64,000 nucleotides of DNA, from contig JAGGVJ010000040.1 in assembly GCA_021158055.1 (NCBI GenBank), forward strand, positions 36,474 to 100,473, read 5' to 3'. Source of the stretch: Candidatus Iainarchaeum sp. (GTDB taxonomy: Archaea; Iainarchaeota; Iainarchaeia; JAGGVJ01). Shown here one piece after another: positions 1 to 64,000 of this stretch. The number at the start of each line of letters is the position of its first letter. Positions within the stretch are counted from its first letter, which is position 1. The notes below the pieces were generated by a model that did no database searches, was not told the DNA's origin, and saw only the letters and a program-made list of their open reading frames with translations. Both the position numbers and the translations under genes were made by a program.

Positions 1-989
1 AACTGCACCATACGATAAACATCTATCACTTGCCTGCCTGTCAAAAGCGCCTGCGACGAATCTTTTCGGCTGACAAACCTTACTTCCGAGTTGTCCCGCC
101 CGATAAGAAGCTTGTTCTTAAGCGCCCTTGACCTTTCCCGAAGGTACGGAAAATCAAAATTGTCTGTGTTGTACCCGATAATTATGTCCGGGTCGATTTT
201 TTTCACTGTATCTGAAAAACCTTCAAGCATTTTTTCCTCGTTCCCGAAATTTTCGACAAAATCAGTTCCTTCAAGGTCTTTTGAGTACGACAATACTTTT
301 TTTTCATTGTTCCAGACCGAAACCATGACAATTTCATCTTTTGAAGGTCTTGGCACGCCAAAAGGGTTTTTCACTTCCAGGTCAAACGCCATTTTTTTAA
401 GAATGACCTTGATTTGTCCTGCCTGATCTTTCAATGGCCTGATGGACTTCAACCGGTCTTTCTCAAACTCGACTTCAACGCTTTGAAGCGGCGAGACCCC
501 TTTGTCTATGAGGTATTTCAAAGTCCATTTTATCATGTGTTCGCGGGTATCAGCAACCCCGTCCATTTTTTTGACTATGTCACGCACCGGCTTCAGGTTT
601 GAGGTGTGCCCCACGTTTATTTTTATGCATTCTGTTTCCTTTCCATTGATTTTTTTTATCTCCAAAACCACTGGCTTTGCCTGTGCTGCGGATTTTGCTT
701 GTACTGCGGGCTTTGGCGGCACTGTGGATTTTTGGGTGTAACCCCTGTTTGAGTGGTTTTCTCTCTCTTTGTGGTCTTTCCTCTTTTTTACTTCAACGCA
801 TACTTTTTCAATTTCAGAAACAAGTTTTTTTGCATCGCAGTCAGGCTCTGCAAGCACGTAAAAATAATCTGAAAAACTCTCATCAAAAAGCATCAGGTAA
901 CCGTCTTTTGTCTTCAGGCTAAGCCTGATTGAATTGCCTGCGTTTCCTTTCGCATAGTCGACATCCAGTAAAACCGCTTTTGCTTTCAT
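1..989 (-). CDS. polB: Family B DNA polymerase, N-terminal and 3'-5' exonuclease part (runs off the window start; missing from the ORF track)
   Basis: Manual translation from ATG at 989: MKAKAVLLDVDY...DYFYV..., ExoI motif MAFDLEV, ExoII motif IIIGYNTDNFDFPYL; frame open towards position 1. Confidence 0.92.
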   Translation of the reverse strand, partial: MKAKAVLLDVDYAKGNAGNSIRLSLKTKDGYLMLFDESFSDYFYVLAEPDCDAKKLVSEIEKVCVEVKKRKDHKERENHSNRGYTQKSTVPPKPAVQAKSAAQAKPVVLEIKKINGKETECIKINVGHTSNLKPVRDIVKKMDGVADTREHMIKWTLKYLIDKGVSPLQSVEVEFEKDRLKSIRPLKDQAGQIKVILKKMAFDLEVKNPFGVPRPSKDEIVMVSVWNNEKKVLSYSKDLEGTDFVENFGNEEKMLEGFSDTVKKIDPDIIIGYNTDNFDFPYLRERSRALKNKLLIGRDNSEVRFVSRKDSSQALLTGRQVIDVYRMVQ

Positions 990-1282
990 GTTACCCTGCA
1001 CTTTTTGCGTTTTGTTTTTTATTACCTGTTTTGACAGCTGATTTTATTACTGCTTTGACAGCCGGTTATTTAGTTGTGTTTTGTTACACATTTATACAGA
1101 TATAATAAGAACCACAATTGAATAAATATACTCAGTATTTCTTTGTAAATACAAAGGATATATATTATTTTATACAATATTATTAGTGCAATATATACAA
1201 GGTTGCTCAATACAAAATTAGCGAAAAATATTAGTACAAAACAGCGAAAATAAAAACTTTCAGTTAAAATCAGTGATATACA

Positions 1283-1786
1283 ATGGCAAGACAAAACGTG
1301 GATCTTGATATAGTGCTGAGCCAGCTAAACAATGACATGCGTGCGCTTGACACAAAAATAGCGATAATTGTGCAGAGAATCAAATACGTTGAAAAACACG
1401 AGAAAATCCTTGCCCAAAACCTCATCAGCTTAAACAACAAGGTAAAAGAACTGGAGTCCGGTGCCGGCAAAACCACCCAGGACAAAAATGAATCAGGGTT
1501 TGGAAAAGAACCCGCAAAAGCTGTTTCAAAAGTGGCGGTCAAGGAACTTGAAAGCGTAAAAAAGGAACTTGAAAACCTGAAAAAAATCGAGGGGCTGGTA
1601 AAAGAAAATTCCTCGAAAAGCAAGGAAATTTTGATTGAACTCAAAAAAATGAAAGACGATTCTGTAAATATTCAGGACTTCAACCAGTTGCGTTACGTGA
1701 TAGACACTGTCAACCCGCTTCAGTTCATTACTTTTGACCAGGTAGAAGAACTGATTGAAAAAAAATTCAGGGAAAAAAAACTTTAA
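1283..1786 (+). CDS. Soluble coiled-coil protein of unknown function
   Basis: 167 aa, heptad-like K/E-rich helices, C-terminal LRYVIDTVNPLQF motif; AT-rich upstream region shared with polB. Confidence 0.75.
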   Translation: MARQNVDLDIVLSQLNNDMRALDTKIAIIVQRIKYVEKHEKILAQNLISLNNKVKELESGAGKTTQDKNESGFGKEPAKAVSKVAVKELESVKKELENLKKIEGLVKENSSKSKEILIELKKMKDDSVNIQDFNQLRYVIDTVNPLQFITFDQVEELIEKKFREKKL

Positions 1787-1860
1787 ACACAAAACTTCGC
1801 TTTATTCCAGCCAAATATCCCAATCAAAACCTTTCCCGTTCAACAAGACAAGCAAACTGC

Positions 1861-3405
1861 CTATTTTTCAAACCTGCTTAAAGTGGGCCTGACCTTAACG
1901 CGGTAAGGCCGTCCTGCAACTTCTTTTACCGCGACCTCTCTTTCCGCGATCACTTCAATGTCCAGTGTGGAGGACTCAACCATCGAACGGTCAAGATGAT
2001 GCCTTGTTTCGGCAAGGTAACAGCACCCAAGCCCGTAGTTTTGGCATTCGCCGCTCAGTTTTATGAATTCCGACTGCATTACTGTCGGGTTTTCACCAAA
2101 CATCAATTCAGAGTGGGGTATGACCACGACTCCCCCAATGCTTTTGCTGTGGTTTTCTTTTTTGAACTTTTGAAGCACAATTTCAAGAACAGAATAAACC
2201 ATAAGCACGCCGACTTCTGTGGAGTAATCTGAAAGGTCTACGTGGGACACCCTGCCCATCGAGCCCCTCCATCCGCCAATGATGTCATCAACCTGGTTTT
2301 TCCCTCCAAAGGCATTTTCGTTTGACTTCTCAATCACTTTCAAAAACCTTACCGCGCGGTTTATCTGGAACCTGTTCCCTTGTTTTCTTTGAAGCTTGTC
2401 AAAAATTTCCTTGACTGAAGTAATTGACCCTTTTGACTCAAAAATTGTTTCCTCGATGAGATTGGCTGCCTCGTTGTCCCCGAGGTTGAACGCCTGTGAA
2501 AAAACCCCTTTCGGCAGCAAATTTAAATCCACGTGAATGTCTTTTCCCGCAACAAATTTTTTTGTCGGAAACCCGATCGGCTCAAGGTCTATTTTTGACT
2601 CCGCAAACTTTGAAGTGTCGTTGGAAGGCAAAGATATACCCTTGAACTCCGCGTCCATGTCAAAAATCAGTGCAGGAACATTGTTCAGCAAAGATCCTTC
2701 TGCAATCACTTGTGTCACTGCGGCGCGGTTGCTCTTAAGGGAACCTGAAATAACGGCTTTCAAAAGCGACTGCACAGAAATTTTTGCAATTGTGCTGTCG
2801 GAAGTAAGGCCAAAAACAAACTCTCCCGCAATTATTTTTGATTTCGTGCCTTTGATTGACGCCGGATACGCGCCTGTATCCGTCGCGGATCTTACGGCTG
2901 CAGATGCGACAATCATCAAGGGTTCTGAATAAAACTGCATTTCAGCAGCTTTTCCCGCTTCCTTCAGTGAAGTGAATTCAATATTGTATGCTTTTCCTAT
3001 TTCTTTTATGGAAACTGAAATTGATTCAAGGTCTTTGTTCATTTCCTGCACGGCGTTTGACAGCTCTTCTGACTCAAGCCCGACGTATTTCGGGTAAGCG
3101 GGAATCACCGCAAACTTGAATGACTTGTCTTGCGTGTGCTTTTCAACAATGATTATGTCGCGTTTTATGGCGGATGCAAAGTGCTGCACGTCACCCACGA
3201 CAGTGTATATCTTGTTGAACATTACAACCATTCCCTTAAGGCTCTTGCCTTTCCCGTCAAACACAATAGTTAAAGTGTCCTTGTCCGGGTTTTGATACAC
3301 CATAAGAGAATTTTTTTGAAATTCCCCTGAAAAAAGTTGTACCCAGGGGCCAAAAGGCAGTTTTAGTATGTTCATTTTATCACTTGAGTCATATCCTTGC
3401 GTCAT
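1861..3405 (-). CDS. HerA/DUF87/DUF853-like P-loop ATPase fold, apparently inactivated
   Basis: AVISGSLKSNRAAVTQVIAEGSLLNNVPALIFDMDAEFKG aligns by eye to the HerA-like hhhGxTGxGKT..QVLAE....GVPVhhhDxKGDhSG block; Walker A Lys and Walker B DE are missing (VVVIPHSELMF). Confidence 0.65.
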   Translation of the reverse strand: MTQGYDSSDKMNILKLPFGPWVQLFSGEFQKNSLMVYQNPDKDTLTIVFDGKGKSLKGMVVMFNKIYTVVGDVQHFASAIKRDIIIVEKHTQDKSFKFAVIPAYPKYVGLESEELSNAVQEMNKDLESISVSIKEIGKAYNIEFTSLKEAGKAAEMQFYSEPLMIVASAAVRSATDTGAYPASIKGTKSKIIAGEFVFGLTSDSTIAKISVQSLLKAVISGSLKSNRAAVTQVIAEGSLLNNVPALIFDMDAEFKGISLPSNDTSKFAESKIDLEPIGFPTKKFVAGKDIHVDLNLLPKGVFSQAFNLGDNEAANLIEETIFESKGSITSVKEIFDKLQRKQGNRFQINRAVRFLKVIEKSNENAFGGKNQVDDIIGGWRGSMGRVSHVDLSDYSTEVGVLMVYSVLEIVLQKFKKENHSKSIGGVVVIPHSELMFGENPTVMQSEFIKLSGECQNYGLGCCYLAETRHHLDRSMVESSTLDIEVIAEREVAVKEVAGRPYRVKVRPTLSRFEK

Positions 3406-3586
3406 TCAGCAGACAAATCAATGCCAACATAATATAATGCCGGCAAATACACTTGTTTTTTATAATTATTGTAATTTATATATAGTTATATGTTTAAAAT
3501 TTTTCATGGTTTATTCAACAAACCTGTTAATAAAATGTTTATTAATCTTTTAAATATGTCTGATGTATATATCTTATGTGGTTAAC

Positions 3587-4519
3587 GTGAGCAACATTGA
3601 ATCCATCATAAAAACGATGATTAAATCAGGTTCTTCCCCTGAAAGCGTGCGAAACACTCTTTTGGAAATGGGTGTTTCAAAAGAGGCAATCGAAAACTCC
3701 TTTAAAAATGAAAACACAGCTGCTGCACAATCACCTCAAGCAACTGATCAAGCTTCACAGCCTGCGCCGGACCAGCAACCTTCGTCATCAATTGACCTTT
3801 CAAACTTTGAGCCTGCAAAAGAAACCATTGCGCAAACAAGCGACAATGCTGCGCAAACAAGTGAAAGTGCTGCACAGCCAAAGGATAACATTGCCGGATC
3901 ATCTCAGCCGCAGCCGGTTCAGCCGCCTTCGCTTCAAAAAAAACAGGAAATGTTTCCAGCAACCAGCGAACCGCAACCAACGAACAACGAACCGCAATCA
4001 CCCGTAGGCCTGTCTGAAGCCACCAAACCTGTAGAAACAGCAGGCGGTTCTGCTGACACTCAAAAATCCCTTGACATAACTGACATGGACAAAAAACTTG
4101 CAGAGCTAAAACAACAGGTTGAGTCCATACCGGTTGACAACATAACTTCAAGCATGGAACTGCTTAGCCAGGAAAGAAGCGAGGGTTTGTCAGAACACAG
4201 CAAGATCATTTCTGAGCTCAGTGAAAAGGTCTCGCAGGTCCAGGACAAGATTGATTCAAGTTCACCTGACAACATTAAAGAGCTTACTTTGGCTGTGGAC
4301 GACTTGAGAAAAATGCTGAATGAAATGAAGCCCATGGTATTTGCCCTTCACGAGATCGACAAAAAGATACTTGACACAAACAGGGAGGTCCTTTTTGAGC
4401 TTGCTGAAAAAATCCACGCCCAAAAACAGGAAAACCCGGTAAAAAGCAATACTGCTTCAACACCAAAGCCTTCGGTTGCAGAAAAGGAAAAAACCAAAAA
4501 ATCCGTTAAAAAAAACTGA
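3587..4519 (+). CDS. Hypothetical protein: small N-terminal helical domain, P/Q/S/T-rich linker, C-terminal coiled coil
   Basis: ORF 3563-4519, likely GTG start at 3587; IIKTMIKSGSSPESVRNTLLEMGVSKEAI followed by a low-complexity linker and heptads. Confidence 0.75.
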   Translation: MSNIESIIKTMIKSGSSPESVRNTLLEMGVSKEAIENSFKNENTAAAQSPQATDQASQPAPDQQPSSSIDLSNFEPAKETIAQTSDNAAQTSESAAQPKDNIAGSSQPQPVQPPSLQKKQEMFPATSEPQPTNNEPQSPVGLSEATKPVETAGGSADTQKSLDITDMDKKLAELKQQVESIPVDNITSSMELLSQERSEGLSEHSKIISELSEKVSQVQDKIDSSSPDNIKELTLAVDDLRKMLNEMKPMVFALHEIDKKILDTNREVLFELAEKIHAQKQENPVKSNTASTPKPSVAEKEKTKKSVKKN

Positions 4520-4608
4520 AGACAAAAAGAAACCAGATTGTGCTGAATACATTGACCGGCCCAAAGCAAAATAACTGTTTTTAGAACTTTCTTCTTTAAT
4601 TGGACCTG

Positions 4609-4941
4609 TCATCTTCCTCTTTGAGGGGGTTCGTCATCTTCCGGGGGTTCTTCCTTGTTTGAATCCAGTATTTTATTGGTTGTTTTACGGGCTCTTTTCC
4701 ATGCCTTAACAGTTGTCGGAACAGGCTTGAAAGTTGATCTCGGGTACGGCTTTGAACCGGAATGCTCTTCTTCGTCTTCTTCAGCGTCGTCTGAATAGCT
4801 TTTCGGAGCTGATTTGATTTCGGACAACACCACCAAAAACGCAATCAATGCAAGGACAAACCCGATTGCCTGGCCTGTTCTTTTGTCAAGGACAAAAAAT
4901 ATAACTGCAAGAAACAATAACAAAACCGGCAAGTACTTCAT
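4609..4941 (-). CDS. Small 2-TM membrane protein with acidic/basic tail
   Basis: GGTGA SD before the ATG; two hydrophobic helices, then DDAEEDEEE and a K/R-rich segment. Confidence 0.75.
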   Translation of the reverse strand: MKYLPVLLLFLAVIFFVLDKRTGQAIGFVLALIAFLVVLSEIKSAPKSYSDDAEEDEEEHSGSKPYPRSTFKPVPTTVKAWKRARKTTNKILDSNKEEPPEDDEPPQRGR

Positions 4942-5012
4942 TTTTTCACCATTTGACCTTTAAATCCTGATTTCACCCTGACTTTTGAACATTACCTAGA
5001 TTTGAATTTGGT

Positions 5013-5309
5013 TCAGTCGCCGCCAAGGCCAACCGCGTTCCTTATGCCTTCACCGAATATCGACAGGAAAATTATTGCCGCGACAAGCCACACAAGCGTC
5101 GGGTGCGTCCAGATGGTCAGGTAAACAAGCGCAAACCCGACTATCCAACCGACAAACCCAGGCAAGTGAGAACGGCCCCAGTTGATTATCCAGACTGAAA
5201 ATATTATCAACAAAGCATACCAAATCTGTATGTCGCCGAAAATGTTGGTGTTGAACAACTGTGACATCGTGAAAAGCACAGGGCTTGTTGAAACATTCAA
5301 AAAATCCAT
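5013..5309 (-). CDS. Small multi-TM membrane protein
   Basis: About 3 hydrophobic segments; likely start MDFLNV after AAGGT. Confidence 0.7.
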   Translation of the reverse strand: MDFLNVSTSPVLFTMSQLFNTNIFGDIQIWYALLIIFSVWIINWGRSHLPGFVGWIVGFALVYLTIWTHPTLVWLVAAIIFLSIFGEGIRNAVGLGGD

Positions 5310-5373
5310 GTAAATACCTTCATTATCCAACTTATTATTACTTATGTTTCAAACCATTTATCTAATTTTAAAT

Positions 5374-6012
5374 TTATCGACAATAGCACATCCTGTCTCC
5401 AGTGTAATCGCAAGCAAACCTTGCCTGGTCTTCATTGAACACCTTTTTCTCTTGAGAGTCTTTAATCTCATCAAGTCTAGAGCCAAGTCTGGAGCCCGAG
5501 CCTGAAACTAAACAATAACCATTCCTTTTAATAATACCATGATCAAGGGAAACGCATGCGTCATCGCAACACCCAATCTTGTCATCCATACAGCTTGCAG
5601 GCAAATCGCGGATGTTTTTGTTGGTGCTTAAATCATTATTCCACTCATCGTCACAATAACTTACCAGGTTTTCAACAGTTATACTGCTTAATTCTTCAAC
5701 AATATCACTATTATATATTATGGTGCAGGACTTAAAGCTTCCAAACTGCTCCAGTTTACTGGTATCTGTTTGTTTTTCCGGGGTGGCAATGATATCAAAA
5801 GAGCATTTTGGGGTACTATACGCTTCTATATTTGTCAAACTGACATAATCAACAGCCAGCCTGACTTTTCCACACGAAACACTATCAATCAGTTCAGACT
5901 CAAATTCCAAGCCGGGGCACTCGTTCTTAAAATTGTCTTTTGTGCACCCGGAAAGAAGCACAATCCCAAACAAAAAAATTACCACAATCAAGTTTTTACA
6001 TGCAACGCCCAT
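5374..6012 (-). CDS. Cys-rich lipoprotein
   Basis: Signal peptide with lipobox LLSG-C; more than 10 further Cys; 16 bp downstream of the 2079-aa gene. Confidence 0.75.
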   Translation of the reverse strand: MGVACKNLIVVIFLFGIVLLSGCTKDNFKNECPGLEFESELIDSVSCGKVRLAVDYVSLTNIEAYSTPKCSFDIIATPEKQTDTSKLEQFGSFKSCTIIYNSDIVEELSSITVENLVSYCDDEWNNDLSTNKNIRDLPASCMDDKIGCCDDACVSLDHGIIKRNGYCLVSGSGSRLGSRLDEIKDSQEKKVFNEDQARFACDYTGDRMCYCR

Positions 6013-6028
6013 ACAAAACCCTTACCAA

Positions 6029-9000
6029 TCATTTAGCAAATCCTCTTATGAACTCAACAATTATTTCATCCAATTCATCTTCACAGGCATCCAATTCCAG
6101 ACCCTGCCCACTGTTTATAAAACATATCTCCGGCGGTCTTTCATCACCATAATCCTTATCTTCGCACACCGGTCTTTCGTCTGAACCCATACTGAATATC
6201 AACCCCGTGATTATCAACTCACTGGTTGGACTCAAACTGTCATCTTTGTTTCTCCTGACTACTTTTACCGGCGTTACTGTATTTGTCTTTCCGATGTCTG
6301 ACATTTGCTTCCCGTCAATACTAACGTCTCCTTCAAGTATTTTAAGATACTTTCTCTGAATGTTTTCTACAACTTCCTCTGAACTGCCTTTTACAACCAC
6401 TGAAACTTTCTGGCCTGTTCCCGCGGGAGCAGAAGGATTCCAACTCATGATTGCAAAAATTCCGTCGTATTTATTGATAAGATTCACTACTCTTAAACAC
6501 GCGCTTTTATAGGCATCATCTTCCTTTTCACAACGGTTTTCATCAAGATTTTCCCCTACATACCTTGCAAACAGATTAAATTGACTGTTACCGGAGGCAC
6601 GCGACGGTGAAAGATTTCCTGCCAATCCCTCAATGCCCTCAATCCCAGCTGTGTTGGAGTATTCAACATCAAACATCTCCTCAAAAGGCAAGCTGTATGT
6701 TCCTTTCTGCACGCCGGAACCGTCACTAAGCGGCGCAAAAAACAACGGGAAATACTTCGGCAGGTTTATCACGCCGAAATTGCAGTTGTAAGTGGACTTG
6801 CTGTCAGCTTCCTTTCTGTCAACTTTTACGATATAGCTGTTTTCACCATCCCTCGTGTAAATCCTTTTCCAGACACCGCAGGACATCTTTTTCGGACTAA
6901 CCTCAAATTTGATTGACGTCGGGCCTGGACTGCTTATGTCACTTCCAACAACAAAAATTTCCTTGTCCCAGCTTAAAAGTTTAAGGCGCGCAGGAGAAAT
7001 TCCCCCGAGTTTAAACGGGGATTCCCCCCGATCATCTCTGAACACACCCAATGCAAGAGACATAATCCCATTGTATTCCTCATCTGTAAAAGCAAATTTA
7101 AATTCATTCTCGTGAATATTAGCTCTTTTCAAATTTCCGCCATCCAACGGAGAACTGAAAAGGAAAAGATACAATTCGTTCAAAAGCTTGAAAGTTGTCT
7201 GGTCGCAGTAATGCGTGTTGCATTCCCTGAACAGTTTGGAAATGTCTTGCGCTGAAAACCCTGAAACTTCACTGCCGTCGTCGTCAACAATTATTTTGTT
7301 TCCGTTGAACATCGCAGCAACTTCGCTAAACCCCCTGCTGTCTTCTTTCACCTTGAAATTGCCGCCCGAGGTTTTCTCAACCGGCTGGTCTTCCAGTGCT
7401 TCTTCCCCGAAAATCGTGGCGAAAAGAGAGTCGTATTCAATAGTGCACTCTGTTCCGATTACGTTCACCCTGAAATCTGCAATCTTATTTTCAGGTTCGC
7501 TGAATCCTTCAAGAAGCTTTGTTTCACCCCGACCGACAAAAGTTTCAGAAAGGTCATAACCGTAATTGGTTGTGCCGGAAGTCGTCGAACTCTCAAGGAA
7601 ACGAACTCCCTGCTTTCCTTTGTTCTGCGCCTTCAGCCCTTCTTCGGAGTTGATGAAAATAAGTGTCGAGTTCAGGTCAGAGCAATTCAGATATTTCTTT
7701 TTAAAAACATGGCTGCACTCTGTAGCCGCTTCACTTTCTTCTTCTCTTTTCATGCTGTATTCTATGCTGAACTCTTCTTCACTTTCACCGAAACTGACAA
7801 AAAGAAGATCAGATTTCCCGGATTCAATAATCACATCCTTGTCAGTCCCTGCGAAATTCGGATTTTTCGTTATTGTGACTTCTGCATCTGACTTGTTGTC
7901 AATAAACAGGCCGCCCAGCGAGTCGCTCAACTCAAACGATACCTTGTCGCACAGCTCGCTTCCGTAGACACAACCGTCGTCACGGTTAACGTTCACGGTT
8001 ACTTTTTGTTTCGGGGCAGTTTCTTTTGATTCGCCGATGTAGATTGCAAGCACCCACTTGCCGTTGTCGTCAGTCAAATCGTCACTCACTTCCGCTTCCA
8101 GTTCAAACGTCTTTGCCTCGTCAATCAACAGTTTGTGTTCCTCGCTGAACTCTTCAAGAACTCCTTCTTTTTCAGCTTCTTCGTCATCGCCGGTAACTAT
8201 CTCAAGAATCGTTGCAGTGGCCAAACCCTTGTCTGATCCTTCCTCGTCTTCACCCGGCAAAAGCTTGAAATACAGGTCAATGGCGTCTTCTGAAATGTTT
8301 TTCAAATCAAACTTGATTGACTCTGTTTTTTTGTCCTGCATGCACATGTTGTCAAAAGAAATGCTTTCAATGGAGGTTTCAGTGTTTTGCTTGAGCACTT
8401 TCACGTAACTTTGCCCGCTTTGCGGTGAAATGCTCACTGAAACAGGCAAAGTGGCTTCAACAGGTTCGCCTGAACAGTCAACTGTAAGAACATACTGCCC
8501 TGAAACAGCCAGATTGCCTGTTATTGCCTTTTCTTTGTCTATTTCCGCCACAAGTTCAATGTCTGTAAGCGCGCTGCTTTTGTCAGTCCATTTTGAAAAC
8601 GCTGTTTCAATGTCCCCTCCGGAGCTTTTGCTTCTAAGCAACACGTTCAGCTCAAAATCACCCGCGACAGTGTCGCCGCTTAAAACAATGAATTCCTGGC
8701 CTGAAAACGAACTGATGTTGCAGGAACAAACAGTTTCTATTTTTATCCCCTGCAGTATTTTTGACCTGTTGCCGGAATCAAGCAAAAATTCTGCTTCCTG
8801 ATCGCCTGAACCGTAAGATATCCTGAAGCAGTCGGAAGAACCGTGCGCAGTCACTTTGAACGGCAGGGTTGTAATATGCAGCTTGTTGTCGCTGTCTGAT
8901 TTGCCTGCAACGAAAACATATCCTTCAAAGCTTGGATCACTTGCGGTTTCAACGCTCACCCACGCTTTCATCTTGAAATCAAGAGTGGAGCCGTTTTCAA

Positions 9001-12000
9001 TTTCCCTTCCCAGAATAATGTTTTTGAAGTCAAGGTGAAAGTCGTCTGACTCGTTTCTTGAGACAATGTCAGCGACAGTAATCGTGATATTATTTGAGCC
9101 ATTGTTTTTCAGTTTCAGGGTTTCTTCAATGGTTTCTGTTTTTTCAACAACGCCGAACTCAACAATTGAATCGCTTCCCTCTGAATCAGTTAACTTGAGG
9201 TCTGAGTCAAACTCTTCTGAAACATTTATGTCAACGCCTGCCGGCCTGAACCTACCTGCGCTTACCCTGGCGTTGACTGTTCCTTCTTCAAGTGAAAAGA
9301 ACTCTCCCTGTTCAGGGAAAATGTATTCACCGTCTTTTCCAGAGCCCTCTTCGTCGTCAAACCCTGTTTTTGAATAAGTCACGTCTTCCCCGAGAGGCAC
9401 ACCGGTTTTGTTTGAAAGAAGAACGGATGCGCCAGTCACCGGAGTATCGCTTCCTGCTTCAGTTACAATCAGTTTTATCTGGTTTCTTCCTTCAAGAATC
9501 ATTGTCGAAGGGCTCACGTCAACGTCAAGCAGTTTGTCCCCCGTGGAATCAAAGTAAACTGTAAACACGCCCCCCTCATCTTCTGCACCGTCTTTTGAAA
9601 ACTCAAACTCTATTCCCACCCCGTCGCTGACAACTCTTGAAAACGCCTTTATTTCCCCTGCCAGCAAATCTGACTGGTAATCCTCAAGAAGCGTTGAAAT
9701 CAAATCGCTTTCATCTTCAAAAGCAATCCCCCCGATGTCATATGACTTGAACCTAACGCTTCCTGCCATGTCAGGCGAAACTTTTACTTTGTATCCGTCA
9801 AGATAACTCCCATTCTTTGAATAAGCGGAAAACTCAACCACAAAATCAGTTGAGGTGACTGTTGAAAACAATCCGCTCGGGAAATATTCTTCACTGTCCT
9901 CTTCCCTGAAAAGCGCTGAAAAACACACATTTTCCCCACACAGTTCTTCCTGCGCAACCACAAGGAATTCTTCCTCGCGCAATGCAATGTCTTTTTCGTC
10001 AATGTTTCCCCTGAAACCAAAAACTGCCTTGTCTTCTTCTTCCGCATCGCTTTTTACGGCAAGCCACACCTCAATCTGGTAAACCATTGGCCCGCCTGAA
10101 GAACTCTCCGCCTTTGAAAGGGAGATCCATTTCCAGCCCCCTGAAGACAGCATTGAAGTAGTTTCAAACTCCTGTCCGCCCAAAACTTCAAGGTCAATTT
10201 TTGAAGAATAGCCGCTTACAACCCAGTTTGAATCTTCAAGGCCGAGCCCTTCACCGACCGAAAGCATAAACACAGAGTCGCCTTCCGCGTTCTTTGGAAT
10301 AATAACATTGAAAACCGCGCGGTACGTTTCATCTACTGCAACCGCGTATTTTTGGTTTCCGCTTTGGTCAAATAGTCCTTCAAAATCTATTGATTCATCT
10401 GAACTTTCAGCATGCATTTTTGCGTTCACGGTCGCCCCGCCCGAAACAACAAGAACGGGCCTTGACACAAAGTCAAGGTAATTGTCTTCTTCGACCATCA
10501 CATAAACAACCATGCCCTGCGGAGCCAGCAACTCATACGCCCCTTCTTTGCCGCTTGTGTCTTTTGTTATTTCACTGTTTGTTTCCACGTCAAACAACGA
10601 AACTTCGGCGCTGTTCAATGCAGAGCCGTTTTTTGCTTTTTCAACATTTACAATGATTTTTTCAAGTTTTGAACTCAACAAAATATCAACATTTGTTGTT
10701 TTTCCTGCTTCAACTTCAACTCCGGAAACCTGTCCGGATGAAGCCAGCGACTCTGCTTTTGCAGTTATTGCCGAACCTGCCGGGACATCCGGGAAAGAAA
10801 CACAACCGTCTGTTTCGGTTTTTTTCAGGGGCATGCCAAGGAAATCTGTTCCGGTCCACAAGGTGACTGACGCCCCGTGAACAGCAGCAAAGTTTTTCTT
10901 CACGCAGACATTCAGGTTTGCCGAGTTTTGTGTAGTGGACTCTTCAAGTTCAATTGATACCGTTGAACCGGAAGAAACGCCTTTTTTGAGCTTTGGAAGA
11001 TACCCGCTCTTGTAAGCTGAAACATTGTATGTCCCTGCTTTCTCAAGCAGGACAACTCTTCCGCTTGAAGCAGTTGTTTCAGACAAAAGGATTTCTGAAC
11101 CAGTAAGCAAAGTGACAGCTGCTCCGGAAATGCCTCCAAAGTATTCTGTTTTCACTTCCACGATTATCTGGTTTTCGTCACCTGCTTTTTCCATGGTGAT
11201 TTCTTTTCTTTCAACTGTTTGTCCTGATTCGATTTCAAAATAATTTGTTCTTTCTGTGGAGTAAATTCCCTCCGGATCTGTTGCAACAACCTGTATTTCA
11301 ACGTTTGCGGGTATTTCGCGAAGGCTTACCGTTCCTCCCGCGTAAGTCGTGCCCTCTGAAATTTTCGTTGAGTCATACCTTTTGGCAGTTACGGTTATTC
11401 CGGCAAGCAAATCACCGGATTCGTTTTTAACTGTGACTGGAAGGGTAACTATTGAACTTTTCGGATCAGGCGCGCTTAGATTTTTTGCAAGGGTAACTGT
11501 AAACTGCTTGTTTTCTGATTCAGAGTCAACACTCACTTCTTCGCTGTAGTGGTTGTCTGAAGAAAACTCAAGAACATATCTTTTGCCTCTTTCAAACCCG
11601 CTGAAAGAAAACGCGCCGTCTGTGTAAAAAGTAGTTTTTATGTTCAGCTTGGCACCAGTATCTTCAACACCCAAAATCGTGACCTCGCCGTCCAGCACTT
11701 CATTGTCATCGTTTTTTATCAAAAATGACGCTTCAAAACTCACTGTTTCTTTGGCAAGTGAAATCTCTGCAAGGGTTCCTGCTTCGTATGTGTTTTGCCC
11801 GATTTCAAATCCGTCTGTGTTGATAACCAATTTGACTGATTTTTGCTCATACCCCTCTTTTTCAAGGTTTATCCTGAGCGGTTCTCCAAGCCGCGGGGAC
11901 GCAATGTAAAACACCCCGTCCTCCTGCGTCTGCCCAAGGTCTTTCAAGCCGGTTTCAGGAAAATTGGCTGACACAAAAACCCCTTGGACAGGGTCAAGCG

Positions 12001-12268
12001 TTATTGAGTCAATGACTGTTACTTTGAACACTAAAGGCGACATTGCCCCTGCTGCAAGGAAAGCGACTGTTCCGAGAAGCACAGTCAAAAGAATAAGGAC
12101 AACCGGAAACGAGGGGACGTTTTTTGACTCCATTGCATCAACAACAGAGTACACAGGAACTCCCTTGCCGTCCAGAAAATCAAGCACAGAATAGTACTTG
12201 TCCTCCATGGATGCATAGAAATCTGAAAGCGATTCCTTTAAGTTACTTGCCACACTCAAATAAACCAA
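6029..12268 (-). CDS. Giant N-terminally anchored surface protein A (2079 aa) with tandem carboxypeptidase-regulatory-like/Ig-like beta-sandwich domains
   Basis: Single TM after a ~55-aa N-terminal domain; repeated V.D....PV.GA.V......T...G motifs; acidic beta-rich body; Cys-containing C-terminal domain. Exact start uncertain (12268 or a nearby TTG/GTG). Confidence 0.85.
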   Translation of the reverse strand: MVYLSVASNLKESLSDFYASMEDKYYSVLDFLDGKGVPVYSVVDAMESKNVPSFPVVLILLTVLLGTVAFLAAGAMSPLVFKVTVIDSITLDPVQGVFVSANFPETGLKDLGQTQEDGVFYIASPRLGEPLRINLEKEGYEQKSVKLVINTDGFEIGQNTYEAGTLAEISLAKETVSFEASFLIKNDDNEVLDGEVTILGVEDTGAKLNIKTTFYTDGAFSFSGFERGKRYVLEFSSDNHYSEEVSVDSESENKQFTVTLAKNLSAPDPKSSIVTLPVTVKNESGDLLAGITVTAKRYDSTKISEGTTYAGGTVSLREIPANVEIQVVATDPEGIYSTERTNYFEIESGQTVERKEITMEKAGDENQIIVEVKTEYFGGISGAAVTLLTGSEILLSETTASSGRVVLLEKAGTYNVSAYKSGYLPKLKKGVSSGSTVSIELEESTTQNSANLNVCVKKNFAAVHGASVTLWTGTDFLGMPLKKTETDGCVSFPDVPAGSAITAKAESLASSGQVSGVEVEAGKTTNVDILLSSKLEKIIVNVEKAKNGSALNSAEVSLFDVETNSEITKDTSGKEGAYELLAPQGMVVYVMVEEDNYLDFVSRPVLVVSGGATVNAKMHAESSDESIDFEGLFDQSGNQKYAVAVDETYRAVFNVIIPKNAEGDSVFMLSVGEGLGLEDSNWVVSGYSSKIDLEVLGGQEFETTSMLSSGGWKWISLSKAESSSGGPMVYQIEVWLAVKSDAEEEDKAVFGFRGNIDEKDIALREEEFLVVAQEELCGENVCFSALFREEDSEEYFPSGLFSTVTSTDFVVEFSAYSKNGSYLDGYKVKVSPDMAGSVRFKSYDIGGIAFEDESDLISTLLEDYQSDLLAGEIKAFSRVVSDGVGIEFEFSKDGAEDEGGVFTVYFDSTGDKLLDVDVSPSTMILEGRNQIKLIVTEAGSDTPVTGASVLLSNKTGVPLGEDVTYSKTGFDDEEGSGKDGEYIFPEQGEFFSLEEGTVNARVSAGRFRPAGVDINVSEEFDSDLKLTDSEGSDSIVEFGVVEKTETIEETLKLKNNGSNNITITVADIVSRNESDDFHLDFKNIILGREIENGSTLDFKMKAWVSVETASDPSFEGYVFVAGKSDSDNKLHITTLPFKVTAHGSSDCFRISYGSGDQEAEFLLDSGNRSKILQGIKIETVCSCNISSFSGQEFIVLSGDTVAGDFELNVLLRSKSSGGDIETAFSKWTDKSSALTDIELVAEIDKEKAITGNLAVSGQYVLTVDCSGEPVEATLPVSVSISPQSGQSYVKVLKQNTETSIESISFDNMCMQDKKTESIKFDLKNISEDAIDLYFKLLPGEDEEGSDKGLATATILEIVTGDDEEAEKEGVLEEFSEEHKLLIDEAKTFELEAEVSDDLTDDNGKWVLAIYIGESKETAPKQKVTVNVNRDDGCVYGSELCDKVSFELSDSLGGLFIDNKSDAEVTITKNPNFAGTDKDVIIESGKSDLLFVSFGESEEEFSIEYSMKREEESEAATECSHVFKKKYLNCSDLNSTLIFINSEEGLKAQNKGKQGVRFLESSTTSGTTNYGYDLSETFVGRGETKLLEGFSEPENKIADFRVNVIGTECTIEYDSLFATIFGEEALEDQPVEKTSGGNFKVKEDSRGFSEVAAMFNGNKIIVDDDGSEVSGFSAQDISKLFRECNTHYCDQTTFKLLNELYLFLFSSPLDGGNLKRANIHENEFKFAFTDEEYNGIMSLALGVFRDDRGESPFKLGGISPARLKLLSWDKEIFVVGSDISSPGPTSIKFEVSPKKMSCGVWKRIYTRDGENSYIVKVDRKEADSKSTYNCNFGVINLPKYFPLFFAPLSDGSGVQKGTYSLPFEEMFDVEYSNTAGIEGIEGLAGNLSPSRASGNSQFNLFARYVGENLDENRCEKEDDAYKSACLRVVNLINKYDGIFAIMSWNPSAPAGTGQKVSVVVKGSSEEVVENIQRKYLKILEGDVSIDGKQMSDIGKTNTVTPVKVVRRNKDDSLSPTSELIITGLIFSMGSDERPVCEDKDYGDERPPEICFINSGQGLELDACEDELDEIIVEFIRGFAK

Positions 12269-12403
12269 TCCTGATTTTTAATTTAATTCCACTGTCTCCA
12301 ATCAACAACCGGTTCAAACAACCACCAGTCATGATAAACATTGCGGTTAAACCTTTAAAATAATTACCTTATTAAAAACATTTAGCAAAAGCGGTAAAAA
12401 AAA

Positions 12404-12835
12404 TCAAAGAAAAAACGGGACTGCCGCTGCAAGCGCTGACACCGCAAGCAAAGCAAACGCTATTTTGACCGGCTTGTTCGTGTTTGACTTTCCCCGCAGG
12501 TCTGCGTGGAGTTCAAGTCCGAGGTACGCGCCTGCAAAAAGCGCGATGAAAACCGGAAAAAACGTTTGGGCTGCTGCCTGTGGGTTTTCCTGCATAAGTT
12601 TGCCGACTGCCTGTCCGAAAAAAAAACTCGGCACAAAAGAAAAATAGCCGAAAAAAAGCATCGCTGACACAAAAGGCGCAACAGTTCCAAGCAAAACTGC
12701 GACAAGCAACTGGTCTGAAGTGATATTCAGGGGCACTTCAAAAAGCACCCCTTGTTCAAGCGCAAACCCAGCCAGAAGCCCGGCTGCAAAAAACGCAAGG
12801 GCAACCACCAAAAAAACCTGTTTCGGTTTCATCAT
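12404..12835 (-). CDS. Small polytopic membrane protein (4-5 TM)
   Basis: 143 aa, almost entirely hydrophobic; lies between the two giant genes on the same strand. Confidence 0.75.
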   Translation of the reverse strand: MMKPKQVFLVVALAFFAAGLLAGFALEQGVLFEVPLNITSDQLLVAVLLGTVAPFVSAMLFFGYFSFVPSFFFGQAVGKLMQENPQAAAQTFFPVFIALFAGAYLGLELHADLRGKSNTNKPVKIAFALLAVSALAAAVPFFL

Positions 12836-12899
12836 TCAGACACTGTTCCTTTATTCAATTGCTTATCACATCTCTCAGATTTCTCAAATTTCTCAAGCA

Positions 12900-15800
12900 T
12901 TACACTTCTTCAAAAGTCACTATGCAGTTGTCGTGCTGTGCAATATACACGTCGAGTGCCCAGCATGCGCCTGCAATTGCTGCGCTTCCCAACGGGTTGA
13001 TTCTCTTTACTTTTTTTAATGACTCAAGTTTTTTCTCGGTTTCTTCAACACCTTTTGTCATTTCATTGCTTTTAGCCACAAACTCACTGTGTTTTTCCGT
13101 GTTTTTCAAAAGCGCGTCTGTTACGTCATCCCCTTCGTCGCTAAAGTTAACACCTTCGTCTGCAAGAGAACGTAAGTCAGTTTCCAGTTGCCCTTTACGG
13201 GCGGTCAACTCGTTTTGCGTTTCAAGCAGTTTTTCTTTACCCAGCGCTCCTCCCTCTATCTTTCCCTGCAACTTCCAAACATTTTCAAACTGCTCGTTTA
13301 CTTTTTTAAGATTTTCAACTCTTTCCGCTTCAAATTCACTGAACATTTTCTGGGTGTCTTTCACTTCTTTCAAAAGTTCCCTGCGCACAGTCAATTCTTT
13401 ATTTGACGCATCCATCGTTTTCACTATGTCACCGGACAGCTTGTTTAACTCGCCGGTTTCCTTTACAAGATTTGTTTTGCCCTGCTCTAACGTCTGAATG
13501 CCTTTTTTAAGATTACTGGTATCTATTTCAATTTTCTTGAAATCACTTAAAGATGTCAAAACATTATCAAGAGCAGAATCATAACCCATTGTCAGGTTAG
13601 AGAACGCGCTATTTCCCTTGATTTCACTTACTGCATCTGCCAGTTTGGCCGGGTCGTCCCCCTTATTCACCATGTCCCTGAAGTCTGTGATAAATTTTCG
13701 ATCCATATCATCTAATGTGTCCCCCGGAGCAGTCATAAATTCATCAATACCTTCCAAAAGCACTTGTTTATTCTGTTTAAAAAGATGGCCTGCATCGTCA
13801 AGACGGGGACTGAGATCATTTAACGCAGCCCTGTTTTGAGTTATGGTTTCCTCAATGCCTTTCACTTGCTCCATGTTCAGATTCATGGTGTCATTTGCAT
13901 TCTTGAAAGCCGATTCCAACCCCTTGACATCAAGTTCTGCCGGTTTTGTTTTGCTGAGATTATCCAACACATCCTTTAATGCCTTTTTTGAATCATCAAT
14001 TTCTTTATTGACGGTGTCCAGTGCATCCAAATGCGCTTTATAAACAAGATCATCACCCATCCCGGCCGTATCTATCTTCATGCCTGCCAGTATGGCGTCT
14101 CTTTCTTTAGTCAAACCAGCTACTTTGCCGTCTAATTTACTTATATCATCTTCTAACCTGGCTATTTCATCCAGAGTATCTGCATATTTACTCCATTTGC
14201 CTGCCGCGTTCTTGTATGATTCGGCTATTTCTTTCTTGATATTATAGTTGTCAAGATAATTCTTATTGCCCAAAACCAGCAACTTAAGCTGTTTTCCAGA
14301 CGAGTCAAGTGCATCCGGTTCAAGAACCTGTGAAGCTACTGCTCTTTGTATCTTGAACTGCCTGATTGCCGGATACAAACGTCTAAACGGCTGCGCAAGA
14401 GCCCCTTTTACTTTTTTTAACTTGCCGCTGCTTTCAACGACTTCTTCCCCGAGCTTCTTGTAAGAACAAATAGCTCCCGCAGCTGTGGGGCCGGCAGTAA
14501 TCCCTGCGGCTATCATCGGGGTGTAATAAGGTGAACGCGTCAAAGTGCTGATGTCAGTGAAGCCCTCCCCTGCTTCTTTGAACTTATTCTTATAGGCCAT
14601 GTGGTCAAAGCCAACCTTCAGTATTTCGTCAACAACCAAAAAGTCAACCAACTGGTCAGCTACGAAAAGCCCGGCACTGGCTCCCGCGCCTGCCGGGTTC
14701 CAGGACATCAATGCTGCCCCGCCCCTGGCCACTGCAACCCCTGTCACAATCGTGCAGGCTGAATTCATTGCAGGGCAAGTGTTGATTGTCGGGCTTTCCT
14801 TGATTTCAATGTTCATCCTCAGTTTGACACCGTCATCACCCTTCATAACCTTTTCATTTCCATCCTCAGTCGTCATCAATCCGCTCCACCTTATTTCCGG
14901 CCTGCAGCTGTGGCAGTCATCTGTCAACATACTCTCGCCCCAAAAGTCAGATGAAAACGTGCTTCCCCAAAATTTTTCATCAACATCTGCAACGCACGTG
15001 GCCCAAGCGGGCTCGTTTTCCTTGTCCCTCAGGTTATGTATTTTATCTCTGAAAACATCTTTTGTGAAATCTTCTCCCGTGTACTTGATTTTGTACCCGC
15101 CGTAGATTCCTGTGCCGGTGTCAAAAGAAATCAGCGCCGCAGTGCATTCACAGGCAATAAGACTTGCCAGCGCTTCAGCATCTTTCACAATCAAAGTCCG
15201 CCCGTCCTTGTCAACTTCCACCCTGCCCTCAAACTCAGGCAATATTATTTTCCAATTTCCATTGGCAAACACGCACTCGTTTCTGCCCGCGTCTTTTGCG
15301 TTCAAAGGAGCTTCAGTCAAACCCGTAATCACAAACGAATCAATCTTTGCCCTGTCGCCTTCACGTTTTGAAGTGGACTGCGACCCGAAATAACAACCGA
15401 TCGGTTTTGCTCCGGAAGCAATCTCAACAAAAGCACTCACTGCTGTTCCAATTGATTTGTTGAGATCTTCTGATGAGTCTCCAAGAGCATTCTTGTCAAT
15501 CACCAATTCAAAAATATTACTGCCGAACTTGGAAACATCGTGGTGAATCACACCGTAAGCTGGGTAGCCGATGTCCTTATTAAGAATATCAACCAATTCG
15601 CTTTCTTCTTTAGTCAAATTAGCCGAATCCCTAAAGAGCAACTTGACAACGTTTTTTCCGCCGACGACATCAAGAGATGTTTTTACCCTGCCATCTTTTT
15701 CAAGCAAATTATAATCCAGTTCAGTTCCGCTTAAACCCGAAGCGATTTCTTCAACTATTCCCTTAAAACTGTCTTCTTCGTTCTTAGGAATTACAAAAAC

Positions 15801-18800
15801 TGTGTTTTTCATTTCAGCTGCATCTTCCGAACTCAGGTTATCCCAAGGCAAAAGAGTGCTCATGTGAAGTGCGTTTCCTTCACAGGCAGCTGTTTCACCG
15901 ACATAGCTCGTTTCTACAAAGATACTGAACTGACTGCCTATTTCACCATCACGGGCAAAAAACACCGGCTTGAACTTTACTTTGTACCAACCGCATTTCC
16001 TAAGTAACTCTTCCGAGTCATAATCATTGTGTGAATCATAATCATTGTGTGAATCATAACCATAGTGTGAATCATAATCATAGTGTGAATCATAATCATA
16101 GTGTGAATCATAATCATAGTATATGTCTCCACCGGTGCTTATTCTACCTGAATTCACCATTTCTCTGTAATCACCGCTCACTATCTGCCCGTTAAAGTAA
16201 CGTGAAACAACATTGGTTTTTGCCCGTTTCAACGCTTCTAAAGTCACCCGGTCATCCATCAGGAACAAGTCAACCCCGTTTAATATCCAGTCATCCTGCG
16301 GAACAAGACCTGACTGAAGCAACTCTTCAAAAGTGCAGATGTTTCTTTTAGATGACCCGCACCCGATATCCCTGATTTTCTTGCCTTCAAATGCTGTCAG
16401 TATCTTATCCATGAACCGGTCTGCTTTTTCAATTACATATTCAGCGGCCTGCATCCCATCACAGTACCCGTCACTGCAGTCCCCGCTCAAACCTGCTTTT
16501 GTCGGAATCGAGACAGTTTTTGTTATCCCGATATCCGGGTCGCATGAGTGAACCAGATACTCTGTCGTGAAATCGGATGTCTTCAAATCAGAGCCTATTT
16601 CCACGTTTATCATTATAAGCTCGCTTAAAATTTCTGTATCTGAAGATGTTTCACCTGCAATGAAAACACCTTTCTGGAAGCTGTCACTCACTATAGCTGC
16701 TCTTTTGGACACTCTTTTCAACCTAAAGTCAAACTGCGCGGTTTCACCGTCAAAAAGAGACCTTTTTGAACCTTCTGAAAAGTCAATGTACAACCTGAAA
16801 TCGTTAAGAGGAATGAAATCGACAAACCTGGTTATCCTTTTGCCGCACTCGTTCTTGATAACAACTGAACTTTTTATTTCATCAAAGTAAGCAGTTGTTG
16901 AAACAAAATCAATTGACTCCGAACTGATTACCTTCAGGCAACCTTCTTCTTCGGGAACTATTTCCACAATCAAGCCCACTTCCCTTGAAACTGAAGTGAC
17001 TTTTCCCGGCTTGTTCTTATAATAGACATCTGCGTCGATAACAAGAGTCCCGGTCATTCTCCCTGCCTCTCCGCTGTAACCTGAAGCATCAACTTCAATT
17101 TCAAAATGAGTTGTGTCTTCCGGTTCAAGCTCATCTATTGTTGACGATGCTTCAGTCTCGCTCAAATAATTCACATAAATATTCGGGTTGATCTCCCAGT
17201 CTTCTGCTTTTTCACTTATCCTAATGTTTTTGAAAGTAACCGAACCGCGGTTTTTCAAGACAAGTTTTTCTGCATTGCCGTCCAGTATATCAAGCGATTC
17301 CCCCGCCTTGAGCTTTAGCTTTACCTTGTTCTCAACATCAAGGGCTGCTGCCTCGTCAAGGAACACCACTGCATAGTCAAGCTCTCCTGAAACGTCCTGC
17401 GAGCCGTTTTCCCCCCTGAAAACAAGGGTTCCGACAACATCATCATCTTCAGCGTTGTTCTCGCTGTCATCCAAAGTGTCTGCCTGGAAAGTCACAAGGA
17501 CAGTCGCCTTGTTCTCGCCTGAAAGCGAATCAGCTGAAAGCAATTCTATAACTGTACTTTCTTCTTCACCTGTCCCTTCAATCACCTGGTTTCCGTTGCA
17601 GTCAAGGACAAAAATTCCACCGTCAAGATCATTGCTGGAATAAGCGACAATGTTTGACAAATCAATCCCACAATTGTTTTTCAAAACGACTTCCATTGAA
17701 TTGAACGCAGTGTCAAGGTCTTCTGAGCCGACCACAAACTCTGTCTGCGACGGGGTCACTTCAAGGCATTCCGCAATTACCTGCGCGTCTATTTTCGGCG
17801 CGTACAAGAGTTTTATCCTTCCCTGCGCTGTCACATACTCGTTGTCTTTCACTGCAAATATCTTGATTGTGGCCTCGGCTGACGCGGAATCCGTCGAGTC
17901 AGGGAAATAACCTGAAGTGAACGTGAGGTAAGTTGTCTCGCCAGGCCCGAGCAATCTTGTGATTGATGCGTCGTCGAGCTCCAAGCTGAAATCATCATCC
18001 GGAAAGCCCTCGTCGCGTTCAACTACAACCTGCAGGTCAGTGAGTTTTTTGCTTGAGCTATTTTTTATGGCAAGCTGTTTTGTCGCGGTTTTTATATTAA
18101 GGGGAATCTCAATCACAAACGGGTCTTCGTCAATTGCGATCGCCGCTTCTTTTCCGACACGCACAAGAATTGTCTCTTCGGCAAAGTGATCTGCTGAAAC
18201 ATTTACTGCAATGACTCCCGAGGCAGGCTCAATTGTGGTTGCGTAGACGCCGTTTCTTCCGCGGTTTCTCTTGTCTTTTCCTGTAATTGTTATTGTTTTG
18301 TTTCCAAGCGGTTTCCCGATGTTGTTGACCAGTTTTATCGTGGCGTCGGTAACTGCTTCAAAATCTCCCGCGCGAAGCACTGTTATCATAAACTGGGTTT
18401 TTTCACCTGCAACAGCCATTTCCGGCTCAACGAAAACACTGAGCCCCAGTCCCGCAACAACTTTAAGGAACAGCTCTTTTTCAATCAGCACTTCACCTGA
18501 CCTTTTCACAATTATTTTTACTGAAGCCGAGTTGTTTTCAGCTGTCGGGACAAACACTGCCTCAAGGCCTGTTCCCCTGTTTTTCCCAAGGCTTTCAAGG
18601 TTGACTGCAAGCGCGTGCGCTTCGTCATCAAGCTGTGTCTGGGTTCCAAGGTAATGGTATGACACAAAGTCAAGCGATGCGTCAGAATTTAAAATTTCCA
18701 CCTGCAAATCTTCAAGGTCTTGTTTTGCCTGCACTTCGATTCCAAGCGAGTAGACCGCGCTCAAGTACGCCTCACTTGCAGTCAGGTCCTTGATTTCTTC

Positions 18801-21197
18801 CCCGGTTATTGCCCTTGAAAAACCGTAATTCATGCAGATTTCCTGCGTGCATTCAACCGTATTTTGCGTCACTGAAAATTCAACGGGTGTGGTGGCTGCG
18901 TAAAGCGGCTGTTTTCCTTCAGAGTCAATCAAAGTTCCAAGTTCTTCGTCAAACGGGCTTCTTTCCATGCCGCCCAGGTTTATGTAAGTCCAGCCCCTGA
19001 AATTGAATTTCACTCTCTCGCCCAAAACCACGTTGTCTTTCACCTGAACTGCAAAGTCCACAACATGCGTTCCTTTCCCGACATCTTTTCCAACCACCTG
19101 CACCCACTTGTTCATCTGTCCTGAAAGCGTGGTTCCTGCCATGTCAATATCCTGTCCAAGCGGGGGGTTGTGGGTCGTGCCTGAAGACGGTTCTCCCATC
19201 GCCTGCATCACTCCCGTGATTGCAACATTGTCTTTTGCTGAAAAGTCGTTTTCTTCAAGGCCTGTCATCAAAAACAACCCTGCCTCGTCTGACGCGGCGG
19301 CCGTGTTCAACGCGACTCTTGCGCGGTACTGCTTGCTTTCAACAACGCTTTCTACCCTGTTTCCGAACCTGTCGAACAAGCCGATGAAAACCGCGCCCGT
19401 GGAATCCGCGGGGCTGAAAAGCTGTACATCTATGCGGTTTTCTTTTGAAGAGTCAATGTTTATGACATGGGAAAAGTATTTTGCGCTGCCAGGCGATTCA
19501 ACGACTGCGTAAGCCTGTATGCCTTCAACAACGTCAAACTCGGCAACCCCATTTGAATCCGTGACAGTCGGCGACGAAAGCTCTTTGCCTAAAACCGTTG
19601 CCGCATTGTCAAATAAAATCACGCTTGCTCCTGAAACCGGGTTTTCTTCTTTTGTCACTTTGACCGTGACTTTTGTCTGCGTTGCGCTTATGTCAATCAT
19701 TGGTTCCTGCGTGGTCGGAGTTTCCACTGGTTTTGCCACTCCGACTTTGGAGCCGACGTATGCCTTTGCAATGACTGTCTTGTTGTTCGGAACGTCGCTG
19801 AACTCCGCGCAACCGCTTGAACCGGTCAATTCTGACGGGATTCCCAGCACTTTTGACGCAGTCTCAAAAAGAACAACCGGCACACCGTTTAACGGTGCCT
19901 TGGTGTCTTCTTCGCGGACACACACTCTAAGGGTTGATGTATTTTCCTTGGTTGACAGCTCCATTGAAGCCAAAACTGATTCCCCTGCCCCGACATCTGT
20001 CCTGACAAACGGGACATAGTTGCCTGAGTAGACAGAAACCATGTATTTTTTTGACTTGTCCACAAGAACTTTTCCTGTCCCGTCGATGTCCTGCGATTTC
20101 ACGAGAACGCCGTCCAGATAAACGTTTACGGCTGCTTCAAGGGGTGTTCCGGTCATGGTTCTTGCAGTGACGTTTATAAAGTCGCTGTTTGCAAAATCAG
20201 CTGTTGAAATAATCATTTCAAGTTTGTTTTCAGCGTTTGAAAGGACCTGAACGGCTTTTTCAGTCTGGCTCAAGTACTCTTCTTTTGACACCGTCACGTT
20301 GTAAAGTCCTGGTATCAGCCCTCTTAAAACTGTTTTTCCGTCAACGTCGGTCTTTTCAGAAGACGCGAGTTCTGCAACGCCTTTTGGGCGGGCTTCAACC
20401 TCCGCTCCTTCAACTGCATCGCCGTTTATGTCTTCAATGTAAACCAGTAAATCTGCAGGTTCGCTTTCATCGGCTTCAAGGCTTATGGAGAGCTCCTGGT
20501 CTGAGTTGAACGTGAATGTTTCGCTTTTTTCCTGATAGCCCGGGGATGTGAAAACAAGGTCAATGTCTTGTCCCTGCGGAACTATCGCTTCAATTACCCC
20601 GTTTTCTTTTATGGTGTATGTTCCAAGGTCTTCTCCTTCTTTCATTACCTTGACTGTGCCTTCCCTTACAATGCTGTCAAAATCGGTTGTGACTCTCATC
20701 ACTACTTTCACGTTTGTTTTTTCAAGTTTTGAAAGCGAAAAATCCTGCTGAAGCGAAGTGAAATAAAAGGATTTGTCAAGGGTTTCGTAGTCATACTTTG
20801 TTATCTCTACTGTGCCGTAACTATTGAGCTTGTCGAAATTTTCTATTGTTGCAATTCCTTTTGAATCGGTTTTTCCGATAAACGAGCTTAAGGTATCCGG
20901 GTAGGTTATCCTGACATCAGCCCCTTCAATGGCTGCTCCTGTTTCCGCATCAACGACTTTTACCTGAAGCGTTCCAGAGGCGGGGGTGCCAAGCATGAAA
21001 AACGCGACAAGCCCAATGAAAAAAATCGTCAAAAATAACGGGAAAACAGGTATGTTCTTGTCTTCAAGCGCGTCTATTACGCGGTAAACAGGGATTCCGT
21101 GGTCATCCACAAAATCCATCAAACCAAAAAACTTGTTTTCCACGCCGTAATAAAAGTCGTTCAAATTGTCTTTAACTGACTTGGATGCCAACTTCAT
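12900..21197 (-). CDS. Giant N-terminally anchored surface protein B (2765 aa), paralog of A, with C-terminal hydrophobic hairpin and long coiled coil
   Basis: GGGGGT SD + ATG; N-terminus DFYYGVENKFFGLMDFVDDHGIPVYRVIDALEDKNIPVFP matches protein A; CarboxypepD-reg-like repeats (VVDAETGAAIEGADV, IEDINGDAVEGAEV). Confidence 0.88.
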   Translation of the reverse strand: MKLASKSVKDNLNDFYYGVENKFFGLMDFVDDHGIPVYRVIDALEDKNIPVFPLFLTIFFIGLVAFFMLGTPASGTLQVKVVDAETGAAIEGADVRITYPDTLSSFIGKTDSKGIATIENFDKLNSYGTVEITKYDYETLDKSFYFTSLQQDFSLSKLEKTNVKVVMRVTTDFDSIVREGTVKVMKEGEDLGTYTIKENGVIEAIVPQGQDIDLVFTSPGYQEKSETFTFNSDQELSISLEADESEPADLLVYIEDINGDAVEGAEVEARPKGVAELASSEKTDVDGKTVLRGLIPGLYNVTVSKEEYLSQTEKAVQVLSNAENKLEMIISTADFANSDFINVTARTMTGTPLEAAVNVYLDGVLVKSQDIDGTGKVLVDKSKKYMVSVYSGNYVPFVRTDVGAGESVLASMELSTKENTSTLRVCVREEDTKAPLNGVPVVLFETASKVLGIPSELTGSSGCAEFSDVPNNKTVIAKAYVGSKVGVAKPVETPTTQEPMIDISATQTKVTVKVTKEENPVSGASVILFDNAATVLGKELSSPTVTDSNGVAEFDVVEGIQAYAVVESPGSAKYFSHVINIDSSKENRIDVQLFSPADSTGAVFIGLFDRFGNRVESVVESKQYRARVALNTAAASDEAGLFLMTGLEENDFSAKDNVAITGVMQAMGEPSSGTTHNPPLGQDIDMAGTTLSGQMNKWVQVVGKDVGKGTHVVDFAVQVKDNVVLGERVKFNFRGWTYINLGGMERSPFDEELGTLIDSEGKQPLYAATTPVEFSVTQNTVECTQEICMNYGFSRAITGEEIKDLTASEAYLSAVYSLGIEVQAKQDLEDLQVEILNSDASLDFVSYHYLGTQTQLDDEAHALAVNLESLGKNRGTGLEAVFVPTAENNSASVKIIVKRSGEVLIEKELFLKVVAGLGLSVFVEPEMAVAGEKTQFMITVLRAGDFEAVTDATIKLVNNIGKPLGNKTITITGKDKRNRGRNGVYATTIEPASGVIAVNVSADHFAEETILVRVGKEAAIAIDEDPFVIEIPLNIKTATKQLAIKNSSSKKLTDLQVVVERDEGFPDDDFSLELDDASITRLLGPGETTYLTFTSGYFPDSTDSASAEATIKIFAVKDNEYVTAQGRIKLLYAPKIDAQVIAECLEVTPSQTEFVVGSEDLDTAFNSMEVVLKNNCGIDLSNIVAYSSNDLDGGIFVLDCNGNQVIEGTGEEESTVIELLSADSLSGENKATVLVTFQADTLDDSENNAEDDDVVGTLVFRGENGSQDVSGELDYAVVFLDEAAALDVENKVKLKLKAGESLDILDGNAEKLVLKNRGSVTFKNIRISEKAEDWEINPNIYVNYLSETEASSTIDELEPEDTTHFEIEVDASGYSGEAGRMTGTLVIDADVYYKNKPGKVTSVSREVGLIVEIVPEEEGCLKVISSESIDFVSTTAYFDEIKSSVVIKNECGKRITRFVDFIPLNDFRLYIDFSEGSKRSLFDGETAQFDFRLKRVSKRAAIVSDSFQKGVFIAGETSSDTEILSELIMINVEIGSDLKTSDFTTEYLVHSCDPDIGITKTVSIPTKAGLSGDCSDGYCDGMQAAEYVIEKADRFMDKILTAFEGKKIRDIGCGSSKRNICTFEELLQSGLVPQDDWILNGVDLFLMDDRVTLEALKRAKTNVVSRYFNGQIVSGDYREMVNSGRISTGGDIYYDYDSHYDYDSHYDYDSHYGYDSHNDYDSHNDYDSEELLRKCGWYKVKFKPVFFARDGEIGSQFSIFVETSYVGETAACEGNALHMSTLLPWDNLSSEDAAEMKNTVFVIPKNEEDSFKGIVEEIASGLSGTELDYNLLEKDGRVKTSLDVVGGKNVVKLLFRDSANLTKEESELVDILNKDIGYPAYGVIHHDVSKFGSNIFELVIDKNALGDSSEDLNKSIGTAVSAFVEIASGAKPIGCYFGSQSTSKREGDRAKIDSFVITGLTEAPLNAKDAGRNECVFANGNWKIILPEFEGRVEVDKDGRTLIVKDAEALASLIACECTAALISFDTGTGIYGGYKIKYTGEDFTKDVFRDKIHNLRDKENEPAWATCVADVDEKFWGSTFSSDFWGESMLTDDCHSCRPEIRWSGLMTTEDGNEKVMKGDDGVKLRMNIEIKESPTINTCPAMNSACTIVTGVAVARGGAALMSWNPAGAGASAGLFVADQLVDFLVVDEILKVGFDHMAYKNKFKEAGEGFTDISTLTRSPYYTPMIAAGITAGPTAAGAICSYKKLGEEVVESSGKLKKVKGALAQPFRRLYPAIRQFKIQRAVASQVLEPDALDSSGKQLKLLVLGNKNYLDNYNIKKEIAESYKNAAGKWSKYADTLDEIARLEDDISKLDGKVAGLTKERDAILAGMKIDTAGMGDDLVYKAHLDALDTVNKEIDDSKKALKDVLDNLSKTKPAELDVKGLESAFKNANDTMNLNMEQVKGIEETITQNRAALNDLSPRLDDAGHLFKQNKQVLLEGIDEFMTAPGDTLDDMDRKFITDFRDMVNKGDDPAKLADAVSEIKGNSAFSNLTMGYDSALDNVLTSLSDFKKIEIDTSNLKKGIQTLEQGKTNLVKETGELNKLSGDIVKTMDASNKELTVRRELLKEVKDTQKMFSEFEAERVENLKKVNEQFENVWKLQGKIEGGALGKEKLLETQNELTARKGQLETDLRSLADEGVNFSDEGDDVTDALLKNTEKHSEFVAKSNEMTKGVEETEKKLESLKKVKRINPLGSAAIAGACWALDVYIAQHDNCIVTFEEV
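16014..16118 (-). repeat. In-frame 18-bp tandem repeat, about 6 units, encoding (Y/N)(D/G)YDSH
   Basis: GTGAATCATAATCATAGT-type units read directly; protein YDYDSH YDYDSH YDYDSH YGYDSH NDYDSH NDYDS. Confidence 0.95.
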
Positions 21198-21369
21198 ACC
21201 CCCGATAACCTAAATAATCACATGCGGAATTAAACCGCATTAACTTTGTTGCAACAAAAATATAAGTTTTAATAATTGAAACACTTCAGCATATATATTC
21301 TTTTTTATATACTGTTATAATACAACACATATCCGGACACAAAACCACCATGTCCACCATATACATTGT

Positions 21370-23175
21370 TTAACAACTTTCGCTTGCTGAGCCGGTGCAC
21401 ATGTCACACGACGATACTGACATGAAGTTGTCAACACACTGGAGATCAAGCCCTTCAACATAAGGCAACGTGCTCCTTGTTGCCCCCTTCCATTCTTCCT
21501 TGAGGTCTGCCCTTACACTGTCACTTACACTGTTTTCCCTTGCCAGTGAAACGCAGAACACAAACGGGACAGAAATGCCCCCGTCATCGGATGTCGTTGA
21601 ACTCATCGGGGCTTCCATCGGGTGATAAATAATCTGGTTTTCTTCCGGTTCAAAATGAGTTGTCCCGTAACCCCCCGGTATTCCAAACCCCTTATCCACA
21701 ATGGTAAAACAGGCATAAGCAGCTTCCGGAACCTGCGCGCAAAGCGCCGGCTTCAGGTTTACCTGGTCTCCAAAAGGATTTGAAATAATGCCTGATTCAG
21801 GGTACTGCACATAAGAAGTGCTTCTTGAGCACCCGTCAAAAACACCTGCTCCGTTGTCAACAGTGTACCTGAAGTACTTTGTGGGGAAAACCACTTTTTC
21901 AAGGAAACCTAAAGAATGCCTGTTTTTACTTGAATTCAGCCCTTCGCGAATAAAAAACTGCGCGCCTGAAAAAACACCATCAATTTTCCCCCTGTACTCA
22001 AGAGTGTCAAAATACAACGGCGCAAATTCAATGTTGCCGGCACTTGACTTCAGTTCCGAATTATTGCCTGAAAGAACACCCCCTATTTTTTCTGAAACAC
22101 TGTCCATGTAACTTTCGGCAGTTATCTCGCCTGAAGCATAAACATCGTCGTATTCTGAATCAAGGCATTTTCTTTCAAAATCCGTTTCAAAATACGGGGG
22201 GGTTTTGGGGTCATAGTGCACCCACACCGGCAAAGAAACTTCCGAAGAATCCGAAACAGCCACTGAAATTTCTTTTGTGCAGTCAAGCCGTGATTTTTTT
22301 CCAAAATACTCTGCTTCACCATAAATTTTGCAATCCACAGGATAATCCGACCCCCTCGTCATGCAATCGCATCCCTGTGCGCCTGTTGATTCCAGGTCGC
22401 ACAAGCCCCACGGTTTTATTTTACCAGGCCCCTCCAGATTCAGAATTTCGTCCTGGATCGCAAAGGCAATGTCTGCTGCTTTCATAAACCTTATCGGAAC
22501 AGGGACAATCAGGCTTCCCTCCGGGATCACAGAACTGACGCTTTCTTCCCCAGTGAGATTGTTTGTCATGACTATCCGCGCAATCTCATCGTTGCTTAAG
22601 TCGGCCGGGGGCTTTATTTCCACTGCAAACGAACCGTCTTTTGAACTGAAACAATCATCTGGAAAAACAAAAATATTATATCTTGTGAGGCTGCCGACCA
22701 ATCCAATACTATAGTCCCCGATATTTACAAGGTGTTCTGAATCAGTATCTTTAAACTCTCCAACCACGTCAAAAACGCTTGAAGTCATATTTGTCAATAA
22801 ACTTGTCCTGACACCGGATTCAAAAAAATCCTTCACGACCGTGCAAAAAGTGCCGCGGTCAGTTGAAACAAAAATGGCTTCTTCAAGGTCGTTGTTAAAA
22901 TACTTCTTCAAAAACATATTGTGGGTCTGGGCCTTAAACTGAAAAATCACCGTGTGAATCGCATCCATCCTTGCAAAATCAAGAGTCGCCGACTCCTTCA
23001 GAGAAGACTGGTAGTCAACAATGACACTGACCCTGTTTTTTTCAGTGTTTATTATGTTTACTATCATTACAAGAGCAATTACAAGAATCACCATCCCGAC
23101 AAGCGGGGTAAACAATGTAAACCCTTTTTTCATCTTTTGCGACACTGACATACCAGGCAACCAGGTTTTTTTCAT
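21370..23175 (-). CDS. Large pilin-like/adhesin protein with class III signal peptide (~601 aa), Cys-rich
   Basis: Likely ATG at 23175 after GGTG; KMKKG|FTLFTPLVGMVILVIALVMIV; many paired Cys. Confidence 0.75.
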   Translation of the reverse strand: MKKTWLPGMSVSQKMKKGFTLFTPLVGMVILVIALVMIVNIINTEKNRVSVIVDYQSSLKESATLDFARMDAIHTVIFQFKAQTHNMFLKKYFNNDLEEAIFVSTDRGTFCTVVKDFFESGVRTSLLTNMTSSVFDVVGEFKDTDSEHLVNIGDYSIGLVGSLTRYNIFVFPDDCFSSKDGSFAVEIKPPADLSNDEIARIVMTNNLTGEESVSSVIPEGSLIVPVPIRFMKAADIAFAIQDEILNLEGPGKIKPWGLCDLESTGAQGCDCMTRGSDYPVDCKIYGEAEYFGKKSRLDCTKEISVAVSDSSEVSLPVWVHYDPKTPPYFETDFERKCLDSEYDDVYASGEITAESYMDSVSEKIGGVLSGNNSELKSSAGNIEFAPLYFDTLEYRGKIDGVFSGAQFFIREGLNSSKNRHSLGFLEKVVFPTKYFRYTVDNGAGVFDGCSRSTSYVQYPESGIISNPFGDQVNLKPALCAQVPEAAYACFTIVDKGFGIPGGYGTTHFEPEENQIIYHPMEAPMSSTTSDDGGISVPFVFCVSLARENSVSDSVRADLKEEWKGATRSTLPYVEGLDLQCVDNFMSVSSCDMCTGSASESC

Positions 23176-23248
23176 TTTAACACCTTTATCTTCAAAAACA
23201 CTTTGTTTGTCTTCAAAAACACTTTGCTTGCACCTTACATAAATTGCT

Positions 23249-23851
23249 TTACCTGTCCCTTGCTTTCTGCAAAAACTGTTTTGCCGAAAAACCTGCTTTT
23301 TCAAGCCAACCGATATACCTTTCAAGCCACCCAAGGTACCATGCGGCATAAAACACAAACGTAAACACAAAAAGGCTTGCCCTGAAAAGCGTATTGTGGG
23401 TGAAATCCGCTGCTTCCCAGCCAAACCACACCCCGGTTGCAAGAGTCAATGCAATGCGGACCGGGTTAAACAAAAGAACTGCAAAAAAGCCAAGCCCCGC
23501 GCCGACTGCCCTGCTTTTCAGAGTCCTGTCAGTGCTTGAAAAGACAGCCGCAAAAAGAACAGCTATTTCAAGGTCGCCTGAGCAAATCCTTGAAATCACT
23601 GCCGTGAACGGGTAAAACAGGTCAGAAAAAATCAACGGCGCAGCCCCTGAAAAAATACCGGGCGTCATTTCTGCCCTGATTCCCAAAACCGCAAGCACTG
23701 CAACTGCAGAAACCGCGCTGAATGCCTGCAAAAGAGGGGTGAGCAAAAGGGAAATCAAAAACGAGACCGCTAAAAAAAGAACTGAAAATAATGCCGTGAA
23801 CTTTGCTGCCCGGATTAACTCAAAACGAAGAATATTTATTGGAATACGCAC
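23249..23851 (-). CDS. Exosortase/archaeosortase family protein
   Basis: Multi-TM; catalytic-type motifs ISRICSG (Cys), FNPVRI (Arg), FTHN (His); GGTGA SD before GTG at 23851. Confidence 0.8.
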   Translation of the reverse strand: MRIPINILRFELIRAAKFTALFSVLFLAVSFLISLLLTPLLQAFSAVSAVAVLAVLGIRAEMTPGIFSGAAPLIFSDLFYPFTAVISRICSGDLEIAVLFAAVFSSTDRTLKSRAVGAGLGFFAVLLFNPVRIALTLATGVWFGWEAADFTHNTLFRASLFVFTFVFYAAWYLGWLERYIGWLEKAGFSAKQFLQKARDR

Positions 23852-23863
23852 TTTTTTCACCTT

Positions 23864-26158
23864 ATGGGTGAAATGGATAAGGGCAAACATGTAATTAAAA
23901 GTGAGGGTGGCAAAAAAACCCTTGTAATCGATTACAGGAACTCAAAAACCGGGGCAGACATCGCAGAATACGCCGACTGCATGGAACAAGTGCTCTCTCT
24001 TTTGAGAACAAACGACGCTGACTTAGTGGTTTTGGCTGACCTGTATGAAAGGGTCTACGACGAAAAGCAGACAAAAATGCTCAAAGAAATAGCTGACCTG
24101 GCAAATTTGTTTGAAACAGAAAACCTTTGGGGCTACACATATCTCGGAAACGTAAAAACAGAAAGCGAAGTGACTTTAAGCGAGAGGCACAACCTGGTGG
24201 TCAAAATTGCCCACGACCTGCTTTTGCGCGACCCGATAAAGGCATACCTGACTCTTCTTGACACCCTGAAAAAAGAAAAAATGAGAGCAAACGCAGGAGG
24301 AAAAACCTATCCCGTCGTGTTCCTGAAAACACTGGTGTTTGTCAAAAACAAGCTTGAGGCAACCAATCTTATTTCCGTCACAAAAAACCTGATTTTAAGG
24401 CTTCACAAAGTCCCGACGGGACGAGGTTTTTATCACTCGTTTTTTGACGCGCAGATAAAGCCGTCTTTTGTGGGTTCAAGGCTTCTTTTCAAAACCGACG
24501 AAAAAGTTGAACTGGTTGACCAGTACAACGTTCTTGACGCGGAAGTGCGGGTCTACAGGCACCCTGAAAAAATCGCTTTAATGTATTACATCAACCCGCC
24601 CGAGTACTCGCTTTCGCCTGAAAAATACTTCATCTTGACAAAAACAAAAGAAGTCGTTGCAAAATACAGGCCCACAAACACAGAATTTTCAGATGCTTCC
24701 CAGTCAAGGAAATACTTCGAGCACATTTACCAGGCAACCATAAACGACATTGCAAAAGAAAACAGCATTTCCATCTCACCGCGGGAAAAAGAAGCGCTTG
24801 CAAAAATAGTGGCGCGCTACACAATCGGCTACGGCGTGCTTGAACTCCTGTTGTCTGACAGGAAACTGACAGACGTTTACCTTGATGCGCCTCTCGGAAC
24901 CAAACCTATTTATGTTGTTCACGGCGAATACGGGCAGTGCCAGACAAACGTAATCTTCACAAACGAAGAAGCCCGCTCAACAGTATCCCGGCTCAGGGCG
25001 CTTTCAGGCAGGCCTTTTGACGAAGCCCACCCTGTCATGGACTTTAACCTATCCTCGCTCCAGACAAGGGTCGCAGTCATCGGCCAGCCCCTCAGCCCGC
25101 ACGGCATAGCGTTTGCGTTGAGGCTTCACAAGACCACTCCCTGGACTTTGCCCCAGTTCATTGACGCGCACATGATTGACCACCACACAGCAGGCCTTTT
25201 GAGCTTTCTCGTGGACTCAAAGGCATCCATGCTCATAACCGGCTCAAGGGGTTCGGGAAAAAGCTCCATGCTTACCGCGCTCATGCTTGAGATCCTTCAA
25301 AACCTGAGAATCATCGTCCAGGAAGACACCCTTGAAATTCCCGCGCCGTACCTCAAAAGCATCGGCTACAACATCCAGCAGCTCAAAACCCAGAGTGCGA
25401 TTTCCGTGGGAAGAACCGAAAACGAAGTAAGCCCTGACGAGGCATTGAGAACAGCGCTTCGTCTGGGTGACTCTGTCCTGATCGTGGGTGAAGTGAGATC
25501 AAAAGAAGCAAGAGTGCTTTACGAGGCAATGCGTATCGGCGCGGTGGGAAACGTTGTCATGGGGACCATTCACGGCGAAAGCGCTTATTCCGTGTGGGAC
25601 AGGATTGTAAACGACCTTGAAGTGCCGAACACTTCCTTCAAGGCAACCGACATGGTCCTTGTCCAGGCCCCTGTTAGATTCAAGGGCTCGCTCAAACGGC
25701 ACAGGAGAGTAATCCAGCTGACTGAAGTGAAAAAGCACTGGCAAAACGACCCTGCCGCAGAAGAGGGGCTTCTTGACCTGCTCTCTTTTGACGCTTCAAA
25801 AGACGGGTGGGACCTGTTAAAGGACAACTTCAAGGACTCCGAGTACTTCCCGAAACTCAAGCGCACAACCGGCATGAGCATTGAGGAAATATGGAAGGAC
25901 ATAAAACTGCGCGGAGAATCAAAAAAATACCTTGTCGACTCAAAAAACAAATTTGAAATCCCTGCTCTTCTGGAAGCCGAAAACACTGTTCCGATGAACA
26001 ACAAATTACTGCTGATGGCTGAAGAAATGCGCAAATCCGGCGGAGGCATGGACTACGACAAGCTTCTTGAATCATGGAAAAAATGGGTTGACAACCGGTA
26101 TGTGAAAGAAATAATTGCAAAAAAAAGGCTTGTTTCAACACGTAAAATCAAAAGGTGA
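23864..26158 (+). CDS. Type IV pilus/Tad secretion ATPase (VirB11/FlaI/CpaF family) with long N-terminal extension
   Basis: Walker A ITGSRGSGKSS, Asp box QEDTLEI, Walker B LIVGEVRS, His box GTIHGES. Confidence 0.92.
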   Translation: MGEMDKGKHVIKSEGGKKTLVIDYRNSKTGADIAEYADCMEQVLSLLRTNDADLVVLADLYERVYDEKQTKMLKEIADLANLFETENLWGYTYLGNVKTESEVTLSERHNLVVKIAHDLLLRDPIKAYLTLLDTLKKEKMRANAGGKTYPVVFLKTLVFVKNKLEATNLISVTKNLILRLHKVPTGRGFYHSFFDAQIKPSFVGSRLLFKTDEKVELVDQYNVLDAEVRVYRHPEKIALMYYINPPEYSLSPEKYFILTKTKEVVAKYRPTNTEFSDASQSRKYFEHIYQATINDIAKENSISISPREKEALAKIVARYTIGYGVLELLLSDRKLTDVYLDAPLGTKPIYVVHGEYGQCQTNVIFTNEEARSTVSRLRALSGRPFDEAHPVMDFNLSSLQTRVAVIGQPLSPHGIAFALRLHKTTPWTLPQFIDAHMIDHHTAGLLSFLVDSKASMLITGSRGSGKSSMLTALMLEILQNLRIIVQEDTLEIPAPYLKSIGYNIQQLKTQSAISVGRTENEVSPDEALRTALRLGDSVLIVGEVRSKEARVLYEAMRIGAVGNVVMGTIHGESAYSVWDRIVNDLEVPNTSFKATDMVLVQAPVRFKGSLKRHRRVIQLTEVKKHWQNDPAAEEGLLDLLSFDASKDGWDLLKDNFKDSEYFPKLKRTTGMSIEEIWKDIKLRGESKKYLVDSKNKFEIPALLEAENTVPMNNKLLLMAEEMRKSGGGMDYDKLLESWKKWVDNRYVKEIIAKKRLVSTRKIKR

Positions 26159-26162
26159 AAAA

Positions 26163-28370
26163 GTGCGCGAAAGAAAAAAACAAAACCAGGCAAACAGAAA
26201 AACCCGCGACACCGAAAACATTGATGTCAAGCTCCCGGGATCACTGATTTACGGGGAGCGCGAAACAGATCCGGTCACAAAAACCGCTGATTCAAAAAAA
26301 CCAGGAAAAAGCGGTTTTGTGAAATTCTGCAAGTGGAGCTACAGGCGCATAAAATCAAAAAACTCCAAATTTGACGAAAAATACAGGCAGGCAATTGACT
26401 TTCTCGGCTGGAACCTCACTGCAGACGAGTTTGCTTCAGGACAGAAAATGTCTATGGTCCTTGGTTTTGCATTGTCTGCAGTGATTGGACTGTGCGCATC
26501 CTACTTTGGCCTGATTTCATTATCAGGCGGCATTTCAATGGACAATCTTCCATTCCTTGGCATGCTTGCGGTGATTCCGATGGCCGCTTCGGCGATGGTT
26601 GTCAAAATGCCTTTAAACGCTGCCGAAACAGAAAAAATGAACTCCATGACTTACGTTCCTGAAATCGTAAATTACCTTGTCATGAGCATGAAGCTGTCGC
26701 CAAACCTTGAAAAGGCAATCCAGTTTGCTGCAGAGCACGGGCGGGGAAAGATCGCCGACGATTTCAAAAAGCTGTTGTGGGACGTTGACATCGGAGTATA
26801 CAACACTGTTGAGGAAGGCCTTGACGACCTCGCGTACAAATGGGGGGACTACAGTTCTGTCCTGAAACACGCCTTGATGCAGATTCGCGCTTCAGTGATT
26901 GAGGCAAACGATGCAAGGCGCCTTGCGTTGCTTGACAAGGCGGTAGCCGATGTCATTGAAGGAATCAAGGCGGAAATGAGCACTTACTCGCGAAAACTGC
27001 ACGCGCCCGCGATTTACCTTTATTACCTCGGGGTCCTCCTGCCGCTTATGCTTGTGATCATCCTGCCTATCGGCTCCGTGTTTACCGGGGCAGGCCTTGC
27101 TGACAGGAACCTCTTGTTTGTGCTCTACAACATAATCATACCGACAGCCACTTTCCTTTTTGCAAGAAACCTCCTCAAAAAAAGACCCCCGACTTACACC
27201 CCGCCGGTCATCCCCGATGACTTTCCGGGAATCCCCCCAAAACACAAGTTGTTTTACGGGAAAAACAAAAAAACATTCCCTGTCCTGGCACTTGCAATAA
27301 TTGCTGCTTTGGCTGTTCTCCTGTTTTCATTCATGGCAAACAACACAATTACTCAGCTTAGCTTTTCAGGCACCGACTTTGGCATCGACCCTTTTCACAT
27401 GGTCACGCTTGAAGAGGCAAAAAACAACATCTGGGGAACTTTCAACGACACCGGGTTTGAATGGGGCGGAATAAAATATGTCACTCCGATCTGGATGATC
27501 TACGGAGTTCTTTTATCGGTTGTTTCCTTTATTTCAGTTTACCTTTACTTTGACTCAAAATACAAAAAAGAAGCCCAAGACCACATCAAAAAACTTGAGG
27601 ACGAATTCAACGACGCGATTTACGTGCTTGCCTCAAGGCTCGGTGAAAACAGGCCCATGGAAGAAGCCCTTTCCCACTCTGTCAAGTTTTTGGGTCCGGG
27701 TTCTCTTGTCGGGACCGAGATTTTTGCAACAATCACCAAAAACATATCAATGATGGGCCTGACCTTGCGATCCGCAATCTTTGACTCAAATTACGGGGCG
27801 CTGAAACATGTTCCCTCCAACCTGATCCAAAGCGCAATGACCATCTTAAGCGACTCGGTAGAGCTCGGGACAAACGTTGCGGCGCGCTCGATTATGTCTC
27901 TTTCCTCGCAGATCCGGGATTCAAAGAAAATCGACGAGAACTTGCGCAAAATGCTTGAGGATCTGACTTCCATGATGAACTCAATGGCGATAATGATTGC
28001 CCCCATGGTTCTTGGAATCACCACCGCGCTGCAGAAAATCGTGCTGAATGCCCTGACCAATATCACAAAAGCGACAAGTCCTGGCGGAGCGAGCGCTGCA
28101 ATGGGGACAGGCGGAATGGGCAATATGCTCTCAGGCGCAGGCAGCGCCCAGCAGGCAGCAAACATAATCAACCCCACTGATTTCCTTTTGATAATCGGGT
28201 TTTACGTGATTGAGCTTGTCATCATTTTGATGTATTTCACCATGAACATCCAGGAAGGGGACAACAAAATAATAGTCAAGATGGCCATTGCAAAAATCCT
28301 GCCTGTTGCAATCATATTTTTCATAATAAGCACTCTTCTTGCAAACAATTTGATAGCAAACGCGGGTTGA
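26163..28370 (+). CDS. Fused double TadC/FlaJ-type membrane platform protein
   Basis: Two T2SS-F-like halves (VPEIVNYLVMSMKLSPNLEKAI; FNDAIYVLASRLGENRPMEEAL); multiple TMs; GGTGA SD + GTG. Confidence 0.85.
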   Translation: MRERKKQNQANRKTRDTENIDVKLPGSLIYGERETDPVTKTADSKKPGKSGFVKFCKWSYRRIKSKNSKFDEKYRQAIDFLGWNLTADEFASGQKMSMVLGFALSAVIGLCASYFGLISLSGGISMDNLPFLGMLAVIPMAASAMVVKMPLNAAETEKMNSMTYVPEIVNYLVMSMKLSPNLEKAIQFAAEHGRGKIADDFKKLLWDVDIGVYNTVEEGLDDLAYKWGDYSSVLKHALMQIRASVIEANDARRLALLDKAVADVIEGIKAEMSTYSRKLHAPAIYLYYLGVLLPLMLVIILPIGSVFTGAGLADRNLLFVLYNIIIPTATFLFARNLLKKRPPTYTPPVIPDDFPGIPPKHKLFYGKNKKTFPVLALAIIAALAVLLFSFMANNTITQLSFSGTDFGIDPFHMVTLEEAKNNIWGTFNDTGFEWGGIKYVTPIWMIYGVLLSVVSFISVYLYFDSKYKKEAQDHIKKLEDEFNDAIYVLASRLGENRPMEEALSHSVKFLGPGSLVGTEIFATITKNISMMGLTLRSAIFDSNYGALKHVPSNLIQSAMTILSDSVELGTNVAARSIMSLSSQIRDSKKIDENLRKMLEDLTSMMNSMAIMIAPMVLGITTALQKIVLNALTNITKATSPGGASAAMGTGGMGNMLSGAGSAQQAANIINPTDFLLIIGFYVIELVIILMYFTMNIQEGDNKIIVKMAIAKILPVAIIFFIISTLLANNLIANAG

Positions 28371-28378
28371 TCTCAAAA

Positions 28379-28861
28379 ATGAAAAAAACAACAATGCCTG
28401 GTTTAAGAGGACAGGAATTTGACATTTTCAAAATACTTCTCGCAGTCGCTTTCGCGCTTGCCTTGACTGCCATACTTTCCGGTTTTGTCAACAGCTTGTG
28501 GGACGAGACCTGTGAGTTTGACAGCAACAAGATAGTGAGCGCAATCCACGCGGCAAAAGCTGTTCCTGGAGAGGTTTTGAAGATTGAAGACGTCTGCTTT
28601 AACAAGGGGAGCAAAATCACTGCCGAATCTTACGCGATTCAGGCAAAGCTTGTCGGGCGCGACGGGGGATGCATAAAATTCAGCGGCTGCCCAAAACAGG
28701 CAACGTGCCCGAACGAATTTGAAGCAGAATTCAACGCAAGCAACACAAAAGACTTTTTCGTTGTGTGCGGGCGAAGCACTGACCCCGTGTGTGTTTTCGA
28801 GCTTCCTGAAAGCGAGTATTATGTGTCGGGATGCACGATTTACCTTGACGGAAAACCCTGA
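28379..28861 (+). CDS. Pilin-like protein (class III signal peptide)
   Basis: LRG|QEFDIFKILLAVAFALALTAIL; Cys-rich head. Confidence 0.8.
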   Translation: MKKTTMPGLRGQEFDIFKILLAVAFALALTAILSGFVNSLWDETCEFDSNKIVSAIHAAKAVPGEVLKIEDVCFNKGSKITAESYAIQAKLVGRDGGCIKFSGCPKQATCPNEFEAEFNASNTKDFFVVCGRSTDPVCVFELPESEYYVSGCTIYLDGKP

Positions 28862-29035
28862 CAAAAAAACAATAACAATAAATAATATCAAACACAATTC
28901 AGTATTCACTAAGAATATTAATCAAATCCAGTATTTGCTAAAAATATCAATCAATGTCAATACACTAAAATATTACAAAAATATTAAGATATTATCAAAA
29001 AAGATATTATAAAAATCTTCAGAAAAGGTGATTCA
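28862..29035 (+). promoter_or_regulatory. AT-rich internal promoter region upstream of the putative major pilin
   Basis: ~175-bp very AT-rich gap with AAAAAAGATATTATAAAA (BRE/TATA-like) and GGTGA SD inside an otherwise tightly packed operon. Confidence 0.55.
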
Positions 29036-29461
29036 ATGAAAAACGCTTTGAAAGGACAGGCATTCGACACATTCAAACTGTTGATCGCGGCAATTGTTGC
29101 GATTTCCATTCTTGGGGTGATGATGGGAATTATCGGCGGCACAACACTGCCCGGTTCAGACCCGAACCACGAGATAAAGAGCAAATTAAGCAGCGCAGTG
29201 ATAAACGCCGGAAACACCGTGACCACATCCACAATAAAATTCAAATTCGGTGACACCTACTGCATCACGGCCTTGAAAGGAAACTCGGGCCTTGACGACG
29301 ACCAGATTGATTTTGACGTTCAGCACAACGGAATAGAAATAAGCCCGGATGACTCCAAATGCATACAGGCAAAAAGCACTGATGTAAACGGGAGAGCAGC
29401 AATCAAATGCGACCCGAGCACCGCCACGTGCACAATAACAATCAAACCGGCATTGAACTGA
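29036..29461 (+). CDS. Pilin-like protein, candidate major pilin
   Basis: LKG|QAFDTFKLLIAAIVAISILGVMMGII; paralog of the 28379 gene; own promoter-like region. Confidence 0.82.
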   Translation: MKNALKGQAFDTFKLLIAAIVAISILGVMMGIIGGTTLPGSDPNHEIKSKLSSAVINAGNTVTTSTIKFKFGDTYCITALKGNSGLDDDQIDFDVQHNGIEISPDDSKCIQAKSTDVNGRAAIKCDPSTATCTITIKPALN

Positions 29462-29516
29462 AGCGAAAGCTTGAACAAAACTGAAGCAAAAGCTTAACAA
29501 AAAAGAGGTATGAAAA

Positions 29517-29816
29517 ATGAAAAAAGGAGACAGCTCATGGGGTGCGCTTTACCTGTTGATTGTGCTTGTGATTGCAGCCGTGCTCATAACCACTGTAATA
29601 AAGCCCATGTTCAGCCAGTCGCAGGAAGCCGTGACTTCAAAAAAACTCCCTTCCTCAATGGGATTGATCGGACTGGCTGCCGTTTTCAGCAAAAGGCAGG
29701 AAAACACTGTTCTGGAAAAGCGCGCTGAAGACACAAGCACACCCCCAAAAAAAAACCTTGTTCAAACCTGTTTCACAGCATTTTCAAGTGTGCCAAATGC
29801 CAGCGCACAAGGGTGA
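29517..29816 (+). CDS. Short pilin-like protein
   Basis: MKKG|DSSWGALYLLIVLVIAAVLITTVIKPMF; GAGGT SD. Confidence 0.7.
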   Translation: MKKGDSSWGALYLLIVLVIAAVLITTVIKPMFSQSQEAVTSKKLPSSMGLIGLAAVFSKRQENTVLEKRAEDTSTPPKKNLVQTCFTAFSSVPNASAQG

Positions 29817-29820
29817 ACCG

Positions 29821-30396
29821 ATGCGCCGCCTGCACGGACAAGAAGAAGCGCCGATTGAGCTTCTGGTCGGGATAATCATGTTCATAATGGTCTCTGTCCT
29901 TGCCATCCAGGTAACGACAAGCATAAACAATTCCATCTGCAGCGAAAAACTGAACAAGGCACAGATTGACATTTCCTCAAACCTCAAAAGTGCGCTTACA
30001 GGCTCAGAATTCACTGTGCAGACCTTTTCGGTTGACATCCCAAGCTGTCCTGAAAAAAAAATAAAAAGCCTGAACATAGAAAAAATAACCGACCCCAACA
30101 TCTGCCAGATTTACTGCCGGCCGACCAAAAACACCTGCTGGATGACAGTGCTTGAAGTGCACGGCGAAACAGAAGGGGAAATAGAAAAAGAATTCATGTG
30201 CATCAACATCTCGCCTGAAACAGAAATAATCCCGGAAGACGACGAAGACCTGTGCAACTGGGACAAAATGAGGCAAAAAACAGGCATAACAAGCACAACA
30301 CCTCTTGAGCAGTTAAACCTGGGCCCCGCCTACTACAAATTCACTTTCAAAAGAGACACCGGAATGACCCCAAAAATAAAGGTGTGCATTGAATGA
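29821..30396 (+). CDS. Pilin-like protein
   Basis: RRLHG|QEEAPIELLVGIIMFIMVSVLA; GGTGA SD + ATG at 29821; Cys-rich. Confidence 0.8.
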   Translation: MRRLHGQEEAPIELLVGIIMFIMVSVLAIQVTTSINNSICSEKLNKAQIDISSNLKSALTGSEFTVQTFSVDIPSCPEKKIKSLNIEKITDPNICQIYCRPTKNTCWMTVLEVHGETEGEIEKEFMCINISPETEIIPEDDEDLCNWDKMRQKTGITSTTPLEQLNLGPAYYKFTFKRDTGMTPKIKVCIE

Positions 30397-31070
30397 AACT
30401 TGCCAAAAAACAACGCGGGATAATGCTCTGGACAATGTCAAAAATCACTTTGTTTATTTTCATGCTCGGCCTTGTCACTGTATTCTACCACTTCCTTATC
30501 TACACAAACACGATTACCCTGCAGGAAAACGCAAAAAACACTGCAAAAAACATGATTTCAAAACTCGACGAAGTGCGCTTCAGCACCATGACCTGCAAAG
30601 AAGAAGTGATTCCCATTGATTACAGGTTTCGCGCAGGGGAAACCGACTTGTCTTACCTGATAAGAATTGAAAAAACAAAGCTAAAAATCGGAGATACGCA
30701 AGAGGAAAAAAGGCTTTCGGTTCAGATCAGAAGCTCAAAAGACAAAGAACTGCTTGGAGCATCAGACACGATGCTTGCGGAAAACGAAAAAATAAGCTTT
30801 TACAAATGCCCCTACAGATTCGGTTCGGCAGACGACGACTTCTTTTGCCAAAAGGAACTGGAAAAAAGCAATGGGAATGCATCACTTGACATCTACCCAA
30901 GTGAAAAAAACGAAAAAAACAACAATCTTCAAAGCTCTTACATCATTATAAAAAAAGGATTTTTTAAAGGCGACGAAACAAAACAAGGGATTTGTGTCGT
31001 GGACTGTTTTGACACAGACCAGAGAACCTGCCTGAAAGCAATAAGGACAGTTGATGCGTGTGAATGCTAA
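30393..31070 (+). CDS. Pilin-like protein
   Basis: KKQRG|IMLWTMSKITLFIFMLGLVTVF; ATGA overlap with the previous gene. Confidence 0.78.
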   Translation: MKLAKKQRGIMLWTMSKITLFIFMLGLVTVFYHFLIYTNTITLQENAKNTAKNMISKLDEVRFSTMTCKEEVIPIDYRFRAGETDLSYLIRIEKTKLKIGDTQEEKRLSVQIRSSKDKELLGASDTMLAENEKISFYKCPYRFGSADDDFFCQKELEKSNGNASLDIYPSEKNEKNNNLQSSYIIIKKGFFKGDETKQGICVVDCFDTDQRTCLKAIRTVDACEC

Positions 31071-31638
31071 AAGCCAAAAGCCAAAGACTCCAAAGGGGTT
31101 TATCGGACCGATTGGTTTTGACCTGCCAAGCATAATGCCAATCGTTTTTGCCATAATAGTTTTTTTCAGTGCCGTGAGCTACTCGTACACCACCGTGAAC
31201 GAAAAAAACAACGTTCTTGACTCAATAGAATCATCCATCAAAATAGCCGATATCTTAAAAGGAAACTCTTACCTGTTCTTCGACGCCACAGATTCAGGCG
31301 CAAAAAACAAGTTTGCCTCAAACTGCGAAAAAGCAGTTAACATTGCGCAGTCAAAAAACATAAACTTCGCGGCCACTTTTGTAAAGCTTGACTCAAGCTC
31401 AAGCATTGAATGGCTGATTGAAAACAAGGAAAGCGAAATTGACTCCTGCACAACAGCAGACGGCAAACACCTTTGCTGGTGCGGCTTTTCCCCAAAAAAA
31501 TTTGATTCAAACCTGTCAAAACAATTCTGGAGCATTTCTTTTCCCGTAACAGTTGACGTAAAACCGCCCGGTTCCGGTCCGGAGGACATTTACCCGCAAA
31601 GTTACCTCAGGAAAATAATTGTGGTGGTGTGGAAGTGA
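31054..31638 (+). CDS. Pilin-like protein
   Basis: PKG|FIGPIGFDLPSIMPIVFAIIVFFSAV; ends in the beta strand IIVVVWK. Confidence 0.75.
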   Translation: MRVNAKSQKPKTPKGFIGPIGFDLPSIMPIVFAIIVFFSAVSYSYTTVNEKNNVLDSIESSIKIADILKGNSYLFFDATDSGAKNKFASNCEKAVNIAQSKNINFAATFVKLDSSSSIEWLIENKESEIDSCTTADGKHLCWCGFSPKKFDSNLSKQFWSISFPVTVDVKPPGSGPEDIYPQSYLRKIIVVVWK

Positions 31639-32330
31639 TTGCACGCGGACAGGCAAGCTTTTTTGACGCGCTTACATTCCTTTTGATAGTGTCGGCAATT
31701 TCAGCCGCACTTGTTTTGTTTTCAACTTCTTACGGCCTGCAGGCTCAAAAAGCCCTTTACAACACAATTGACCTCGACTACACAAACAGTTTGATGAACG
31801 CATTGCTTCACGCAAAATACGAAACAGGTGAAAAAACATCAGGAAACTACCCTGTCAAAGAATTTGTTATCCAAGCAGTGAAAAGAGAGCTTTCCTTTGT
31901 GGGTTCGTCTTACACAAAAGACAAGCTGATCTCACTTAACAGTCACACTTACGGCGAAACAAAGCTAAAACAGACTCTGAAAGAGTTAATGGGCCCTGTT
32001 TTTTACCAGAAGGGATTGATCTTTTTAATGACTGACATCGACAAGCCGAATGATAAATTTGTGTACTGCCTGTTTCATGAAACAGGAGATAATCTGGAGT
32101 ACTGCAGCGACTCTGGGTTTACAGAAATCAAAGACATTTCAGGCCACATCTCAAAAAAAGAAAACGTTTTTTCTGCCAGCTCGCTTCTGGCAATCCCCAT
32201 TAACAAACTAAATACAAACAAAGATAAAACCCCAAGCAACACAACAACTAAAATAGCCACATTTATAATTGACGAAAACTTCAGGGAAAAAAGACACGTA
32301 AAAATGACTTTGATGCTTTGGGATTTATAA
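31635..32330 (+). CDS. Pilin-like protein
   Basis: ARG|QASFFDALTFLLIVSAISAALV; ends MTLMLWDL; GTGA overlap. Confidence 0.78.
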   Translation: MIARGQASFFDALTFLLIVSAISAALVLFSTSYGLQAQKALYNTIDLDYTNSLMNALLHAKYETGEKTSGNYPVKEFVIQAVKRELSFVGSSYTKDKLISLNSHTYGETKLKQTLKELMGPVFYQKGLIFLMTDIDKPNDKFVYCLFHETGDNLEYCSDSGFTEIKDISGHISKKENVFSASSLLAIPINKLNTNKDKTPSNTTTKIATFIIDENFREKRHVKMTLMLWDL

Positions 32331-32378
32331 ACTGATTGCGGTTGATCTGCAAACCAAGTTGATTTGCAAACTAAACTA

Positions 32379-33941
32379 TCACAGCTTAAGTTTTTCATTT
32401 ATTTTTTTGACAGTTGTTTTTTCCCTGCACTTGGGGCATGTGAACGTGACAAAGTTGCCTTCCGAGTCAACGCCGTCAGCGCAGTGAGAACACATTGCAG
32501 AACCGCAATTAGAACAGAACACAACCCTTGTGCCTGCACTTCCGCAATTCGGGCATCCTTTTTTGCCCGATGATTTTTTCATTTCCACAAACTGCGATTC
32601 AAAGTTATCGCCTGATTCTTTTGAAATTGACTCCAGGTCAATATCGCCTGTTAACAGCGAGTCAATCGACTCAAATGAATCCTCCCCAAACCTTTCAGCA
32701 AACAATCCACTGTCCGCTCCTGAATCATCTTCAGTCCCGCCAAGAAGACCTTCATCAGAGGAACCCTTTTCGGTTCCAAGCCCAGTGTCTGAATCCGAAA
32801 ACAAGTCGTCAAAAGAAGCCTCGTCAACTTTGACTCCGGAAACCTCTTCTTCTTTTCCCGCAGGCGAATCACGGTCGCTTTCCTGCCCGCGCCTTCCGTG
32901 TCTTTTGGGCCGCCTGCTTCTTGCGTGCTTTTCTTCTCTCGCGGTCTTGTCTTCTCCTGCGGGCTGCCGGTCGCTTTCCTGCAAAGAAAGCGTTTGTGAC
33001 TGCAATCTTTTTTGTCTTTCCATGCGGCGCTCCTCAGGAGTCTTATGCTTTAACTTGCTTTTTTCCTTCAGTTCTTCAAGGATAACCAAAGCCATCTCGT
33101 CAAGCTCTTCTTTTTCAAGTTTTGCTTTCTTTTTCTTTTGTTCTTTCTCTTCCTTCAACCTGTCCTCAGAAAGCTTTTTCGACAACCCCTCTATATCAAT
33201 GGGCTTGACTGTGTGGGGAATGGAATCTTCCGGCGGTTTTTTAAAGTCTGATTTTATCATGTCGTCGAGCTCCTCGACATTCACTTTATCATTTTCGGCA
33301 TTCACACTGTTGTCTTTACCGCCTGCCTTGCCCCATCCAAAAGCTGCGCTGCCCAGGTCATCTTCCGACGCGTCTTTTTTCTTTTTTCCCTTGTGCAAAG
33401 CAAAGCGTTTCGCATAAGATTTAACTGAATCAAAAAAACAGCCCGAAACAGAAAAAATCCCTCTCGAAACATCCTTTGCTTCTTTTTTGAAACCTGATAA
33501 AATGCTTAAAGCAACACCTGTTTTCGGGATCATACCTTTTCCCGGCGTTTCTGCGATTTTTACAGTTTTTGCGGTTTTCACCTGTCTGACAAACTTATTC
33601 AGCGGCTTTCCCGTTTTTGCTTTCGCGTAATTTATTGGCACACCGACAACTGTTTTTGAAGACCTGATCCTTTTGAACCTAAGGAACAACATGACAAAAA
33701 TCGATATAAAGAAAACTGACGGCAGAAAAAGATCAAAGGCACCCGGAACATGAAAAACAACAGCTGCAATTGATGAAACAAAAAACCCCATCACAACAAA
33801 AACAAAACCCATCACCATGCCGAGGCCGAGCTTGTATTCAGGCGAATTTGCGCGTATGTCCGGCCAGCCCACCCTGATCACAAAATAACCCAGTGAAAGG
33901 GAACCCAAAGCAGCATACAGATAAGCGATAATTTCAATCAT
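32379..33941 (-). CDS. Membrane protein with 3 N-terminal TMs, long charged disordered region and C-terminal 8-Cys zinc finger
   Basis: CPNC..CSNC..CSHC..CPKC at the C-terminus; K-rich then D/E-rich tract. Confidence 0.8.
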   Translation of the reverse strand: MIEIIAYLYAALGSLSLGYFVIRVGWPDIRANSPEYKLGLGMVMGFVFVVMGFFVSSIAAVVFHVPGAFDLFLPSVFFISIFVMLFLRFKRIRSSKTVVGVPINYAKAKTGKPLNKFVRQVKTAKTVKIAETPGKGMIPKTGVALSILSGFKKEAKDVSRGIFSVSGCFFDSVKSYAKRFALHKGKKKKDASEDDLGSAAFGWGKAGGKDNSVNAENDKVNVEELDDMIKSDFKKPPEDSIPHTVKPIDIEGLSKKLSEDRLKEEKEQKKKKAKLEKEELDEMALVILEELKEKSKLKHKTPEERRMERQKRLQSQTLSLQESDRQPAGEDKTAREEKHARSRRPKRHGRRGQESDRDSPAGKEEEVSGVKVDEASFDDLFSDSDTGLGTEKGSSDEGLLGGTEDDSGADSGLFAERFGEDSFESIDSLLTGDIDLESISKESGDNFESQFVEMKKSSGKKGCPNCGSAGTRVVFCSNCGSAMCSHCADGVDSEGNFVTFTCPKCREKTTVKKINEKLKL

Positions 33942-34012
33942 TCAGTCACACCATAAACAAAACCCGTTTTCAGGGAAAATCACTATAAACATTAATAAAT
34001 TATAAAACATTA

Positions 34013-34075
34013 TATTGTTATATTCAATGTAATTATTGTTATATTCAATGTAATTATTGTTATACCTAATGTAAT
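34013..34075. repeat. 21-bp tandem repeat x3 in a divergent promoter region
   Basis: TATTGTTATATTCAATGTAAT x2 + TATTGTTATACCTAATGTAAT. Confidence 0.9.
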
Positions 34076-34144
34076 AATTGCACCATATTTAATAAAATGA
34101 TATACAAACAAAAGCTAAATATAGAAATATAAATATACAAATAA

Positions 34145-34408
34145 TTGGGTGATCAGATAATTGATATTGCACTTTACTGGCTTGGCTCCGCAGCAAATGT
34201 CGCAAGCAGCTCGCTTGTTTTTTCACTGATTTCATTTCCTTTTGTGGTAATCAGTTACTTTTTTCACGCTTACATAAAAGATCGCTTTGAATTCCCGTGG
34301 ATTTTAAATTTGTTCATCGCAACATTGTTCGGTTCGGTTTTGGCAGTCATCGCACTGATGCTCATGCCCTTGCTTGTGGCAGGGCTTCTTTTGATGGTCT
34401 GGACATAA
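34145..34408 (+). CDS. Small 2-3 TM membrane protein
   Basis: 87 aa hydrophobic ORF directly upstream of the 1451-aa gene; start uncertain. Confidence 0.65.
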   Translation: MGDQIIDIALYWLGSAANVASSSLVFSLISFPFVVISYFFHAYIKDRFEFPWILNLFIATLFGSVLAVIALMLMPLLVAGLLLMVWT

Positions 34409-34445
34409 AAAATGAAAGCTAAAAGCAATTGCAAACGGTGTAAAA

Positions 34446-37400
34446 ATGATCTTAAAACAAGTATTTTCAATATTTTTGTGCGGAATCCTTCTGCTGTCAC
34501 TCCCACCGATAACCCTTGCGGCAAACGGAAACCCTGTTTACAGCGCAGGCAGCGGCGAATCCACCAGCTACTCTCCGACAAGCCTTGAAAGCACTTGCAA
34601 AACCACGCGCCTTCTGCCCGAAGAAGTCCTGAAATTGTGGGATAATACAATCGGTGAAAAATCAACTTCGATAATTCCCATGGACGAAAGCGCGGAATCA
34701 ATAAACGGCATTCCGCAAAGCAACATCAACCCCAACGCCTCAATAGTAGGCGACAACGGCGAAACAGTCACTGAAGTGCCAAACGAGCTCATCCCAACAA
34801 AACACTACGCAAACCTTCTTGAAAACGGAATGATTACCGGGGAACAGATCTCCGTAAGCTACTCCACAAAAAAAACCGTGCGGATAGGACGCGCGCACGA
34901 AAACACCACACTTGGAAAAACCGGTGGAAAAAACAAGCCTTCCGGAGCATATGTTGTGACTCCGACAGAGAGCAGGGACTTTGAAGTGCGCGAAGAAGGA
35001 AACCCTGACGACATTGCTCTTTTCAGCGACTTCCAGAAAAGATTCAACCAAATGGTAACAACAGGGATAGTGCTTTCCTTTGTGGGACCCGGCTTGTTTG
35101 AAAAGGCCTACCTGAAGTATTTCGGGCCAAAAAAACCCGCCGGAAAACTCTTTGGGAAAAACGTGCAAGCGCAAAAGCTTGAAAAAACAATGCCTGTTTC
35201 ACACAAGGAATTCATGAAAATTAGCGATGACCTCGACAAAGAGCTGGACGAATTGAGCAACACCATAAACCAGTGCATTGGCTGCAAAAATTTTCTCAGG
35301 GCAGCCGTGAACAAAGAAGGTATTGAGCCGGAAATGATTCAGGGTCTTCTTAAAGGCACAGAAGGCAACCCGGGTTTCAGGGCACAAGTACTAGGCTTTC
35401 TTGAAGACTGGTCCAGTTATGCAACGAAAAAAAACCAGCTCATGCTGCACGAATGGCAGACCGCGCAAAGATATGAAGACCTGATAAAAGGAAAACTGAT
35501 GGGCAACGGTGCCCTTGAAAATGCACCACTCGGGCTTATCACGCCTGGAAGCAAATTTTACGGTTACGCTGACGAAGTCGTGGAGGTCGTTTCAGGGAAC
35601 AACACCTACAACGCTCTTCACATAACAGACCCTGAAAAAATAGGGGACTTATTTGCAGTCACAGACCTTACAAGACCCAGGCCGCAGTGGTTCAGGGACA
35701 TCATGGTGGAACACTACAACGAAATCGAAATAGACGCAACGTCAAGACTTAAGGGCATGCTCTCAAAAAATGGGTTCAAAATCCATCTTAAAGACGGAAG
35801 GATAATAGACGCCTCCCCCCAGAAGATGAACGAAATAAGCGACCTTACCCAGATAAGCCACATTGAAGTAAAGGGCGGGGCATGGGACATACCAAACGAC
35901 TGGTATGAAAATGAAGGAGAAGAGCTTTGGAGAAGATTCAACGGCTACATTGATTCAAGAAACTTTGAAAAAGAAATCGGAATGGAAGTAGGTTACTCAA
36001 AAGGAATAAAAAGCACGGAGAAAGGCCTCATAGCAAGAGACAACACTTATATCATTGACAAAAAGGGAAGGCAAAACATAATCGAAAAAGGACAAGTAAT
36101 TCCGGAAGGCTCCCACATTGTGCAGGAAGGCACGTTCGTCACTCCGGGAATTGGAAAAGAAATACGCGAAAAGAAACTTCAATGGGGTATGAGACAACAG
36201 TACGCAAATTCAGTTGATAACATACAGGAAGTTTTGGACAGCATACTCGGCCCGGGCTGGAAGCCGAAATACATAAACCCTGAAGAGACAGCAAAATACA
36301 ACTTTGAACGGTGGATGCTTTCACTTGACATGACAAAAGCATGGGGAGACGGAAGCACTGTTGCAAGGCAGTCAATCGAAAGGTTCATGACAGTAAATGC
36401 GGTGGGTTTTGTCAGAGGGACCCTGCTGATAAACCTGTTCAGCAAACTTCACCTCGGCTCGTTCACAATCTACCCGGGCCCGATAAATGCGCCGGGACTG
36501 GACTCGGGTGAAAAGCTTTACGACGAAGCATACCTGGACATATTTGCAAACTACAAGCTTGACGACGGCGACTTTTTCAACAAATACTGGCTGAACAACT
36601 TTGTCATGCCCCTCCCTGTCATAAAAGACCTTTTCGCAGACGAAAACAGGGCAGGGCAAGTTGACAACATGGCTTACATTGACTCGACGATAGAAGGGAT
36701 AATTTCAGGCGGCAATCCCAAGGTAAAGCTTGGAAGCCTCGCGAAAGCCGATTCAAACAAATCGCTTGAAACGTTTGACATAATAAAAGACTTCAACAAC
36801 GTGCCTTCAGAAACTTTCGCAACTGAATTCCCGAAGCCGAAAAACAGGAAAATCGGAAGAACACTCCTTTCAAAAACAAACGAAGTGAACATTGAAAGCA
36901 CTATCGGGGGAAATGACTCCGAAGGGATCGACCTGTCGTACTCGATGGGTGAAAACGAGCTCTGCGACCAGAAACTCCTTTCAAAAGACATTGCGACAAT
37001 CCCTTACCTGAACAGGGAAATGTCGCTTACAGACCCGATGACTGCCGGGCTTGAACTGTTCCCGGGCCTCGGGGACATAATGGTGTGGGGTGTGGAGACA
37101 AAGTTCTCGGAATGCATTGATGATTCATATTACCTGATGCTTTACACTTCATTAAAAGAAGACTCAAAATCCCAGGACGCAGTAAGAGAACTGCAGGACG
37201 CGGCGTCCCAGGCGACAGCGTTCTTTGACAGCGCCGGCGTTGCTGAAAACGGCGCGTCGCTTGATTCAACTGCCCAGGAAATACAAAACAAGATATCAAA
37301 CATGTCAAAAGCGCAAAACATGCTTCAGGCAAACGCGAAATTCAAGCACGGGTTCACGGGTTCAAACAGTTCGGACGGGCTGTTTTATTTCTGGTGCAAG

Positions 37401-38801
37401 GAATGCGAAATAACCAAAAACAGCGAAAACGGCCGCGAATGTTATGAAAACAGCGAGGGAATAATGGTATGCATTGATGCTGCGGAAGGAAACATAACCG
37501 GCTCTGAGGGAAACCCGATTATCGGGTGGGGGTCCCCGACCGCTGACCAACACCCTTTCTGGGGAGAAGACTTTGCAAGAATACAAAGAAAAGACATGGG
37601 GATTCCAGCAACAATGATTCCGCAAAGCATGACTTACCTGACCCTGCCGGCCGCAAACGAGACAATGTTTATAATTGACAACAAGGGCTACTCCTGGATA
37701 CACTCAGAAGAAGCAAGCAATTGTTTCGGGAAAGCGGTTGCAGACCAGACCGGCCAACCCCTGCAGTCCAACAGCTTGTTTGAAGTGCTCGGGTTTGTCA
37801 TCGCAGTGGAAACAACAGACGGGGTGGGTTCAGTTTCAGACAACTCCATATTCTTTTCAGGCAGTGATCTGAGGGTGATTGGTGAAGACAAATCAGAAAT
37901 GACAATCTCGACAGACAGGAAAACAGGCCTTTCAGGAAACCTCAAAGGCGCAGAAGAACGCACTTCAATGGGTGAGATGACAAACATTTACTTCCAAAAC
38001 GGTCTCGTAACCTGGAAAAAGGGAACAGACAAGCTCATAATCTGGATCTACTCGCTCGGGAGCGCAAACAAGCAAAGCGTGCAGAACATGGAAGTAACCC
38101 CAACAAAAATAACCAACGAAATCAACGGGTGCGTTGCAGAATGGGCATTTGACCTGCAGATAATGGGCGCTGCAAACCCGCTTGCGCAAAAAGACGTTGC
38201 GGGCCTGCAGCAAGGTCTTGATACGATCGGGCCTGTCCAAATCTTTGAAACAGACGACGAAATATTCCAGTTCACTTCAAAACTAGAGGACATCTGCCGG
38301 TATTACCTGAAAATCTACAACAAAAAAACAAGGGAATGGACCCAGTTTGAAATAGAGGACGTAGTCACGGTCCCGGGCGGATTCAAGATAATCGGGGTCG
38401 AGGACGAGGAACACACCCTGCTTTTCAGGGTCGAGGACGGAAGGCCAATTCTCACTCACAACGGGCAGGACCAGTTCATAAAATCAGCAAGCGCCAAAAA
38501 CGGCACTTTTTATTACGACCCGTCAAGCGGGACGTGGTACGCAAGCAACAGCCAGTTGATTCCTTTAAGCGACCTTTTCAAGCAAAACGGGTTCAAGGTT
38601 TCTTCAGACAACGGCCAGACCTCGGCTGTCCCTGGACAAAATCCGATAGGAAGCCTTGTGATAAACAACCCGGGCGCGCCAATTGCGCCGCTTAATCTGC
38701 CGCTCTTCCCGCAGGAACCCGCAATGCTTGCTTTAATGCTTCTTGCAATGCTTTCTTCAATGCTTGCAATCAGACTTAAAAGAACGGAGGGAAACAAATG
38801 A
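34446..38801 (+). CDS. Large secreted surface protein (1451 aa) with candidate C-terminal sorting signal
   Basis: GGTG SD; Sec-type signal peptide MILKQVFSIFLCGILLLSLPPITLA; C-terminus LNLPLFPQEP + TM + RLKR. Confidence 0.85.
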   Translation: MILKQVFSIFLCGILLLSLPPITLAANGNPVYSAGSGESTSYSPTSLESTCKTTRLLPEEVLKLWDNTIGEKSTSIIPMDESAESINGIPQSNINPNASIVGDNGETVTEVPNELIPTKHYANLLENGMITGEQISVSYSTKKTVRIGRAHENTTLGKTGGKNKPSGAYVVTPTESRDFEVREEGNPDDIALFSDFQKRFNQMVTTGIVLSFVGPGLFEKAYLKYFGPKKPAGKLFGKNVQAQKLEKTMPVSHKEFMKISDDLDKELDELSNTINQCIGCKNFLRAAVNKEGIEPEMIQGLLKGTEGNPGFRAQVLGFLEDWSSYATKKNQLMLHEWQTAQRYEDLIKGKLMGNGALENAPLGLITPGSKFYGYADEVVEVVSGNNTYNALHITDPEKIGDLFAVTDLTRPRPQWFRDIMVEHYNEIEIDATSRLKGMLSKNGFKIHLKDGRIIDASPQKMNEISDLTQISHIEVKGGAWDIPNDWYENEGEELWRRFNGYIDSRNFEKEIGMEVGYSKGIKSTEKGLIARDNTYIIDKKGRQNIIEKGQVIPEGSHIVQEGTFVTPGIGKEIREKKLQWGMRQQYANSVDNIQEVLDSILGPGWKPKYINPEETAKYNFERWMLSLDMTKAWGDGSTVARQSIERFMTVNAVGFVRGTLLINLFSKLHLGSFTIYPGPINAPGLDSGEKLYDEAYLDIFANYKLDDGDFFNKYWLNNFVMPLPVIKDLFADENRAGQVDNMAYIDSTIEGIISGGNPKVKLGSLAKADSNKSLETFDIIKDFNNVPSETFATEFPKPKNRKIGRTLLSKTNEVNIESTIGGNDSEGIDLSYSMGENELCDQKLLSKDIATIPYLNREMSLTDPMTAGLELFPGLGDIMVWGVETKFSECIDDSYYLMLYTSLKEDSKSQDAVRELQDAASQATAFFDSAGVAENGASLDSTAQEIQNKISNMSKAQNMLQANAKFKHGFTGSNSSDGLFYFWCKECEITKNSENGRECYENSEGIMVCIDAAEGNITGSEGNPIIGWGSPTADQHPFWGEDFARIQRKDMGIPATMIPQSMTYLTLPAANETMFIIDNKGYSWIHSEEASNCFGKAVADQTGQPLQSNSLFEVLGFVIAVETTDGVGSVSDNSIFFSGSDLRVIGEDKSEMTISTDRKTGLSGNLKGAEERTSMGEMTNIYFQNGLVTWKKGTDKLIIWIYSLGSANKQSVQNMEVTPTKITNEINGCVAEWAFDLQIMGAANPLAQKDVAGLQQGLDTIGPVQIFETDDEIFQFTSKLEDICRYYLKIYNKKTREWTQFEIEDVVTVPGGFKIIGVEDEEHTLLFRVEDGRPILTHNGQDQFIKSASAKNGTFYYDPSSGTWYASNSQLIPLSDLFKQNGFKVSSDNGQTSAVPGQNPIGSLVINNPGAPIAPLNLPLFPQEPAMLALMLLAMLSSMLAIRLKRTEGNK

Positions 38802-39223
38802 CAGAAAAAGAAAACAAATCACCTGAAAATACAGATGAAAAACAGACAGAGGAAACACAAGAAAATCCAGTTCAGGAAGAACAGGACACCACCCAACAGG
38901 AAACAAACGAAGACGATGAAAACAAGCCGTTCACAAACGCAAGGGTAGATCGCCTCATGAGAAAAGCTCTTTCAAAAAAACTCATGATAAGAGGAAAAGT
39001 CCGCGATGCAATGAACGATTTCCTGGGGGAAATCGGCTCAAAAACAACAAAAGAAATGGGCCAGACTGAATACGCGTACATTGAAATGGACGACTTCATG
39101 AAAGCCACTGAAAAATACAAAAAAGCCGAATACCTTGACGAAGAAAAACAAAGGATAGTTGCAAGCCTTGAAAAGCTAAAACTTGACATCAACGCGCTTA
39201 TCCGCGACCTTGAAAGGTTATGA
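38798..39223 (+). CDS. Histone-fold protein with acidic N-terminal tail and C-terminal coiled coil
   Basis: PFTNARVDRLMRKAL..MIRGKVRDAMNDFLGEI...YIEMDDF resembles the histone fold (LPxAxVxRlh..I..A..h..F); E/D/Q-rich 42-aa tail. Confidence 0.65.
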   Translation: MTEKENKSPENTDEKQTEETQENPVQEEQDTTQQETNEDDENKPFTNARVDRLMRKALSKKLMIRGKVRDAMNDFLGEIGSKTTKEMGQTEYAYIEMDDFMKATEKYKKAEYLDEEKQRIVASLEKLKLDINALIRDLERL

Positions 39224-39233
39224 TTTCAGAAAA

Positions 39234-39265
39234 TGAGGGGGTTTTTCCCCTCAACAAATTTTTTT
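39234..39265. terminator. Stem-loop terminator between convergent genes
   Basis: TGAGGGG-GTTTTT-CCCCTCA followed by a T-run. Confidence 0.6.
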
Positions 39266-39304
39266 ATAGTTCAGGATTCAGACATAGATAAATTTTTTTA
39301 GAAT

Positions 39305-40060
39305 TCAGACATACATTGAGTTGCCTGAATTGTTTTTTGTGAACTTTTCTTTCTCGTTTTTGAGCTTGTCGTAAACAATCTGCAGCTGGTTGTCAACAAG
39401 TTTGGCTTCTTTTAAAAGCGGTTTTATGTCAAGGTCAAACTTAAGCAGCTTGCTTAACTTGGTAATCACTGCCGCAGCAGAGTGATAGTCAGGTAGGTCT
39501 GCGGGAGTTTCTCCAAGAATACTCAACGCAGGCTTTTTGTCTGAATGGCACCGCACAAGCAAGAGAGCAGAAAGCCCGGAACTTATGCCGTCATTTATTA
39601 TTTCAACATCAAGCGACTTGAGCTTTTCAACCTCGGCGTCAGTGCTTCCAAACCCAAAAACCTTGGGTTCGGCTCCGTTCTTTTTGTTGTCAGTAACCTT
39701 CCTGCGGGTCTTTATCCCGCTAAGCGACACCATGCTTTTGAAATTTCTTTTGCTTGCCCAGTCATAAATCGCGTCTGACACTTCGTAGCTGACCTGCATC
39801 GGCAGCGCATATTCAGAAATGATCAAAATAATATCCATTTTTTCGCTTGCATAAATTCGCGCTGAATGAAACGGTTTTCCGTTGTGTATTATTACAAACG
39901 GGGGAAACTTGTCTGAATCAATGAACCCTATTTGTTTCATGTCAAGTTTTTCAATCAAATACTGTGCTGCGATAACACCGACTTTTCCGCTTCCGCTGAA
40001 CCCCTCGATGAGTATCGGGGAATCAAGTGAAACATCTTCAAATTCAACTATATTCGTCAT
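39305..40060 (-). CDS. PAC2 family proteasome assembly chaperone-like protein
   Basis: LIEGFSGSGKVGVIAAQYLIEKL, FPPFVII, PDYHSAAAVI, LLKEAK. Confidence 0.88.
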   Translation of the reverse strand: MTNIVEFEDVSLDSPILIEGFSGSGKVGVIAAQYLIEKLDMKQIGFIDSDKFPPFVIIHNGKPFHSARIYASEKMDIILIISEYALPMQVSYEVSDAIYDWASKRNFKSMVSLSGIKTRRKVTDNKKNGAEPKVFGFGSTDAEVEKLKSLDVEIINDGISSGLSALLLVRCHSDKKPALSILGETPADLPDYHSAAAVITKLSKLLKFDLDIKPLLKEAKLVDNQLQIVYDKLKNEKEKFTKNNSGNSMYV

Positions 40061-40208
40061 TTTTTCACCTTAATCTGCTGCGAGTTCAAAAACAAAAATC
40101 TTCAAAAACGCTTTATATGCATTAATAAAAAAATATGATTCAATATAATAACATTGGCATTCAACCCTGATAACATCGGCACTCAACGCTGAAAACATTA
40201 AGTTGCAT

Positions 40209-41150
40209 TCAAACAAGCAATCCGCTGAAAAACAAAAACACAAAAAGTGCGCATGGGAGCATCAAAGCCGAATAAAGAACGCCTTTCCTGATGTTTCCCT
40301 CCTGCAAAGCCAGGAAAAACGATGCGATAACCGAATACAAGGCAAGGTAAATGTGGGTTCCGAAAACAGCGTTTTCAAGCACTTCTTTTTTAAGTGCCGA
40401 ATCCATTCCGAAACCGATTTCAACAAGCCCTGAAAAATCAAGCGACGAGACCATACCAAGCAGTATTCCAAGTATGGCCGGCACAAAAAAAGCACCTGCC
40501 AAAATCAATGTGTACTTCTCAATAGACAAAGAAGCCTGACTTTCCCTGTAAAGTGACCTCACTTCGTAAATATCATCTGCGACTTCGCGCAGGGCTATGC
40601 TCATGTCAAAACCTGTTGAGTAACCCTGGCTCAGGAGAACGCAGGCTCGCCTGACAAGGGAAGAATTGCACCGCCGCCAAAGCCCGTCAAATGCCTCCGG
40701 AACAGGTGCCCCTGCATTTATCTGTTTCAGGGTCAGCGCAAATTCATCGGAAAGCCACGGATAATTCGAAGAAGAAACCGACGCAAGCGATCGTTCAATT
40801 GGCGAGCCTGCAGGAAAAGAAGACATTTGGTAAAGGGCGTCAGGCAAAAACAGCTCTATCTGGCTTACTCTTCTTGCGCAGATCATTCCCGCTGAAAAAA
40901 ACACAATCAAGGGAGGCGCAACTATTGAGAAAAACAAAAGAATCCCCTTCATTGAACTGACTGAACCGCCTGTATCAAACAAGTCAGATGCGGCTAAAAC
41001 CAAAAAAACCAAAAAAATGCTTGCAAGATAAGACAAATCAAAAAAACGGTAAATGTCTGTTTCCCCAACTACCCTTGACAGCTCTTTTGACAACACTAAC
41101 AAATTGTCTTTTCCAAAAACAATATCTGAAATCAGTCTCATTTGCATCAC
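40209..41150 (-). CDS. TadC/T2SS-F family membrane protein
   Basis: IELFLPDALYQMSS, LSDEFAL..QINAGAPVPEAF, C-terminal TMs. Confidence 0.85.
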   Translation of the reverse strand: MMQMRLISDIVFGKDNLLVLSKELSRVVGETDIYRFFDLSYLASIFLVFLVLAASDLFDTGGSVSSMKGILLFFSIVAPPLIVFFSAGMICARRVSQIELFLPDALYQMSSFPAGSPIERSLASVSSSNYPWLSDEFALTLKQINAGAPVPEAFDGLWRRCNSSLVRRACVLLSQGYSTGFDMSIALREVADDIYEVRSLYRESQASLSIEKYTLILAGAFFVPAILGILLGMVSSLDFSGLVEIGFGMDSALKKEVLENAVFGTHIYLALYSVIASFFLALQEGNIRKGVLYSALMLPCALFVFLFFSGLLV

Positions 41151-41224
41151 TTCACAACCTCATTTCAATCATAATTCACAACCTCATTTCAATCATAATT
41201 CACAACCTCATTTGCATCACTTCA
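41137..41224 (-). repeat. 22-24-bp tandem repeats at the tadC-tadC junction, each carrying SD, start and stop
   Basis: Minus strand: GTGATGCAAATGAGGTTGTGA ATTATGATTGAAATGAGGTTGTGA x2 AGTGATGCAAATGAGACTG. Confidence 0.9.
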
Positions 41225-42068
41225 TAAAAACAGGGGTTTTTGAACGGATAAAACACAAAACACCCAGGTCAATCAACGGAAAAACAACTGCGGGAATTAA
41301 GAGCGCCTGCATGGGAGTAAAAGACAGGTAAAGAAAATTTGAGCCGACAATAATAAAAGCCTGAAAAAGCGCCGGCACTATTGCTGAAACCGCAATAAAA
41401 ACAAGCGAAAACACAACCAATCTGCCGTTGTATTCAGTCATTTCAGATTTTTGCTTTGAAAGCTGTTCCTGCGCAACAGCCTTCAGCGGTTCTCCCGCGG
41501 TTCCTTCATCTGGTTTTCCCTGCTCGTACACTGAAATCATGTGGCGAACACATCTTTTGAGATAAACTGAATCAACGCGCTCCCCAAAACCATTTAACGC
41601 GGACTGCACCGAAGCACCTGCAACACGAATATCCAAAAGCACGATCCCCATTTCTTTTCCGGCTTCCCCAAAAGACGGGTTGGCTGCGTTTTCAAGCACT
41701 TTTTCAAACGGAAGATTCACATTTATCTCAATTGCCATCGTGCGAAGAAGAAGAGGGAGCTCTGACTCAATTTTTTTTCCCCTGATTTTTTTAAGGCGGT
41801 TTGGGTAAAAACTTAACCCAAAAAAGTACACGGCAAAAAACAGTAGCGAAAAAACAACAGGGAAAAACACAATACTCAGCCACAACGACACCACTGAAGA
41901 AACAAAAAGAGAAACCAGTACGGCAACCAAAATCACTGCCGAAACAAATGAATCCACACTGCTGTCAATCCCCGCCTGCAAAAGGTCTTTTTTCAGTTTT
42001 TCTTTTCTTTGCGCAGAACAAAAAACTTTCAAAAAACCGTTTTTTAATGCAACTTCCAAGCCACTCAT
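41217..42068 (-). CDS. TadB/TadC (T2SS-F) family membrane protein
   Basis: LKKDLLQAGI, IESELPLLLRTMAIEINVNLPFEKVL; likely start MSGLEV (ORF extends to 42146). Confidence 0.85.
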   Translation of the reverse strand: MSGLEVALKNGFLKVFCSAQRKEKLKKDLLQAGIDSSVDSFVSAVILVAVLVSLFVSSVVSLWLSIVFFPVVFSLLFFAVYFFGLSFYPNRLKKIRGKKIESELPLLLRTMAIEINVNLPFEKVLENAANPSFGEAGKEMGIVLLDIRVAGASVQSALNGFGERVDSVYLKRCVRHMISVYEQGKPDEGTAGEPLKAVAQEQLSKQKSEMTEYNGRLVVFSLVFIAVSAIVPALFQAFIIVGSNFLYLSFTPMQALLIPAVVFPLIDLGVLCFIRSKTPVFMK

Positions 42069-42111
42069 AACAACACCCGCCCATTCACAACAACACCTGT
42101 CCTTTGCTGCC

Positions 42112-43926
42112 TCAAACATCCCCTGCATCAAAATAAAACCCGCCATCGCTATTTTTCAGAACAAACCTGAGCTTTTTCTTTGCGTGCTTCAGTTTTTCCG
42201 CAAACTTTTCACCGCGAAAGGCCATTTCAACTTTTCTTTTTATCACAACACTGCTGCCTGCTTTTTTCAGTTTCCCCTTTGAATGGTCAAATTCAAAAAC
42301 AGTGTTGATTTCAGGGGCACCGTCTTTGCTTCGTTTTATCTCGCTTATCTCAACAATTTTCCTGACCTCTCTTTTTGCCTCTTTGCTGAACTCAGTCCAC
42401 CTTCTCTGAACCACAATCAAGTCAATTGACGGCAAATCAATCCCAAGCACGCCAAGGTTTTTCAGCCTGAGAAGCGCTTCCGAAGCGCTTTGCGCGTGAA
42501 ACGTGGCAAAAGACCCCTTGCCCTGGCCGGCAAGAACAGTATTCATGAACGCTTTTGCCTCGCGCTCATCCCGCACCTCACCCACTATTACGCGGTCCGG
42601 GCGCATGCGCAAAGAGTCAAGAACCAGGTCACTCATGCTCACTTTCAAAGAATCATTTACTGCCAGACGCACCACGTGAGGGTGAGGCAGGTTTATCTCC
42701 GGGGTTTCCTCTGTAACTATTATTCTTTCGTCAATAGGAACAAAAGAAAAAAGAGCATTCAAAGTAGTGGTTTTTCCCGAACCCGTGTTTCCTGCAATCA
42801 CCATGCTTGAATCTACAAGCATTGCAAGACACAAAAAACTCATTGCGTCCAGGTTAATCGTCTTGCTGCTGATTAAATCAGCCGGCGTAAACGGCTTGCT
42901 TCTAAACTTCCTTATTGTCAAAACACAGCCGTCAAGCGCAAGAGGAGGGATAACAGCATGCATTCTCGAACCGTCTGAAATGCTTGCGTTGAGCCTCGGG
43001 GTTGTGAAAGTGACTCTCCTTCCAAGCGACCTCGCCATCTTATTTATCACTGCAATGGTTTTTTCGCTCCCTGTCAAAAAAAGGTTTGTTGCAAGCCACC
43101 CGAAAGAATTGTGAAAGACATAAACGGGTTTCTCGTCGCCTATCAATGCAATCTCTTCAATTTCATCGTCCTTCATGAGGCAAGAAAGCGGCCCGAACCC
43201 TGTTATTTCGTTTTTTATGATTTCAAACAGGTAACTCTCCTGAAAATCATCAAGCTCCAGGCAAAGCGCGTCACAGTACCCTTCAAGCAGGTGTTTCAAA
43301 TCCATTTCAATGTTGCTGTCTTCTTTGGCCCTTATTTTTTGCTTGTATTTCAAAAGGATGTCTGAAACAATTTTTGCTTCGCTTCCGCTGAGCTCCGGAA
43401 CATCAACGATTTCGTAAAAATTTAACTGGCAACTGCTGCCGTGGCGGTTATCAGCGAAAGCGTTTCTTGCTGAACAAATTATTCTGGATTCGTTTTCCTT
43501 AAGCACAAGCGGGCGTTTGCCTGAAGAACGCGGTTTTATTTTCCAGCCAAGAACTTTTTCAGGCGGCAGCTCATCTGAAAAGTCAACGCTCAATGCATTG
43601 ACAGGGCAGACCTTCACGCACTCGGGAAACTGCCTTGACATGCACAAGTCGCATTTTATTAAGTGGCCTGGTTTTATGGCTTCAAAATCACATTTTACGG
43701 TACATTCCCGACAAGTTGCGCATTTTTTCGTGTCAAGCACAAGCACTCCCTGAAACGATTCAAAAAAAGCGTTTTTCGAGCATGTTTTCCTGCACAATGC
43801 AGTGTCCGGATCGCAGTGCTGGCACTCAAATACCATGTATTCAGTGGGTTTGTTCGGACACGCGTCCAGACACTTTCCGCACTTTATACAAATATCAGAA
43901 TCCCGCCTGATTCTCATTTCCCGCAA
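42112..43926 (-). CDS. CpaF/VirB11-family pilus ATPase fused to an N-terminal 16-Cys multi-[4Fe-4S] ferredoxin domain
   Basis: CIKCGKCLDACP, CQHC..CRKTC, CATCRECTVKC, CDLC..CVKVCP; Walker A IAGNTGSGKTT, LRMRPDRVIVGEVR, ATFHA. Confidence 0.9.
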   Translation of the reverse strand: MREMRIRRDSDICIKCGKCLDACPNKPTEYMVFECQHCDPDTALCRKTCSKNAFFESFQGVLVLDTKKCATCRECTVKCDFEAIKPGHLIKCDLCMSRQFPECVKVCPVNALSVDFSDELPPEKVLGWKIKPRSSGKRPLVLKENESRIICSARNAFADNRHGSSCQLNFYEIVDVPELSGSEAKIVSDILLKYKQKIRAKEDSNIEMDLKHLLEGYCDALCLELDDFQESYLFEIIKNEITGFGPLSCLMKDDEIEEIALIGDEKPVYVFHNSFGWLATNLFLTGSEKTIAVINKMARSLGRRVTFTTPRLNASISDGSRMHAVIPPLALDGCVLTIRKFRSKPFTPADLISSKTINLDAMSFLCLAMLVDSSMVIAGNTGSGKTTTLNALFSFVPIDERIIVTEETPEINLPHPHVVRLAVNDSLKVSMSDLVLDSLRMRPDRVIVGEVRDEREAKAFMNTVLAGQGKGSFATFHAQSASEALLRLKNLGVLGIDLPSIDLIVVQRRWTEFSKEAKREVRKIVEISEIKRSKDGAPEINTVFEFDHSKGKLKKAGSSVVIKRKVEMAFRGEKFAEKLKHAKKKLRFVLKNSDGGFYFDAGDV

Positions 43927-43935
43927 AGCCCCAAG

Positions 43936-44322
43936 CTATTGCGCCCGAGTCTCAAGCACATCGTTTATTTTCAAATTTTTTGCCATCCCCGCAGGCAGCT
44001 CCACAATATACTTTGCTGCCTTTTCTGGAACTACCATGGGGGTAAACGGCTTAATATTCCTTTTGATGTCCACTATTTTCCAGGCGGAATCCAGGAAAAC
44101 AACGTCAATTGAAAAAAACACAAAAAACATATGTATTGCCGCATCAAGCCTGGCTTCGTAATCAAGCACAAAAATAAGTGCATGGTGCGTTTTCCCCCTA
44201 AACATCAGGCCCCTCATTCTCTGAAAAAACGTAAGCGCCCACTCGACCTTGCCTGAAATCAGTTTTTTGTCGCTTTTTCTGAAAAGAGCTTTGTTGTTTT
44301 TACTTTTATTGTTTGGATCCAT
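43936..44322 (-). CDS. DUF192 family protein
   Basis: RMRGLMFR, IHMFFVFFSIDVVFLD, YIVELPAG. Confidence 0.9.
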   Translation of the reverse strand: MDPNNKSKNNKALFRKSDKKLISGKVEWALTFFQRMRGLMFRGKTHHALIFVLDYEARLDAAIHMFFVFFSIDVVFLDSAWKIVDIKRNIKPFTPMVVPEKAAKYIVELPAGMAKNLKINDVLETRAQ

Positions 44323-44353
44323 AAAAACACTAAACCATGCGTTCTTGTCTGCA

Positions 44354-45583
44354 TCACGTGAGCTGGACGTACCATTTCTTGTCCTCGTAAAGAAGTTCTA
44401 TGAAAACTTCCGCCGGCTTAACCACTTTTACATAATTCGGCCTTACGGCCAGGTCGCCCTGCTTGCACGGAACGCAAACACCCGAGTCCCGGAAAGCAAA
44501 ATCATTACTGACTAATCCTTTTATCCACTGGTCATATGGCTCTGCTGTCTCAGACATTTTGTTAAGGTGCCTTGAAATGTCCTCGCGGTGAATATCCTTT
44601 GTCAGGTAATACGAGCCGATTGCAACTTTCATGTCTTCAGAGCCTGGTGGAAGAATCAAAACCACTTCCGATATTCTTGCAACAGGATTCGGAACCGGAA
44701 CAAAGAACTGGAAAACAAAAAACCCAATAAACACCAGGATAAAAGCGTGTTTCAAACCCGCAATGGCCCTTCCTTCACTCATAATTCCCGCGACAAGCCC
44801 GTTGAAAAAAGCCTGTATGAGCGCCAGATTCATCAAAAGTGTCCTGAAAGACCCTTCAGATATTACTGCCCCTCCGCCGAGAATCTCTTTTAATCCTGCC
44901 ATTCTGGGAAGCGCGGGAATAAACCCCAACTGAAGCACGGCGACAATTCCAAGAAACACGACGTAAATAAAATACATGGTATAAGTGTATATCTGAAGGT
45001 TTCCTTTTCTTTCAGCTTCAAGCTGTTTGATTTTTTGCGCGTCAATCGCAACGGTTTCAAGAATGTCTGCAATGGATCCCCCTGAACGGTGGGCTTCAAG
45101 AATAATCGAAACAGACCTTTTTATTATCTTGCTGTCTGTCCTGTCCGCAAAATCTTTAATGGCTTTTGAAAACGGAACCCCCCAAGAAATCTGGTTTGAT
45201 ATCTTTTTCACTTCAATAGACAAATCACCATAATAAGTAGTGCTTGTGGCGTAAACTGCTTTTGGAAGAGTCATTCCCGCCCGTTTTGATTCCGAGATAT
45301 CCCTGAGAAAAACCGGAAAACTCTCTTCAATTCTCTCAATCCTCATATAATCGTTGTACTTGTGGTATGCAAGCGGCCCAAAGCCTACTATCAACCCGAT
45401 AAAAACCCAGTTGAAAAACGAATCTGTTCCAAAGAAAAACAAAAACGCCACCAAAAGCGAGATAATCAACATGAAACCGCCGAAAATATAATACAAGTGC
45501 TCGGCTTTCAGCTCAAAGCCGTACCTGCTGGCAAGATTCTTTGCTTTTGACCAGTACTCTTGTGACAACGCGTAAATATCCAT
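44354..45583 (-). CDS. TadC/FlaJ-like membrane protein with C-terminal extension
   Basis: IEESFPVFLRDISESKRAGMTLPKA, YGDLSIEV, QISWGVPF; extra ~110-aa C-terminal domain with CVPC. Confidence 0.88.
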   Translation of the reverse strand: MDIYALSQEYWSKAKNLASRYGFELKAEHLYYIFGGFMLIISLLVAFLFFFGTDSFFNWVFIGLIVGFGPLAYHKYNDYMRIERIEESFPVFLRDISESKRAGMTLPKAVYATSTTYYGDLSIEVKKISNQISWGVPFSKAIKDFADRTDSKIIKRSVSIILEAHRSGGSIADILETVAIDAQKIKQLEAERKGNLQIYTYTMYFIYVVFLGIVAVLQLGFIPALPRMAGLKEILGGGAVISEGSFRTLLMNLALIQAFFNGLVAGIMSEGRAIAGLKHAFILVFIGFFVFQFFVPVPNPVARISEVVLILPPGSEDMKVAIGSYYLTKDIHREDISRHLNKMSETAEPYDQWIKGLVSNDFAFRDSGVCVPCKQGDLAVRPNYVKVVKPAEVFIELLYEDKKWYVQLT

Positions 45584-46479
45584 TACACCACTTCTTTTGG
45601 TTTGCTTGAGTCAAGCAACAATATAAACAATACTGACATCGCCGGTATTACAAGATAAATTGTCAGCTCAAGAAGAGCTTTTCCCCCGATCGGGAGGTTT
45701 AAACCCCCTATGATTGACATTATGGCAAGCATGACTATAAAAAGAATCGGGGCTGCCACAAACATTGTCGTGTATATCTCGGAAAGCATGGAAAGGGTTT
45801 CAATGTAATCTCTTTCAATCCTTCTGTGCTCTTCAAGCATGATCTTTGCCTCTTCGTTGAGGTAATCTCTTATGACCCCTCCGGAACGGATAATTGAAAC
45901 TACCCCCCAAAGTACGTCAGAAAACTTTTTTGACGGGCACTTCATTGCAACTTTTTTCAGTGCAGTGTTTATGTTGTAACCGAAAATTTGCGTGTTTCTG
46001 ACTATGTCTTTGCATTCCCTTGAAATTTCCTTGTATTCATCAAACTTTGACATCAGCTCAAACACTTTGTCCGGGGGGATTCCCGTACCTGCAATGGTTG
46101 CCATGTGGGTTATGGCATACGGAAGGTCCCCATCTATACTTTGCTTGCGTTCATTTATCCTGTAAGTCGGGTAAAAATAAAAAAACATAAAAAAAATAAT
46201 GCCCATTATGAAAGCACCGATTACAGCTGTTAAAAACATAAGCATGCTTATCATAAAACCAAAAAACACCAACAGGAAAAATATTAAAAAAAAAGACGCA
46301 ATAAAAACAAAAACTGAAGTTGCAAGAGACCCTGCCACATACTCTTCACTTGTCATGAGTATTTTTGCACTGCGCAGGCTGCCCTGAAGGTCCCCGAAAG
46401 AAGGCATTATTATATCAACATAGTCTTTCAGTCGCCTGTATGCTGCCAACCTGTATTCTCTCGGAAATATCATTTTCAC
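45583..46479 (-). CDS. TadB/TadC/FlaJ-like membrane protein
   Basis: IDGDLPYAITHMATIAGTGIPP, CPSKKFSDVLWG, LSMLSEIY. Confidence 0.88.
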   Translation of the reverse strand: MKMIFPREYRLAAYRRLKDYVDIIMPSFGDLQGSLRSAKILMTSEEYVAGSLATSVFVFIASFFLIFFLLVFFGFMISMLMFLTAVIGAFIMGIIFFMFFYFYPTYRINERKQSIDGDLPYAITHMATIAGTGIPPDKVFELMSKFDEYKEISRECKDIVRNTQIFGYNINTALKKVAMKCPSKKFSDVLWGVVSIIRSGGVIRDYLNEEAKIMLEEHRRIERDYIETLSMLSEIYTTMFVAAPILFIVMLAIMSIIGGLNLPIGGKALLELTIYLVIPAMSVLFILLLDSSKPKEVV

Positions 46480-46526
46480 AACTCACATGTGCTCCTGATT
46501 CACTCTCCCGGATTTTTCAAACACAT

Positions 46527-48935
46527 TCACATGTTTTTGAGTATTTCATCCGGGTTCTTATAGTACGTATTTATAATTTTTCCAACTTCCTTGTAATACC
46601 TTATATTTGATTTTTTCATCCAGTCAAGAACTTCGGCGCGTCTTCTAAGCTCAGCCCACAATGATTCTTCAGAAGTTCCCTTTTGCTCAATAATTTTATT
46701 TAATATATACGACTTATCAGAAACAAAAGCAAAAGTGTCATCAGTCGGGTTCCATTTCATAACTGTATTTGTTATCGGTTTCCCGGTGTCAATATCTATT
46801 CTTATGATTTCTATGAGTTCAGTTACGCGCCTTACTTCCATTTGTTTTATCCTGGTGTGATGCATAAACAAAACAAGGTCAAGACTGCTTAACAAACCAA
46901 GAGGCAGGTTGATTGGCTTTGTAATAAGCCTGTTAAGAAGCTCTGAAAAGTCACCTGCGTGAATCGTTGCCATTCCGGGGTGTCCGGTTGCCATTCCCTG
47001 GAAAAGGACGTTTGCTTCCACCCCACGCACTTCCCCCACAATTATCTCATCAGGCCTCTCCCTTAAAGCCGCTTTAAGCAAGTCAAACATGGACACTTCA
47101 CCTTGTCTTTTGCCCGTGACATCAACTGATCCAAAACCGGTCCTGATGACTTTCGGCACCCAGTTCTCGTGCGGAAGGTTAATCTCGGGAGTGTCCTCAA
47201 TCGAAATAATCTTTATCCCCGGAGGCAAAAGCATTGAAATCGAATTCAGAGTGGAAGTTTTTCCGCTGGCAGTTCCACCGCTGATCAGGAGAGACTGCTT
47301 GTATTCAACTGCAAGCCACAGAAAAGCAACCATCATGGAAGGTATTGTTCCCGAGCTTATAAGGTCGATCACAGTCAAAGGGTCTTTTGTAAATTTCCTA
47401 ATAGTAAACGTTGAGCCCTTCATGGAAATTTCATTTCCGCTGCTGTACGTCGCCTGCACCCTGGAACCGTCTTCAAGCGAACCGTCAAGAAGGGGGTCAG
47501 CAACACTTATGTGTCTTCCGCAGCGCTGGGCAAGTTTTATCAGGTATGAATTCAAGGATTCCGTATCAATAAATTTTTTGTTTGTTTTTATGGAACCGTA
47601 TTTCCTGTGGAAGATATAAATAGGCAGGTTTATTCCGATGCATGAAACGTCCTCTATCTCCTTGTCCCTCATAAACGGCTCAATAATCTCCAGCCCGATG
47701 AAATCCCTTTCAATATAATACTTCATTTTTTCGTACTCTGATTTCGTGAGAAAAATGGCGTAATCCTGAATTATGCGGTCCATCTTATTGTATATATAAT
47801 CGCGGATTTTTTCCTCTTTTTTCAGTTCAAAAAGGTTCACATCCAAAAAGTCAATCAAAAGGGTTTTTATACGATCCAAGGTCTTTTTTTCTCTTTCCGT
47901 TAACGGCGGCTCGAGAACATAGTACATTAAACCGTTTATCTGATCAATCCATTTTATATTCGAATACGCATACGGCTCAATAAGCGAATATTTTTCGTCG
48001 ACTTTCTTCAAATCAACCGGCTCCCACTCGCTGGACATCTTTTTTATCAGGTCTTTTGGTATCCTGTGCATTGTTTCAGGAAGGTTTTTCATACCCATTT
48101 TATTGACTATAAAATCAGCTTCCCCCTTGCCCACTGCTTTTATCTGGCTAAGGTCAATTTGCTGGTATACTTTTGGGGACCGTGAAAAAACAACCATCGG
48201 AACAGTCGGCGCAGCAACTGAAGCTACAGGGGCAACATCACCGCGTGAAGCAATAGCACCTTCCGCTCCTTTAAAATACCCCTCCAAAAAGCCCTGGTTT
48301 TGAACTTTACCGGTAGTAATTTTTCTGCCCCCCTGCTTCCCGGAAAATCCAAGAGCAGACGGCTTGGGCAAATCGCTTTTGCTATCGCCGGAACCCGACT
48401 CTTCAAACAAAGTATTCTCTTTAAGATATTCAAACGGATTCTTTTGAGGCCCCCTGGCTTCTCCGGCTTCCGTTTTACCTTTTTTTAGTTTTTCATTCAT
48501 TTCTATGATTTCAGGCATGAAAAAATCCGGCTCGTCAAGGTCAATGCTGGAGTCAATTTTTGCTGCCTGCAAGTCAGATTTTTCCGGTGTTTTTCCATTT
48601 TCGTCGTCAAACATCTGTTCTTCTGAAACAACTGATTCAACAACTTCTTGTTTCAGTGGCTCTTCAGATTCTTCTTGTCTTGCTGTTCTTTGCCAATAGC
48701 CTTCAGGGGGTTTTTCAATAACCATTTTTTTGTAAAGGTTATCTGTCAAAGCGCTTCGCTTTTTTGAAGAAGCTGACCTGTACACTACAACAGGTTTTTC
48801 CTCAAACGACGACTGCACGTGTCTCTTGCCTGAATATTTGCGCGGTTTCGAAACCCGTCGCGCAGCTCCGGAAATAAGTTTTCTCGCTACTTTTTTGTTT
48901 ATCTTTTTTAAAATACCGTTGTTGATTTTAGCCAT
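46527..48935 (-). CDS. FlaI/TadA-type pilus assembly ATPase with long disordered N-terminus
   Basis: ISGGTASGKTS, SIEDTPEI, LRERPDEIIVGEVRG, ATGHPGMATIHA. Confidence 0.92.
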   Translation of the reverse strand: MAKINNGILKKINKKVARKLISGAARRVSKPRKYSGKRHVQSSFEEKPVVVYRSASSKKRSALTDNLYKKMVIEKPPEGYWQRTARQEESEEPLKQEVVESVVSEEQMFDDENGKTPEKSDLQAAKIDSSIDLDEPDFFMPEIIEMNEKLKKGKTEAGEARGPQKNPFEYLKENTLFEESGSGDSKSDLPKPSALGFSGKQGGRKITTGKVQNQGFLEGYFKGAEGAIASRGDVAPVASVAAPTVPMVVFSRSPKVYQQIDLSQIKAVGKGEADFIVNKMGMKNLPETMHRIPKDLIKKMSSEWEPVDLKKVDEKYSLIEPYAYSNIKWIDQINGLMYYVLEPPLTEREKKTLDRIKTLLIDFLDVNLFELKKEEKIRDYIYNKMDRIIQDYAIFLTKSEYEKMKYYIERDFIGLEIIEPFMRDKEIEDVSCIGINLPIYIFHRKYGSIKTNKKFIDTESLNSYLIKLAQRCGRHISVADPLLDGSLEDGSRVQATYSSGNEISMKGSTFTIRKFTKDPLTVIDLISSGTIPSMMVAFLWLAVEYKQSLLISGGTASGKTSTLNSISMLLPPGIKIISIEDTPEINLPHENWVPKVIRTGFGSVDVTGKRQGEVSMFDLLKAALRERPDEIIVGEVRGVEANVLFQGMATGHPGMATIHAGDFSELLNRLITKPINLPLGLLSSLDLVLFMHHTRIKQMEVRRVTELIEIIRIDIDTGKPITNTVMKWNPTDDTFAFVSDKSYILNKIIEQKGTSEESLWAELRRRAEVLDWMKKSNIRYYKEVGKIINTYYKNPDEILKNM

Positions 48936-49016
48936 CAGAGAAACTAAATGGTTTTGAATTAATATTTGTTTTGATTTTTTTGAAAAAATAACAAAAATAC
49001 CTAAAAAATCAACGGC

Positions 49017-49760
49017 TCAAAAACTTATGGATCCAATTATTGAAAAAATAATAAGAAAAAGCAGATTTGTTGAGAAAAAAATTGAAATTATGTAACCTGC
49101 AAGCAAGGCAAACATAAACGGCGGAAGAGGGGTTACCCAGACAAGGTCTTTTATCTTTTTTTCTGCAACAAGTTTCTTCAGACGCTCAAATTCATCGTCA
49201 GGGTCAACGTTTGGAACAAGATCAACCTGCCTTTTTCCTTTCCCGTCAAAAGAAACTTTTTCAAGCGGAGAAACAAAACTGTTGCATTTAATTGAACTTA
49301 TTTTTACAGGATAACCAATAAAATAAAACAACGGGTTTTGCGGTTTGTTTGCGCGAAACAAATTCCATGCAAAAACACACACCGGGACTGCAACGGCACT
49401 CAAAAGCAATGCATTTACAAAAACCGACAACGAAAAATACACGGTTTGAGCCGGACTTGCAAACTGGTTCAGGGAAGCAACTGCAACAAGGGCTTTTAAG
49501 TCGCCCCCTCCGATATAAAGAATGGGAAAAATTTCCCCTGCCTTATGCAAAACAAAAACAAAAACAAAAACAAGCCCTGCTGAAAAAACGAACGCCTGCA
49601 TTACCTCAACTTTAAGTGAAGCAAGCGAAAGCAACAAGCCGACGGCAACTGCGATCACCCAAACCTTATCCGGAACCTCGCGAAATTTAAAATCAAACAC
49701 ACTTGCGACCGCAAGCATCAGAACAGTAAACGCAACGGAAACAAAACCAAATAAAAACAT
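49017..49760 (-). CDS. A24-family prepilin/prearchaellin peptidase (FlaK/PibD-like)
   Basis: Catalytic Asp motifs SVFDFKFREVPD and IGGGDLK; C-terminal VWVTPLPPFM. Confidence 0.88.
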   Translation of the reverse strand: MFLFGFVSVAFTVLMLAVASVFDFKFREVPDKVWVIAVAVGLLLSLASLKVEVMQAFVFSAGLVFVFVFVLHKAGEIFPILYIGGGDLKALVAVASLNQFASPAQTVYFSLSVFVNALLLSAVAVPVCVFAWNLFRANKPQNPLFYFIGYPVKISSIKCNSFVSPLEKVSFDGKGKRQVDLVPNVDPDDEFERLKKLVAEKKIKDLVWVTPLPPFMFALLAGYIISIFFSTNLLFLIIFSIIGSISF

Positions 49761-49934
49761 ACAAACAACTTCAAAACACCCTAAAAAACGCTTTATCTAT
49801 CATATTATCACAATGTATCAAAACACACAGCATATATATTAAAAATACATCCTATATATAATACTTAAAATACTTATTTGGAAATTGCATTTATTTATAT
49901 TTATTTATACTGCAAACAATTCAACGGTGAAAAT

Positions 49935-50630
49935 TTGCTCAACTCAATCGCTTTTATCCCTGACGGCACAAGAACTTACGGCAAGCAAAACAACTTGTCT
50001 GTCAAGGAAGCGTATTCTTTAGCAGTAAGCAATGCATGGGACATTCTTGAAGAATTAATAAATTACAAAACAATTAACTCATGCACTTACTGGGTGTTAA
50101 GCACTGAAAACTTCAGGCGCTCAAGACTGCAGATTAAAGTGCTTTTCAGAATTTTCCAAAAAGAGCTTGAAAAAATTTCCGAAATGGACTTTTTTGAAAA
50201 AACCGGCGCCCGGCTCAATTTCATAGGCAGGAAAACAATGCTTCCCACAAAACTCCAGGAGCTAATGAAATCATGCGAGAACAAAACAGCAGACTACGGA
50301 GAAAAACAAGTGAACATCGCCATTGCTTACGGGGGCAGGTCTGAAATTGCCGACGCCTGCAAAAAAATATGCGTGAAAGTTCAGGAAAACAAATTGTCGC
50401 CTGACCAGATAACCGAGGCAACAGTCAGGGAAAACCTTTACCCCGGAACAATTGACCCGGACTTTATAATCAGGACAAAGGGAGTAATGAGAACCTCTGG
50501 TTTTCTTGCATTTCAATCCGATTACTCAGAATACTATTTTTCAAAAAAGCTCTGGCCCGAATTCAACAGAACCGACCTCAAAAATGCAATAAGCGATTTT
50601 AATTCAAGAAAAAGAAACTTTGGAAAATAA
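49935..50630 (+). CDS. uppS: cis-prenyltransferase (undecaprenyl/dolichyl diphosphate synthase family)
   Basis: FIPDG, LSTENFRRS, IAYGGRSEI, DFIIRT, LWPEF, RKRNFGK; GGTGA + TTG at 49935. Confidence 0.88.
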   Translation: MLNSIAFIPDGTRTYGKQNNLSVKEAYSLAVSNAWDILEELINYKTINSCTYWVLSTENFRRSRLQIKVLFRIFQKELEKISEMDFFEKTGARLNFIGRKTMLPTKLQELMKSCENKTADYGEKQVNIAIAYGGRSEIADACKKICVKVQENKLSPDQITEATVRENLYPGTIDPDFIIRTKGVMRTSGFLAFQSDYSEYYFSKKLWPEFNRTDLKNAISDFNSRKRNFGK

Positions 50631-50631
50631 C

Positions 50632-51750
50632 TCACCCAAAAACATATGAAAGAGCAGCCCGAACCAAAAACGACTTGTGGCGAAAAAACATTTGTTTTGC
50701 AAGCGCTTTTGTTTCCTCCATTTCACCAAACACGGAAACGGTCTCATCCACACCCTGTTCTTTTGCTTTCCTTAAAAGAGCATCAAACGATTTGTCTGAA
50801 ACTCTGTTCAGGCACTTCCTGATGAAAAAATGGTTTCTCAAATCCGCCTCAAACTGTTTCCTCCACTGCACTTCGTATTCCTGCGGGGAAAGGTGTGCAA
50901 AAGAAGCGCACAATCCCCCAAAAACCACACCCCCACCGCTTGACGCTTTAACCTGCCCGGCAGCATCCCCCACCACCAAACCGTTACTGCCCGCGGTTTT
51001 TTTGCGGATTCCCTGGGGTATTGCTCCCGACTGGACAGAAACCACTTCGCCTTCAGGAAACCTGTCCAGAAAACGACCTGCAAAAGCATTGAGGGTTCCC
51101 GGGTCGCGCACCCCAAGCCCCACCCTCACAAATTCTTTTTCCGGAACAACCCATGCAAAAAACCCGGGCGCAACCTTTTGCCCAAAATAAAGTTCAACAA
51201 AATTCCGGTCTTTTTCAATTCCCTCCAAAACAAACTGCTTTGCAAAAACCGGTGCAGGTGTTTTCGGAAGATTCAGCCAGGAAGCGGTTTTTGAAAACAC
51301 TCCGTCTGCCCCGACTATTCTTTCAACTTCAAACTTCCCGCAAGTCGTTTTCAAAACCGAAGTTGTGTTATTTGCAGAAAACCCGGTTGCTTTTTCACCC
51401 ACAAACATAATGCATCCTGCTTTTTCCGCTTTTTCTGCAAAATGCCTGTCAAGCGCCGAACGGTCAATTACGCTTGCCTTTGGTCTTTTGCCCGAGATTT
51501 CCAGAACATCTCCTGCCGGTGAAAAAATCCTTGCTCCTTTTACCTGGTTGACTGAAAACTTTTTCGGTTCGACTCCGATGCGCAAAAGACCTTTGTTGCT
51601 CACCAACCCTGTGCACTGCACCGGCTCGCCGACAACAGGGTGCTCTTCAAAAAGAGAAACATCAAAACCTTTTTTAGCGCATGTTCCTGCTGAAATTGCG
51701 CCGCAAACCCCACCCCCGATCACTGCAATCAAAAAATCACCAAAAACCAT
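50632..51750 (-). CDS. Geranylgeranyl reductase family FAD-dependent oxidoreductase
   Basis: VIGGGVCG, PVQCTGLVS, GADG..S, PGFFAWVVP, VGDAAGQVKASSGGG. Confidence 0.88.
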   Translation of the reverse strand: MVFGDFLIAVIGGGVCGAISAGTCAKKGFDVSLFEEHPVVGEPVQCTGLVSNKGLLRIGVEPKKFSVNQVKGARIFSPAGDVLEISGKRPKASVIDRSALDRHFAEKAEKAGCIMFVGEKATGFSANNTTSVLKTTCGKFEVERIVGADGVFSKTASWLNLPKTPAPVFAKQFVLEGIEKDRNFVELYFGQKVAPGFFAWVVPEKEFVRVGLGVRDPGTLNAFAGRFLDRFPEGEVVSVQSGAIPQGIRKKTAGSNGLVVGDAAGQVKASSGGGVVFGGLCASFAHLSPQEYEVQWRKQFEADLRNHFFIRKCLNRVSDKSFDALLRKAKEQGVDETVSVFGEMEETKALAKQMFFRHKSFLVRAALSYVFG

Positions 51751-51900
51751 GTTTGTTCAACTAAACACAATATATTTTAATGCATGTCTCCTATTAAAAT
51801 AACCAGAGGAACCATCCATTAAACTAACCGGGACAACCACCCATCAAACCAGACAGAAGCAATCAAAAAACAAATCGTGATCTTAAAGGGGAGTGATTTT

Positions 51901-52614
51901 TTGCAGGTTACAACCATTAAAAAAATTGACTTGAAAGGAAAAGTGCTCATTGAATCTTTTCCGGGAGTCGGCATGGTAGGAGCCATTGCCGCAAACCATA
52001 TTTCAGAGCAGATGGATCTCGAGGAAATAAGCTTCATTGAAAACGATGCATTCCAGCCGATCGCAATCTTTTCCGACAACGACGCCCTTCACTCTGTCAG
52101 GATCTACGGTCACGAAAACTGTCCGATTGTACTCTTCACCTCAGAGTTCCCCCTCCCGCGGCAAACTCACCTTGAAGTGTCAAACGCAATCGTTGACTGG
52201 TGCATAAAAAACAAAATATCTGAAATAGTATCGCTTGAAGGCCTCACATCAAACAAAAGGCCGGAGCAGCACAAATCTTTCCTGGCCACTACAAACAGCA
52301 AAATCAAAGAAACCGGGATGAAAATCGGGTTAAATAATTTTAAAAACGGCATTGTTTACGGCACCTCGGCAATGATTTACCTCAAGGCAAAAGAAAAAAA
52401 GCTGCCGTCAACTGTAATCCTGACAGAAACAGAAGTAAGGTTTCCTGATGCCCGCGGGGCAGCACACATAATAAACATCATAAACAAGCTGTACTCCACA
52501 AAAATCGACACTGCAATCCTGATAAATGAAGCTGAAAAAATAGAGGAAAAATACCTTGAGATAATCAAGCACCTCAAACAGACACCCCAAGCGCACGAAA
52601 ACATGTACCAGTAA
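51901..52614 (+). CDS. PAC2 family proteasome assembly chaperone-like protein (second paralog)
   Basis: LIESFPGVGMVGAIAANHI, FPDARGAA, LINEAEKIE; TTG start after GGGGAGTGA. Confidence 0.88.
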   Translation: MQVTTIKKIDLKGKVLIESFPGVGMVGAIAANHISEQMDLEEISFIENDAFQPIAIFSDNDALHSVRIYGHENCPIVLFTSEFPLPRQTHLEVSNAIVDWCIKNKISEIVSLEGLTSNKRPEQHKSFLATTNSKIKETGMKIGLNNFKNGIVYGTSAMIYLKAKEKKLPSTVILTETEVRFPDARGAAHIINIINKLYSTKIDTAILINEAEKIEEKYLEIIKHLKQTPQAHENMYQ

Positions 52615-52686
52615 AAAATGAAAATCTGAGCAGGCAAAAAACTAAAACATGCGATGCGCAGGCAAAGCACATGAAAAGATGATCCG

Positions 52687-53334
52687 ATGAAAATAGACAT
52701 GCACGTACACACAAACGTATCAAGGGACGCAGGGCTTTCAATCAGCGAAATAAACGGCGCCTGCAGGAAAAAAGGAATTGACGGCGTCTGCATAACAGAA
52801 CACAACTTTTTCGATCCGAAAAGATACAAAGAAACCGAATCAGTAAAATTTGTGGGGGAAGAAATCCTTTCAGGTTCAGGTGACATTCTGGCGCTTGGAA
52901 TAACCGAACAAATCAAAAAGCTGATGAGCGCCGAAGAAACAATTGACGCCATCCGCGAACAAGGAGGCATTGCAATTGCAGCGCACCCGTTTGACCGTTT
53001 CAGGAACGCGCTTGGCAAAAAAATCTACGAACTTGACCTTGACGCGGTTGAAATAATCAACGCAAGATGCTACCTCAAAAGATTCAATGCACAAGCCGCT
53101 GATTTCGCCGAGTCAGAAAACCTGCCCGTAACTGCGGGAAGCGACGCTCACTTTTCAGGCGAGATAGGAAACGCGTTCACTGAGTTTCCTGACTGGGTAA
53201 ACGATGTCGACGACGCAATAAAAGCAATCATGTCAAAGAAAGTGAAACTCCACAGCGTCCGCTCGTCAAGAAGATGGCATTTAAAGACACACATCACGAT
53301 TTTGAAAAAAATGATAAAAAAGGAATCTCACTAA
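52687..53334 (+). CDS. PHP-domain metal-dependent phosphoesterase
   Basis: DMHVHT, ITEHN, AAHP, GSDAH. Confidence 0.9.
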   Translation: MKIDMHVHTNVSRDAGLSISEINGACRKKGIDGVCITEHNFFDPKRYKETESVKFVGEEILSGSGDILALGITEQIKKLMSAEETIDAIREQGGIAIAAHPFDRFRNALGKKIYELDLDAVEIINARCYLKRFNAQAADFAESENLPVTAGSDAHFSGEIGNAFTEFPDWVNDVDDAIKAIMSKKVKLHSVRSSRRWHLKTHITILKKMIKKESH

Positions 53335-53375
53335 AATAAAAAGCAATAATTAACACACAAAAATACAAAAAGTTC

Positions 53376-54074
53376 TCATTTTGAAGCAAACCTGCTTTTT
53401 AGAAAATCCCCTGTCTTTTTTATGTCTTCAGGAACACCCATGTCAATCCAATAATCCTCAAGCATTATGAGCCTGACTTTTTTTTCATCACAAAGCATAT
53501 TTATGGCGTCTGTTATTTCATACTCACCCCTTGGGGATTTTTCAACCTTTTTCATTGCGTCAAATATTTCAGGAGTGAACTTGTATATGCCTGTGTTTAT
53601 GAAATCGCTCACTTTTTCAGGGGGCTTCTCAACAATCCTCTCAACAAACCCGTTTTTGCAAAGAAGATTTCCGTAATTTTGGGGGTTCTTGTGAAGGATT
53701 CCTCCAATATAATTGAATCCGTCAATCTTTTTGAACTTTTTGATGTCAAGCGGGGAATACAAGTTGTCTGACATCACCACGGAAAAATCCCCGTCAACCG
53801 CTTTTTCAGCTGAAGCAATCGCATGCCCTGTTCCAAGCACTTCCTTCTGGTCAACTATTTCCGCGTTAAAACCGTATTCTTCCACAAACTCTTCAATCAT
53901 GCTCAACTTATAGCTTGCGACAACCACAAAATCTTCAAAGCCTGCTTCCCGCATGCTTTTCAGGAGATGCCACAAAAACGGTTTTCCGTTGACAGAAATA
54001 AGCGGTTTTGGCAGTTCTTTTGTAATCGGGCGCATCCTTAACCCGAGACCAGCTGCCAGTATCACTGCCTGCAT
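53376..54074 (-). CDS. Sugar-phosphate nucleotidyltransferase (GlmU/RmlA/HddC-like, without LbH acetyltransferase domain)
   Basis: ILAAGLGLRMRPITKELPKPL, LGTGHAI, IVEKP, SPRGEYEITDAI, WIDMG; only 232 aa. Confidence 0.9.
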   Translation of the reverse strand: MQAVILAAGLGLRMRPITKELPKPLISVNGKPFLWHLLKSMREAGFEDFVVVASYKLSMIEEFVEEYGFNAEIVDQKEVLGTGHAIASAEKAVDGDFSVVMSDNLYSPLDIKKFKKIDGFNYIGGILHKNPQNYGNLLCKNGFVERIVEKPPEKVSDFINTGIYKFTPEIFDAMKKVEKSPRGEYEITDAINMLCDEKKVRLIMLEDYWIDMGVPEDIKKTGDFLKSRFASK

Positions 54075-55097
54075 CTATGAATCACCTTTGTCAACCACTT
54101 TTTTTACTGTCACGCCAACACTTTCAAAACCAAAATCAATGTTTTTCCCGCCGCACCTTTCAATTGCATCAATCACTTTGTTTCTTGTGCCTTCCGCGCA
54201 GACAAACAAAATACAGCCCCCGCCGCCGGCGCCAAGCGGCTTTGATGCAATCGCGCCGTTTTTTTCCGCGTTGTCAATTATTGCCTTCATCTTTGAAGTG
54301 ACAACTTCTTCAGCAAGTTTTTCCCTGTAAAACGCTTCCTGCTTAATGCAGCGAACCATCGTGTCAAATTCCTCGTTTTCCAGCGCGTATTTCAAACCGC
54401 ACCCCGCATCATTTATTCCGGCCATACTGTCTTTGGCGCCGTTCCTGGCTTCCATGTAATTTTTAATCATATTCCAGTTGTTTGCAGCAGAAAAACGACT
54501 GTCCCCCGTAAAACACAAAACAAAACAGTCACAAAGTTTGTTCTTGAACCCGTCGGAAATTTTCAGTTCCTCCAGCCGTTCACCTTCAACCCCAAGATGA
54601 ATCGCGTTAATTTTTCCATACGTTGCAGCAAAATAATCCTGTTTTCCCGTGTTCACGGATATTTCCTGCGCTTCAATGTTACTTAACACATCAATTATCC
54701 GCAGATCACCGAGGTTTTTTTCAGTGAGCCTGTTGAAAAGATGCATCAGTGATATCCCAAGGCTTGACGACGCACCCAAACCGGTTCCTGCCGGGAGCCC
54801 GATGCTTGTCTCAAGATTGAACCCGAACTCCGGCTTAAAATATTCAATTATTCTTGTCACCAGCCCAAGCTCGTCGTGCTTCAGCTCAAACAGATTTTCT
54901 GATTCAACTGATTTACTGTTGTCTTTTGAAAAAATCCTGATTTTCTTGTCTTTCCGGATCTCAAGCCTTGACTCTGCCCTGATGCTTATTGCCGCGTTCA
55001 CTGTTACAGCGCCATTTTCCAGGACATATATCGGCCAGATATCCAGTGTTCCCCCTGCCAGATCCAATCTTGTGGGAGCGCTTGCCACATATGTCAT
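54075..55097 (-). CDS. GHMP-family anomeric sugar kinase (HddA/fucokinase-like)
   Basis: APTRLDLAGGTLD, PAGTGLGASSS, TGKQDY, KPLGAGGGGC; likely start MTYVAS. Confidence 0.88.
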   Translation of the reverse strand: MTYVASAPTRLDLAGGTLDIWPIYVLENGAVTVNAAISIRAESRLEIRKDKKIRIFSKDNSKSVESENLFELKHDELGLVTRIIEYFKPEFGFNLETSIGLPAGTGLGASSSLGISLMHLFNRLTEKNLGDLRIIDVLSNIEAQEISVNTGKQDYFAATYGKINAIHLGVEGERLEELKISDGFKNKLCDCFVLCFTGDSRFSAANNWNMIKNYMEARNGAKDSMAGINDAGCGLKYALENEEFDTMVRCIKQEAFYREKLAEEVVTSKMKAIIDNAEKNGAIASKPLGAGGGGCILFVCAEGTRNKVIDAIERCGGKNIDFGFESVGVTVKKVVDKGDS

Positions 55098-55137
55098 GAA
55101 CCCGCTGTTTACCGGCCCCGCCCCAGCCAAGGCACAA

Positions 55138-55689
55138 TCATCCATCATTCCTGTTTTTCCTTGCATTGTCCAATTCACTCTTCCTTGCAATCATTACGAC
55201 TTCGTTCTCGTTTTTTTCACTGTCCTCGTAAAAACCCGGTATTTCTGCAGAAAGCCGCGCGCCAAGAGTTTTCAGGTATAACTTCTGGGCGTAATTGTTG
55301 TTGCCGGTCATCACATAAACCAGTTTTATGCTCCTGCCTTCTTCCTGCATTTGTTTTTCAAGCCTGTCAAGGGAAAAGTCAATCAGCTGCGTTGCTATTC
55401 CCTGCCCCTGCATCTTTGGATCAATTCCTATCTGCTCAAGTTCAACAACTGCTTTTGGCCTGATTCCGCCGTGCTCAACCCACCTGATATAGCCGATAAC
55501 ATCATTGCCTTTTTTTGCAGCCCAATGCTGCATTACCGGGGGGTTATTCCAGGCTTCAAACAAGATTTTCCGCTCGCGGACTGTTGTTGCATCGTCCTGA
55601 AAACACAATTCATGTATCCTCACAAGGCCATCCATTAAATCACAGGATATTTCTTTTCCCGGTCTGATCACTTCAAAATCCATGCCCAT
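55138..55689 (-). CDS. GNAT family N-acetyltransferase
   Basis: LEQIGIDPKMQGQGIATQLI acetyl-CoA motif A; N..AQKLY. Confidence 0.88.
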   Translation of the reverse strand: MGMDFEVIRPGKEISCDLMDGLVRIHELCFQDDATTVRERKILFEAWNNPPVMQHWAAKKGNDVIGYIRWVEHGGIRPKAVVELEQIGIDPKMQGQGIATQLIDFSLDRLEKQMQEEGRSIKLVYVMTGNNNYAQKLYLKTLGARLSAEIPGFYEDSEKNENEVVMIARKSELDNARKNRNDG

Positions 55690-55837
55690 ATCCTTACCCT
55701 GTTTCCTGCACTGGTTTCAGCCACTATCACTCAAAAATATGAGGCTTGCGATATTTAAATACCTATAAAAAAAATTTTTAATGGCTTATCAAATTTCTTT
55801 TACTATCAAATTCTTTGTTGTTTTTCAGTGATTTGCT

Positions 55838-56947
55838 TTACTCAATAATCTGCTTTACCGCTGCAATAATCAAACTGTAATCCCCCGCATGCAAAACATC
55901 TACAAACGGCAGACCTTTTTCCCTGCAAAAATCGTGCGCTTCAGTGCCGCACTGCGGGAAAAAAATCGTGTTCCGGTCATAAAAGATATCCCCTTTTTTG
56001 TCCCCCGTGTTTGTAAGTATGAATTCTTTTGAGCCAAAAACTTTTTCCGCCATTTCCTGTGCCGCAATTTCTTTTGACACCTTTGGCCCGCAATTATAGG
56101 AAATGTCAAAACAAAAATCATCGTTTAACTGCGCTGTCCAGTTTTTCGAAACGTGTTGTTTTGAAAACTCTGCCAAGTCTTCCATGCAAAAATCCTGCCT
56201 GTCACTTGAGTCGCGCCAAAGCGCAATTTTGCCGTTAACTGTTTCAAGCCTGACTGAATTAAGAGGGTATTTTTTTGTCAAAACATTGTCCATTATGGCA
56301 ACATTTTCCGGCGAGGGTTCAAACAATATCCTGTTGTTTTCAAACCCAAAACTTTTGTTCTGCTTTACCGCGTCAAAAAGCATTTTTGTTGTGGCGCTGT
56401 TTTTTTCCACAAAAAAATGATTCAAAAGGTCCCCCCTGTTTTTTCCGTCTGCCTCAACGTACACACAGGCAATCCGGCTTGACAGATTTCCCTGCCAGGC
56501 AAGTTTCAACCCCTGTTCTGCGGCATCCAGATAAACCCTTTGCTTCATTTCAAGCATTTTTTCAAAGTCAATCGGGCACACAAACTCAAACTCCCCGTCG
56601 AGCTCATACATTGCGCCTGACTCGGCAACTATGTCCATGCCCGGGATTCCAAGGTGAATGTCCCTGAAATGCTTTATTGTATAATAATCCCATGCAGAAA
56701 GAATTGACTTGCGCACTTTTTCATGCTGCAAAGCAAGAACTCCTCTTTGAACATGGGCAAGCGGAAAAAGAAAAGAGTCAGACGTAAGTGTCATCGGCCC
56801 GTTTATGTCATAGCCGACCATCATCGGAAGTTTTAAATCCAAACCCTTTTTTTCCGCAATCCTGACTGTCTCTTTTGCCTTGTCAAGAACATACCGGTCT
56901 GTAAGAAACGCTTCAAACGCGACTCTTTTGATGAAATTTGATAACAT
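55838..56947 (-). CDS. Divergent HAD-superfamily (C2-cap-like) phosphatase/mutase
   Basis: VGYDINGPMT (motif I-like), LSAW, VAESGA, SKE, TNTGDKKGDI (motif IV-like). Confidence 0.55.
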   Translation of the reverse strand: MLSNFIKRVAFEAFLTDRYVLDKAKETVRIAEKKGLDLKLPMMVGYDINGPMTLTSDSFLFPLAHVQRGVLALQHEKVRKSILSAWDYYTIKHFRDIHLGIPGMDIVAESGAMYELDGEFEFVCPIDFEKMLEMKQRVYLDAAEQGLKLAWQGNLSSRIACVYVEADGKNRGDLLNHFFVEKNSATTKMLFDAVKQNKSFGFENNRILFEPSPENVAIMDNVLTKKYPLNSVRLETVNGKIALWRDSSDRQDFCMEDLAEFSKQHVSKNWTAQLNDDFCFDISYNCGPKVSKEIAAQEMAEKVFGSKEFILTNTGDKKGDIFYDRNTIFFPQCGTEAHDFCREKGLPFVDVLHAGDYSLIIAAVKQIIE

Positions 56948-57013
56948 TTGTCCACCTTGCCTGATTATTTGATTACCTGAATTATCTGATCACCTGTTCA
57001 CTTAAACTTCAAC

Positions 57014-58786
57014 TTATCTGACAGTCACACTCTTTGCAAGGTTTCGCGGGAAATCCGGGTCGCAACCGCGAAGCAATGCAAGCTGATAAGCAACTATCTG
57101 CATGGGGATAATCTGCACCACCGGATTGAAAACCCCCGCTTCAGGCACTTTTATGAAAAAATCAAAAACATCGTTGTTCTTTGGCCCGACACCGATCAAA
57201 AAAGCCCCCCTTGATTTCACTTCCATTGCATTGTTCATGGTCGCTTTTTCAGTCTCTTCCGAAACAAAAACAATGTACGGCATTCCGTCTGTTATCAGCG
57301 CGTTTGCCCCGTGCTTCAACTCACCTGCTGCAAATGCTTCTGTGTGAATGTATGAAACCTCTTTTATCTTGTGAGCCGCTTCAAGCGCAGTCGGGTACTG
57401 CAGGCCGCGCCCGATCAAAAAAAGATGCTCCTGGTCTTTCAGCTTTTCAGCCAGGCCATTCACAAACCCCCTTGCATTTTCAGAGGTCAGATAACTGATC
57501 TGCCTCGGGACATCCCTGAGCTTTTCAATGCCCTCATCTATCCTGCCGTCAACAGCGTATGCAAGCAGCACAAATATCGCAAGCTGTGAAGTATATGCTT
57601 TTGTGGAATTGACCGCCATCTCCGGACCCGCGCCCTGCAAAATCACCTTGTCTGACTCCCTCGCAAGCGACGAGCCCACCACATTTGTTACGGACACGAC
57701 TTTCGCGCCCTTTGATTTTGCAATCCTTATCGCCGAAAGAGTGTCAGCTGTTTCCCCGCTTTGCGAAACCGCAAAAATCATGCTTTCACTGTCTAAAAAC
57801 TTGAAAAAGTGGTGAAACTCGGACGCCACGCAAAAATCAACATGGACACCTGCAATCTTTGAAAACAGATACACCCCGTGCATACAGCCGTAAGAAGCAG
57901 TGCCGCATGCCACAACATAAACTTTTTTTGCCTTTGCTATCTCAACTGCAACCTCAAGAATTGTGCCCATGTCTTTTTTGGAAAGATCTTCAAGAACACG
58001 GGCCTGCTCAAATACTTCTTTCAGGTAAAAATGCTCAAAGTTTCCTTTTTTCGCTTCTTCCGCACTCCAGTCAAGGCCTGTCACAGGCCGGTCAACAAAA
58101 CGGTTTTTATCAAGGTTGAATATGCTAAAGCCGTCGTCTATCACAACCATGTCATTTTCCTCAAGAAAAATTGCATTTTTGCTGTGGTCAAGAAACCCTG
58201 TTACATCAGATGACACAAAATACTCACCGTCCGCTTCACCGACCCCGACAACAAGAGGGGCTTCTTTTCGCAGGGCGACCATCTTCCCGTCCTCGTGCAG
58301 TGCAACAACCGCGTACTGGCCTTCAAGTAACCCGAACGATTGTTTCACTGCCCGCGTAAAATCAAGGCCTTTCTGCATCTGGTACTCAATCATCTTCGGA
58401 ATTACCTCGCTGTCAGTTTCGGACTGGAACACAAACCCTTTTCCTTCAAGAAAACGCTTTTGCTCTAAAAAATTTTCTATTATCCCGTTGTGAACAACAG
58501 ATATCTTCCCGTCGCCTGACAGGTGCGGGTGGGCGTTTTCCTTTTTCGCGCCGCCGTGAGTCGCCCATCTTGTGTGGCCGATTCCTTTTTTTCCAGGAAC
58601 CGAATCAAAACTGTGTGTTTTTCCAAACTCCCTGACCTTCAACAAATCTTTTTTTGTGTGAAGTTTATTTTCGTAAAGCACACTCACTCCGCACGAATCA
58701 TAACCCCTGTACTCAAGGTTTTTCAGGCCGTTCAGCAAGATAGGCACCGCTTCTTTTTCACCGCTGTATCCTATTATTCCACACAT
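57014..58786 (-). CDS. glmS: Glutamine-fructose-6-phosphate transaminase (isomerizing)
   Basis: MCGIIG, EYRGYDS, GHTRWATHG, SQSGETADT, ELKHG, PRNLAKSVTV. Confidence 0.97.
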   Translation of the reverse strand: MCGIIGYSGEKEAVPILLNGLKNLEYRGYDSCGVSVLYENKLHTKKDLLKVREFGKTHSFDSVPGKKGIGHTRWATHGGAKKENAHPHLSGDGKISVVHNGIIENFLEQKRFLEGKGFVFQSETDSEVIPKMIEYQMQKGLDFTRAVKQSFGLLEGQYAVVALHEDGKMVALRKEAPLVVGVGEADGEYFVSSDVTGFLDHSKNAIFLEENDMVVIDDGFSIFNLDKNRFVDRPVTGLDWSAEEAKKGNFEHFYLKEVFEQARVLEDLSKKDMGTILEVAVEIAKAKKVYVVACGTASYGCMHGVYLFSKIAGVHVDFCVASEFHHFFKFLDSESMIFAVSQSGETADTLSAIRIAKSKGAKVVSVTNVVGSSLARESDKVILQGAGPEMAVNSTKAYTSQLAIFVLLAYAVDGRIDEGIEKLRDVPRQISYLTSENARGFVNGLAEKLKDQEHLFLIGRGLQYPTALEAAHKIKEVSYIHTEAFAAGELKHGANALITDGMPYIVFVSEETEKATMNNAMEVKSRGAFLIGVGPKNNDVFDFFIKVPEAGVFNPVVQIIPMQIVAYQLALLRGCDPDFPRNLAKSVTVR

Positions 58787-58989
58787 GTTTTCACTTCAGT
58801 TCTCAATCCCATTGCTCCAAAAAGCGTTTGCAATCCGTCCTTTAATCCTATTCTTTAATCTGACAAAATTCAATAAATGGAACTGCCTATTTATACGAAT
58901 ATTAAAAAAATTTTAGTAGGTTTATAAGAAAATTTATATACATTAAAATTGAATTATGGTACTGCACAAAACAAAAAAACGGTGAAAAA
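58787..58989. promoter_or_regulatory. Divergent promoter region between glmS and the regulator
   Basis: AT-rich with TTTATAA and TTTATATA TATA-like boxes. Confidence 0.5.
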
Positions 58990-59922
58990 ATGTCCAAATG
59001 GGTTGTTGAACACAAAGAAGGAAACACTTTCAGCTTGCCTGCAAAACACATTGACCCGCAAAACGCAAGAAAAGCACTTTCGCCGCTTGCATGGAAAATA
59101 GTATCACTCATCGCGAAAAAACCGATGTACCCTGCTGAAATTGCAAAACACATGAAAATCCACGAACAAAAAGTGTATTACCACATACGAAACCTTGAAA
59201 AGTCAAGGATAATAAGCGTGGTAAAGCGCGAGAACATAAACGGGGTCATCGCAAAATTTTATGACGTGGACAGCCCTGCCTTTATTCTCACGTTAAAGGA
59301 AATGGAAAAAACCTATAAGATCCCTTCAACAACAAACGACTTTTTTCACCCGTTCATCAAAGACGGAAAACTTGAAAGCTTCATTGTGATCGGGAGCCAG
59401 GACTCCCACGGGCCTGAAAAAGCAAGGGCAAAAGACGCCCCCTCGGCAATTAATCTGGGCTTGTTCCTGGGGTGTTTTCTGGGTTACGTCCCGCCCCTCT
59501 CCGTAAAATTCGACACTGACCTGAAAGAAAGCGACTTGAAAAACAACCTCATACTCATCGGGGGGCCCGCCGTAAACAAAGTGGTCGAAAAAGTAAACGA
59601 TTCCCTCCCTGTAAGATTCACAAAAGACAAAAATTCAAATTTTTACTCAAAAATACACTCAACCCTGTCAGGAAAAGAATACTTAAGCGAAGACACGGGG
59701 ATTATCGTAAAATCCAAAAACCCTTTTGACAAATCCAAATCATTGCTTGTTCTCGCAGGGCGACGAAACCGCGGCACTGAAACAGTAATACTTGCCTTGA
59801 TGAAATACTTTGGCAAAATCAGCATTGGAAACAGTTTCAAAAAAAGCGTTTTTGCAAAAGTTGTTGAAGGCATTGACGCCGACTCGGACGGGACCATAGA
59901 TTCCGTGGAAATACTCGAATAA
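58990..59922 (+). CDS. ArsR-like winged-HTH regulator with C-terminal NLILIGGPxVN (S-layer-C-like) domain
   Basis: ALSPLAWKIV..KKPMYPAEIAK..EQKVYYHIRNLEKS; IVIGS..HGP; NLILIGGPAVN; KNPF; LAG. Confidence 0.82.
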   Translation: MSKWVVEHKEGNTFSLPAKHIDPQNARKALSPLAWKIVSLIAKKPMYPAEIAKHMKIHEQKVYYHIRNLEKSRIISVVKRENINGVIAKFYDVDSPAFILTLKEMEKTYKIPSTTNDFFHPFIKDGKLESFIVIGSQDSHGPEKARAKDAPSAINLGLFLGCFLGYVPPLSVKFDTDLKESDLKNNLILIGGPAVNKVVEKVNDSLPVRFTKDKNSNFYSKIHSTLSGKEYLSEDTGIIVKSKNPFDKSKSLLVLAGRRNRGTETVILALMKYFGKISIGNSFKKSVFAKVVEGIDADSDGTIDSVEILE

Positions 59923-60129
59923 CCGGCAAACACTCTCTCCCCAAAATAACTCAAATCAAAACATTATTTCAAAAAATTAATAAATGCGTTTGAATTTACT
60001 TATTATGTCAATCAATTAATATAATTGATTTAATTAACATAATTGACTAATATGTAACTACATGAACCAATTACCTAATTAACTCAAATCAACTTTATTG
60101 CCCTGGATTTTTTTATTGTCGGTGAACTG

Positions 60130-61143
60130 ATGGCAAAAAATAAAAAAACAAACTCAAACCAAAAACAAGCTGCAAAAACAACCGTGTCCGATTCCGGCCA
60201 GGATGAAAACACTGAAAACGACAAAACCGACATTAAAAGATGCGTTATCGGTCTTGTGCGCCTTACCCGCCCGATTGAGTGGAGCAAAACTTTCCTGAAC
60301 ATGATTTTTGGCGCAGTGTTTGCAATTTCCGGACTCGGTATCGTGTTTGCAATTTCCGAACTGCCAAACCTGTTGCTGTTTCTCTGGGGTTTCATCATAA
60401 CAGGACCCTTGCTCTGGGGCGGCCAGTACATGTTAAACGACTGGACTGACCGCGAAAAGGACAAGCTTCACCCCACAAAGAAAAAACGCGCCATTCCAGG
60501 CGGAGCAGTTCCTGCAAAAATTGCGCTTTTCTCTTCACTGCTTTTGATATTCACGGCGCTTGCGCTTTCATCAACAGTCAACTTGTTTTTCTTCGCCGTG
60601 CTTTTGCTTATGTTTGCAAACCAAAGCCTTTACACCCTTCCGCCGTTCAGGTTCAAGGAAAGAAAAATCGTCGACCTGATTTCAGGAAGCGTGATGAACC
60701 CGCTTTTCAGGTTCCTTGCAGGCTGGAGCCTTTTCTCCCCTGCTATTTCACTTGAAAACCTTGCAAGCGTTCCGTGGATTATTGTCGCAATGTTCGTGCT
60801 CATGCAATTTGGCGGCTACACGCTTTACAGGATGAGCGGGAGAAAAATCGAGGAAAAACTCGGTTACAAAAGCTCTGTCGTTGCAATAAAACGAAAAAAA
60901 GTGCTTTCCCTTGCATACTCAAGCCTTGCTCTCGGAATTTCCCTGTTTGCGGTTTCGTGCATCATCGGGCCCCTCAAACCCCACTTTCTGGCTCTTTTGC
61001 TGCTCGCGGTTCCCATAGCTCCTTTCATGCTTAAATCTGCCAAAAACCCTGAAGAAGTCAACATAGAAAAAGCATATTACGTGCTTTATATTCCCGCAGT
61101 GATATTCATAATCGCTTTTCTTGCACTCTACCTTTTAACCTAA
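60130..61143 (+). CDS. UbiA-superfamily prenyltransferase/phosphoribosyltransferase
   Basis: LTRPIEWSK, YMLNDWTDREKDKLHPTKKKRAIPGG, YTLPPFRFK; multi-TM. Confidence 0.85.
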   Translation: MAKNKKTNSNQKQAAKTTVSDSGQDENTENDKTDIKRCVIGLVRLTRPIEWSKTFLNMIFGAVFAISGLGIVFAISELPNLLLFLWGFIITGPLLWGGQYMLNDWTDREKDKLHPTKKKRAIPGGAVPAKIALFSSLLLIFTALALSSTVNLFFFAVLLLMFANQSLYTLPPFRFKERKIVDLISGSVMNPLFRFLAGWSLFSPAISLENLASVPWIIVAMFVLMQFGGYTLYRMSGRKIEEKLGYKSSVVAIKRKKVLSLAYSSLALGISLFAVSCIIGPLKPHFLALLLLAVPIAPFMLKSAKNPEEVNIEKAYYVLYIPAVIFIIAFLALYLLT

Positions 61144-61183
61144 CTTCAAAACAACCGGCTGAATAACCAACACAACCAATCAG

Positions 61184-62632
61184 CTAATTGTTTCCTGCAT
61201 ACACTGAAACAAAGCGTTTTCCGCACGATGCAGCATAAATTCCGCTGAGGGCTTTTTGCGGCGCACTGCATTCCTCAAACCCCCTGTGGTCAAATACCTT
61301 GTTCAGGTTTGGGTTTTTTGAAAATGCTGTCGTGTCAAAATACGCCTGGTTCTCGTCGTCAACTATCACAAAACCGATGTCGTTTTCAGCCAGCTTGTCT
61401 TGCGGGTGCACGCCCCCTGAAAGAAGCAGAGAAAAGTTTTCCTGCCAGTTGCTGTGTTCCGGAATGCATTCAAAAAACAATGCAAGCACCGGAACTTTTC
61501 CCGTGTGCTGGAGGAAAGCAGAACTCAGGTTCGGATCCATCAGTCCCTTGCCTGAAAGCTTTGCCGCGTAATCAAACGCGTCGAAATCATAATCACTAAC
61601 CCTTGGATTCAGCACCTGGGTGGAATGCAAAAGAGCCGCGACAAAAAACAGGATTATTATGAACGCAAAGTATTTCCTGAACACTTTTTTTGAAAACGAA
61701 ACCGCTATCAAGTAAGCGAAAGCAATTGAAATGAGCATTACGTGTTCCCACGGGTGAAAAACTGATGCCAGCGGAAAAGACGCGACCCCGGCAAACGAAA
61801 CCACTGCAAGCGCAACCCAGACAATTCCTTCCCCTTCAACTTTCAGTTTCCCTGACGCAACTGCAACTGCAAGAGGCACGAAAACCAGTGAAACCACAAC
61901 AAAAAGAATTGGCATGAAAGAAGAATTCAAAACAGAAAGAGAACTGTTTCCGACTGTAATGTCAAGGCAGCCGGAACCTGCCAGAACAGACAAAGCCACC
62001 CAAGGGGCTGCCACGGCAAAGGCTGTTGCCGTGAAAATTGATGCCTGCCTGAAAGTGGCTTGTTTCTTTGCAACCAGGTACATTAAGTAAGCAATCAGAA
62101 CAATTGCAAAAAGCGCGGCTGAAAAATAATTTGTCAAAAACCACACGCCAAGTAAAAACCCGCTCAACGCAAACCTTTTGAGCCGTAACAACAACAGCAT
62201 CGCCGGAAGAAAAAGAAAAGCCATGTTTTGCGGGCTGTCAAAAGACGCGTCAATGAAACCAGGGGAAACCGCAATCAAAAAAGCAGCAAGAATTGCAATA
62301 CTCCAGTTTTTCCTGTATATAAGTGCAAAGAGCGCGATGAAAATCACATTGAACAGCGGGTTGATGAACCCTGCCAGCGACTCAAGGGAAAACCCTGTCA
62401 AATAATGGAGCTGCACCAAAAACACATGGTAAAGCGGGGGGTAAATGTGAGGTCTCCCCTCAAGCGCCGGGTCCCATTTCAGAACCGCCTGGCTTGATAT
62501 TGTTTCCTGCGCAATTCTCAAGTGATAGTAAGAATCATACTGCATTAAAGTTGAATTGGTTGCGATCGGGTAAAAGCGCAGGAACAACGCAATCAGAATC
62601 ACTGCTGCAAAAACAACAAGCTTTTTTTTCAT
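61184..62632 (-). CDS. GT-C fold (STT3/PMT-like) membrane glycosyltransferase-like protein
   Basis: LFLRF, YDSYYHLRIA, GRPHIYPPLYH; about 11-13 TMs and a C-terminal soluble domain. Confidence 0.72.
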   Translation of the reverse strand: MKKKLVVFAAVILIALFLRFYPIATNSTLMQYDSYYHLRIAQETISSQAVLKWDPALEGRPHIYPPLYHVFLVQLHYLTGFSLESLAGFINPLFNVIFIALFALIYRKNWSIAILAAFLIAVSPGFIDASFDSPQNMAFLFLPAMLLLLRLKRFALSGFLLGVWFLTNYFSAALFAIVLIAYLMYLVAKKQATFRQASIFTATAFAVAAPWVALSVLAGSGCLDITVGNSSLSVLNSSFMPILFVVVSLVFVPLAVAVASGKLKVEGEGIVWVALAVVSFAGVASFPLASVFHPWEHVMLISIAFAYLIAVSFSKKVFRKYFAFIIILFFVAALLHSTQVLNPRVSDYDFDAFDYAAKLSGKGLMDPNLSSAFLQHTGKVPVLALFFECIPEHSNWQENFSLLLSGGVHPQDKLAENDIGFVIVDDENQAYFDTTAFSKNPNLNKVFDHRGFEECSAPQKALSGIYAASCGKRFVSVYAGNN

Positions 62633-62753
62633 GGAAACTATATGCCGGCAGGAATATAATATTTAATGGGTTACAGTTGCACCTGAAACAGGAAAATCAA
62701 AGCAAAAACCAAAAATTAAAACAAAAACCAAAGAACTAAGTGGAAACAGGCAA

Positions 62754-63053
62754 CTAAACCGGAAAAACAGAAACTGCCTTTGTCCTGAAAACGTGACCTG
62801 CCAGGCCGATTATCACAAGCGCCAGTGCAACCCCCACGCTTGACACATAATCTATCGGAACTCCCGCAACCTGGTTCAGCAAAAGCATCAGAAAAGGCAT
62901 GAACGCAACTGAAAAAGCAAAAGAGAAAACTACCCGTTCAGGCAAGGCAAGCTCTTCTTTTTTTGGAAAAAACGCAAGGCTCAAAAAGTACCCCGGGACA
63001 AGAAGCACTGCAAAAAGAATTGTTGTACCGACTGCAAGTTCTAAAACACCCAT
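62754..63053 (-). CDS. DUF1616-like small membrane protein
   Basis: LVPGYFLSLAFFPKK..L..PERVVFSFAFS. Confidence 0.75.
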   Translation of the reverse strand: MGVLELAVGTTILFAVLLVPGYFLSLAFFPKKEELALPERVVFSFAFSVAFMPFLMLLLNQVAGVPIDYVSSVGVALALVIIGLAGHVFRTKAVSVFPV

Positions 63054-63187
63054 TTTTTCACCTTTACCTATATTTACCTATATGTTGATTTAAACAAACT
63101 AAAAATACTTTTTCATGCATTTATTTGTTTCTTTAAAACTTTCAATTTGTAAAACATTTTTGATTGCAGAACCTGCTGTTTCTAAAA

Positions 63188-64000
63188 TCACGCAAGCTCC
63201 ACGTTGTACTTCCAGTTGCACTTCTCGTTTGCGGGAATGCACGCCTGAATGTTGTAAACCCCGGGCGGAACCTCAACAAACACCTGTCCGCTGCTTCCGG
63301 CAAACGGACCGAATCCTTTTGAATCACTTACCCTCACCGCCTCTGCAGTAACCTCACCCGAGTAAGTGGCTGAACAATTGGTTACGGTTATTTTGAACTG
63401 GGGATAATAACTCACGTCCCACGAATCCAAAGTCGGGGTGCTTCCGGAAATAAAGTTCGCTCTCAGTTTAATCGGAATACTTCCAACTGTTTCTGAAATG
63501 TTCTGCCCGTTTTTTACATTTGCAATAAGAACTGAATCGTCTGACGCGTCCAAAACATCAACCGTAAGCGTTGATGCTCCCAGAGTGATTTTTGAGAAAG
63601 TAACGACACCCCACTTGCTGAAATTCACTGGGTCAATCACAGGAGTAATGAAAGTCCCGCTTGACTGCGTGCCTGAAAGAACCACGCTTCCGTCAACCAG
63701 CTCAGTGCTTGAATACTCTCCGTTGCTTAAACTCAAACCCACGGTTGCAAGACCTAAGTCATTCACAAACACTTCTTTGGTAAACTCGGGGCCCCAGTAC
63801 TTACTGTCACTTGCCTTTGCTTTCACCTGCCACAAACCAGGTTTACCGTTTTCAGCAGTGAAAGAATATGTGGCTGAACCTTGCACAGGTGGATTTAAAA
63901 CCTCATTTCCCAAACCATCCAAAACACGGAAATCATACTGCGTAATCGGATCACTGTTAGGGTCAGTTGCAAAAGCGGTTGCAACTACTTCATCACCGAG
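63188..64000 (-). CDS. C-terminal part of a large extracellular beta-rich (Ig-like) protein, truncated by the window end
   Basis: Frame open to 64000 (LGDEVVATAFATDPNSDPITQYDFRV...); S/T/G/V-rich beta strands. Confidence 0.75.
   Translation of the reverse strand, partial: LGDEVVATAFATDPNSDPITQYDFRVLDGLGNEVLNPPVQGSATYSFTAENGKPGLWQVKAKASDSKYWGPEFTKEVFVNDLGLATVGLSLSNGEYSSTELVDGSVVLSGTQSSGTFITPVIDPVNFSKWGVVTFSKITLGASTLTVDVLDASDDSVLIANVKNGQNISETVGSIPIKLRANFISGSTPTLDSWDVSYYPQFKITVTNCSATYSGEVTAEAVRVSDSKGFGPFAGSSGQVFVEVPPGVYNIQACIPANEKCNWKYNVELA

Follow-up and report, generated by a model that had tools for sequence, protein, structure and literature searches.

Among archaeal type IV filaments (T4F), 'System 2' (Sivabalasarma and Albers, 2026, PMC13705601) corresponds to clade 2 of Makarova, Koonin and Albers (2016, PMC4858521). 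In the portions of the 2026 account drawn on here, System 2 occurs mainly in Methanobacteriati, and its loci pair an N-extended ATPase with a single platform gene, many pilins and adhesin-like proteins of large size; in DPANN archaea an ordered T4F locus is rare and the identity of the system mostly ambiguous (PMC13705601). The Epd pilus of Methanococcus maripaludis represents 'System 1', whose pilins are counted in 1,990 DPANN genomes in the same portions of that account (PMC13705601).

A further comparison comes from the sorting of surface proteins. In Haloferax volcanii, ArtA and the PGF-CTERM S-layer glycoprotein form a system of an archaeosortase and a large secreted protein with a tripartite tail.

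The island described here encodes a pilus-like machine of type IV, complete yet highly divergent, together with adjoining giant surface proteins and a small putative sorting enzyme. In locus content, which is the level of this comparison rather than ATPase phylogeny, it shares with System 2, as described in those portions of the account, an N-extended ATPase, a one-gene platform and several pilin-like proteins, along with accessory membrane proteins and large proteins that resemble adhesins. In contrast to System 2, its pilin families match no curated pilin model, its platform (~750-810 aa) is weakly T2SSF-like, its 764-aa ATPase (ATPase764) scores far below every curated equivalog, and it has in addition a mini-archaeosortase, a 1,500-aa protein that is putatively sorted, and between 1 and 7 giants in each genome, which have a common N-terminal module. 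System 1, as far as the same portions describe it, has two platform genes, which fits the second and third cores of the present locus and not the ATPase764 system; it is without an archaeosortase and without a giant family sharing an N-module, whereas the island has both. Like the ArtA system, the island combines a membrane enzyme of the exosortase/archaeosortase family with a secreted protein that carries a C-terminal motif, a transmembrane (TM) segment and a basic tail. Unlike in that system, the enzyme measures 162-213 aa, and its scores against the three named subfamilies with a match fall far short of their cut-offs; the signal is (N/L)(L/I)PS(L/I)PE rather than PGF, and none of these proteins matches a curated CTERM model.

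A paralogous short system occurs in the same class (G010, G014) and was detected in 6/40 relatives. Its parts are an ATPase of 555-575 aa, a fused platform of 622 aa and 5-6 small proteins with one TM segment. Between residues 309 and 734 this ATPase shares 38-39% identity with ATPase764; a CxxC motif is present in its N-terminal part, and the platform is likewise a single fused gene (21% identical to that of the island), followed by a run of pilin-like ORFs. In contrast to the island, the short system is without an N-extension of the same 290-aa length, and there are no giants, sortase or sorted surface protein nearby.

Extent and gene content of the island

The window, that is, the whole stretch of DNA analysed, is 64,000 nucleotides long. 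A preliminary description had assigned it to a DPANN archaeon, which agrees with its best relatives being titled Ca. Iainarchaeum, Diapherotrites or AR10. It had also read about 48 kb of the window as one cell-surface locus. This reading is supported in part: the conserved island spans ~6.0-44.3 kb and does not extend to the left end (1283-4519), which goes with DNA polymerase B (PolB), or to the module of the 802-aa ATPase and its peptidase. Every gene class listed in that description was located in the region, and its statement that archaellin, ArlH and relaxase genes are missing is borne out by 0 Pfam matches to archaellin, KaiC/ArlH-type or relaxase families among the 40 ORFs scanned. The features are as follows:

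1283-1786 and 3563-4519: coiled-coil proteins (coiled coil judged by eye)
1861-3405: dead HerA-like protein, 514 aa (among HerA/DUF87 clusters in the ESM Atlas, top score 0.96)
6029-12268, minus strand: giant surface protein, 2,079 aa (Pfam CarboxypepD_reg E 3.8e-22; N-module HMM E 2e-30)
12404-12835, minus strand: small polytopic membrane protein of 143 aa, encoded between the giant genes (hydrophobic segments)
12900-21197, minus strand: giant surface protein, 2,765 aa, coiled-coil-like C-terminus (same N-module, TM segment and Ig-like repeats)
21370-23166, minus strand: large pilin-like protein of 598 aa, counted from MKKGFTLF..., whose C-terminal part is rich in Cys
23249-23890, minus strand: mini-archaeosortase, 213 aa, transcribed divergently from ATPase764 (TIGR04178 33.8 bits, cut-off 23)
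23864-26158, plus strand: T4F motor ATPase (ATPase764), 764 aa, ~290-aa N-terminal extension (Pfam T2SSE 69.6 bits)
26115-28370, plus strand: fused, enlarged platform protein, 751 aa (divergent T2SSF)
28367-32330, plus strand: seven consecutive pilin-like genes ([K/R/H]G junction, then hydrophobic stretch): pilA 28367-28861, pilB 29036-29461, pilC 29517-29816, pilD ~29821-30396, pilE 30393-31070, pilF 31051-31638, pilG 31629-32330
32379-33941, minus strand: membrane protein, 520 aa, N-terminal TM segments, charged linker, C-terminal Zn-ribbon (weak zinc-ribbon matches)
34145-34408, plus strand: remnant (C-terminal half) of a 5-TM ~180-aa protein (HMM positions 94-175 of 179, E 6e-11)
34446-38801, plus strand: surface protein, 1,451 aa, Sec signal peptide and C-terminal motif/TM/basic tail; candidate archaeosortase substrate
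39305-40060: PAC2 proteasome-chaperone gene, inside the island
40209-44322, minus strand: second T4F core (Pfam)
40209-41150 and 41217-42146, minus strand: T2SSF genes of the second core (Pfam)
42112-43926, minus strand: ATPase of the second core, 604 aa, N-terminal 4Fe-4S domains (Pfam T2SSE)
43936-44322, minus strand: DUF192 (Pfam)
44354-49760, minus strand: third T4F core (Pfam and NCBIfam)
44354-45583 and 45583-46479, minus strand: T2SSF genes of the third core (Pfam)
46527-48935, minus strand: ATPase of the third core (ATPase802), 802 aa (T2SSE; 412 bits against 2OAP)
49017-49760, minus strand: A24 class III signal peptidase (Peptidase_A24 41.1 bits, Arc_PepC_II 59.8 bits, both above cut-off)

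The island holds a T4F core (the N-extended ATPase764, the fused platform and seven pilin-like genes), around which lie the mini-archaeosortase, the single-copy surface protein, two giant N-anchored Ig-repeat proteins, next to which the 598-aa pilin-like protein is encoded, and a second ATPase accompanied by two platform genes. The copy in the window is a reduced or divergent version: it is without a 'giant 1' paralogue, its 5-TM gene is a remnant, and it departs from the consensus in the Cys motif of the ATPase, the CTG motif of the sortase and the sorting signal.

Two sets of unrelated genes stand within the ~48-kb region, PAC2 (39305-40060) and the PolB-linked block (1283-4519). The latter travels with PolB and not with the island; it borders the giants and is 20-53 kb from ATPase764 in 12 of 14 same-contig cases. 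Its HerA-like protein has no Pfam or NCBIfam match, and its family likeness comes from ESM Atlas features alone. The Walker A P-loop has the form GxxGxGK[ST], which is degenerate in all four aligned orthologues (SGSLKSN, FGGREHD, TDGEEKD, TDGEEKD). In the genome G028 this protein adjoins PolB, ~96 kb from the motor.

The accessory genes keep their places to different degrees. The position of the 520-aa membrane protein between pilin genes and surface protein is kept in 4/5 syntenic genomes (tblastn; in G024 it was found by ORF-level blastp), and the protein lies within 10 kb in 13/25 loci. A full-length 5-TM protein stands ahead of the surface-protein gene in 5/5 syntenic genomes and in G012, PAC2 lies inside the island in 5/5 syntenic genomes, and the order ATPase, T2SSF, T2SSF, PAC2, surface protein recurs in 5/6 genomes. 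The ATPase802/peptidase module is missing from this position in G020 and G024, the two relatives with a readable flank, where UppS is close to DUF192.

The divergent filament core

The three T2SSE ATPases of the region (23864-26158, 42112-43926 and 46527-48935) score 69.6, 121.4 and 109.3 bits against the Pfam model (cut-off 24.9). ATPase764 has invariant Walker A (GSRGSGKS) and Walker B regions in an alignment of 7 orthologues, and its best solved relative is 2OAP (113 bits). Against curated equivalogs all its scores are far below cut-off: the FlaI model gives 140, 186 and 418 bits for the three ATPases (cut-off 550), and the scores of the ATPases against the TadA, TrbB and VirB11 models are likewise far below the respective cut-offs. 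An archaellum was considered and rejected, given that FlaI stays below its cut-off, that the best Arch_flagellin score anywhere in the genome, 20.9 bits, is under the cut-off of 29.5 bits and that the 40 ORFs hold no KaiC/ArlH-type family.

A single gene codes for the platform protein, and its orthologues have 10-13 hydrophobic segments by count. Pfam T2SSF matches 5/6 of these orthologues (best E 7e-6), the window's own protein reaches 15-19.8 bits, under the cut-off of 25.2, and hhalign against T2SSF298 gives E 1.2e-4. Seven pilin-like genes follow, with class III-like junctions identified by inspection (RGQ, KGQ, KKG, HGQ, RG, KG and RGQ); together with the 598-aa protein they bring the pilin-like proteins to eight. 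Among Pfam and NCBIfam models for pilins or class III signals, none gives a match to any of the seven. Six family HMMs built from relatives each recover 37-62 of 80 related loci, across which the class III-like N-termini are conserved. Six of the seven window ORFs match these HMMs, but the window proteins were among the seeds and their scores are therefore not independent. The families are many, distinct, separately conserved and minor-pilin-like, with no obvious major pilin among them. The pilin-like proteins thus carry candidate class III signal peptides, conserved by inspection and in these HMMs, and would be cleaved at the G junction. Four A24 peptidases are encoded in the window's genome, none of them inside the conserved core.

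A hexameric-type secretion ATPase whose N-terminal extension is specific to its family, a single fused double-T2SSF platform and seven pilin-like families are the parts of the machine. The module at 23.8-32.3 kb, described before as a dedicated pilus or T2SS-like machine, is indeed complete and dedicated, and of T4F type. By sequence, the ATPase764 system appears to fall within the archaeal T4F kind as a divergent form.

The putative sorting enzyme, the surface protein and the giants

The mini-archaeosortase, one of three exosortase/archaeosortase (TIGR04178) proteins in the window's genome, was rejected as a member of ArtD (20.2 bits against a cut-off of 125), XrtH (20.1 against 86) or ArtB (17.2 against 150), since its scores are far under each cut-off. 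The motifs C(T/S)G..E, N..RI and H(D/N).LFR are kept in a 67-sequence consensus (LCtGllE, fN..RI, f.Hd.LFR) and read ICSGDLE, FNPVRI and THNTLFR in the window; their conserved Cys, Arg and His we take to be the catalytic residues.

Of the 121 genomes of the class, G000 counted, 116 contain the surface protein, each as a single match except G122, which has two. The C-terminal half is beta-rich in an AF2 model with a mean pLDDT of 60. All 29 orthologues carry the motif, TM segment and basic tail, the motif being PS[LIM]PE in 27 and PSLP[TP] in 2; the window's own motif is LPLFPQEP. A PSLPE-type motif occurs in no other ORF of the window's genome. One 1,335-aa protein with a similar PE.NP tail is the sole other weak candidate there. 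Enzyme and surface protein appear to be a one-enzyme, one-substrate pair, and the conserved tail gives good support to the view that the mini-archaeosortase would process and anchor the ~1,500-aa protein via the PSLPE-type signal. In G028, the two genes are ~200 kb apart.

Both giants begin with a ~45-aa cytoplasmic module, followed by one TM segment and CarboxypepD_reg/Ig-like repeats. They are paralogous over ~1,180 aa (23% identity, E 6e-49), and the 2,765-aa protein corresponds by position to 'giant 2' of relatives. A junction of the form (K/R)G|IP(S/A)(F/L)P has G at -1 in 42/42 orthologues of 'giant 1' in which the motif occurs; the window's own giants have neither such a class III-like G junction nor a C-terminal sorting signal. 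Giants were found in 40/41 genomes, and of the 80 that share a contig with ATPase764, 70 are no more than 60 kb away from it. Their combined length is ~12,000-16,000 aa in most of five complete or near-complete relatives, or ~3-4% of a ~1 Mb genome. A homologue of the 143-aa membrane protein also sits between giants in G006 (35% identity, E 1.8e-11).

The 598-aa pilin-like protein has the N-terminus KKGFTLFTPLVG, and the motif (K/R)(G/A)F(T/N)LFTAL is found at 29/29 orthologue loci. An AF2 model, confident at residues ~20-245 only, has a 74-residue N-terminal helix followed by beta-sheet. Fold matching of this protein and the surface protein gave no usable match, the models being of low confidence. 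In 7/7 genomes examined, G012 included, its gene separates giant 1 from giant 2; in the window it is beside the giants, not between them.

Conservation, proposed mechanism and alternatives

A full-length orthologue of ATPase764 is present in 34 of 40 related genomes from 15 families (48-58% identity), and 257 relatives were found among species-representative genomes. The platform is directly 3' of it in 63/66 loci, with the sortase within 6 kb in 27/29, a giant within 8 kb in 23/28 and pilF within 8 kb in 23/28. In most loci the sortase lies between motor and giant 1 (within 3 kb in 42/53). The whole gene order is kept in 5/6 genomes from different families, and at six loci with rearrangements the modules have changed sides yet are still adjacent. 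As controls, the housekeeping genes of the right flank (PHP, NTP-transferase, GHMP kinase, GlmS) are near the island in 0/6 genomes and UppS in 2/6. The complete genome G012 has ATPase, platform-pilin-surface-protein block, giants and sortase at four separate places; platform, pilins, 5-TM protein and surface protein are still together. Co-occurrence and linkage in related genomes had been set as a check on the preliminary description, and the genes do co-occur and remain linked, with no refutation of it on this point.

In the mechanism proposed here, A24 peptidases would cut the pilin-like proteins after the [K/R]G junction, and the ATPase-platform motor would extract the cut pilins from the membrane, to be polymerised into a multi-subunit surface filament that may serve adhesion. 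The mini-archaeosortase would anchor the ~1,500-aa protein, by analogy with ArtA and the S-layer glycoprotein of Haloferax. On weaker support, the giant Ig-repeat proteins, with their N-terminal anchor, may be long adhesive fibres of the same apparatus, and the 598-aa pilin-like protein could join them to the filament. The phylum-wide arrangement is probably the adhesion apparatus of these archaea. We hold this explanation as a whole, in which ~6.0-44.3 kb is an Iainarchaeota-wide cell-surface island, with moderate confidence. Host attachment, penetration or tunnelling, as had been proposed, finds no support here.

That the machine 'presents or drives' the giants, as the preliminary description put it, is suggestive only, because long-range gene order is generally conserved in this class; conserved adjacency, the pilin-like gene between giants and the (K/R)G junction in giant 1 hint at such a coupling. 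The window may instead hold several independent surface systems that are neighbours by descent only: an ordinary adhesive pilus operon, Sec-inserted, signal-anchored giants that are adhesins or resemble S-layer proteins, one pair of sortase and substrate, and two more pilus cores, all free of mechanistic coupling. This we consider rather unlikely, although several observations lean that way. The unrelated PolB block and PAC2 are conserved in the same neighbourhood, so adjacency is weak evidence of coupling; all parts are retained in G012 despite their dispersal, the surface protein is parted from the sortase in G028, and the window's giants have no class III-like G junction. Descent alone fits less well with the pilin-like gene that separates the first two giants even in G012, with modules that stay adjacent in the six rearranged loci, with right-flank housekeeping genes that are not conserved beside the island, and with the recurrent place of the sortase between motor and giant 1. 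A reading in which the giants are cargo of the pilus machine, with the ~45-aa N-module as an oversized class III-type leader that would be cleaved at the (K/R)G|IP(S/A)(F/L)P junction and the 598-aa protein as an adaptor loaded with them on the filament tip or side, is improbable.

It is quite improbable that the seven pilin-like proteins form a T2SS-like pseudopilus, a short envelope-bound piston that pushes or assembles the surface protein, the giants or both, which is the 'drives' form of the preliminary description. The many conserved minor-pilin-like families without an obvious major pilin would suit such a piston, as would the block of platform, pilins, 5-TM protein and surface protein that holds together even in G012, and in the portions of the account drawn on here S-layer-like proteins in T4F loci are proposed to prime the envelope for filament passage (PMC13705601). 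Pilus and pseudopilus are not distinguished at the sequence level. Giants and surface protein each start with an N-terminus of Sec or signal-anchor type and therefore need no extra exporter. A T2SS-like secretion function has, to our knowledge, not been demonstrated so far in any archaeon. A machine for DNA uptake or transfer (Com- or conjugation-like) that uses the HerA-like protein and VirB11-type ATPases is already disfavoured and very improbable. The ATPases do score against TadA/TrbB/VirB11 models, though far under the cut-offs, and a HerA/FtsK-like protein lies within the ~48-kb region; but its P-loop is degenerate in every orthologue aligned, it goes with PolB and is remote from the motor in G028, and the 40 ORFs scanned contain no relaxase, VirB4 or coupling-protein family (Pfam).

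We know of no cultured member of the Iainarchaeota. Outside the housekeeping genes, few features of the phylum are as conserved as the island, and, with giants that make up ~3-4% of the genome in most of the five relatives, it is an obvious molecular handle on contact with surfaces or partners. The locus is ordered, complete and phylum-wide, yet built from pilin families that catalogued models miss. It offers a small archaeosortase subfamily that is new, has one candidate substrate for one enzyme and goes with a new type of C-terminal signal; a likewise new N-terminal module by which a giant-protein family can be recognised; and defined targets for antibodies, proteomics and cryo-ET in enrichments. 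If the giants were cargo of the machine, a type IV filament would extend adhesins of 2,000-3,400 aa towards other cells, and in the window one would see a reduced variant, natural in origin, from which giant 1 has been lost.

Gene content and the type IV filament core

The window (G000:C36:36474-100473) lies in a genome, G000, of 1.15 Mb in 45 contigs that is 95% complete. Its gene map is based on an ORF listing with Pfam and NCBIfam scans of 40 ORFs, and all gene classes named in the preliminary description are found. Genome-wide, G000 encodes seven T2SSE ATPases, nine clear T2SSF matches, four A24 peptidases and three archaeosortase-family genes, with no archaellin above cut-off.

Features of the window (coordinates, strand, description)
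3-1001, minus: N-terminus of DNA polymerase B (PolB)
1283-1786, plus: cc167, a 167-aa coiled-coil-like protein
1861-3405, minus: p514, a 514-aa protein without a Pfam match
3563-4519, plus: p318, a low-complexity, coiled-coil-like protein
between 4519 and 6012: two small TM proteins and a Cys-rich protein
6029-12268, minus: giant of 2,079 aa
12404-12835, minus: small polytopic protein
12900-21197, minus: giant of 2,765 aa
21370-23166, minus: 598-aa pilin-like protein, N-terminus KKGFTLFTPLVG
23249-23890, minus: 213-aa archaeosortase-family protein
23864-26158, plus: ATPase764 (T2SSE)
26115-28370, plus: 751-aa polytopic platform protein
28367-32330, plus: seven small ORFs (pilA to pilG)
32379-33941, minus: TM and Zn-ribbon protein
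34446-38801, plus: 1,451-aa secreted surface protein
38798-39223, plus: 141-aa protein
39305-40060, minus: PAC2, after the gene of the 141-aa protein
40209-44322, minus: second core (T2SSF, T2SSF, 604-aa ATPase fused to 4Fe-4S domains, DUF192)
44354-49760, minus: third core (T2SSF, T2SSF, 802-aa ATPase, A24 peptidase)
49878 onward: housekeeping genes (UppS, GGR, PAC2, PHP, NTP-transferase, GHMP kinase, GlmS)

The motor protein, ATPase764, has full-length orthologues in 34 of 40 relatives, spanning 15 families at 48-58% identity (in four cases the orthologue is fragmented over contigs or pieces); no orthologue is found in G004, G007, G013, G017, G018 and G025 (79-95% complete). Species-representative genomes contain 257 relatives, the best 80 of which share 54-62% identity along their full length. 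The closest come from Ca. Iainarchaeum, Diapherotrites or archaeon GW2011_AR10, which identifies the source of the window as a member of the Iainarchaeota, a DPANN lineage. Walker A, Walker B and the downstream motifs are invariant in an alignment of seven orthologues (mean column identity 72%). Among solved structures, A. fulgidus GspE (2OAP, 113 bits), FlaI (82) and CpaF (77) come closest, and in the NCBIfam scan the protein falls far below every curated equivalog cut-off. The N-terminal ~290 residues constitute a family-specific extension. Searched against 1.84 billion proteins, the profile of this extension has matches in 293 clusters (50% identity) at E ≤ 0.001, of which 39 reach E ≤ 1e-30; ten second-tier clusters examined are labeled Ca. 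Altiarchaeales (2), "archaeon" (1), "bacterium" (1) and, by product name only, "flagellar protein FlaI" (2), the other four being nameless. The distant Altiarchaeales-labeled homologues (clusters of P0139 and P0144) are 701-727 aa long at E ~1e-12, and the label is possibly loose. The Altiarchaeales are known for hami, grappling-hook appendages with no known assembly machinery. Some orthologues of ATPase764 are much longer and match in pieces within one open frame (a 1,361-aa frame in G022:C14; P0005, P0012, P0047, P0050 and other representatives of 1,264-1,783 aa), an arrangement consistent with inteins. In the window, the N-terminus (23864-24000) is without the C-x2-C...C-x2-H motif carried by all six other aligned orthologues and retains only its third Cys.

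The 751-aa protein is, judged from its sequence, a divergent, fused platform. Pfam T2SSF matches five of six orthologues (best E 7e-6), and the window copy scores 15-19.8 bits, under the cut-off of 25.2. By hhalign, the orthologue profile aligns with T2SSF298 over 191 columns (E 1.2e-4); the second half aligns with T2SSF409 unconvincingly (E 0.045). Among the ATPase764-bearing loci of relatives with at least 2.5 kb of flank, 63 of 66 have the platform gene downstream of the ATPase gene in the same orientation.

The seven small ORFs, pilA to pilG, show the junctions RGQ, KGQ, KKG, HGQ, RG, KG and RGQ, each followed by a hydrophobic stretch, and match no curated pilin model in Pfam or NCBIfam. 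HMMs built from six genomes, with the window proteins among the seeds, recover six separate pilin-like families in 37-62 of 80 ATPase764-bearing loci, many of which are limited by short flanks. The N-termini are strongly conserved, with the consensus KGQAFSVFKLLIAAVVA in pilB, GQE.APFELL in pilD, MLGF.LSK.NLLILV in pilE, KGFIGPIGDDLPSLIPL in pilF and KGQAAVTDAL.FL.IV in pilG, and conserved Cys residues occur in the C-terminal parts. A second, weaker set of pilD-, pilE-, pilF- and pilG-like ORFs is located at G000:C13:14258-16491 (HMM E 1e-17 to 2e-6); that contig yields no T2SSE match.

Comparison with described filament systems

Published surveys offer a partial frame for this arrangement. 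The text available from Makarova et al. (2016, PMC4858521) mentions neither DPANN nor Diapherotrites nor archaeosortase, while excerpts of Makarova et al. (2019, PMC6393860) report type IV pilus islands with unrecognisable pilins in some DPANN genomes. According to the accessible part of Sivabalasarma and Albers (2026, PMC13705601), an ordered type IV filament (T4F) locus is rare in DPANN and the identity of the systems mostly ambiguous. The defining features of the "System 2" in that excerpt are ATPases with an N-terminal extension, one platform gene, and numerous pilins along with large adhesin-like proteins; the authors propose that ATPase extensions serve as contact surfaces for partners specific to each subsystem. 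In its described features, the ATPase764 system resembles System 2; the second and third cores of the window, with two platform genes each, resemble System 1. Among the papers listed by the literature searches, none describes the island itself; such loci may appear in PMC13705601 (tables S4 and S5) or in figures of PMC6393860.

The ATPase of the second core (42112-43926, minus strand) carries N-terminal 4Fe-4S ferredoxin domains. Its orthologues in five relatives are 445-555 aa long and align only from residue ~123-176 on, and a word-based search with the Fer4 region returns the protein itself and one 77%-identical protein only. Co-occurrence of Fe-S proteins with Aap-type pili is noted in the accessible text of PMC13705601. 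A compact paralogous system is present in some relatives, among them G010 (C4:24000-43999) and G014 (C7:19000-30259). Its ATPase of 555-575 aa has an N-terminal CxxC motif, its fused platform is 622 aa long, and 5-6 ORFs with one TM segment each complete it; neither giants nor a sortase occur nearby.

Surface proteins: a putative sortase-substrate pair, giants and a pilin-like protein

The small archaeosortase matches the TIGR04178 signature (33.8 bits, cut-off 23) and lies under the cut-offs of all three named subfamilies that matched. The consensus of 67 sequences retains LCtGllE, N..RI and H.LFR, and the window copy has CSG in place of CTG. The 1,451-aa surface protein matches once per genome, or twice in the case of G122, in 116 of 121 class genomes with a completeness of at least 85%, G000 counted. 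In all 29 orthologues read, the C-terminus combines a motif with a hydrophobic stretch and basic residues; the motif is PS[LIM]PE in 27 and PSLP[TP] in two, and LPLFPQEP stands in the window protein. A scan of G000 for C-terminal TM segments with basic tails finds no second protein with a PSLPE-type motif; a PE.NP tail that is similar occurs in a single protein, of 1,335 aa. Together, the enzyme and the surface protein look like a dedicated enzyme-substrate pair. The giants were considered as further substrates and ruled out because they have no C-terminal TM signal.

For the surface protein, ESM Atlas gives no usable hit, and a word-based search with the C-terminal half returns the protein itself and, beyond it, just one partial protein at 81% identity. 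No fold is assigned to this half, since Foldseek with its AF2 model (mean pLDDT 60) returns beta-propeller-type hits only, with TM-scores ≤0.16. Next to this gene, the window retains only the C-terminal half of a 5-TM gene (34145-34408). Just upstream of the remnant, a 21-bp unit recurs 3.2 times (34013-34080) in the AT-rich intergenic stretch 33942-34445. Further intergenic direct repeats of 21-29 bp in 2-3 copies occur at 23185-23230, 28879-28954, 29456-29502, 40138-40199 and 41151-41213; the one between two T2SSF genes is a 24-bp unit x 2.6 with 100% identity. These short repeats, ahead of several island genes, may be regulatory.

The 2,079-aa and 2,765-aa giants are paralogues. They share the N-terminal module FY...E.KYY..LD.LD.KGIPVY..ID.IE.K.IPSFP followed by one TM segment; in G000 the module is found in these two proteins only. 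Counting G000, 40 of 41 genomes encode 1-7 such proteins. Most are 1,300-3,450 aa long, and some ORFs are shorter or truncated. An IP(S/A)(F/L)P-type motif is present in 42 of the 43 giants adjoining the motor in the 80 loci; position -1 is G in all 42, and K, R or H occupies -2 in 36 of them. In form, this is what a prepilin cleavage site would look like if the conserved leader before it were unusually long. Across the window and five relatives, G is found at the junction of 6 of 17 giants, comprising five copies of giant 1 (the giant next to the sortase) and one other giant of G006, and the two giants of the window read KN. By position, the window is without giant 1: the pilin-like gene directly follows the sortase there. 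Within the gene of the 2,765-aa giant, an 18-bp unit repeated 5.7 times at 96% identity (16018-16120) encodes a six-residue tandem protein repeat.

The 598-aa protein encoded among the giants carries the motif (K/R)(G/A)F(T/N)LFTAL in all 29 orthologue loci. Its AF2 model (mean pLDDT 49, confident for residues ~20-245 only) consists of a 74-residue N-terminal helix and then beta-sheet, a predicted fold that is pilin-like in outline. A search of the PDB with the model gives nothing at E ≤ 0.001, and pilin chains turn up only at E 0.2-0.3.

Linkage and boundaries of the island

Gene order is kept in five of six genomes from different families (G003, G006, G020, G024, G036) and reads (DUF192)-ATPase-T2SSF-T2SSF-PAC2-~1,500-aa protein-5-TM protein-Zn-ribbon protein-pilG...pilA, then platform-ATPase764-sortase-giant 1-598-aa pilin-like protein-giant 2-(small TM protein)-giant 3 and further giants. 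Across the 80 ATPase764 loci, the sortase is located ≤3 kb upstream of the ATPase in 42 of 53 loci and ≤6 kb on either side in 27 of 29. Within 8 kb are a giant (23/28 loci), pilF (23/28), pilB (21/28) and pilD (20/28), and within 10 kb the Zn-ribbon protein (13/25). Modules are still adjacent in six rearranged loci (L043, L055, L085, L098, L099, L103). In the 32 genomes with a placeable ATPase764, 80 of 122 giants share its contig, 70 of these 80 within 60 kb. One or more giants lie within that distance in 25 of the 32 genomes.

The complete genome G012 retains all parts of the island unlinked, with the sortase at 73 kb, five giants at 233-276 kb together with the pilin-like gene, the platform, pilA to pilG, 5-TM protein and surface protein at 339-352 kb, and ATPase764 at 709 kb. 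In G028, motor, sortase and giants are together and the surface protein is ~200 kb away. In these data three blocks always stay whole: the platform and the pilins, the 5-TM protein and the surface protein, and the giants and the pilin-like gene. The window copy deviates from the consensus in the ATPase Cys motif, the CTG of the sortase, the sorting motif and the 5-TM remnant, though the genes are still intact ORFs.

Long-range order is conserved for unrelated genes too, as the PolB block borders the giants and lies 20-53 kb from ATPase764 in 12 of 14 relatives having both on one contig; PAC2, inside the island in all five syntenic genomes, makes the same point. The left end of the locus as first proposed (1283-4519) belongs to that separate block, because PolB is the constant neighbor of p514. 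ESM Atlas places p514 as HerA/DUF87-like (0.96, 10/10 best hits in one clan), with a P-loop degenerate in four of four orthologues, and the gene is single-copy in 38 of 41 genomes (G000 counted). In three of three loci examined, cc167, p514 and p318 occur together, and PolB is in the fetched stretch in two of them; in most relatives where both are found, PolB is within a few kb of p514. The p514-PolB pair of G028 lies ~96 kb from ATPase764. The proposal that p514 and the two coiled-coil proteins are parts of the apparatus is rejected, as they form a block of their own with PolB. This class-wide block (PolB-cc167-p514-p318, window 3-4519) may represent a replication- or chromosome-associated complex.

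The right end of the preliminary locus also has to be drawn in. The third core, with its ATPase and peptidase, is not at that position in G020 and G024, where UppS is close to DUF192 instead, and does not count as part of the conserved locus. PHP, NTP-transferase, GHMP kinase and GlmS are near the island in none of six genomes, and UppS in two.

Between these narrower boundaries, the observation of a cell-surface locus is confirmed and its interpretation partly supported: the T4F machine is real, as is its phylum-wide linkage to the sortase, the sorted surface protein, the pilin-like protein and the giants. Mechanical coupling of the machine to the giants is inference, and so would be any role of the island in contact with a host.

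Follow-up and report, generated by a model that had tools for sequence, protein, structure and literature searches.

The far end of a giant archaeal surface protein, P0001, is tentatively best read as a diverged, enzyme-less copy of the tip module found in the "type A" giants of its class. On this reading, residues ~2141–2765 of P0001 contain a hydrophobic bundle that would most likely serve to engage a partner- or host-cell membrane. To our knowledge, the molecular means by which DPANN archaea attach to other cells, or draw material from them, are largely unknown. Because the module is conserved class-wide and lies distally on a giant protein, beside enzymes that cut cell walls, it offers a tangible candidate for how contact or penetration is achieved.

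The open reading frame of P0001 is uninterrupted over 2,765 aa on the minus strand of the window, by which we mean the whole stretch of 64,000 nucleotides that was analysed. The features referred to below are as follows.

12900..21197, minus strand: P0001, the giant gene, 2,765 aa, type A (open reading frame and translation)
20979..21197, minus strand: conserved N-terminal motif (~50 aa), predicted to be cytoplasmic, and membrane anchor, residues 52–73 (Kyte-Doolittle)
15627..21176, minus strand: predicted extracellular stalk, residues 8–1857, homologous to the family (Pfam and family HMM)
14631..14777, minus strand: Segment A, an uncharged, Gly/Ala-rich putative helical hairpin, residues 2141–2189 (composition and position)
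14466..14516, minus strand: Segment B, a Gly/Ala-rich uncharged stretch, residues 2228–2244 (composition)
13002..14465, minus strand: Cys-free, K/L/D/E-rich region, predicted to be helical and coiled-coil-like, residues 2245–2732 (composition, AlphaFold2 and profiles)
12945..13001, minus strand: Segment C, a putative third small-residue hydrophobic helix, residues 2733–2751, with Cys2745 (composition and position)
12903..12944, minus strand: acidic tail of 14 residues, with Cys2758 (translation; gene end)
12404..12835, minus strand: the next gene downstream, whose 143-aa product contains four strongly hydrophobic stretches (translation)
6029..12268, minus strand: P0002, a paralogous giant, 2,079 aa, type B (family HMM)

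Within a pair of giant proteins that recurs across the class, P0001 represents type A. Matches to its N-terminal 1,200 aa occur in 196 of the 215 genomes of the class, and a full-length family HMM aligns with residues 8–1857 (E 1.4e-166). The N-terminal motif and anchor are common to P0001, P0002, P0003, P0004 and all 20 of the giants compared, and the anchor of P0001 is strongly hydrophobic (Kyte-Doolittle 19-residue mean of 2.65). The tethered, stalk-borne placement proposed in the first-pass annotation is supported: the module occupies the distal end of a giant surface protein that is anchored N-terminally. The description given there of the stalk as ~2150 aa of beta-sandwich stands in part: Pfam recognises stalk domains (CarboxypepD_reg, Big_1 and SpaA-type) at residues 71–574 only, and family homology reaches residue 1857. 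The P0001 genome is 95% complete, and all of the relatives found fall within the same class; the protein of one is named Candidatus Diapherotrites.

The paralogous giant P0002 matches the family HMM at residues 9–663 and 766–1080 only, and lacks the hydrophobic and helical end. The two paralogs have the motif "MSWNP" in common; recent gene conversion was considered as the source and rejected, because the DNA differs, including the use of different Ser codon families. The 143-aa protein encoded downstream has relatives in 52 of the 215 genomes. Its gene was considered as a split-off hydrolase, and this too was rejected: an HMM for the C-terminal domain of the relatives finds no hydrolase domain next to P0001 in the six frames of 11501–13400 (best E 0.67). 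The other neighbors of P0001 are pilus-type ATPase genes and unknown genes, with no phage tail gene context.

What distinguishes the end of P0001 from its other parts? First, uncharged, Gly/Ala-rich segments at residues 2141–2189, 2228–2244 and 2733–2751 border a Cys-free region of ~490 aa. The hydrophobic segments described earlier are indeed present, at residues 2148–2189 (14631–14756), 2228–2244 (14466–14516) and 2733–2751 (12945–13001), and their lack of charge is non-random. Runs of at least 16 residues free of Asp, Glu, Lys and Arg occur at the N-terminal anchor and at four sites, beginning at 2140, 2159, 2222 and 2733, among the C-terminal 626 residues, and nowhere else in P0001; four or more such runs arose in just 22 of 20,000 composition-preserving shuffles of residues 2140–2765. 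Gly and Ala make up 37%–53% of the segments, compared with 15% of P0001 as a whole. Second, the segments are only weakly hydrophobic. Their Kyte-Doolittle 19-residue means are 1.3–1.6, against the 2.65 of the N-terminal anchor, and a Hessa-type insertion scale scores them at +5 to +7 kcal/mol, against −2.4 for the anchor. They are therefore too weakly hydrophobic to resemble ordinary membrane anchors, in agreement with the earlier proposal. Third, the region between Segments B and C contains no Cys residues, whereas the stalk contains 23. The first-pass annotation described this region as heptad coiled coil. "Coiled-coil-like" is a fair description: residues 2245–2732 are all-helical in a single-sequence AlphaFold2 model, albeit one of low confidence (pLDDT 47), and the only matches are to the coiled-coil arms of SMC/Rad50/ASRP models (E 2e-9 to 1e-8, far under the cut-offs). 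Heptad-like patches occur, but Gly/Pro breaks are frequent. Flanking Cys residues had also been noted, and both motifs are found ("NTC" at 2139–2141 and "DNCIV" at 2756–2760); in the family, however, the important Cys positions are within the segments rather than around the insert.

The relatives of P0001 provide the context for these features. Their modules have a conserved order, in which a hydrophobic hairpin bearing an invariant Cys pair is followed by a helical domain, then by a third hydrophobic helix and, last, by a peptidoglycan hydrolase. The hairpin, helical region, third helix and C-terminal domain lie at the same distance from the N-terminus as the module of P0001. All three module HMMs match in 42 of the 51 complete ORFs fetched, although 40 of these 42 were used to build the HMMs, such that L005 and L006 are the only independent cases. 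AlphaFold2 models the module of one relative at a pLDDT of 79. The C-terminal end of this model has a lysozyme/lytic-transglycosylase fold, matching MltF (5aa1_A; Z 9.4, rmsd 4.1, 114 residues) and, after it, many further wall hydrolases. Pfam assigns five hydrolase families among 41 modules: Glucosaminidase in three, SLT in two, and Amidase_2, Amidase_3 and NLPC_P60 in one each. In support of the earlier interpretation, the equivalent module of the relatives directly precedes peptidoglycan-hydrolase domains, a setting suited to breaching a cell envelope. In the same model, the hairpin and the third helix are packed together, with structural matches that span model residues 58/64 to 490/501; the helical domain has generic bundles as its sole structural matches (Z 5.5–7.2). 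A Foldseek search with this model returned nothing at E 0.001 or better from the PDB or BFVD, and a word-indexed search with the module returned itself and one relative only. The hydrolase is not always retained. One relative of family f7 ends 33 residues past the third helix, which indicates that the module persists in that family without the enzyme.

The hydrophobic helices of the family carry almost no charge. In the first hairpin helix (A1), 3 of 615 alignment cells are charged over fifteen consecutive columns in 41 sequences. Because the helices are charge-free on all faces, every face needs to be shielded by lipid or protein. Cys residues in the helices are strongly constrained. C84 and C112 (in the numbering of the L019 module) are invariant in 41 of 41 modules, while C91 and C471 covary, with both present in 25 modules, both missing in 16, and no mixed cases. 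On a FastTree phylogeny for which the unrelated first 1,200 aa served as input, this pattern needs at least six concerted changes. The pairing argues, from the alignment, for a disulfide-stapled, extracytoplasmic three-helix bundle, and disulfides together with an extracellular wall hydrolase would put the bundle outside the cytoplasm. The covarying Cys pairs in relatives thus agree with the earlier placement of the module outside the cell. The covariation is also a testable structural constraint.

P0001 itself has diverged extensively from this pattern. Segment A occupies the position of the family hairpin. It includes Cys2148, a turn made of Arg-Gly-Gly, and the motif "WNP," with "GWNP" at the same spot in two relatives (L031 and L032). 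The hairpin of the relatives is marked by the invariant Cys pair and a "DCG(I/L)P" motif; P0001 keeps Cys2148 and has Asp-Gln (2181–2182) at the partner site, with Gln2182 replacing the invariant Cys. The hairpin sub-HMM scores P0001 at E 2, with agreement limited to the position, the turn and "WNP." Segment B has no consistent counterpart among the relatives. Segment C is equivalent in position to the family third helix, yet the corresponding sub-HMM finds nothing in P0001, where a Gly/Ala-rich helix with one Cys stands in place of the "G..CG..(A/S)N.AG" motif. The helical region retains a weak, colinear family-HMM match at residues 2401–2644 (i-E 0.011), and the whole-module HMM scores P0001 at E 0.13. 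The protein then stops at its acidic tail, where relatives have a hydrolase domain of 200–300 aa, and no SLT or Glucosaminidase domain was found in the 95%-complete genome. BLAST of the P0001 module against the modules of 16 relatives gave no matches, and against P0003 alone none that was significant. Residues 2100–2765 had no matches among 1.84 billion representatives, in 60 genomes of the class or in a word-indexed protein search, and matched only themselves in their own genome; the best ESM Atlas score was 0.82, below the useful range. With E values allowed up to 10, Pfam returned only 14 chance-level families for these residues, and PHROGs returned no family for three modules. Since there is no detectable family similarity, the case for equating the P0001 module with that of its relatives is built on where it lies, its composition and its charge pattern, together with the brief motif "WNP."

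How might such a module work? The N-terminal anchor would hold P0001 in the archaeon's own membrane, with the stalk and module outside. In family members, both helices of the hairpin would pack with the third hydrophobic helix as a small-residue three-helix bundle, stapled by two Cys pairs, one of them invariant and the other covarying; the helical domain would loop out between the helices of the bundle, usually with a peptidoglycan hydrolase next. Once the envelope has been reached, the bundle could engage the membrane of the partner or host cell, whether as a fusion-peptide-like hairpin that dips into it or by building a conduit with other copies. We infer that the P0001 module is likewise extracellular and equivalent to the family module, and membrane engagement by it is plausible. 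Several points count against such engagement. Disulfide stapling would hinder the large refolding seen in classical pore-formers, uncharged stretches of ~15 residues are short for a bilayer, and the four segments of P0001, whose flanks toward the coiled coil are basic, fit a topology in its own membrane.

Of the alternatives, a purely structural role is the most serious, and we consider it possible, if somewhat doubtful. The bundle would be a tightly packed, stapled, small-residue hub that joins the stalk, the helical domain and, in relatives, the enzyme. Other copies, or the type B partner, would shield its outer faces, and it would never enter a membrane. The composition of the family helices fits this role: they are 41%–57% Gly, Ala, Ser, Thr and Cys, have 30%–39% large hydrophobic residues compared with 67% in the true anchor, and conserve polar residues inside (Asp111, Asn92 and Asn476). 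The unfavorable insertion scores and the shortness of the uncharged stretches point the same way, and the coupling of two Cys pairs is suggestive of rigidity. However, across 41 diverged sequences, no face carries a charge for four helical turns. Such a pattern is uncommon among soluble bundles and would require a permanent partner. In addition, the adjacency to wall hydrolases, and the retention of the module after hydrolase loss, suggest that the bundle has an activity of its own.

It is unlikely that the segments are a second anchor in the archaeon's own membrane. The two halves of Segment A (A1 and A2), Segment B and Segment C would then be four transmembrane helices, with the coiled coil in the cytoplasm and the stalk forming a giant extracellular loop. 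Four crossings in P0001 would fit a short outside tail, and the Lys/Arg-rich flanks toward the coiled coil and the acidic tail would fit the positive-inside rule, although the basic flanks could be a mere consequence of how Lys-rich the region is (12.5%). The Cys-free coiled coil resembles SMC/Rad50 arms in composition, and the top fold matches of the weak model (pLDDT 47) are sensor domains that lie between two transmembrane helices (McpS 2yfa_A; E 4.9e-4, TMt 0.44). On the other hand, the segments are much less hydrophobic than the real anchor by both measures, the coupled Cys pairs argue for an oxidizing compartment, and the basic flank that precedes the hairpin of the relatives breaks the positive-inside rule. 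Moreover, without a consistent Segment B the relatives would have three crossings, which would place the wall hydrolase in the cytoplasm.

Decay is less probable still. The tip module of P0001 might be drifting without function after hydrolase loss, given that the enzyme and one invariant Cys are gone and that similarity to the family module has been lost while the stalk is still recognizable. Against this, ~626 residues remain open in frame, with the order of elements and the charge pattern kept and with uncharged runs at a frequency that shuffling rarely reproduces, and a hydrolase-less form also occurs in family f7. Lineage distance alone may explain the divergence, because the P0001 genome is the sole member of its family among those compared, and the relatives are from the same class only. 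Finally, it is highly improbable that the module was grafted onto an adhesin as a true homolog of class I fusogens, T3SS translocators or alpha-pore-forming toxins of the ClyA/XaxAB type: the Foldseek rows with the P0001 model that hint at it (E 5e-3 to 8e-2; XaxB 6gy7_B 4.9e-3, PaxB 6.6e-3, ClyA pore 5.3e-2, MakA 7.2e-2) have TM-scores of at most 0.15 (0.09–0.15 for the head-and-tail fold of XaxB) and an rmsd of ~30 Å, and are not trusted because the pLDDT is 47; PaxB falls to E 0.34 on the confident model of the relative; and no match to such families came from Pfam, PHROGs, NCBIfam, the Atlas or the 1.84 billion representatives, including IpaB/YopB-type translocators in the Pfam and NCBIfam scans, such that the kinship raised in the first-pass annotation finds no support.

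P0001 shows that the hydrophobic and helical elements of the module can be kept where the enzyme is missing, thereby separating two possible functions. A more elaborate and rather doubtful version of the membrane-engagement reading is that the protein is a cell-anchored "harpoon," whose distal stapled bundle inserts into the partner membrane and, in several copies, might open a feeding conduit. The enzyme-less, coiled-coil-rich form in P0001 would then suit a partner that lacks murein, such as another archaeon.

Several known systems bear comparison with this architecture. ClyA-family toxins (ClyA, XaxAB, PaxB and MakA) likewise combine long helices with a hydrophobic hairpin; they differ in that the hydrophobic helices of the P0001 relatives are disulfide-coupled and rich in small residues, the fold rows are weak, and no Pfam profile matches. 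Class I viral fusion proteins have Gly/Ala-rich, weakly hydrophobic peptides beside heptad-like helices in a membrane-anchored ectodomain. P0001 has such segments by heptad-like helices in an anchored ectodomain, but its anchor is N-terminal, and no cleavage site, trimer or HR1/HR2 pairing is evident. CdiA, a bacterial two-partner-secretion protein with FHA repeats, runs from an anchored stalk through a membrane-translocation region to a variable C-terminal effector. The ends of the P0001 relatives are similarly variable in their hydrolase families, but Pfam found no similarity.

Closer in setting is a family of DPANN surface proteins, ~3,000 aa in length and ending in a wall-cutting domain, which have been proposed to act on bacterial partners (2021, PMC8204110) and were reported for Pacearchaeota and Woesearchaeota. 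Likened by description, the relatives of P0001 fit this account; P0001 differs in lacking the enzyme, and the passages describing those proteins mention no hydrophobic bundle or helical domain. Passages from open-access papers and bioRxiv yielded no printed description of the hydrophobic bundle. By analogy, the closest working counterpart appears to be the tape-measure protein Pb2 of phage T5, a long helical coiled-coil protein in which ~46 hydrophobic residues adjoin a muralytic end (Linares et al. 2023, PMC10038345, citing Boulanger et al. 2008). In that account, the stretch is read as two membrane helices proposed to insert in the target membrane, and the bundle of the type A giants would most likely act in much the same way. 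Pb2 is a virion protein within the tail tube, whereas P0001 is cell-anchored with a 2,000-aa stalk, and searches for a tape-measure relationship gave no PHROGs match, Pfam TMP_3 at E 2.8 and BFVD tape-measure rows at E 0.06–0.35. At most, then, the P0001 module may work like Pb2 without belonging to that family; the "harpoon," if true, would amount to a cellular equivalent of the tape-measure and ejection proteins of phages.

The region singled out by the first-pass annotation corresponds to residues ~2140-2765 of P0001, the longer of two adjacent giant proteins in the window.

12900-21197, minus strand: ORF of P0001, 2,765 residues (translation)
P0001 residues 2148-2189, 2228-2244 and 2733-2751, minus strand: the three Gly/Ala-rich segments A, B and C (translation)
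P0001 residues 2139-2141 and 2756-2760, minus strand: flanking Cys motifs (translation)
~6440-6454 (P0002 residues 1941-1945) and 14693-14707 (P0001 residues 2164-2168): 'MSWNP', found in P0001 and in the adjacent giant, P0002

The hydrophobic segments and their Cys flanks lie where they had been described. Uncharged runs (no Asp, Glu, Lys or Arg) of 16 or more residues occur in P0001 only at the N-terminal anchor and at four places within the last 626 residues, and four such runs were reached in 22 of 20,000 composition-preserving shuffles of those 626 residues; the segments are thus real and non-random. Gly and Ala make up 37-53% of the segments versus 15% of the whole protein. Hydrophobicity is modest: Kyte-Doolittle 19-residue means are 1.3-1.6, whereas the N-terminal anchor reaches 2.65. 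Between the segments, residues 2245-2732 form a region that is rich in Lys, Leu, Asp and Glu, contains no Cys versus 23 in the stalk, and is predicted to be all-helical at low confidence (single-sequence AlphaFold2, pLDDT 47). Its profile matches are confined to SMC, Rad50 and ASRP coiled-coil arms and score 33-37 bits, where the cut-offs are 300-1,087 bits. A long heptad coiled coil had been proposed here; the region is indeed coiled-coil-like, but by a crude score the heptad signal is patchy and Gly/Pro breaks are common, so "segmented" fits better than one continuous coil. Within the stalk there are about six tandem six-residue repeats of the 'YDYDSH' type (16008-16118, minus strand; residues 1694-1730).

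Residues 71-574 of P0001 contain CarboxypepD_reg, Big_1 and related Ig-like Pfam domains, and ~1,180 N-terminal residues are common to P0001 and the 2,079-residue P0002. The first 1,200 residues are matched in 196 of 215 same-class genomes, usually at two adjacent sites per genome. In type A, the longer form, the match extends to ~residue 1,180 and most ORFs encode 2,400-3,400 aa; type B, which is P0002-like, matches only to about residue 950 and lacks the C-terminal hydrophobic segments. A full-length HMM from 41 type A proteins covers P0001 residues 8-1857 (E 1.4e-166) and has a weak colinear match over 2401-2644 (i-E 0.011). Among the class genomes compared, none is a nearer relative of the window's genome (1.15 Mb, 95% complete) than "same class"; the source name on one relative's protein is 'Candidatus Diapherotrites archaeon'. 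A ~50-residue N-terminal motif, predicted to face the cytoplasm and ending in 'GIP.FP' right before the membrane anchor, is common to 20 of 20 giants compared (L002-L021) and P0001 (20979-21197, minus strand). Four giants (L024, L025, L038 and L042; families f18 and f23) may represent a third kind: their match to the first 1,200 residues is type A-like, long Gly/Tyr/Ser-rich low-complexity stretches lie near residues 1290-1690, and no HMM matches to the hairpin, third helix or hydrolase were found in them.

What does the tip look like in relatives? Sixty loci were fetched from a class-wide match listing, a non-random sample because they were picked for long ORFs. Five are type B; 51 of the other 55 ORFs are complete, and the C-terminal parts of 41 were aligned. 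The alignment opens with a Lys-rich flank and helix 1, which carries an invariant Cys. A tight turn containing Arg or Lys leads into helix 2, where the motif 'DCG(I/L)P' and again an invariant Cys are found. Next come a variable helical region, helix 3, with 'G..CG..(A/S)N.AG', and finally a domain of 200-300 residues. Of the 51 complete ORFs, 42 gave hits to all three piece HMMs, although 40 of the 42 had served to build these HMMs, leaving L005 and L006 as the independent tests. In an AlphaFold2 model on this alignment (first row L019; pLDDT 79), helices span 65-95, 101-129 and 459-501, residues 199-440 form helical bundles, and an alpha/beta domain occupies 509-727. Foldseek returned no match to the model at E <=0.001. 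VIA-align of residues 587-725 retrieved lytic transglycosylases, g-type lysozyme, GH19 endolysins, glucosaminidases, T6SS muramidase effectors and T7 gp16, the best being MltF (5aa1_A; Z 9.4, rmsd 4.1, 114 residues). The tool itself rates Z values of 6-9 as middling, yet the hydrolase rows are mutually consistent. Independently, Pfam identifies Glucosaminidase (3), SLT (2), Amidase_2 (1), Amidase_3 (1) and NLPC_P60 (1) in the 41 modules. Together, these matches indicate that the relatives' C-termini are variable peptidoglycan hydrolases, which would necessarily act outside the cell. Family f7 is another lineage that either lacks the full hydrolase domain or has it in reduced form: L022 ends 33 residues past the third helix, and in L023 and L039 this distance is ~90 residues. 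Hence, the hydrolase-less form is not unique to the window's genome. Hairpins in these three are Cys-free and glycine-zipper-like, with 28-32 uncharged residues, and the third helix is similar.

None of the sequence methods used (protein databases, class genomes, BLAST, HMMs) detected a relative of P0001 residues 2100-2765. Five points nonetheless suggest that the module is a diverged member of this class-wide, little-described family. First, a homologous stalk precedes it. Second, element order and distance from the N-terminus are the same. Third, charges are shared: basic residues precede helices 1 and 3, the turn holds Arg, and acidic residues come after helices 2 and 3. Fourth, the first invariant Cys position is Cys in P0001. 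Fifth, 'WNP' follows the turn, as in L031 and L032. P0001 differs in having Gln2182 at the second invariant Cys position, the additional segment B, a longer and more coiled-coil-like helical region, and a gene that stops 14 residues past helix 3. The missing hydrolase is absent from other frames and from the next ORF (143 aa), and no SLT or Glucosaminidase family member was found in the 95% complete genome.

That 143-aa protein, between the two giants (12404-12835, minus strand), has four strongly hydrophobic stretches. Of 215 class genomes, 52 encode a relative; several of them (e.g., G010, G046, G006, G135 and G191) have the gene not between the two giants but directly downstream of type B. 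P0001 and P0002 also share 'SAC', 17-18 residues and 'MSWNP', in a P0002 context that is not hydrophobic. Recent gene conversion is ruled out for 'MSWNP' because the DNA differs (Ser codons TCC versus AGT). Elsewhere in the window are three type II/IV secretion-family ATPase genes (23864-26158, plus; 42112-43926, minus; 46527-48935, minus), one product having an N-terminal 4Fe-4S ferredoxin-type motif.

Several VIA-align rows reach from model residues 58/64 to 490/501 (106-146 aligned residues), including WbaP (8t53_A; Z 8.1), TqsA and MavE; such Z values are no evidence of kinship, but the span indicates that hairpin and third helix pack together in the L019 model. C84 and C112 are invariant across the 41 sequences. 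C91, the second Cys of helix 1, and C471 in helix 3 occur together in 25 sequences and are jointly missing from 16, and no sequence has just one of them; this state changed at least six times on a FastTree of the N-terminal 1,200 residues, and 0 of 500 label shuffles needed as few changes. From these invariant and covarying pairs, we read the relatives' helices as an extracytoplasmic bundle stapled by two disulfides. The helices are 41-57% Gly/Ala/Ser/Thr/Cys, with 30-39% large hydrophobics versus 67% in the true anchor, and Asp111, Asn92 and Asn476 are conserved within them. Charge fills 3 of 615 cells across 15 consecutive helix 1 columns. Since no face is ever charged, lipid or another protein must cover the bundle. 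On an approximate Hessa-type scale (best 19-mer per segment), the segments score ~+5 to +7 kcal/mol in P0001 and family medians alike, versus -2.4 for the P0001 anchor (family median -4.0) and a median of 7.6 for the most hydrophobic stalk 19-mer. The translocon would therefore probably pass the segments outward.

What might such a bundle do? We tentatively favor engagement of a partner cell's membrane. Extracellular location, uncharged faces and fusion-peptide-like composition would suit this role, as would a module that adjoins wall hydrolases and persists without them. A packed structural or oligomeric core, possible but on balance doubtful, would account for the small-residue composition, buried polar residues, rigid stapling and short uncharged length. 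A second anchor in the archaeon's own membrane, with the coiled coil cytoplasmic, is topologically possible with P0001's four segments and matches its basic flanks; weak hydrophobicity, Cys coupling and the membrane-crossing count in relatives make it improbable. That the module is a decaying remnant is quite unlikely. Pore formation or fusion, as first proposed, is plausible as a mode of action, but kinship with ClyA-type toxins is unsupported and very unlikely indeed.

No printed account of the hydrophobic bundle was found in searches of open-access papers and bioRxiv, and supplements may hold relevant family tables. Castelle et al. (2021; PMC8204110) reported DPANN surface proteins of about 3,000 aa from Pacearchaeota and Woesearchaeota that end in a wall-cutting domain and are proposed to act on bacterial partners; the window's relatives fit this picture and may belong to that family or to a separate one. 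In the accessible text, PMC6393860 treats DPANN pilus islands and not giant proteins of this family, and PMC12352652 has DPANN in its reference list alone. A working analogue for membrane engagement is Pb2 of phage T5. PMC10038345 describes it as a protein with a predicted coiled coil and a muralytic end, in which 46 hydrophobic residues are interpreted as two membrane helices that are proposed to enter the membrane of the target cell.
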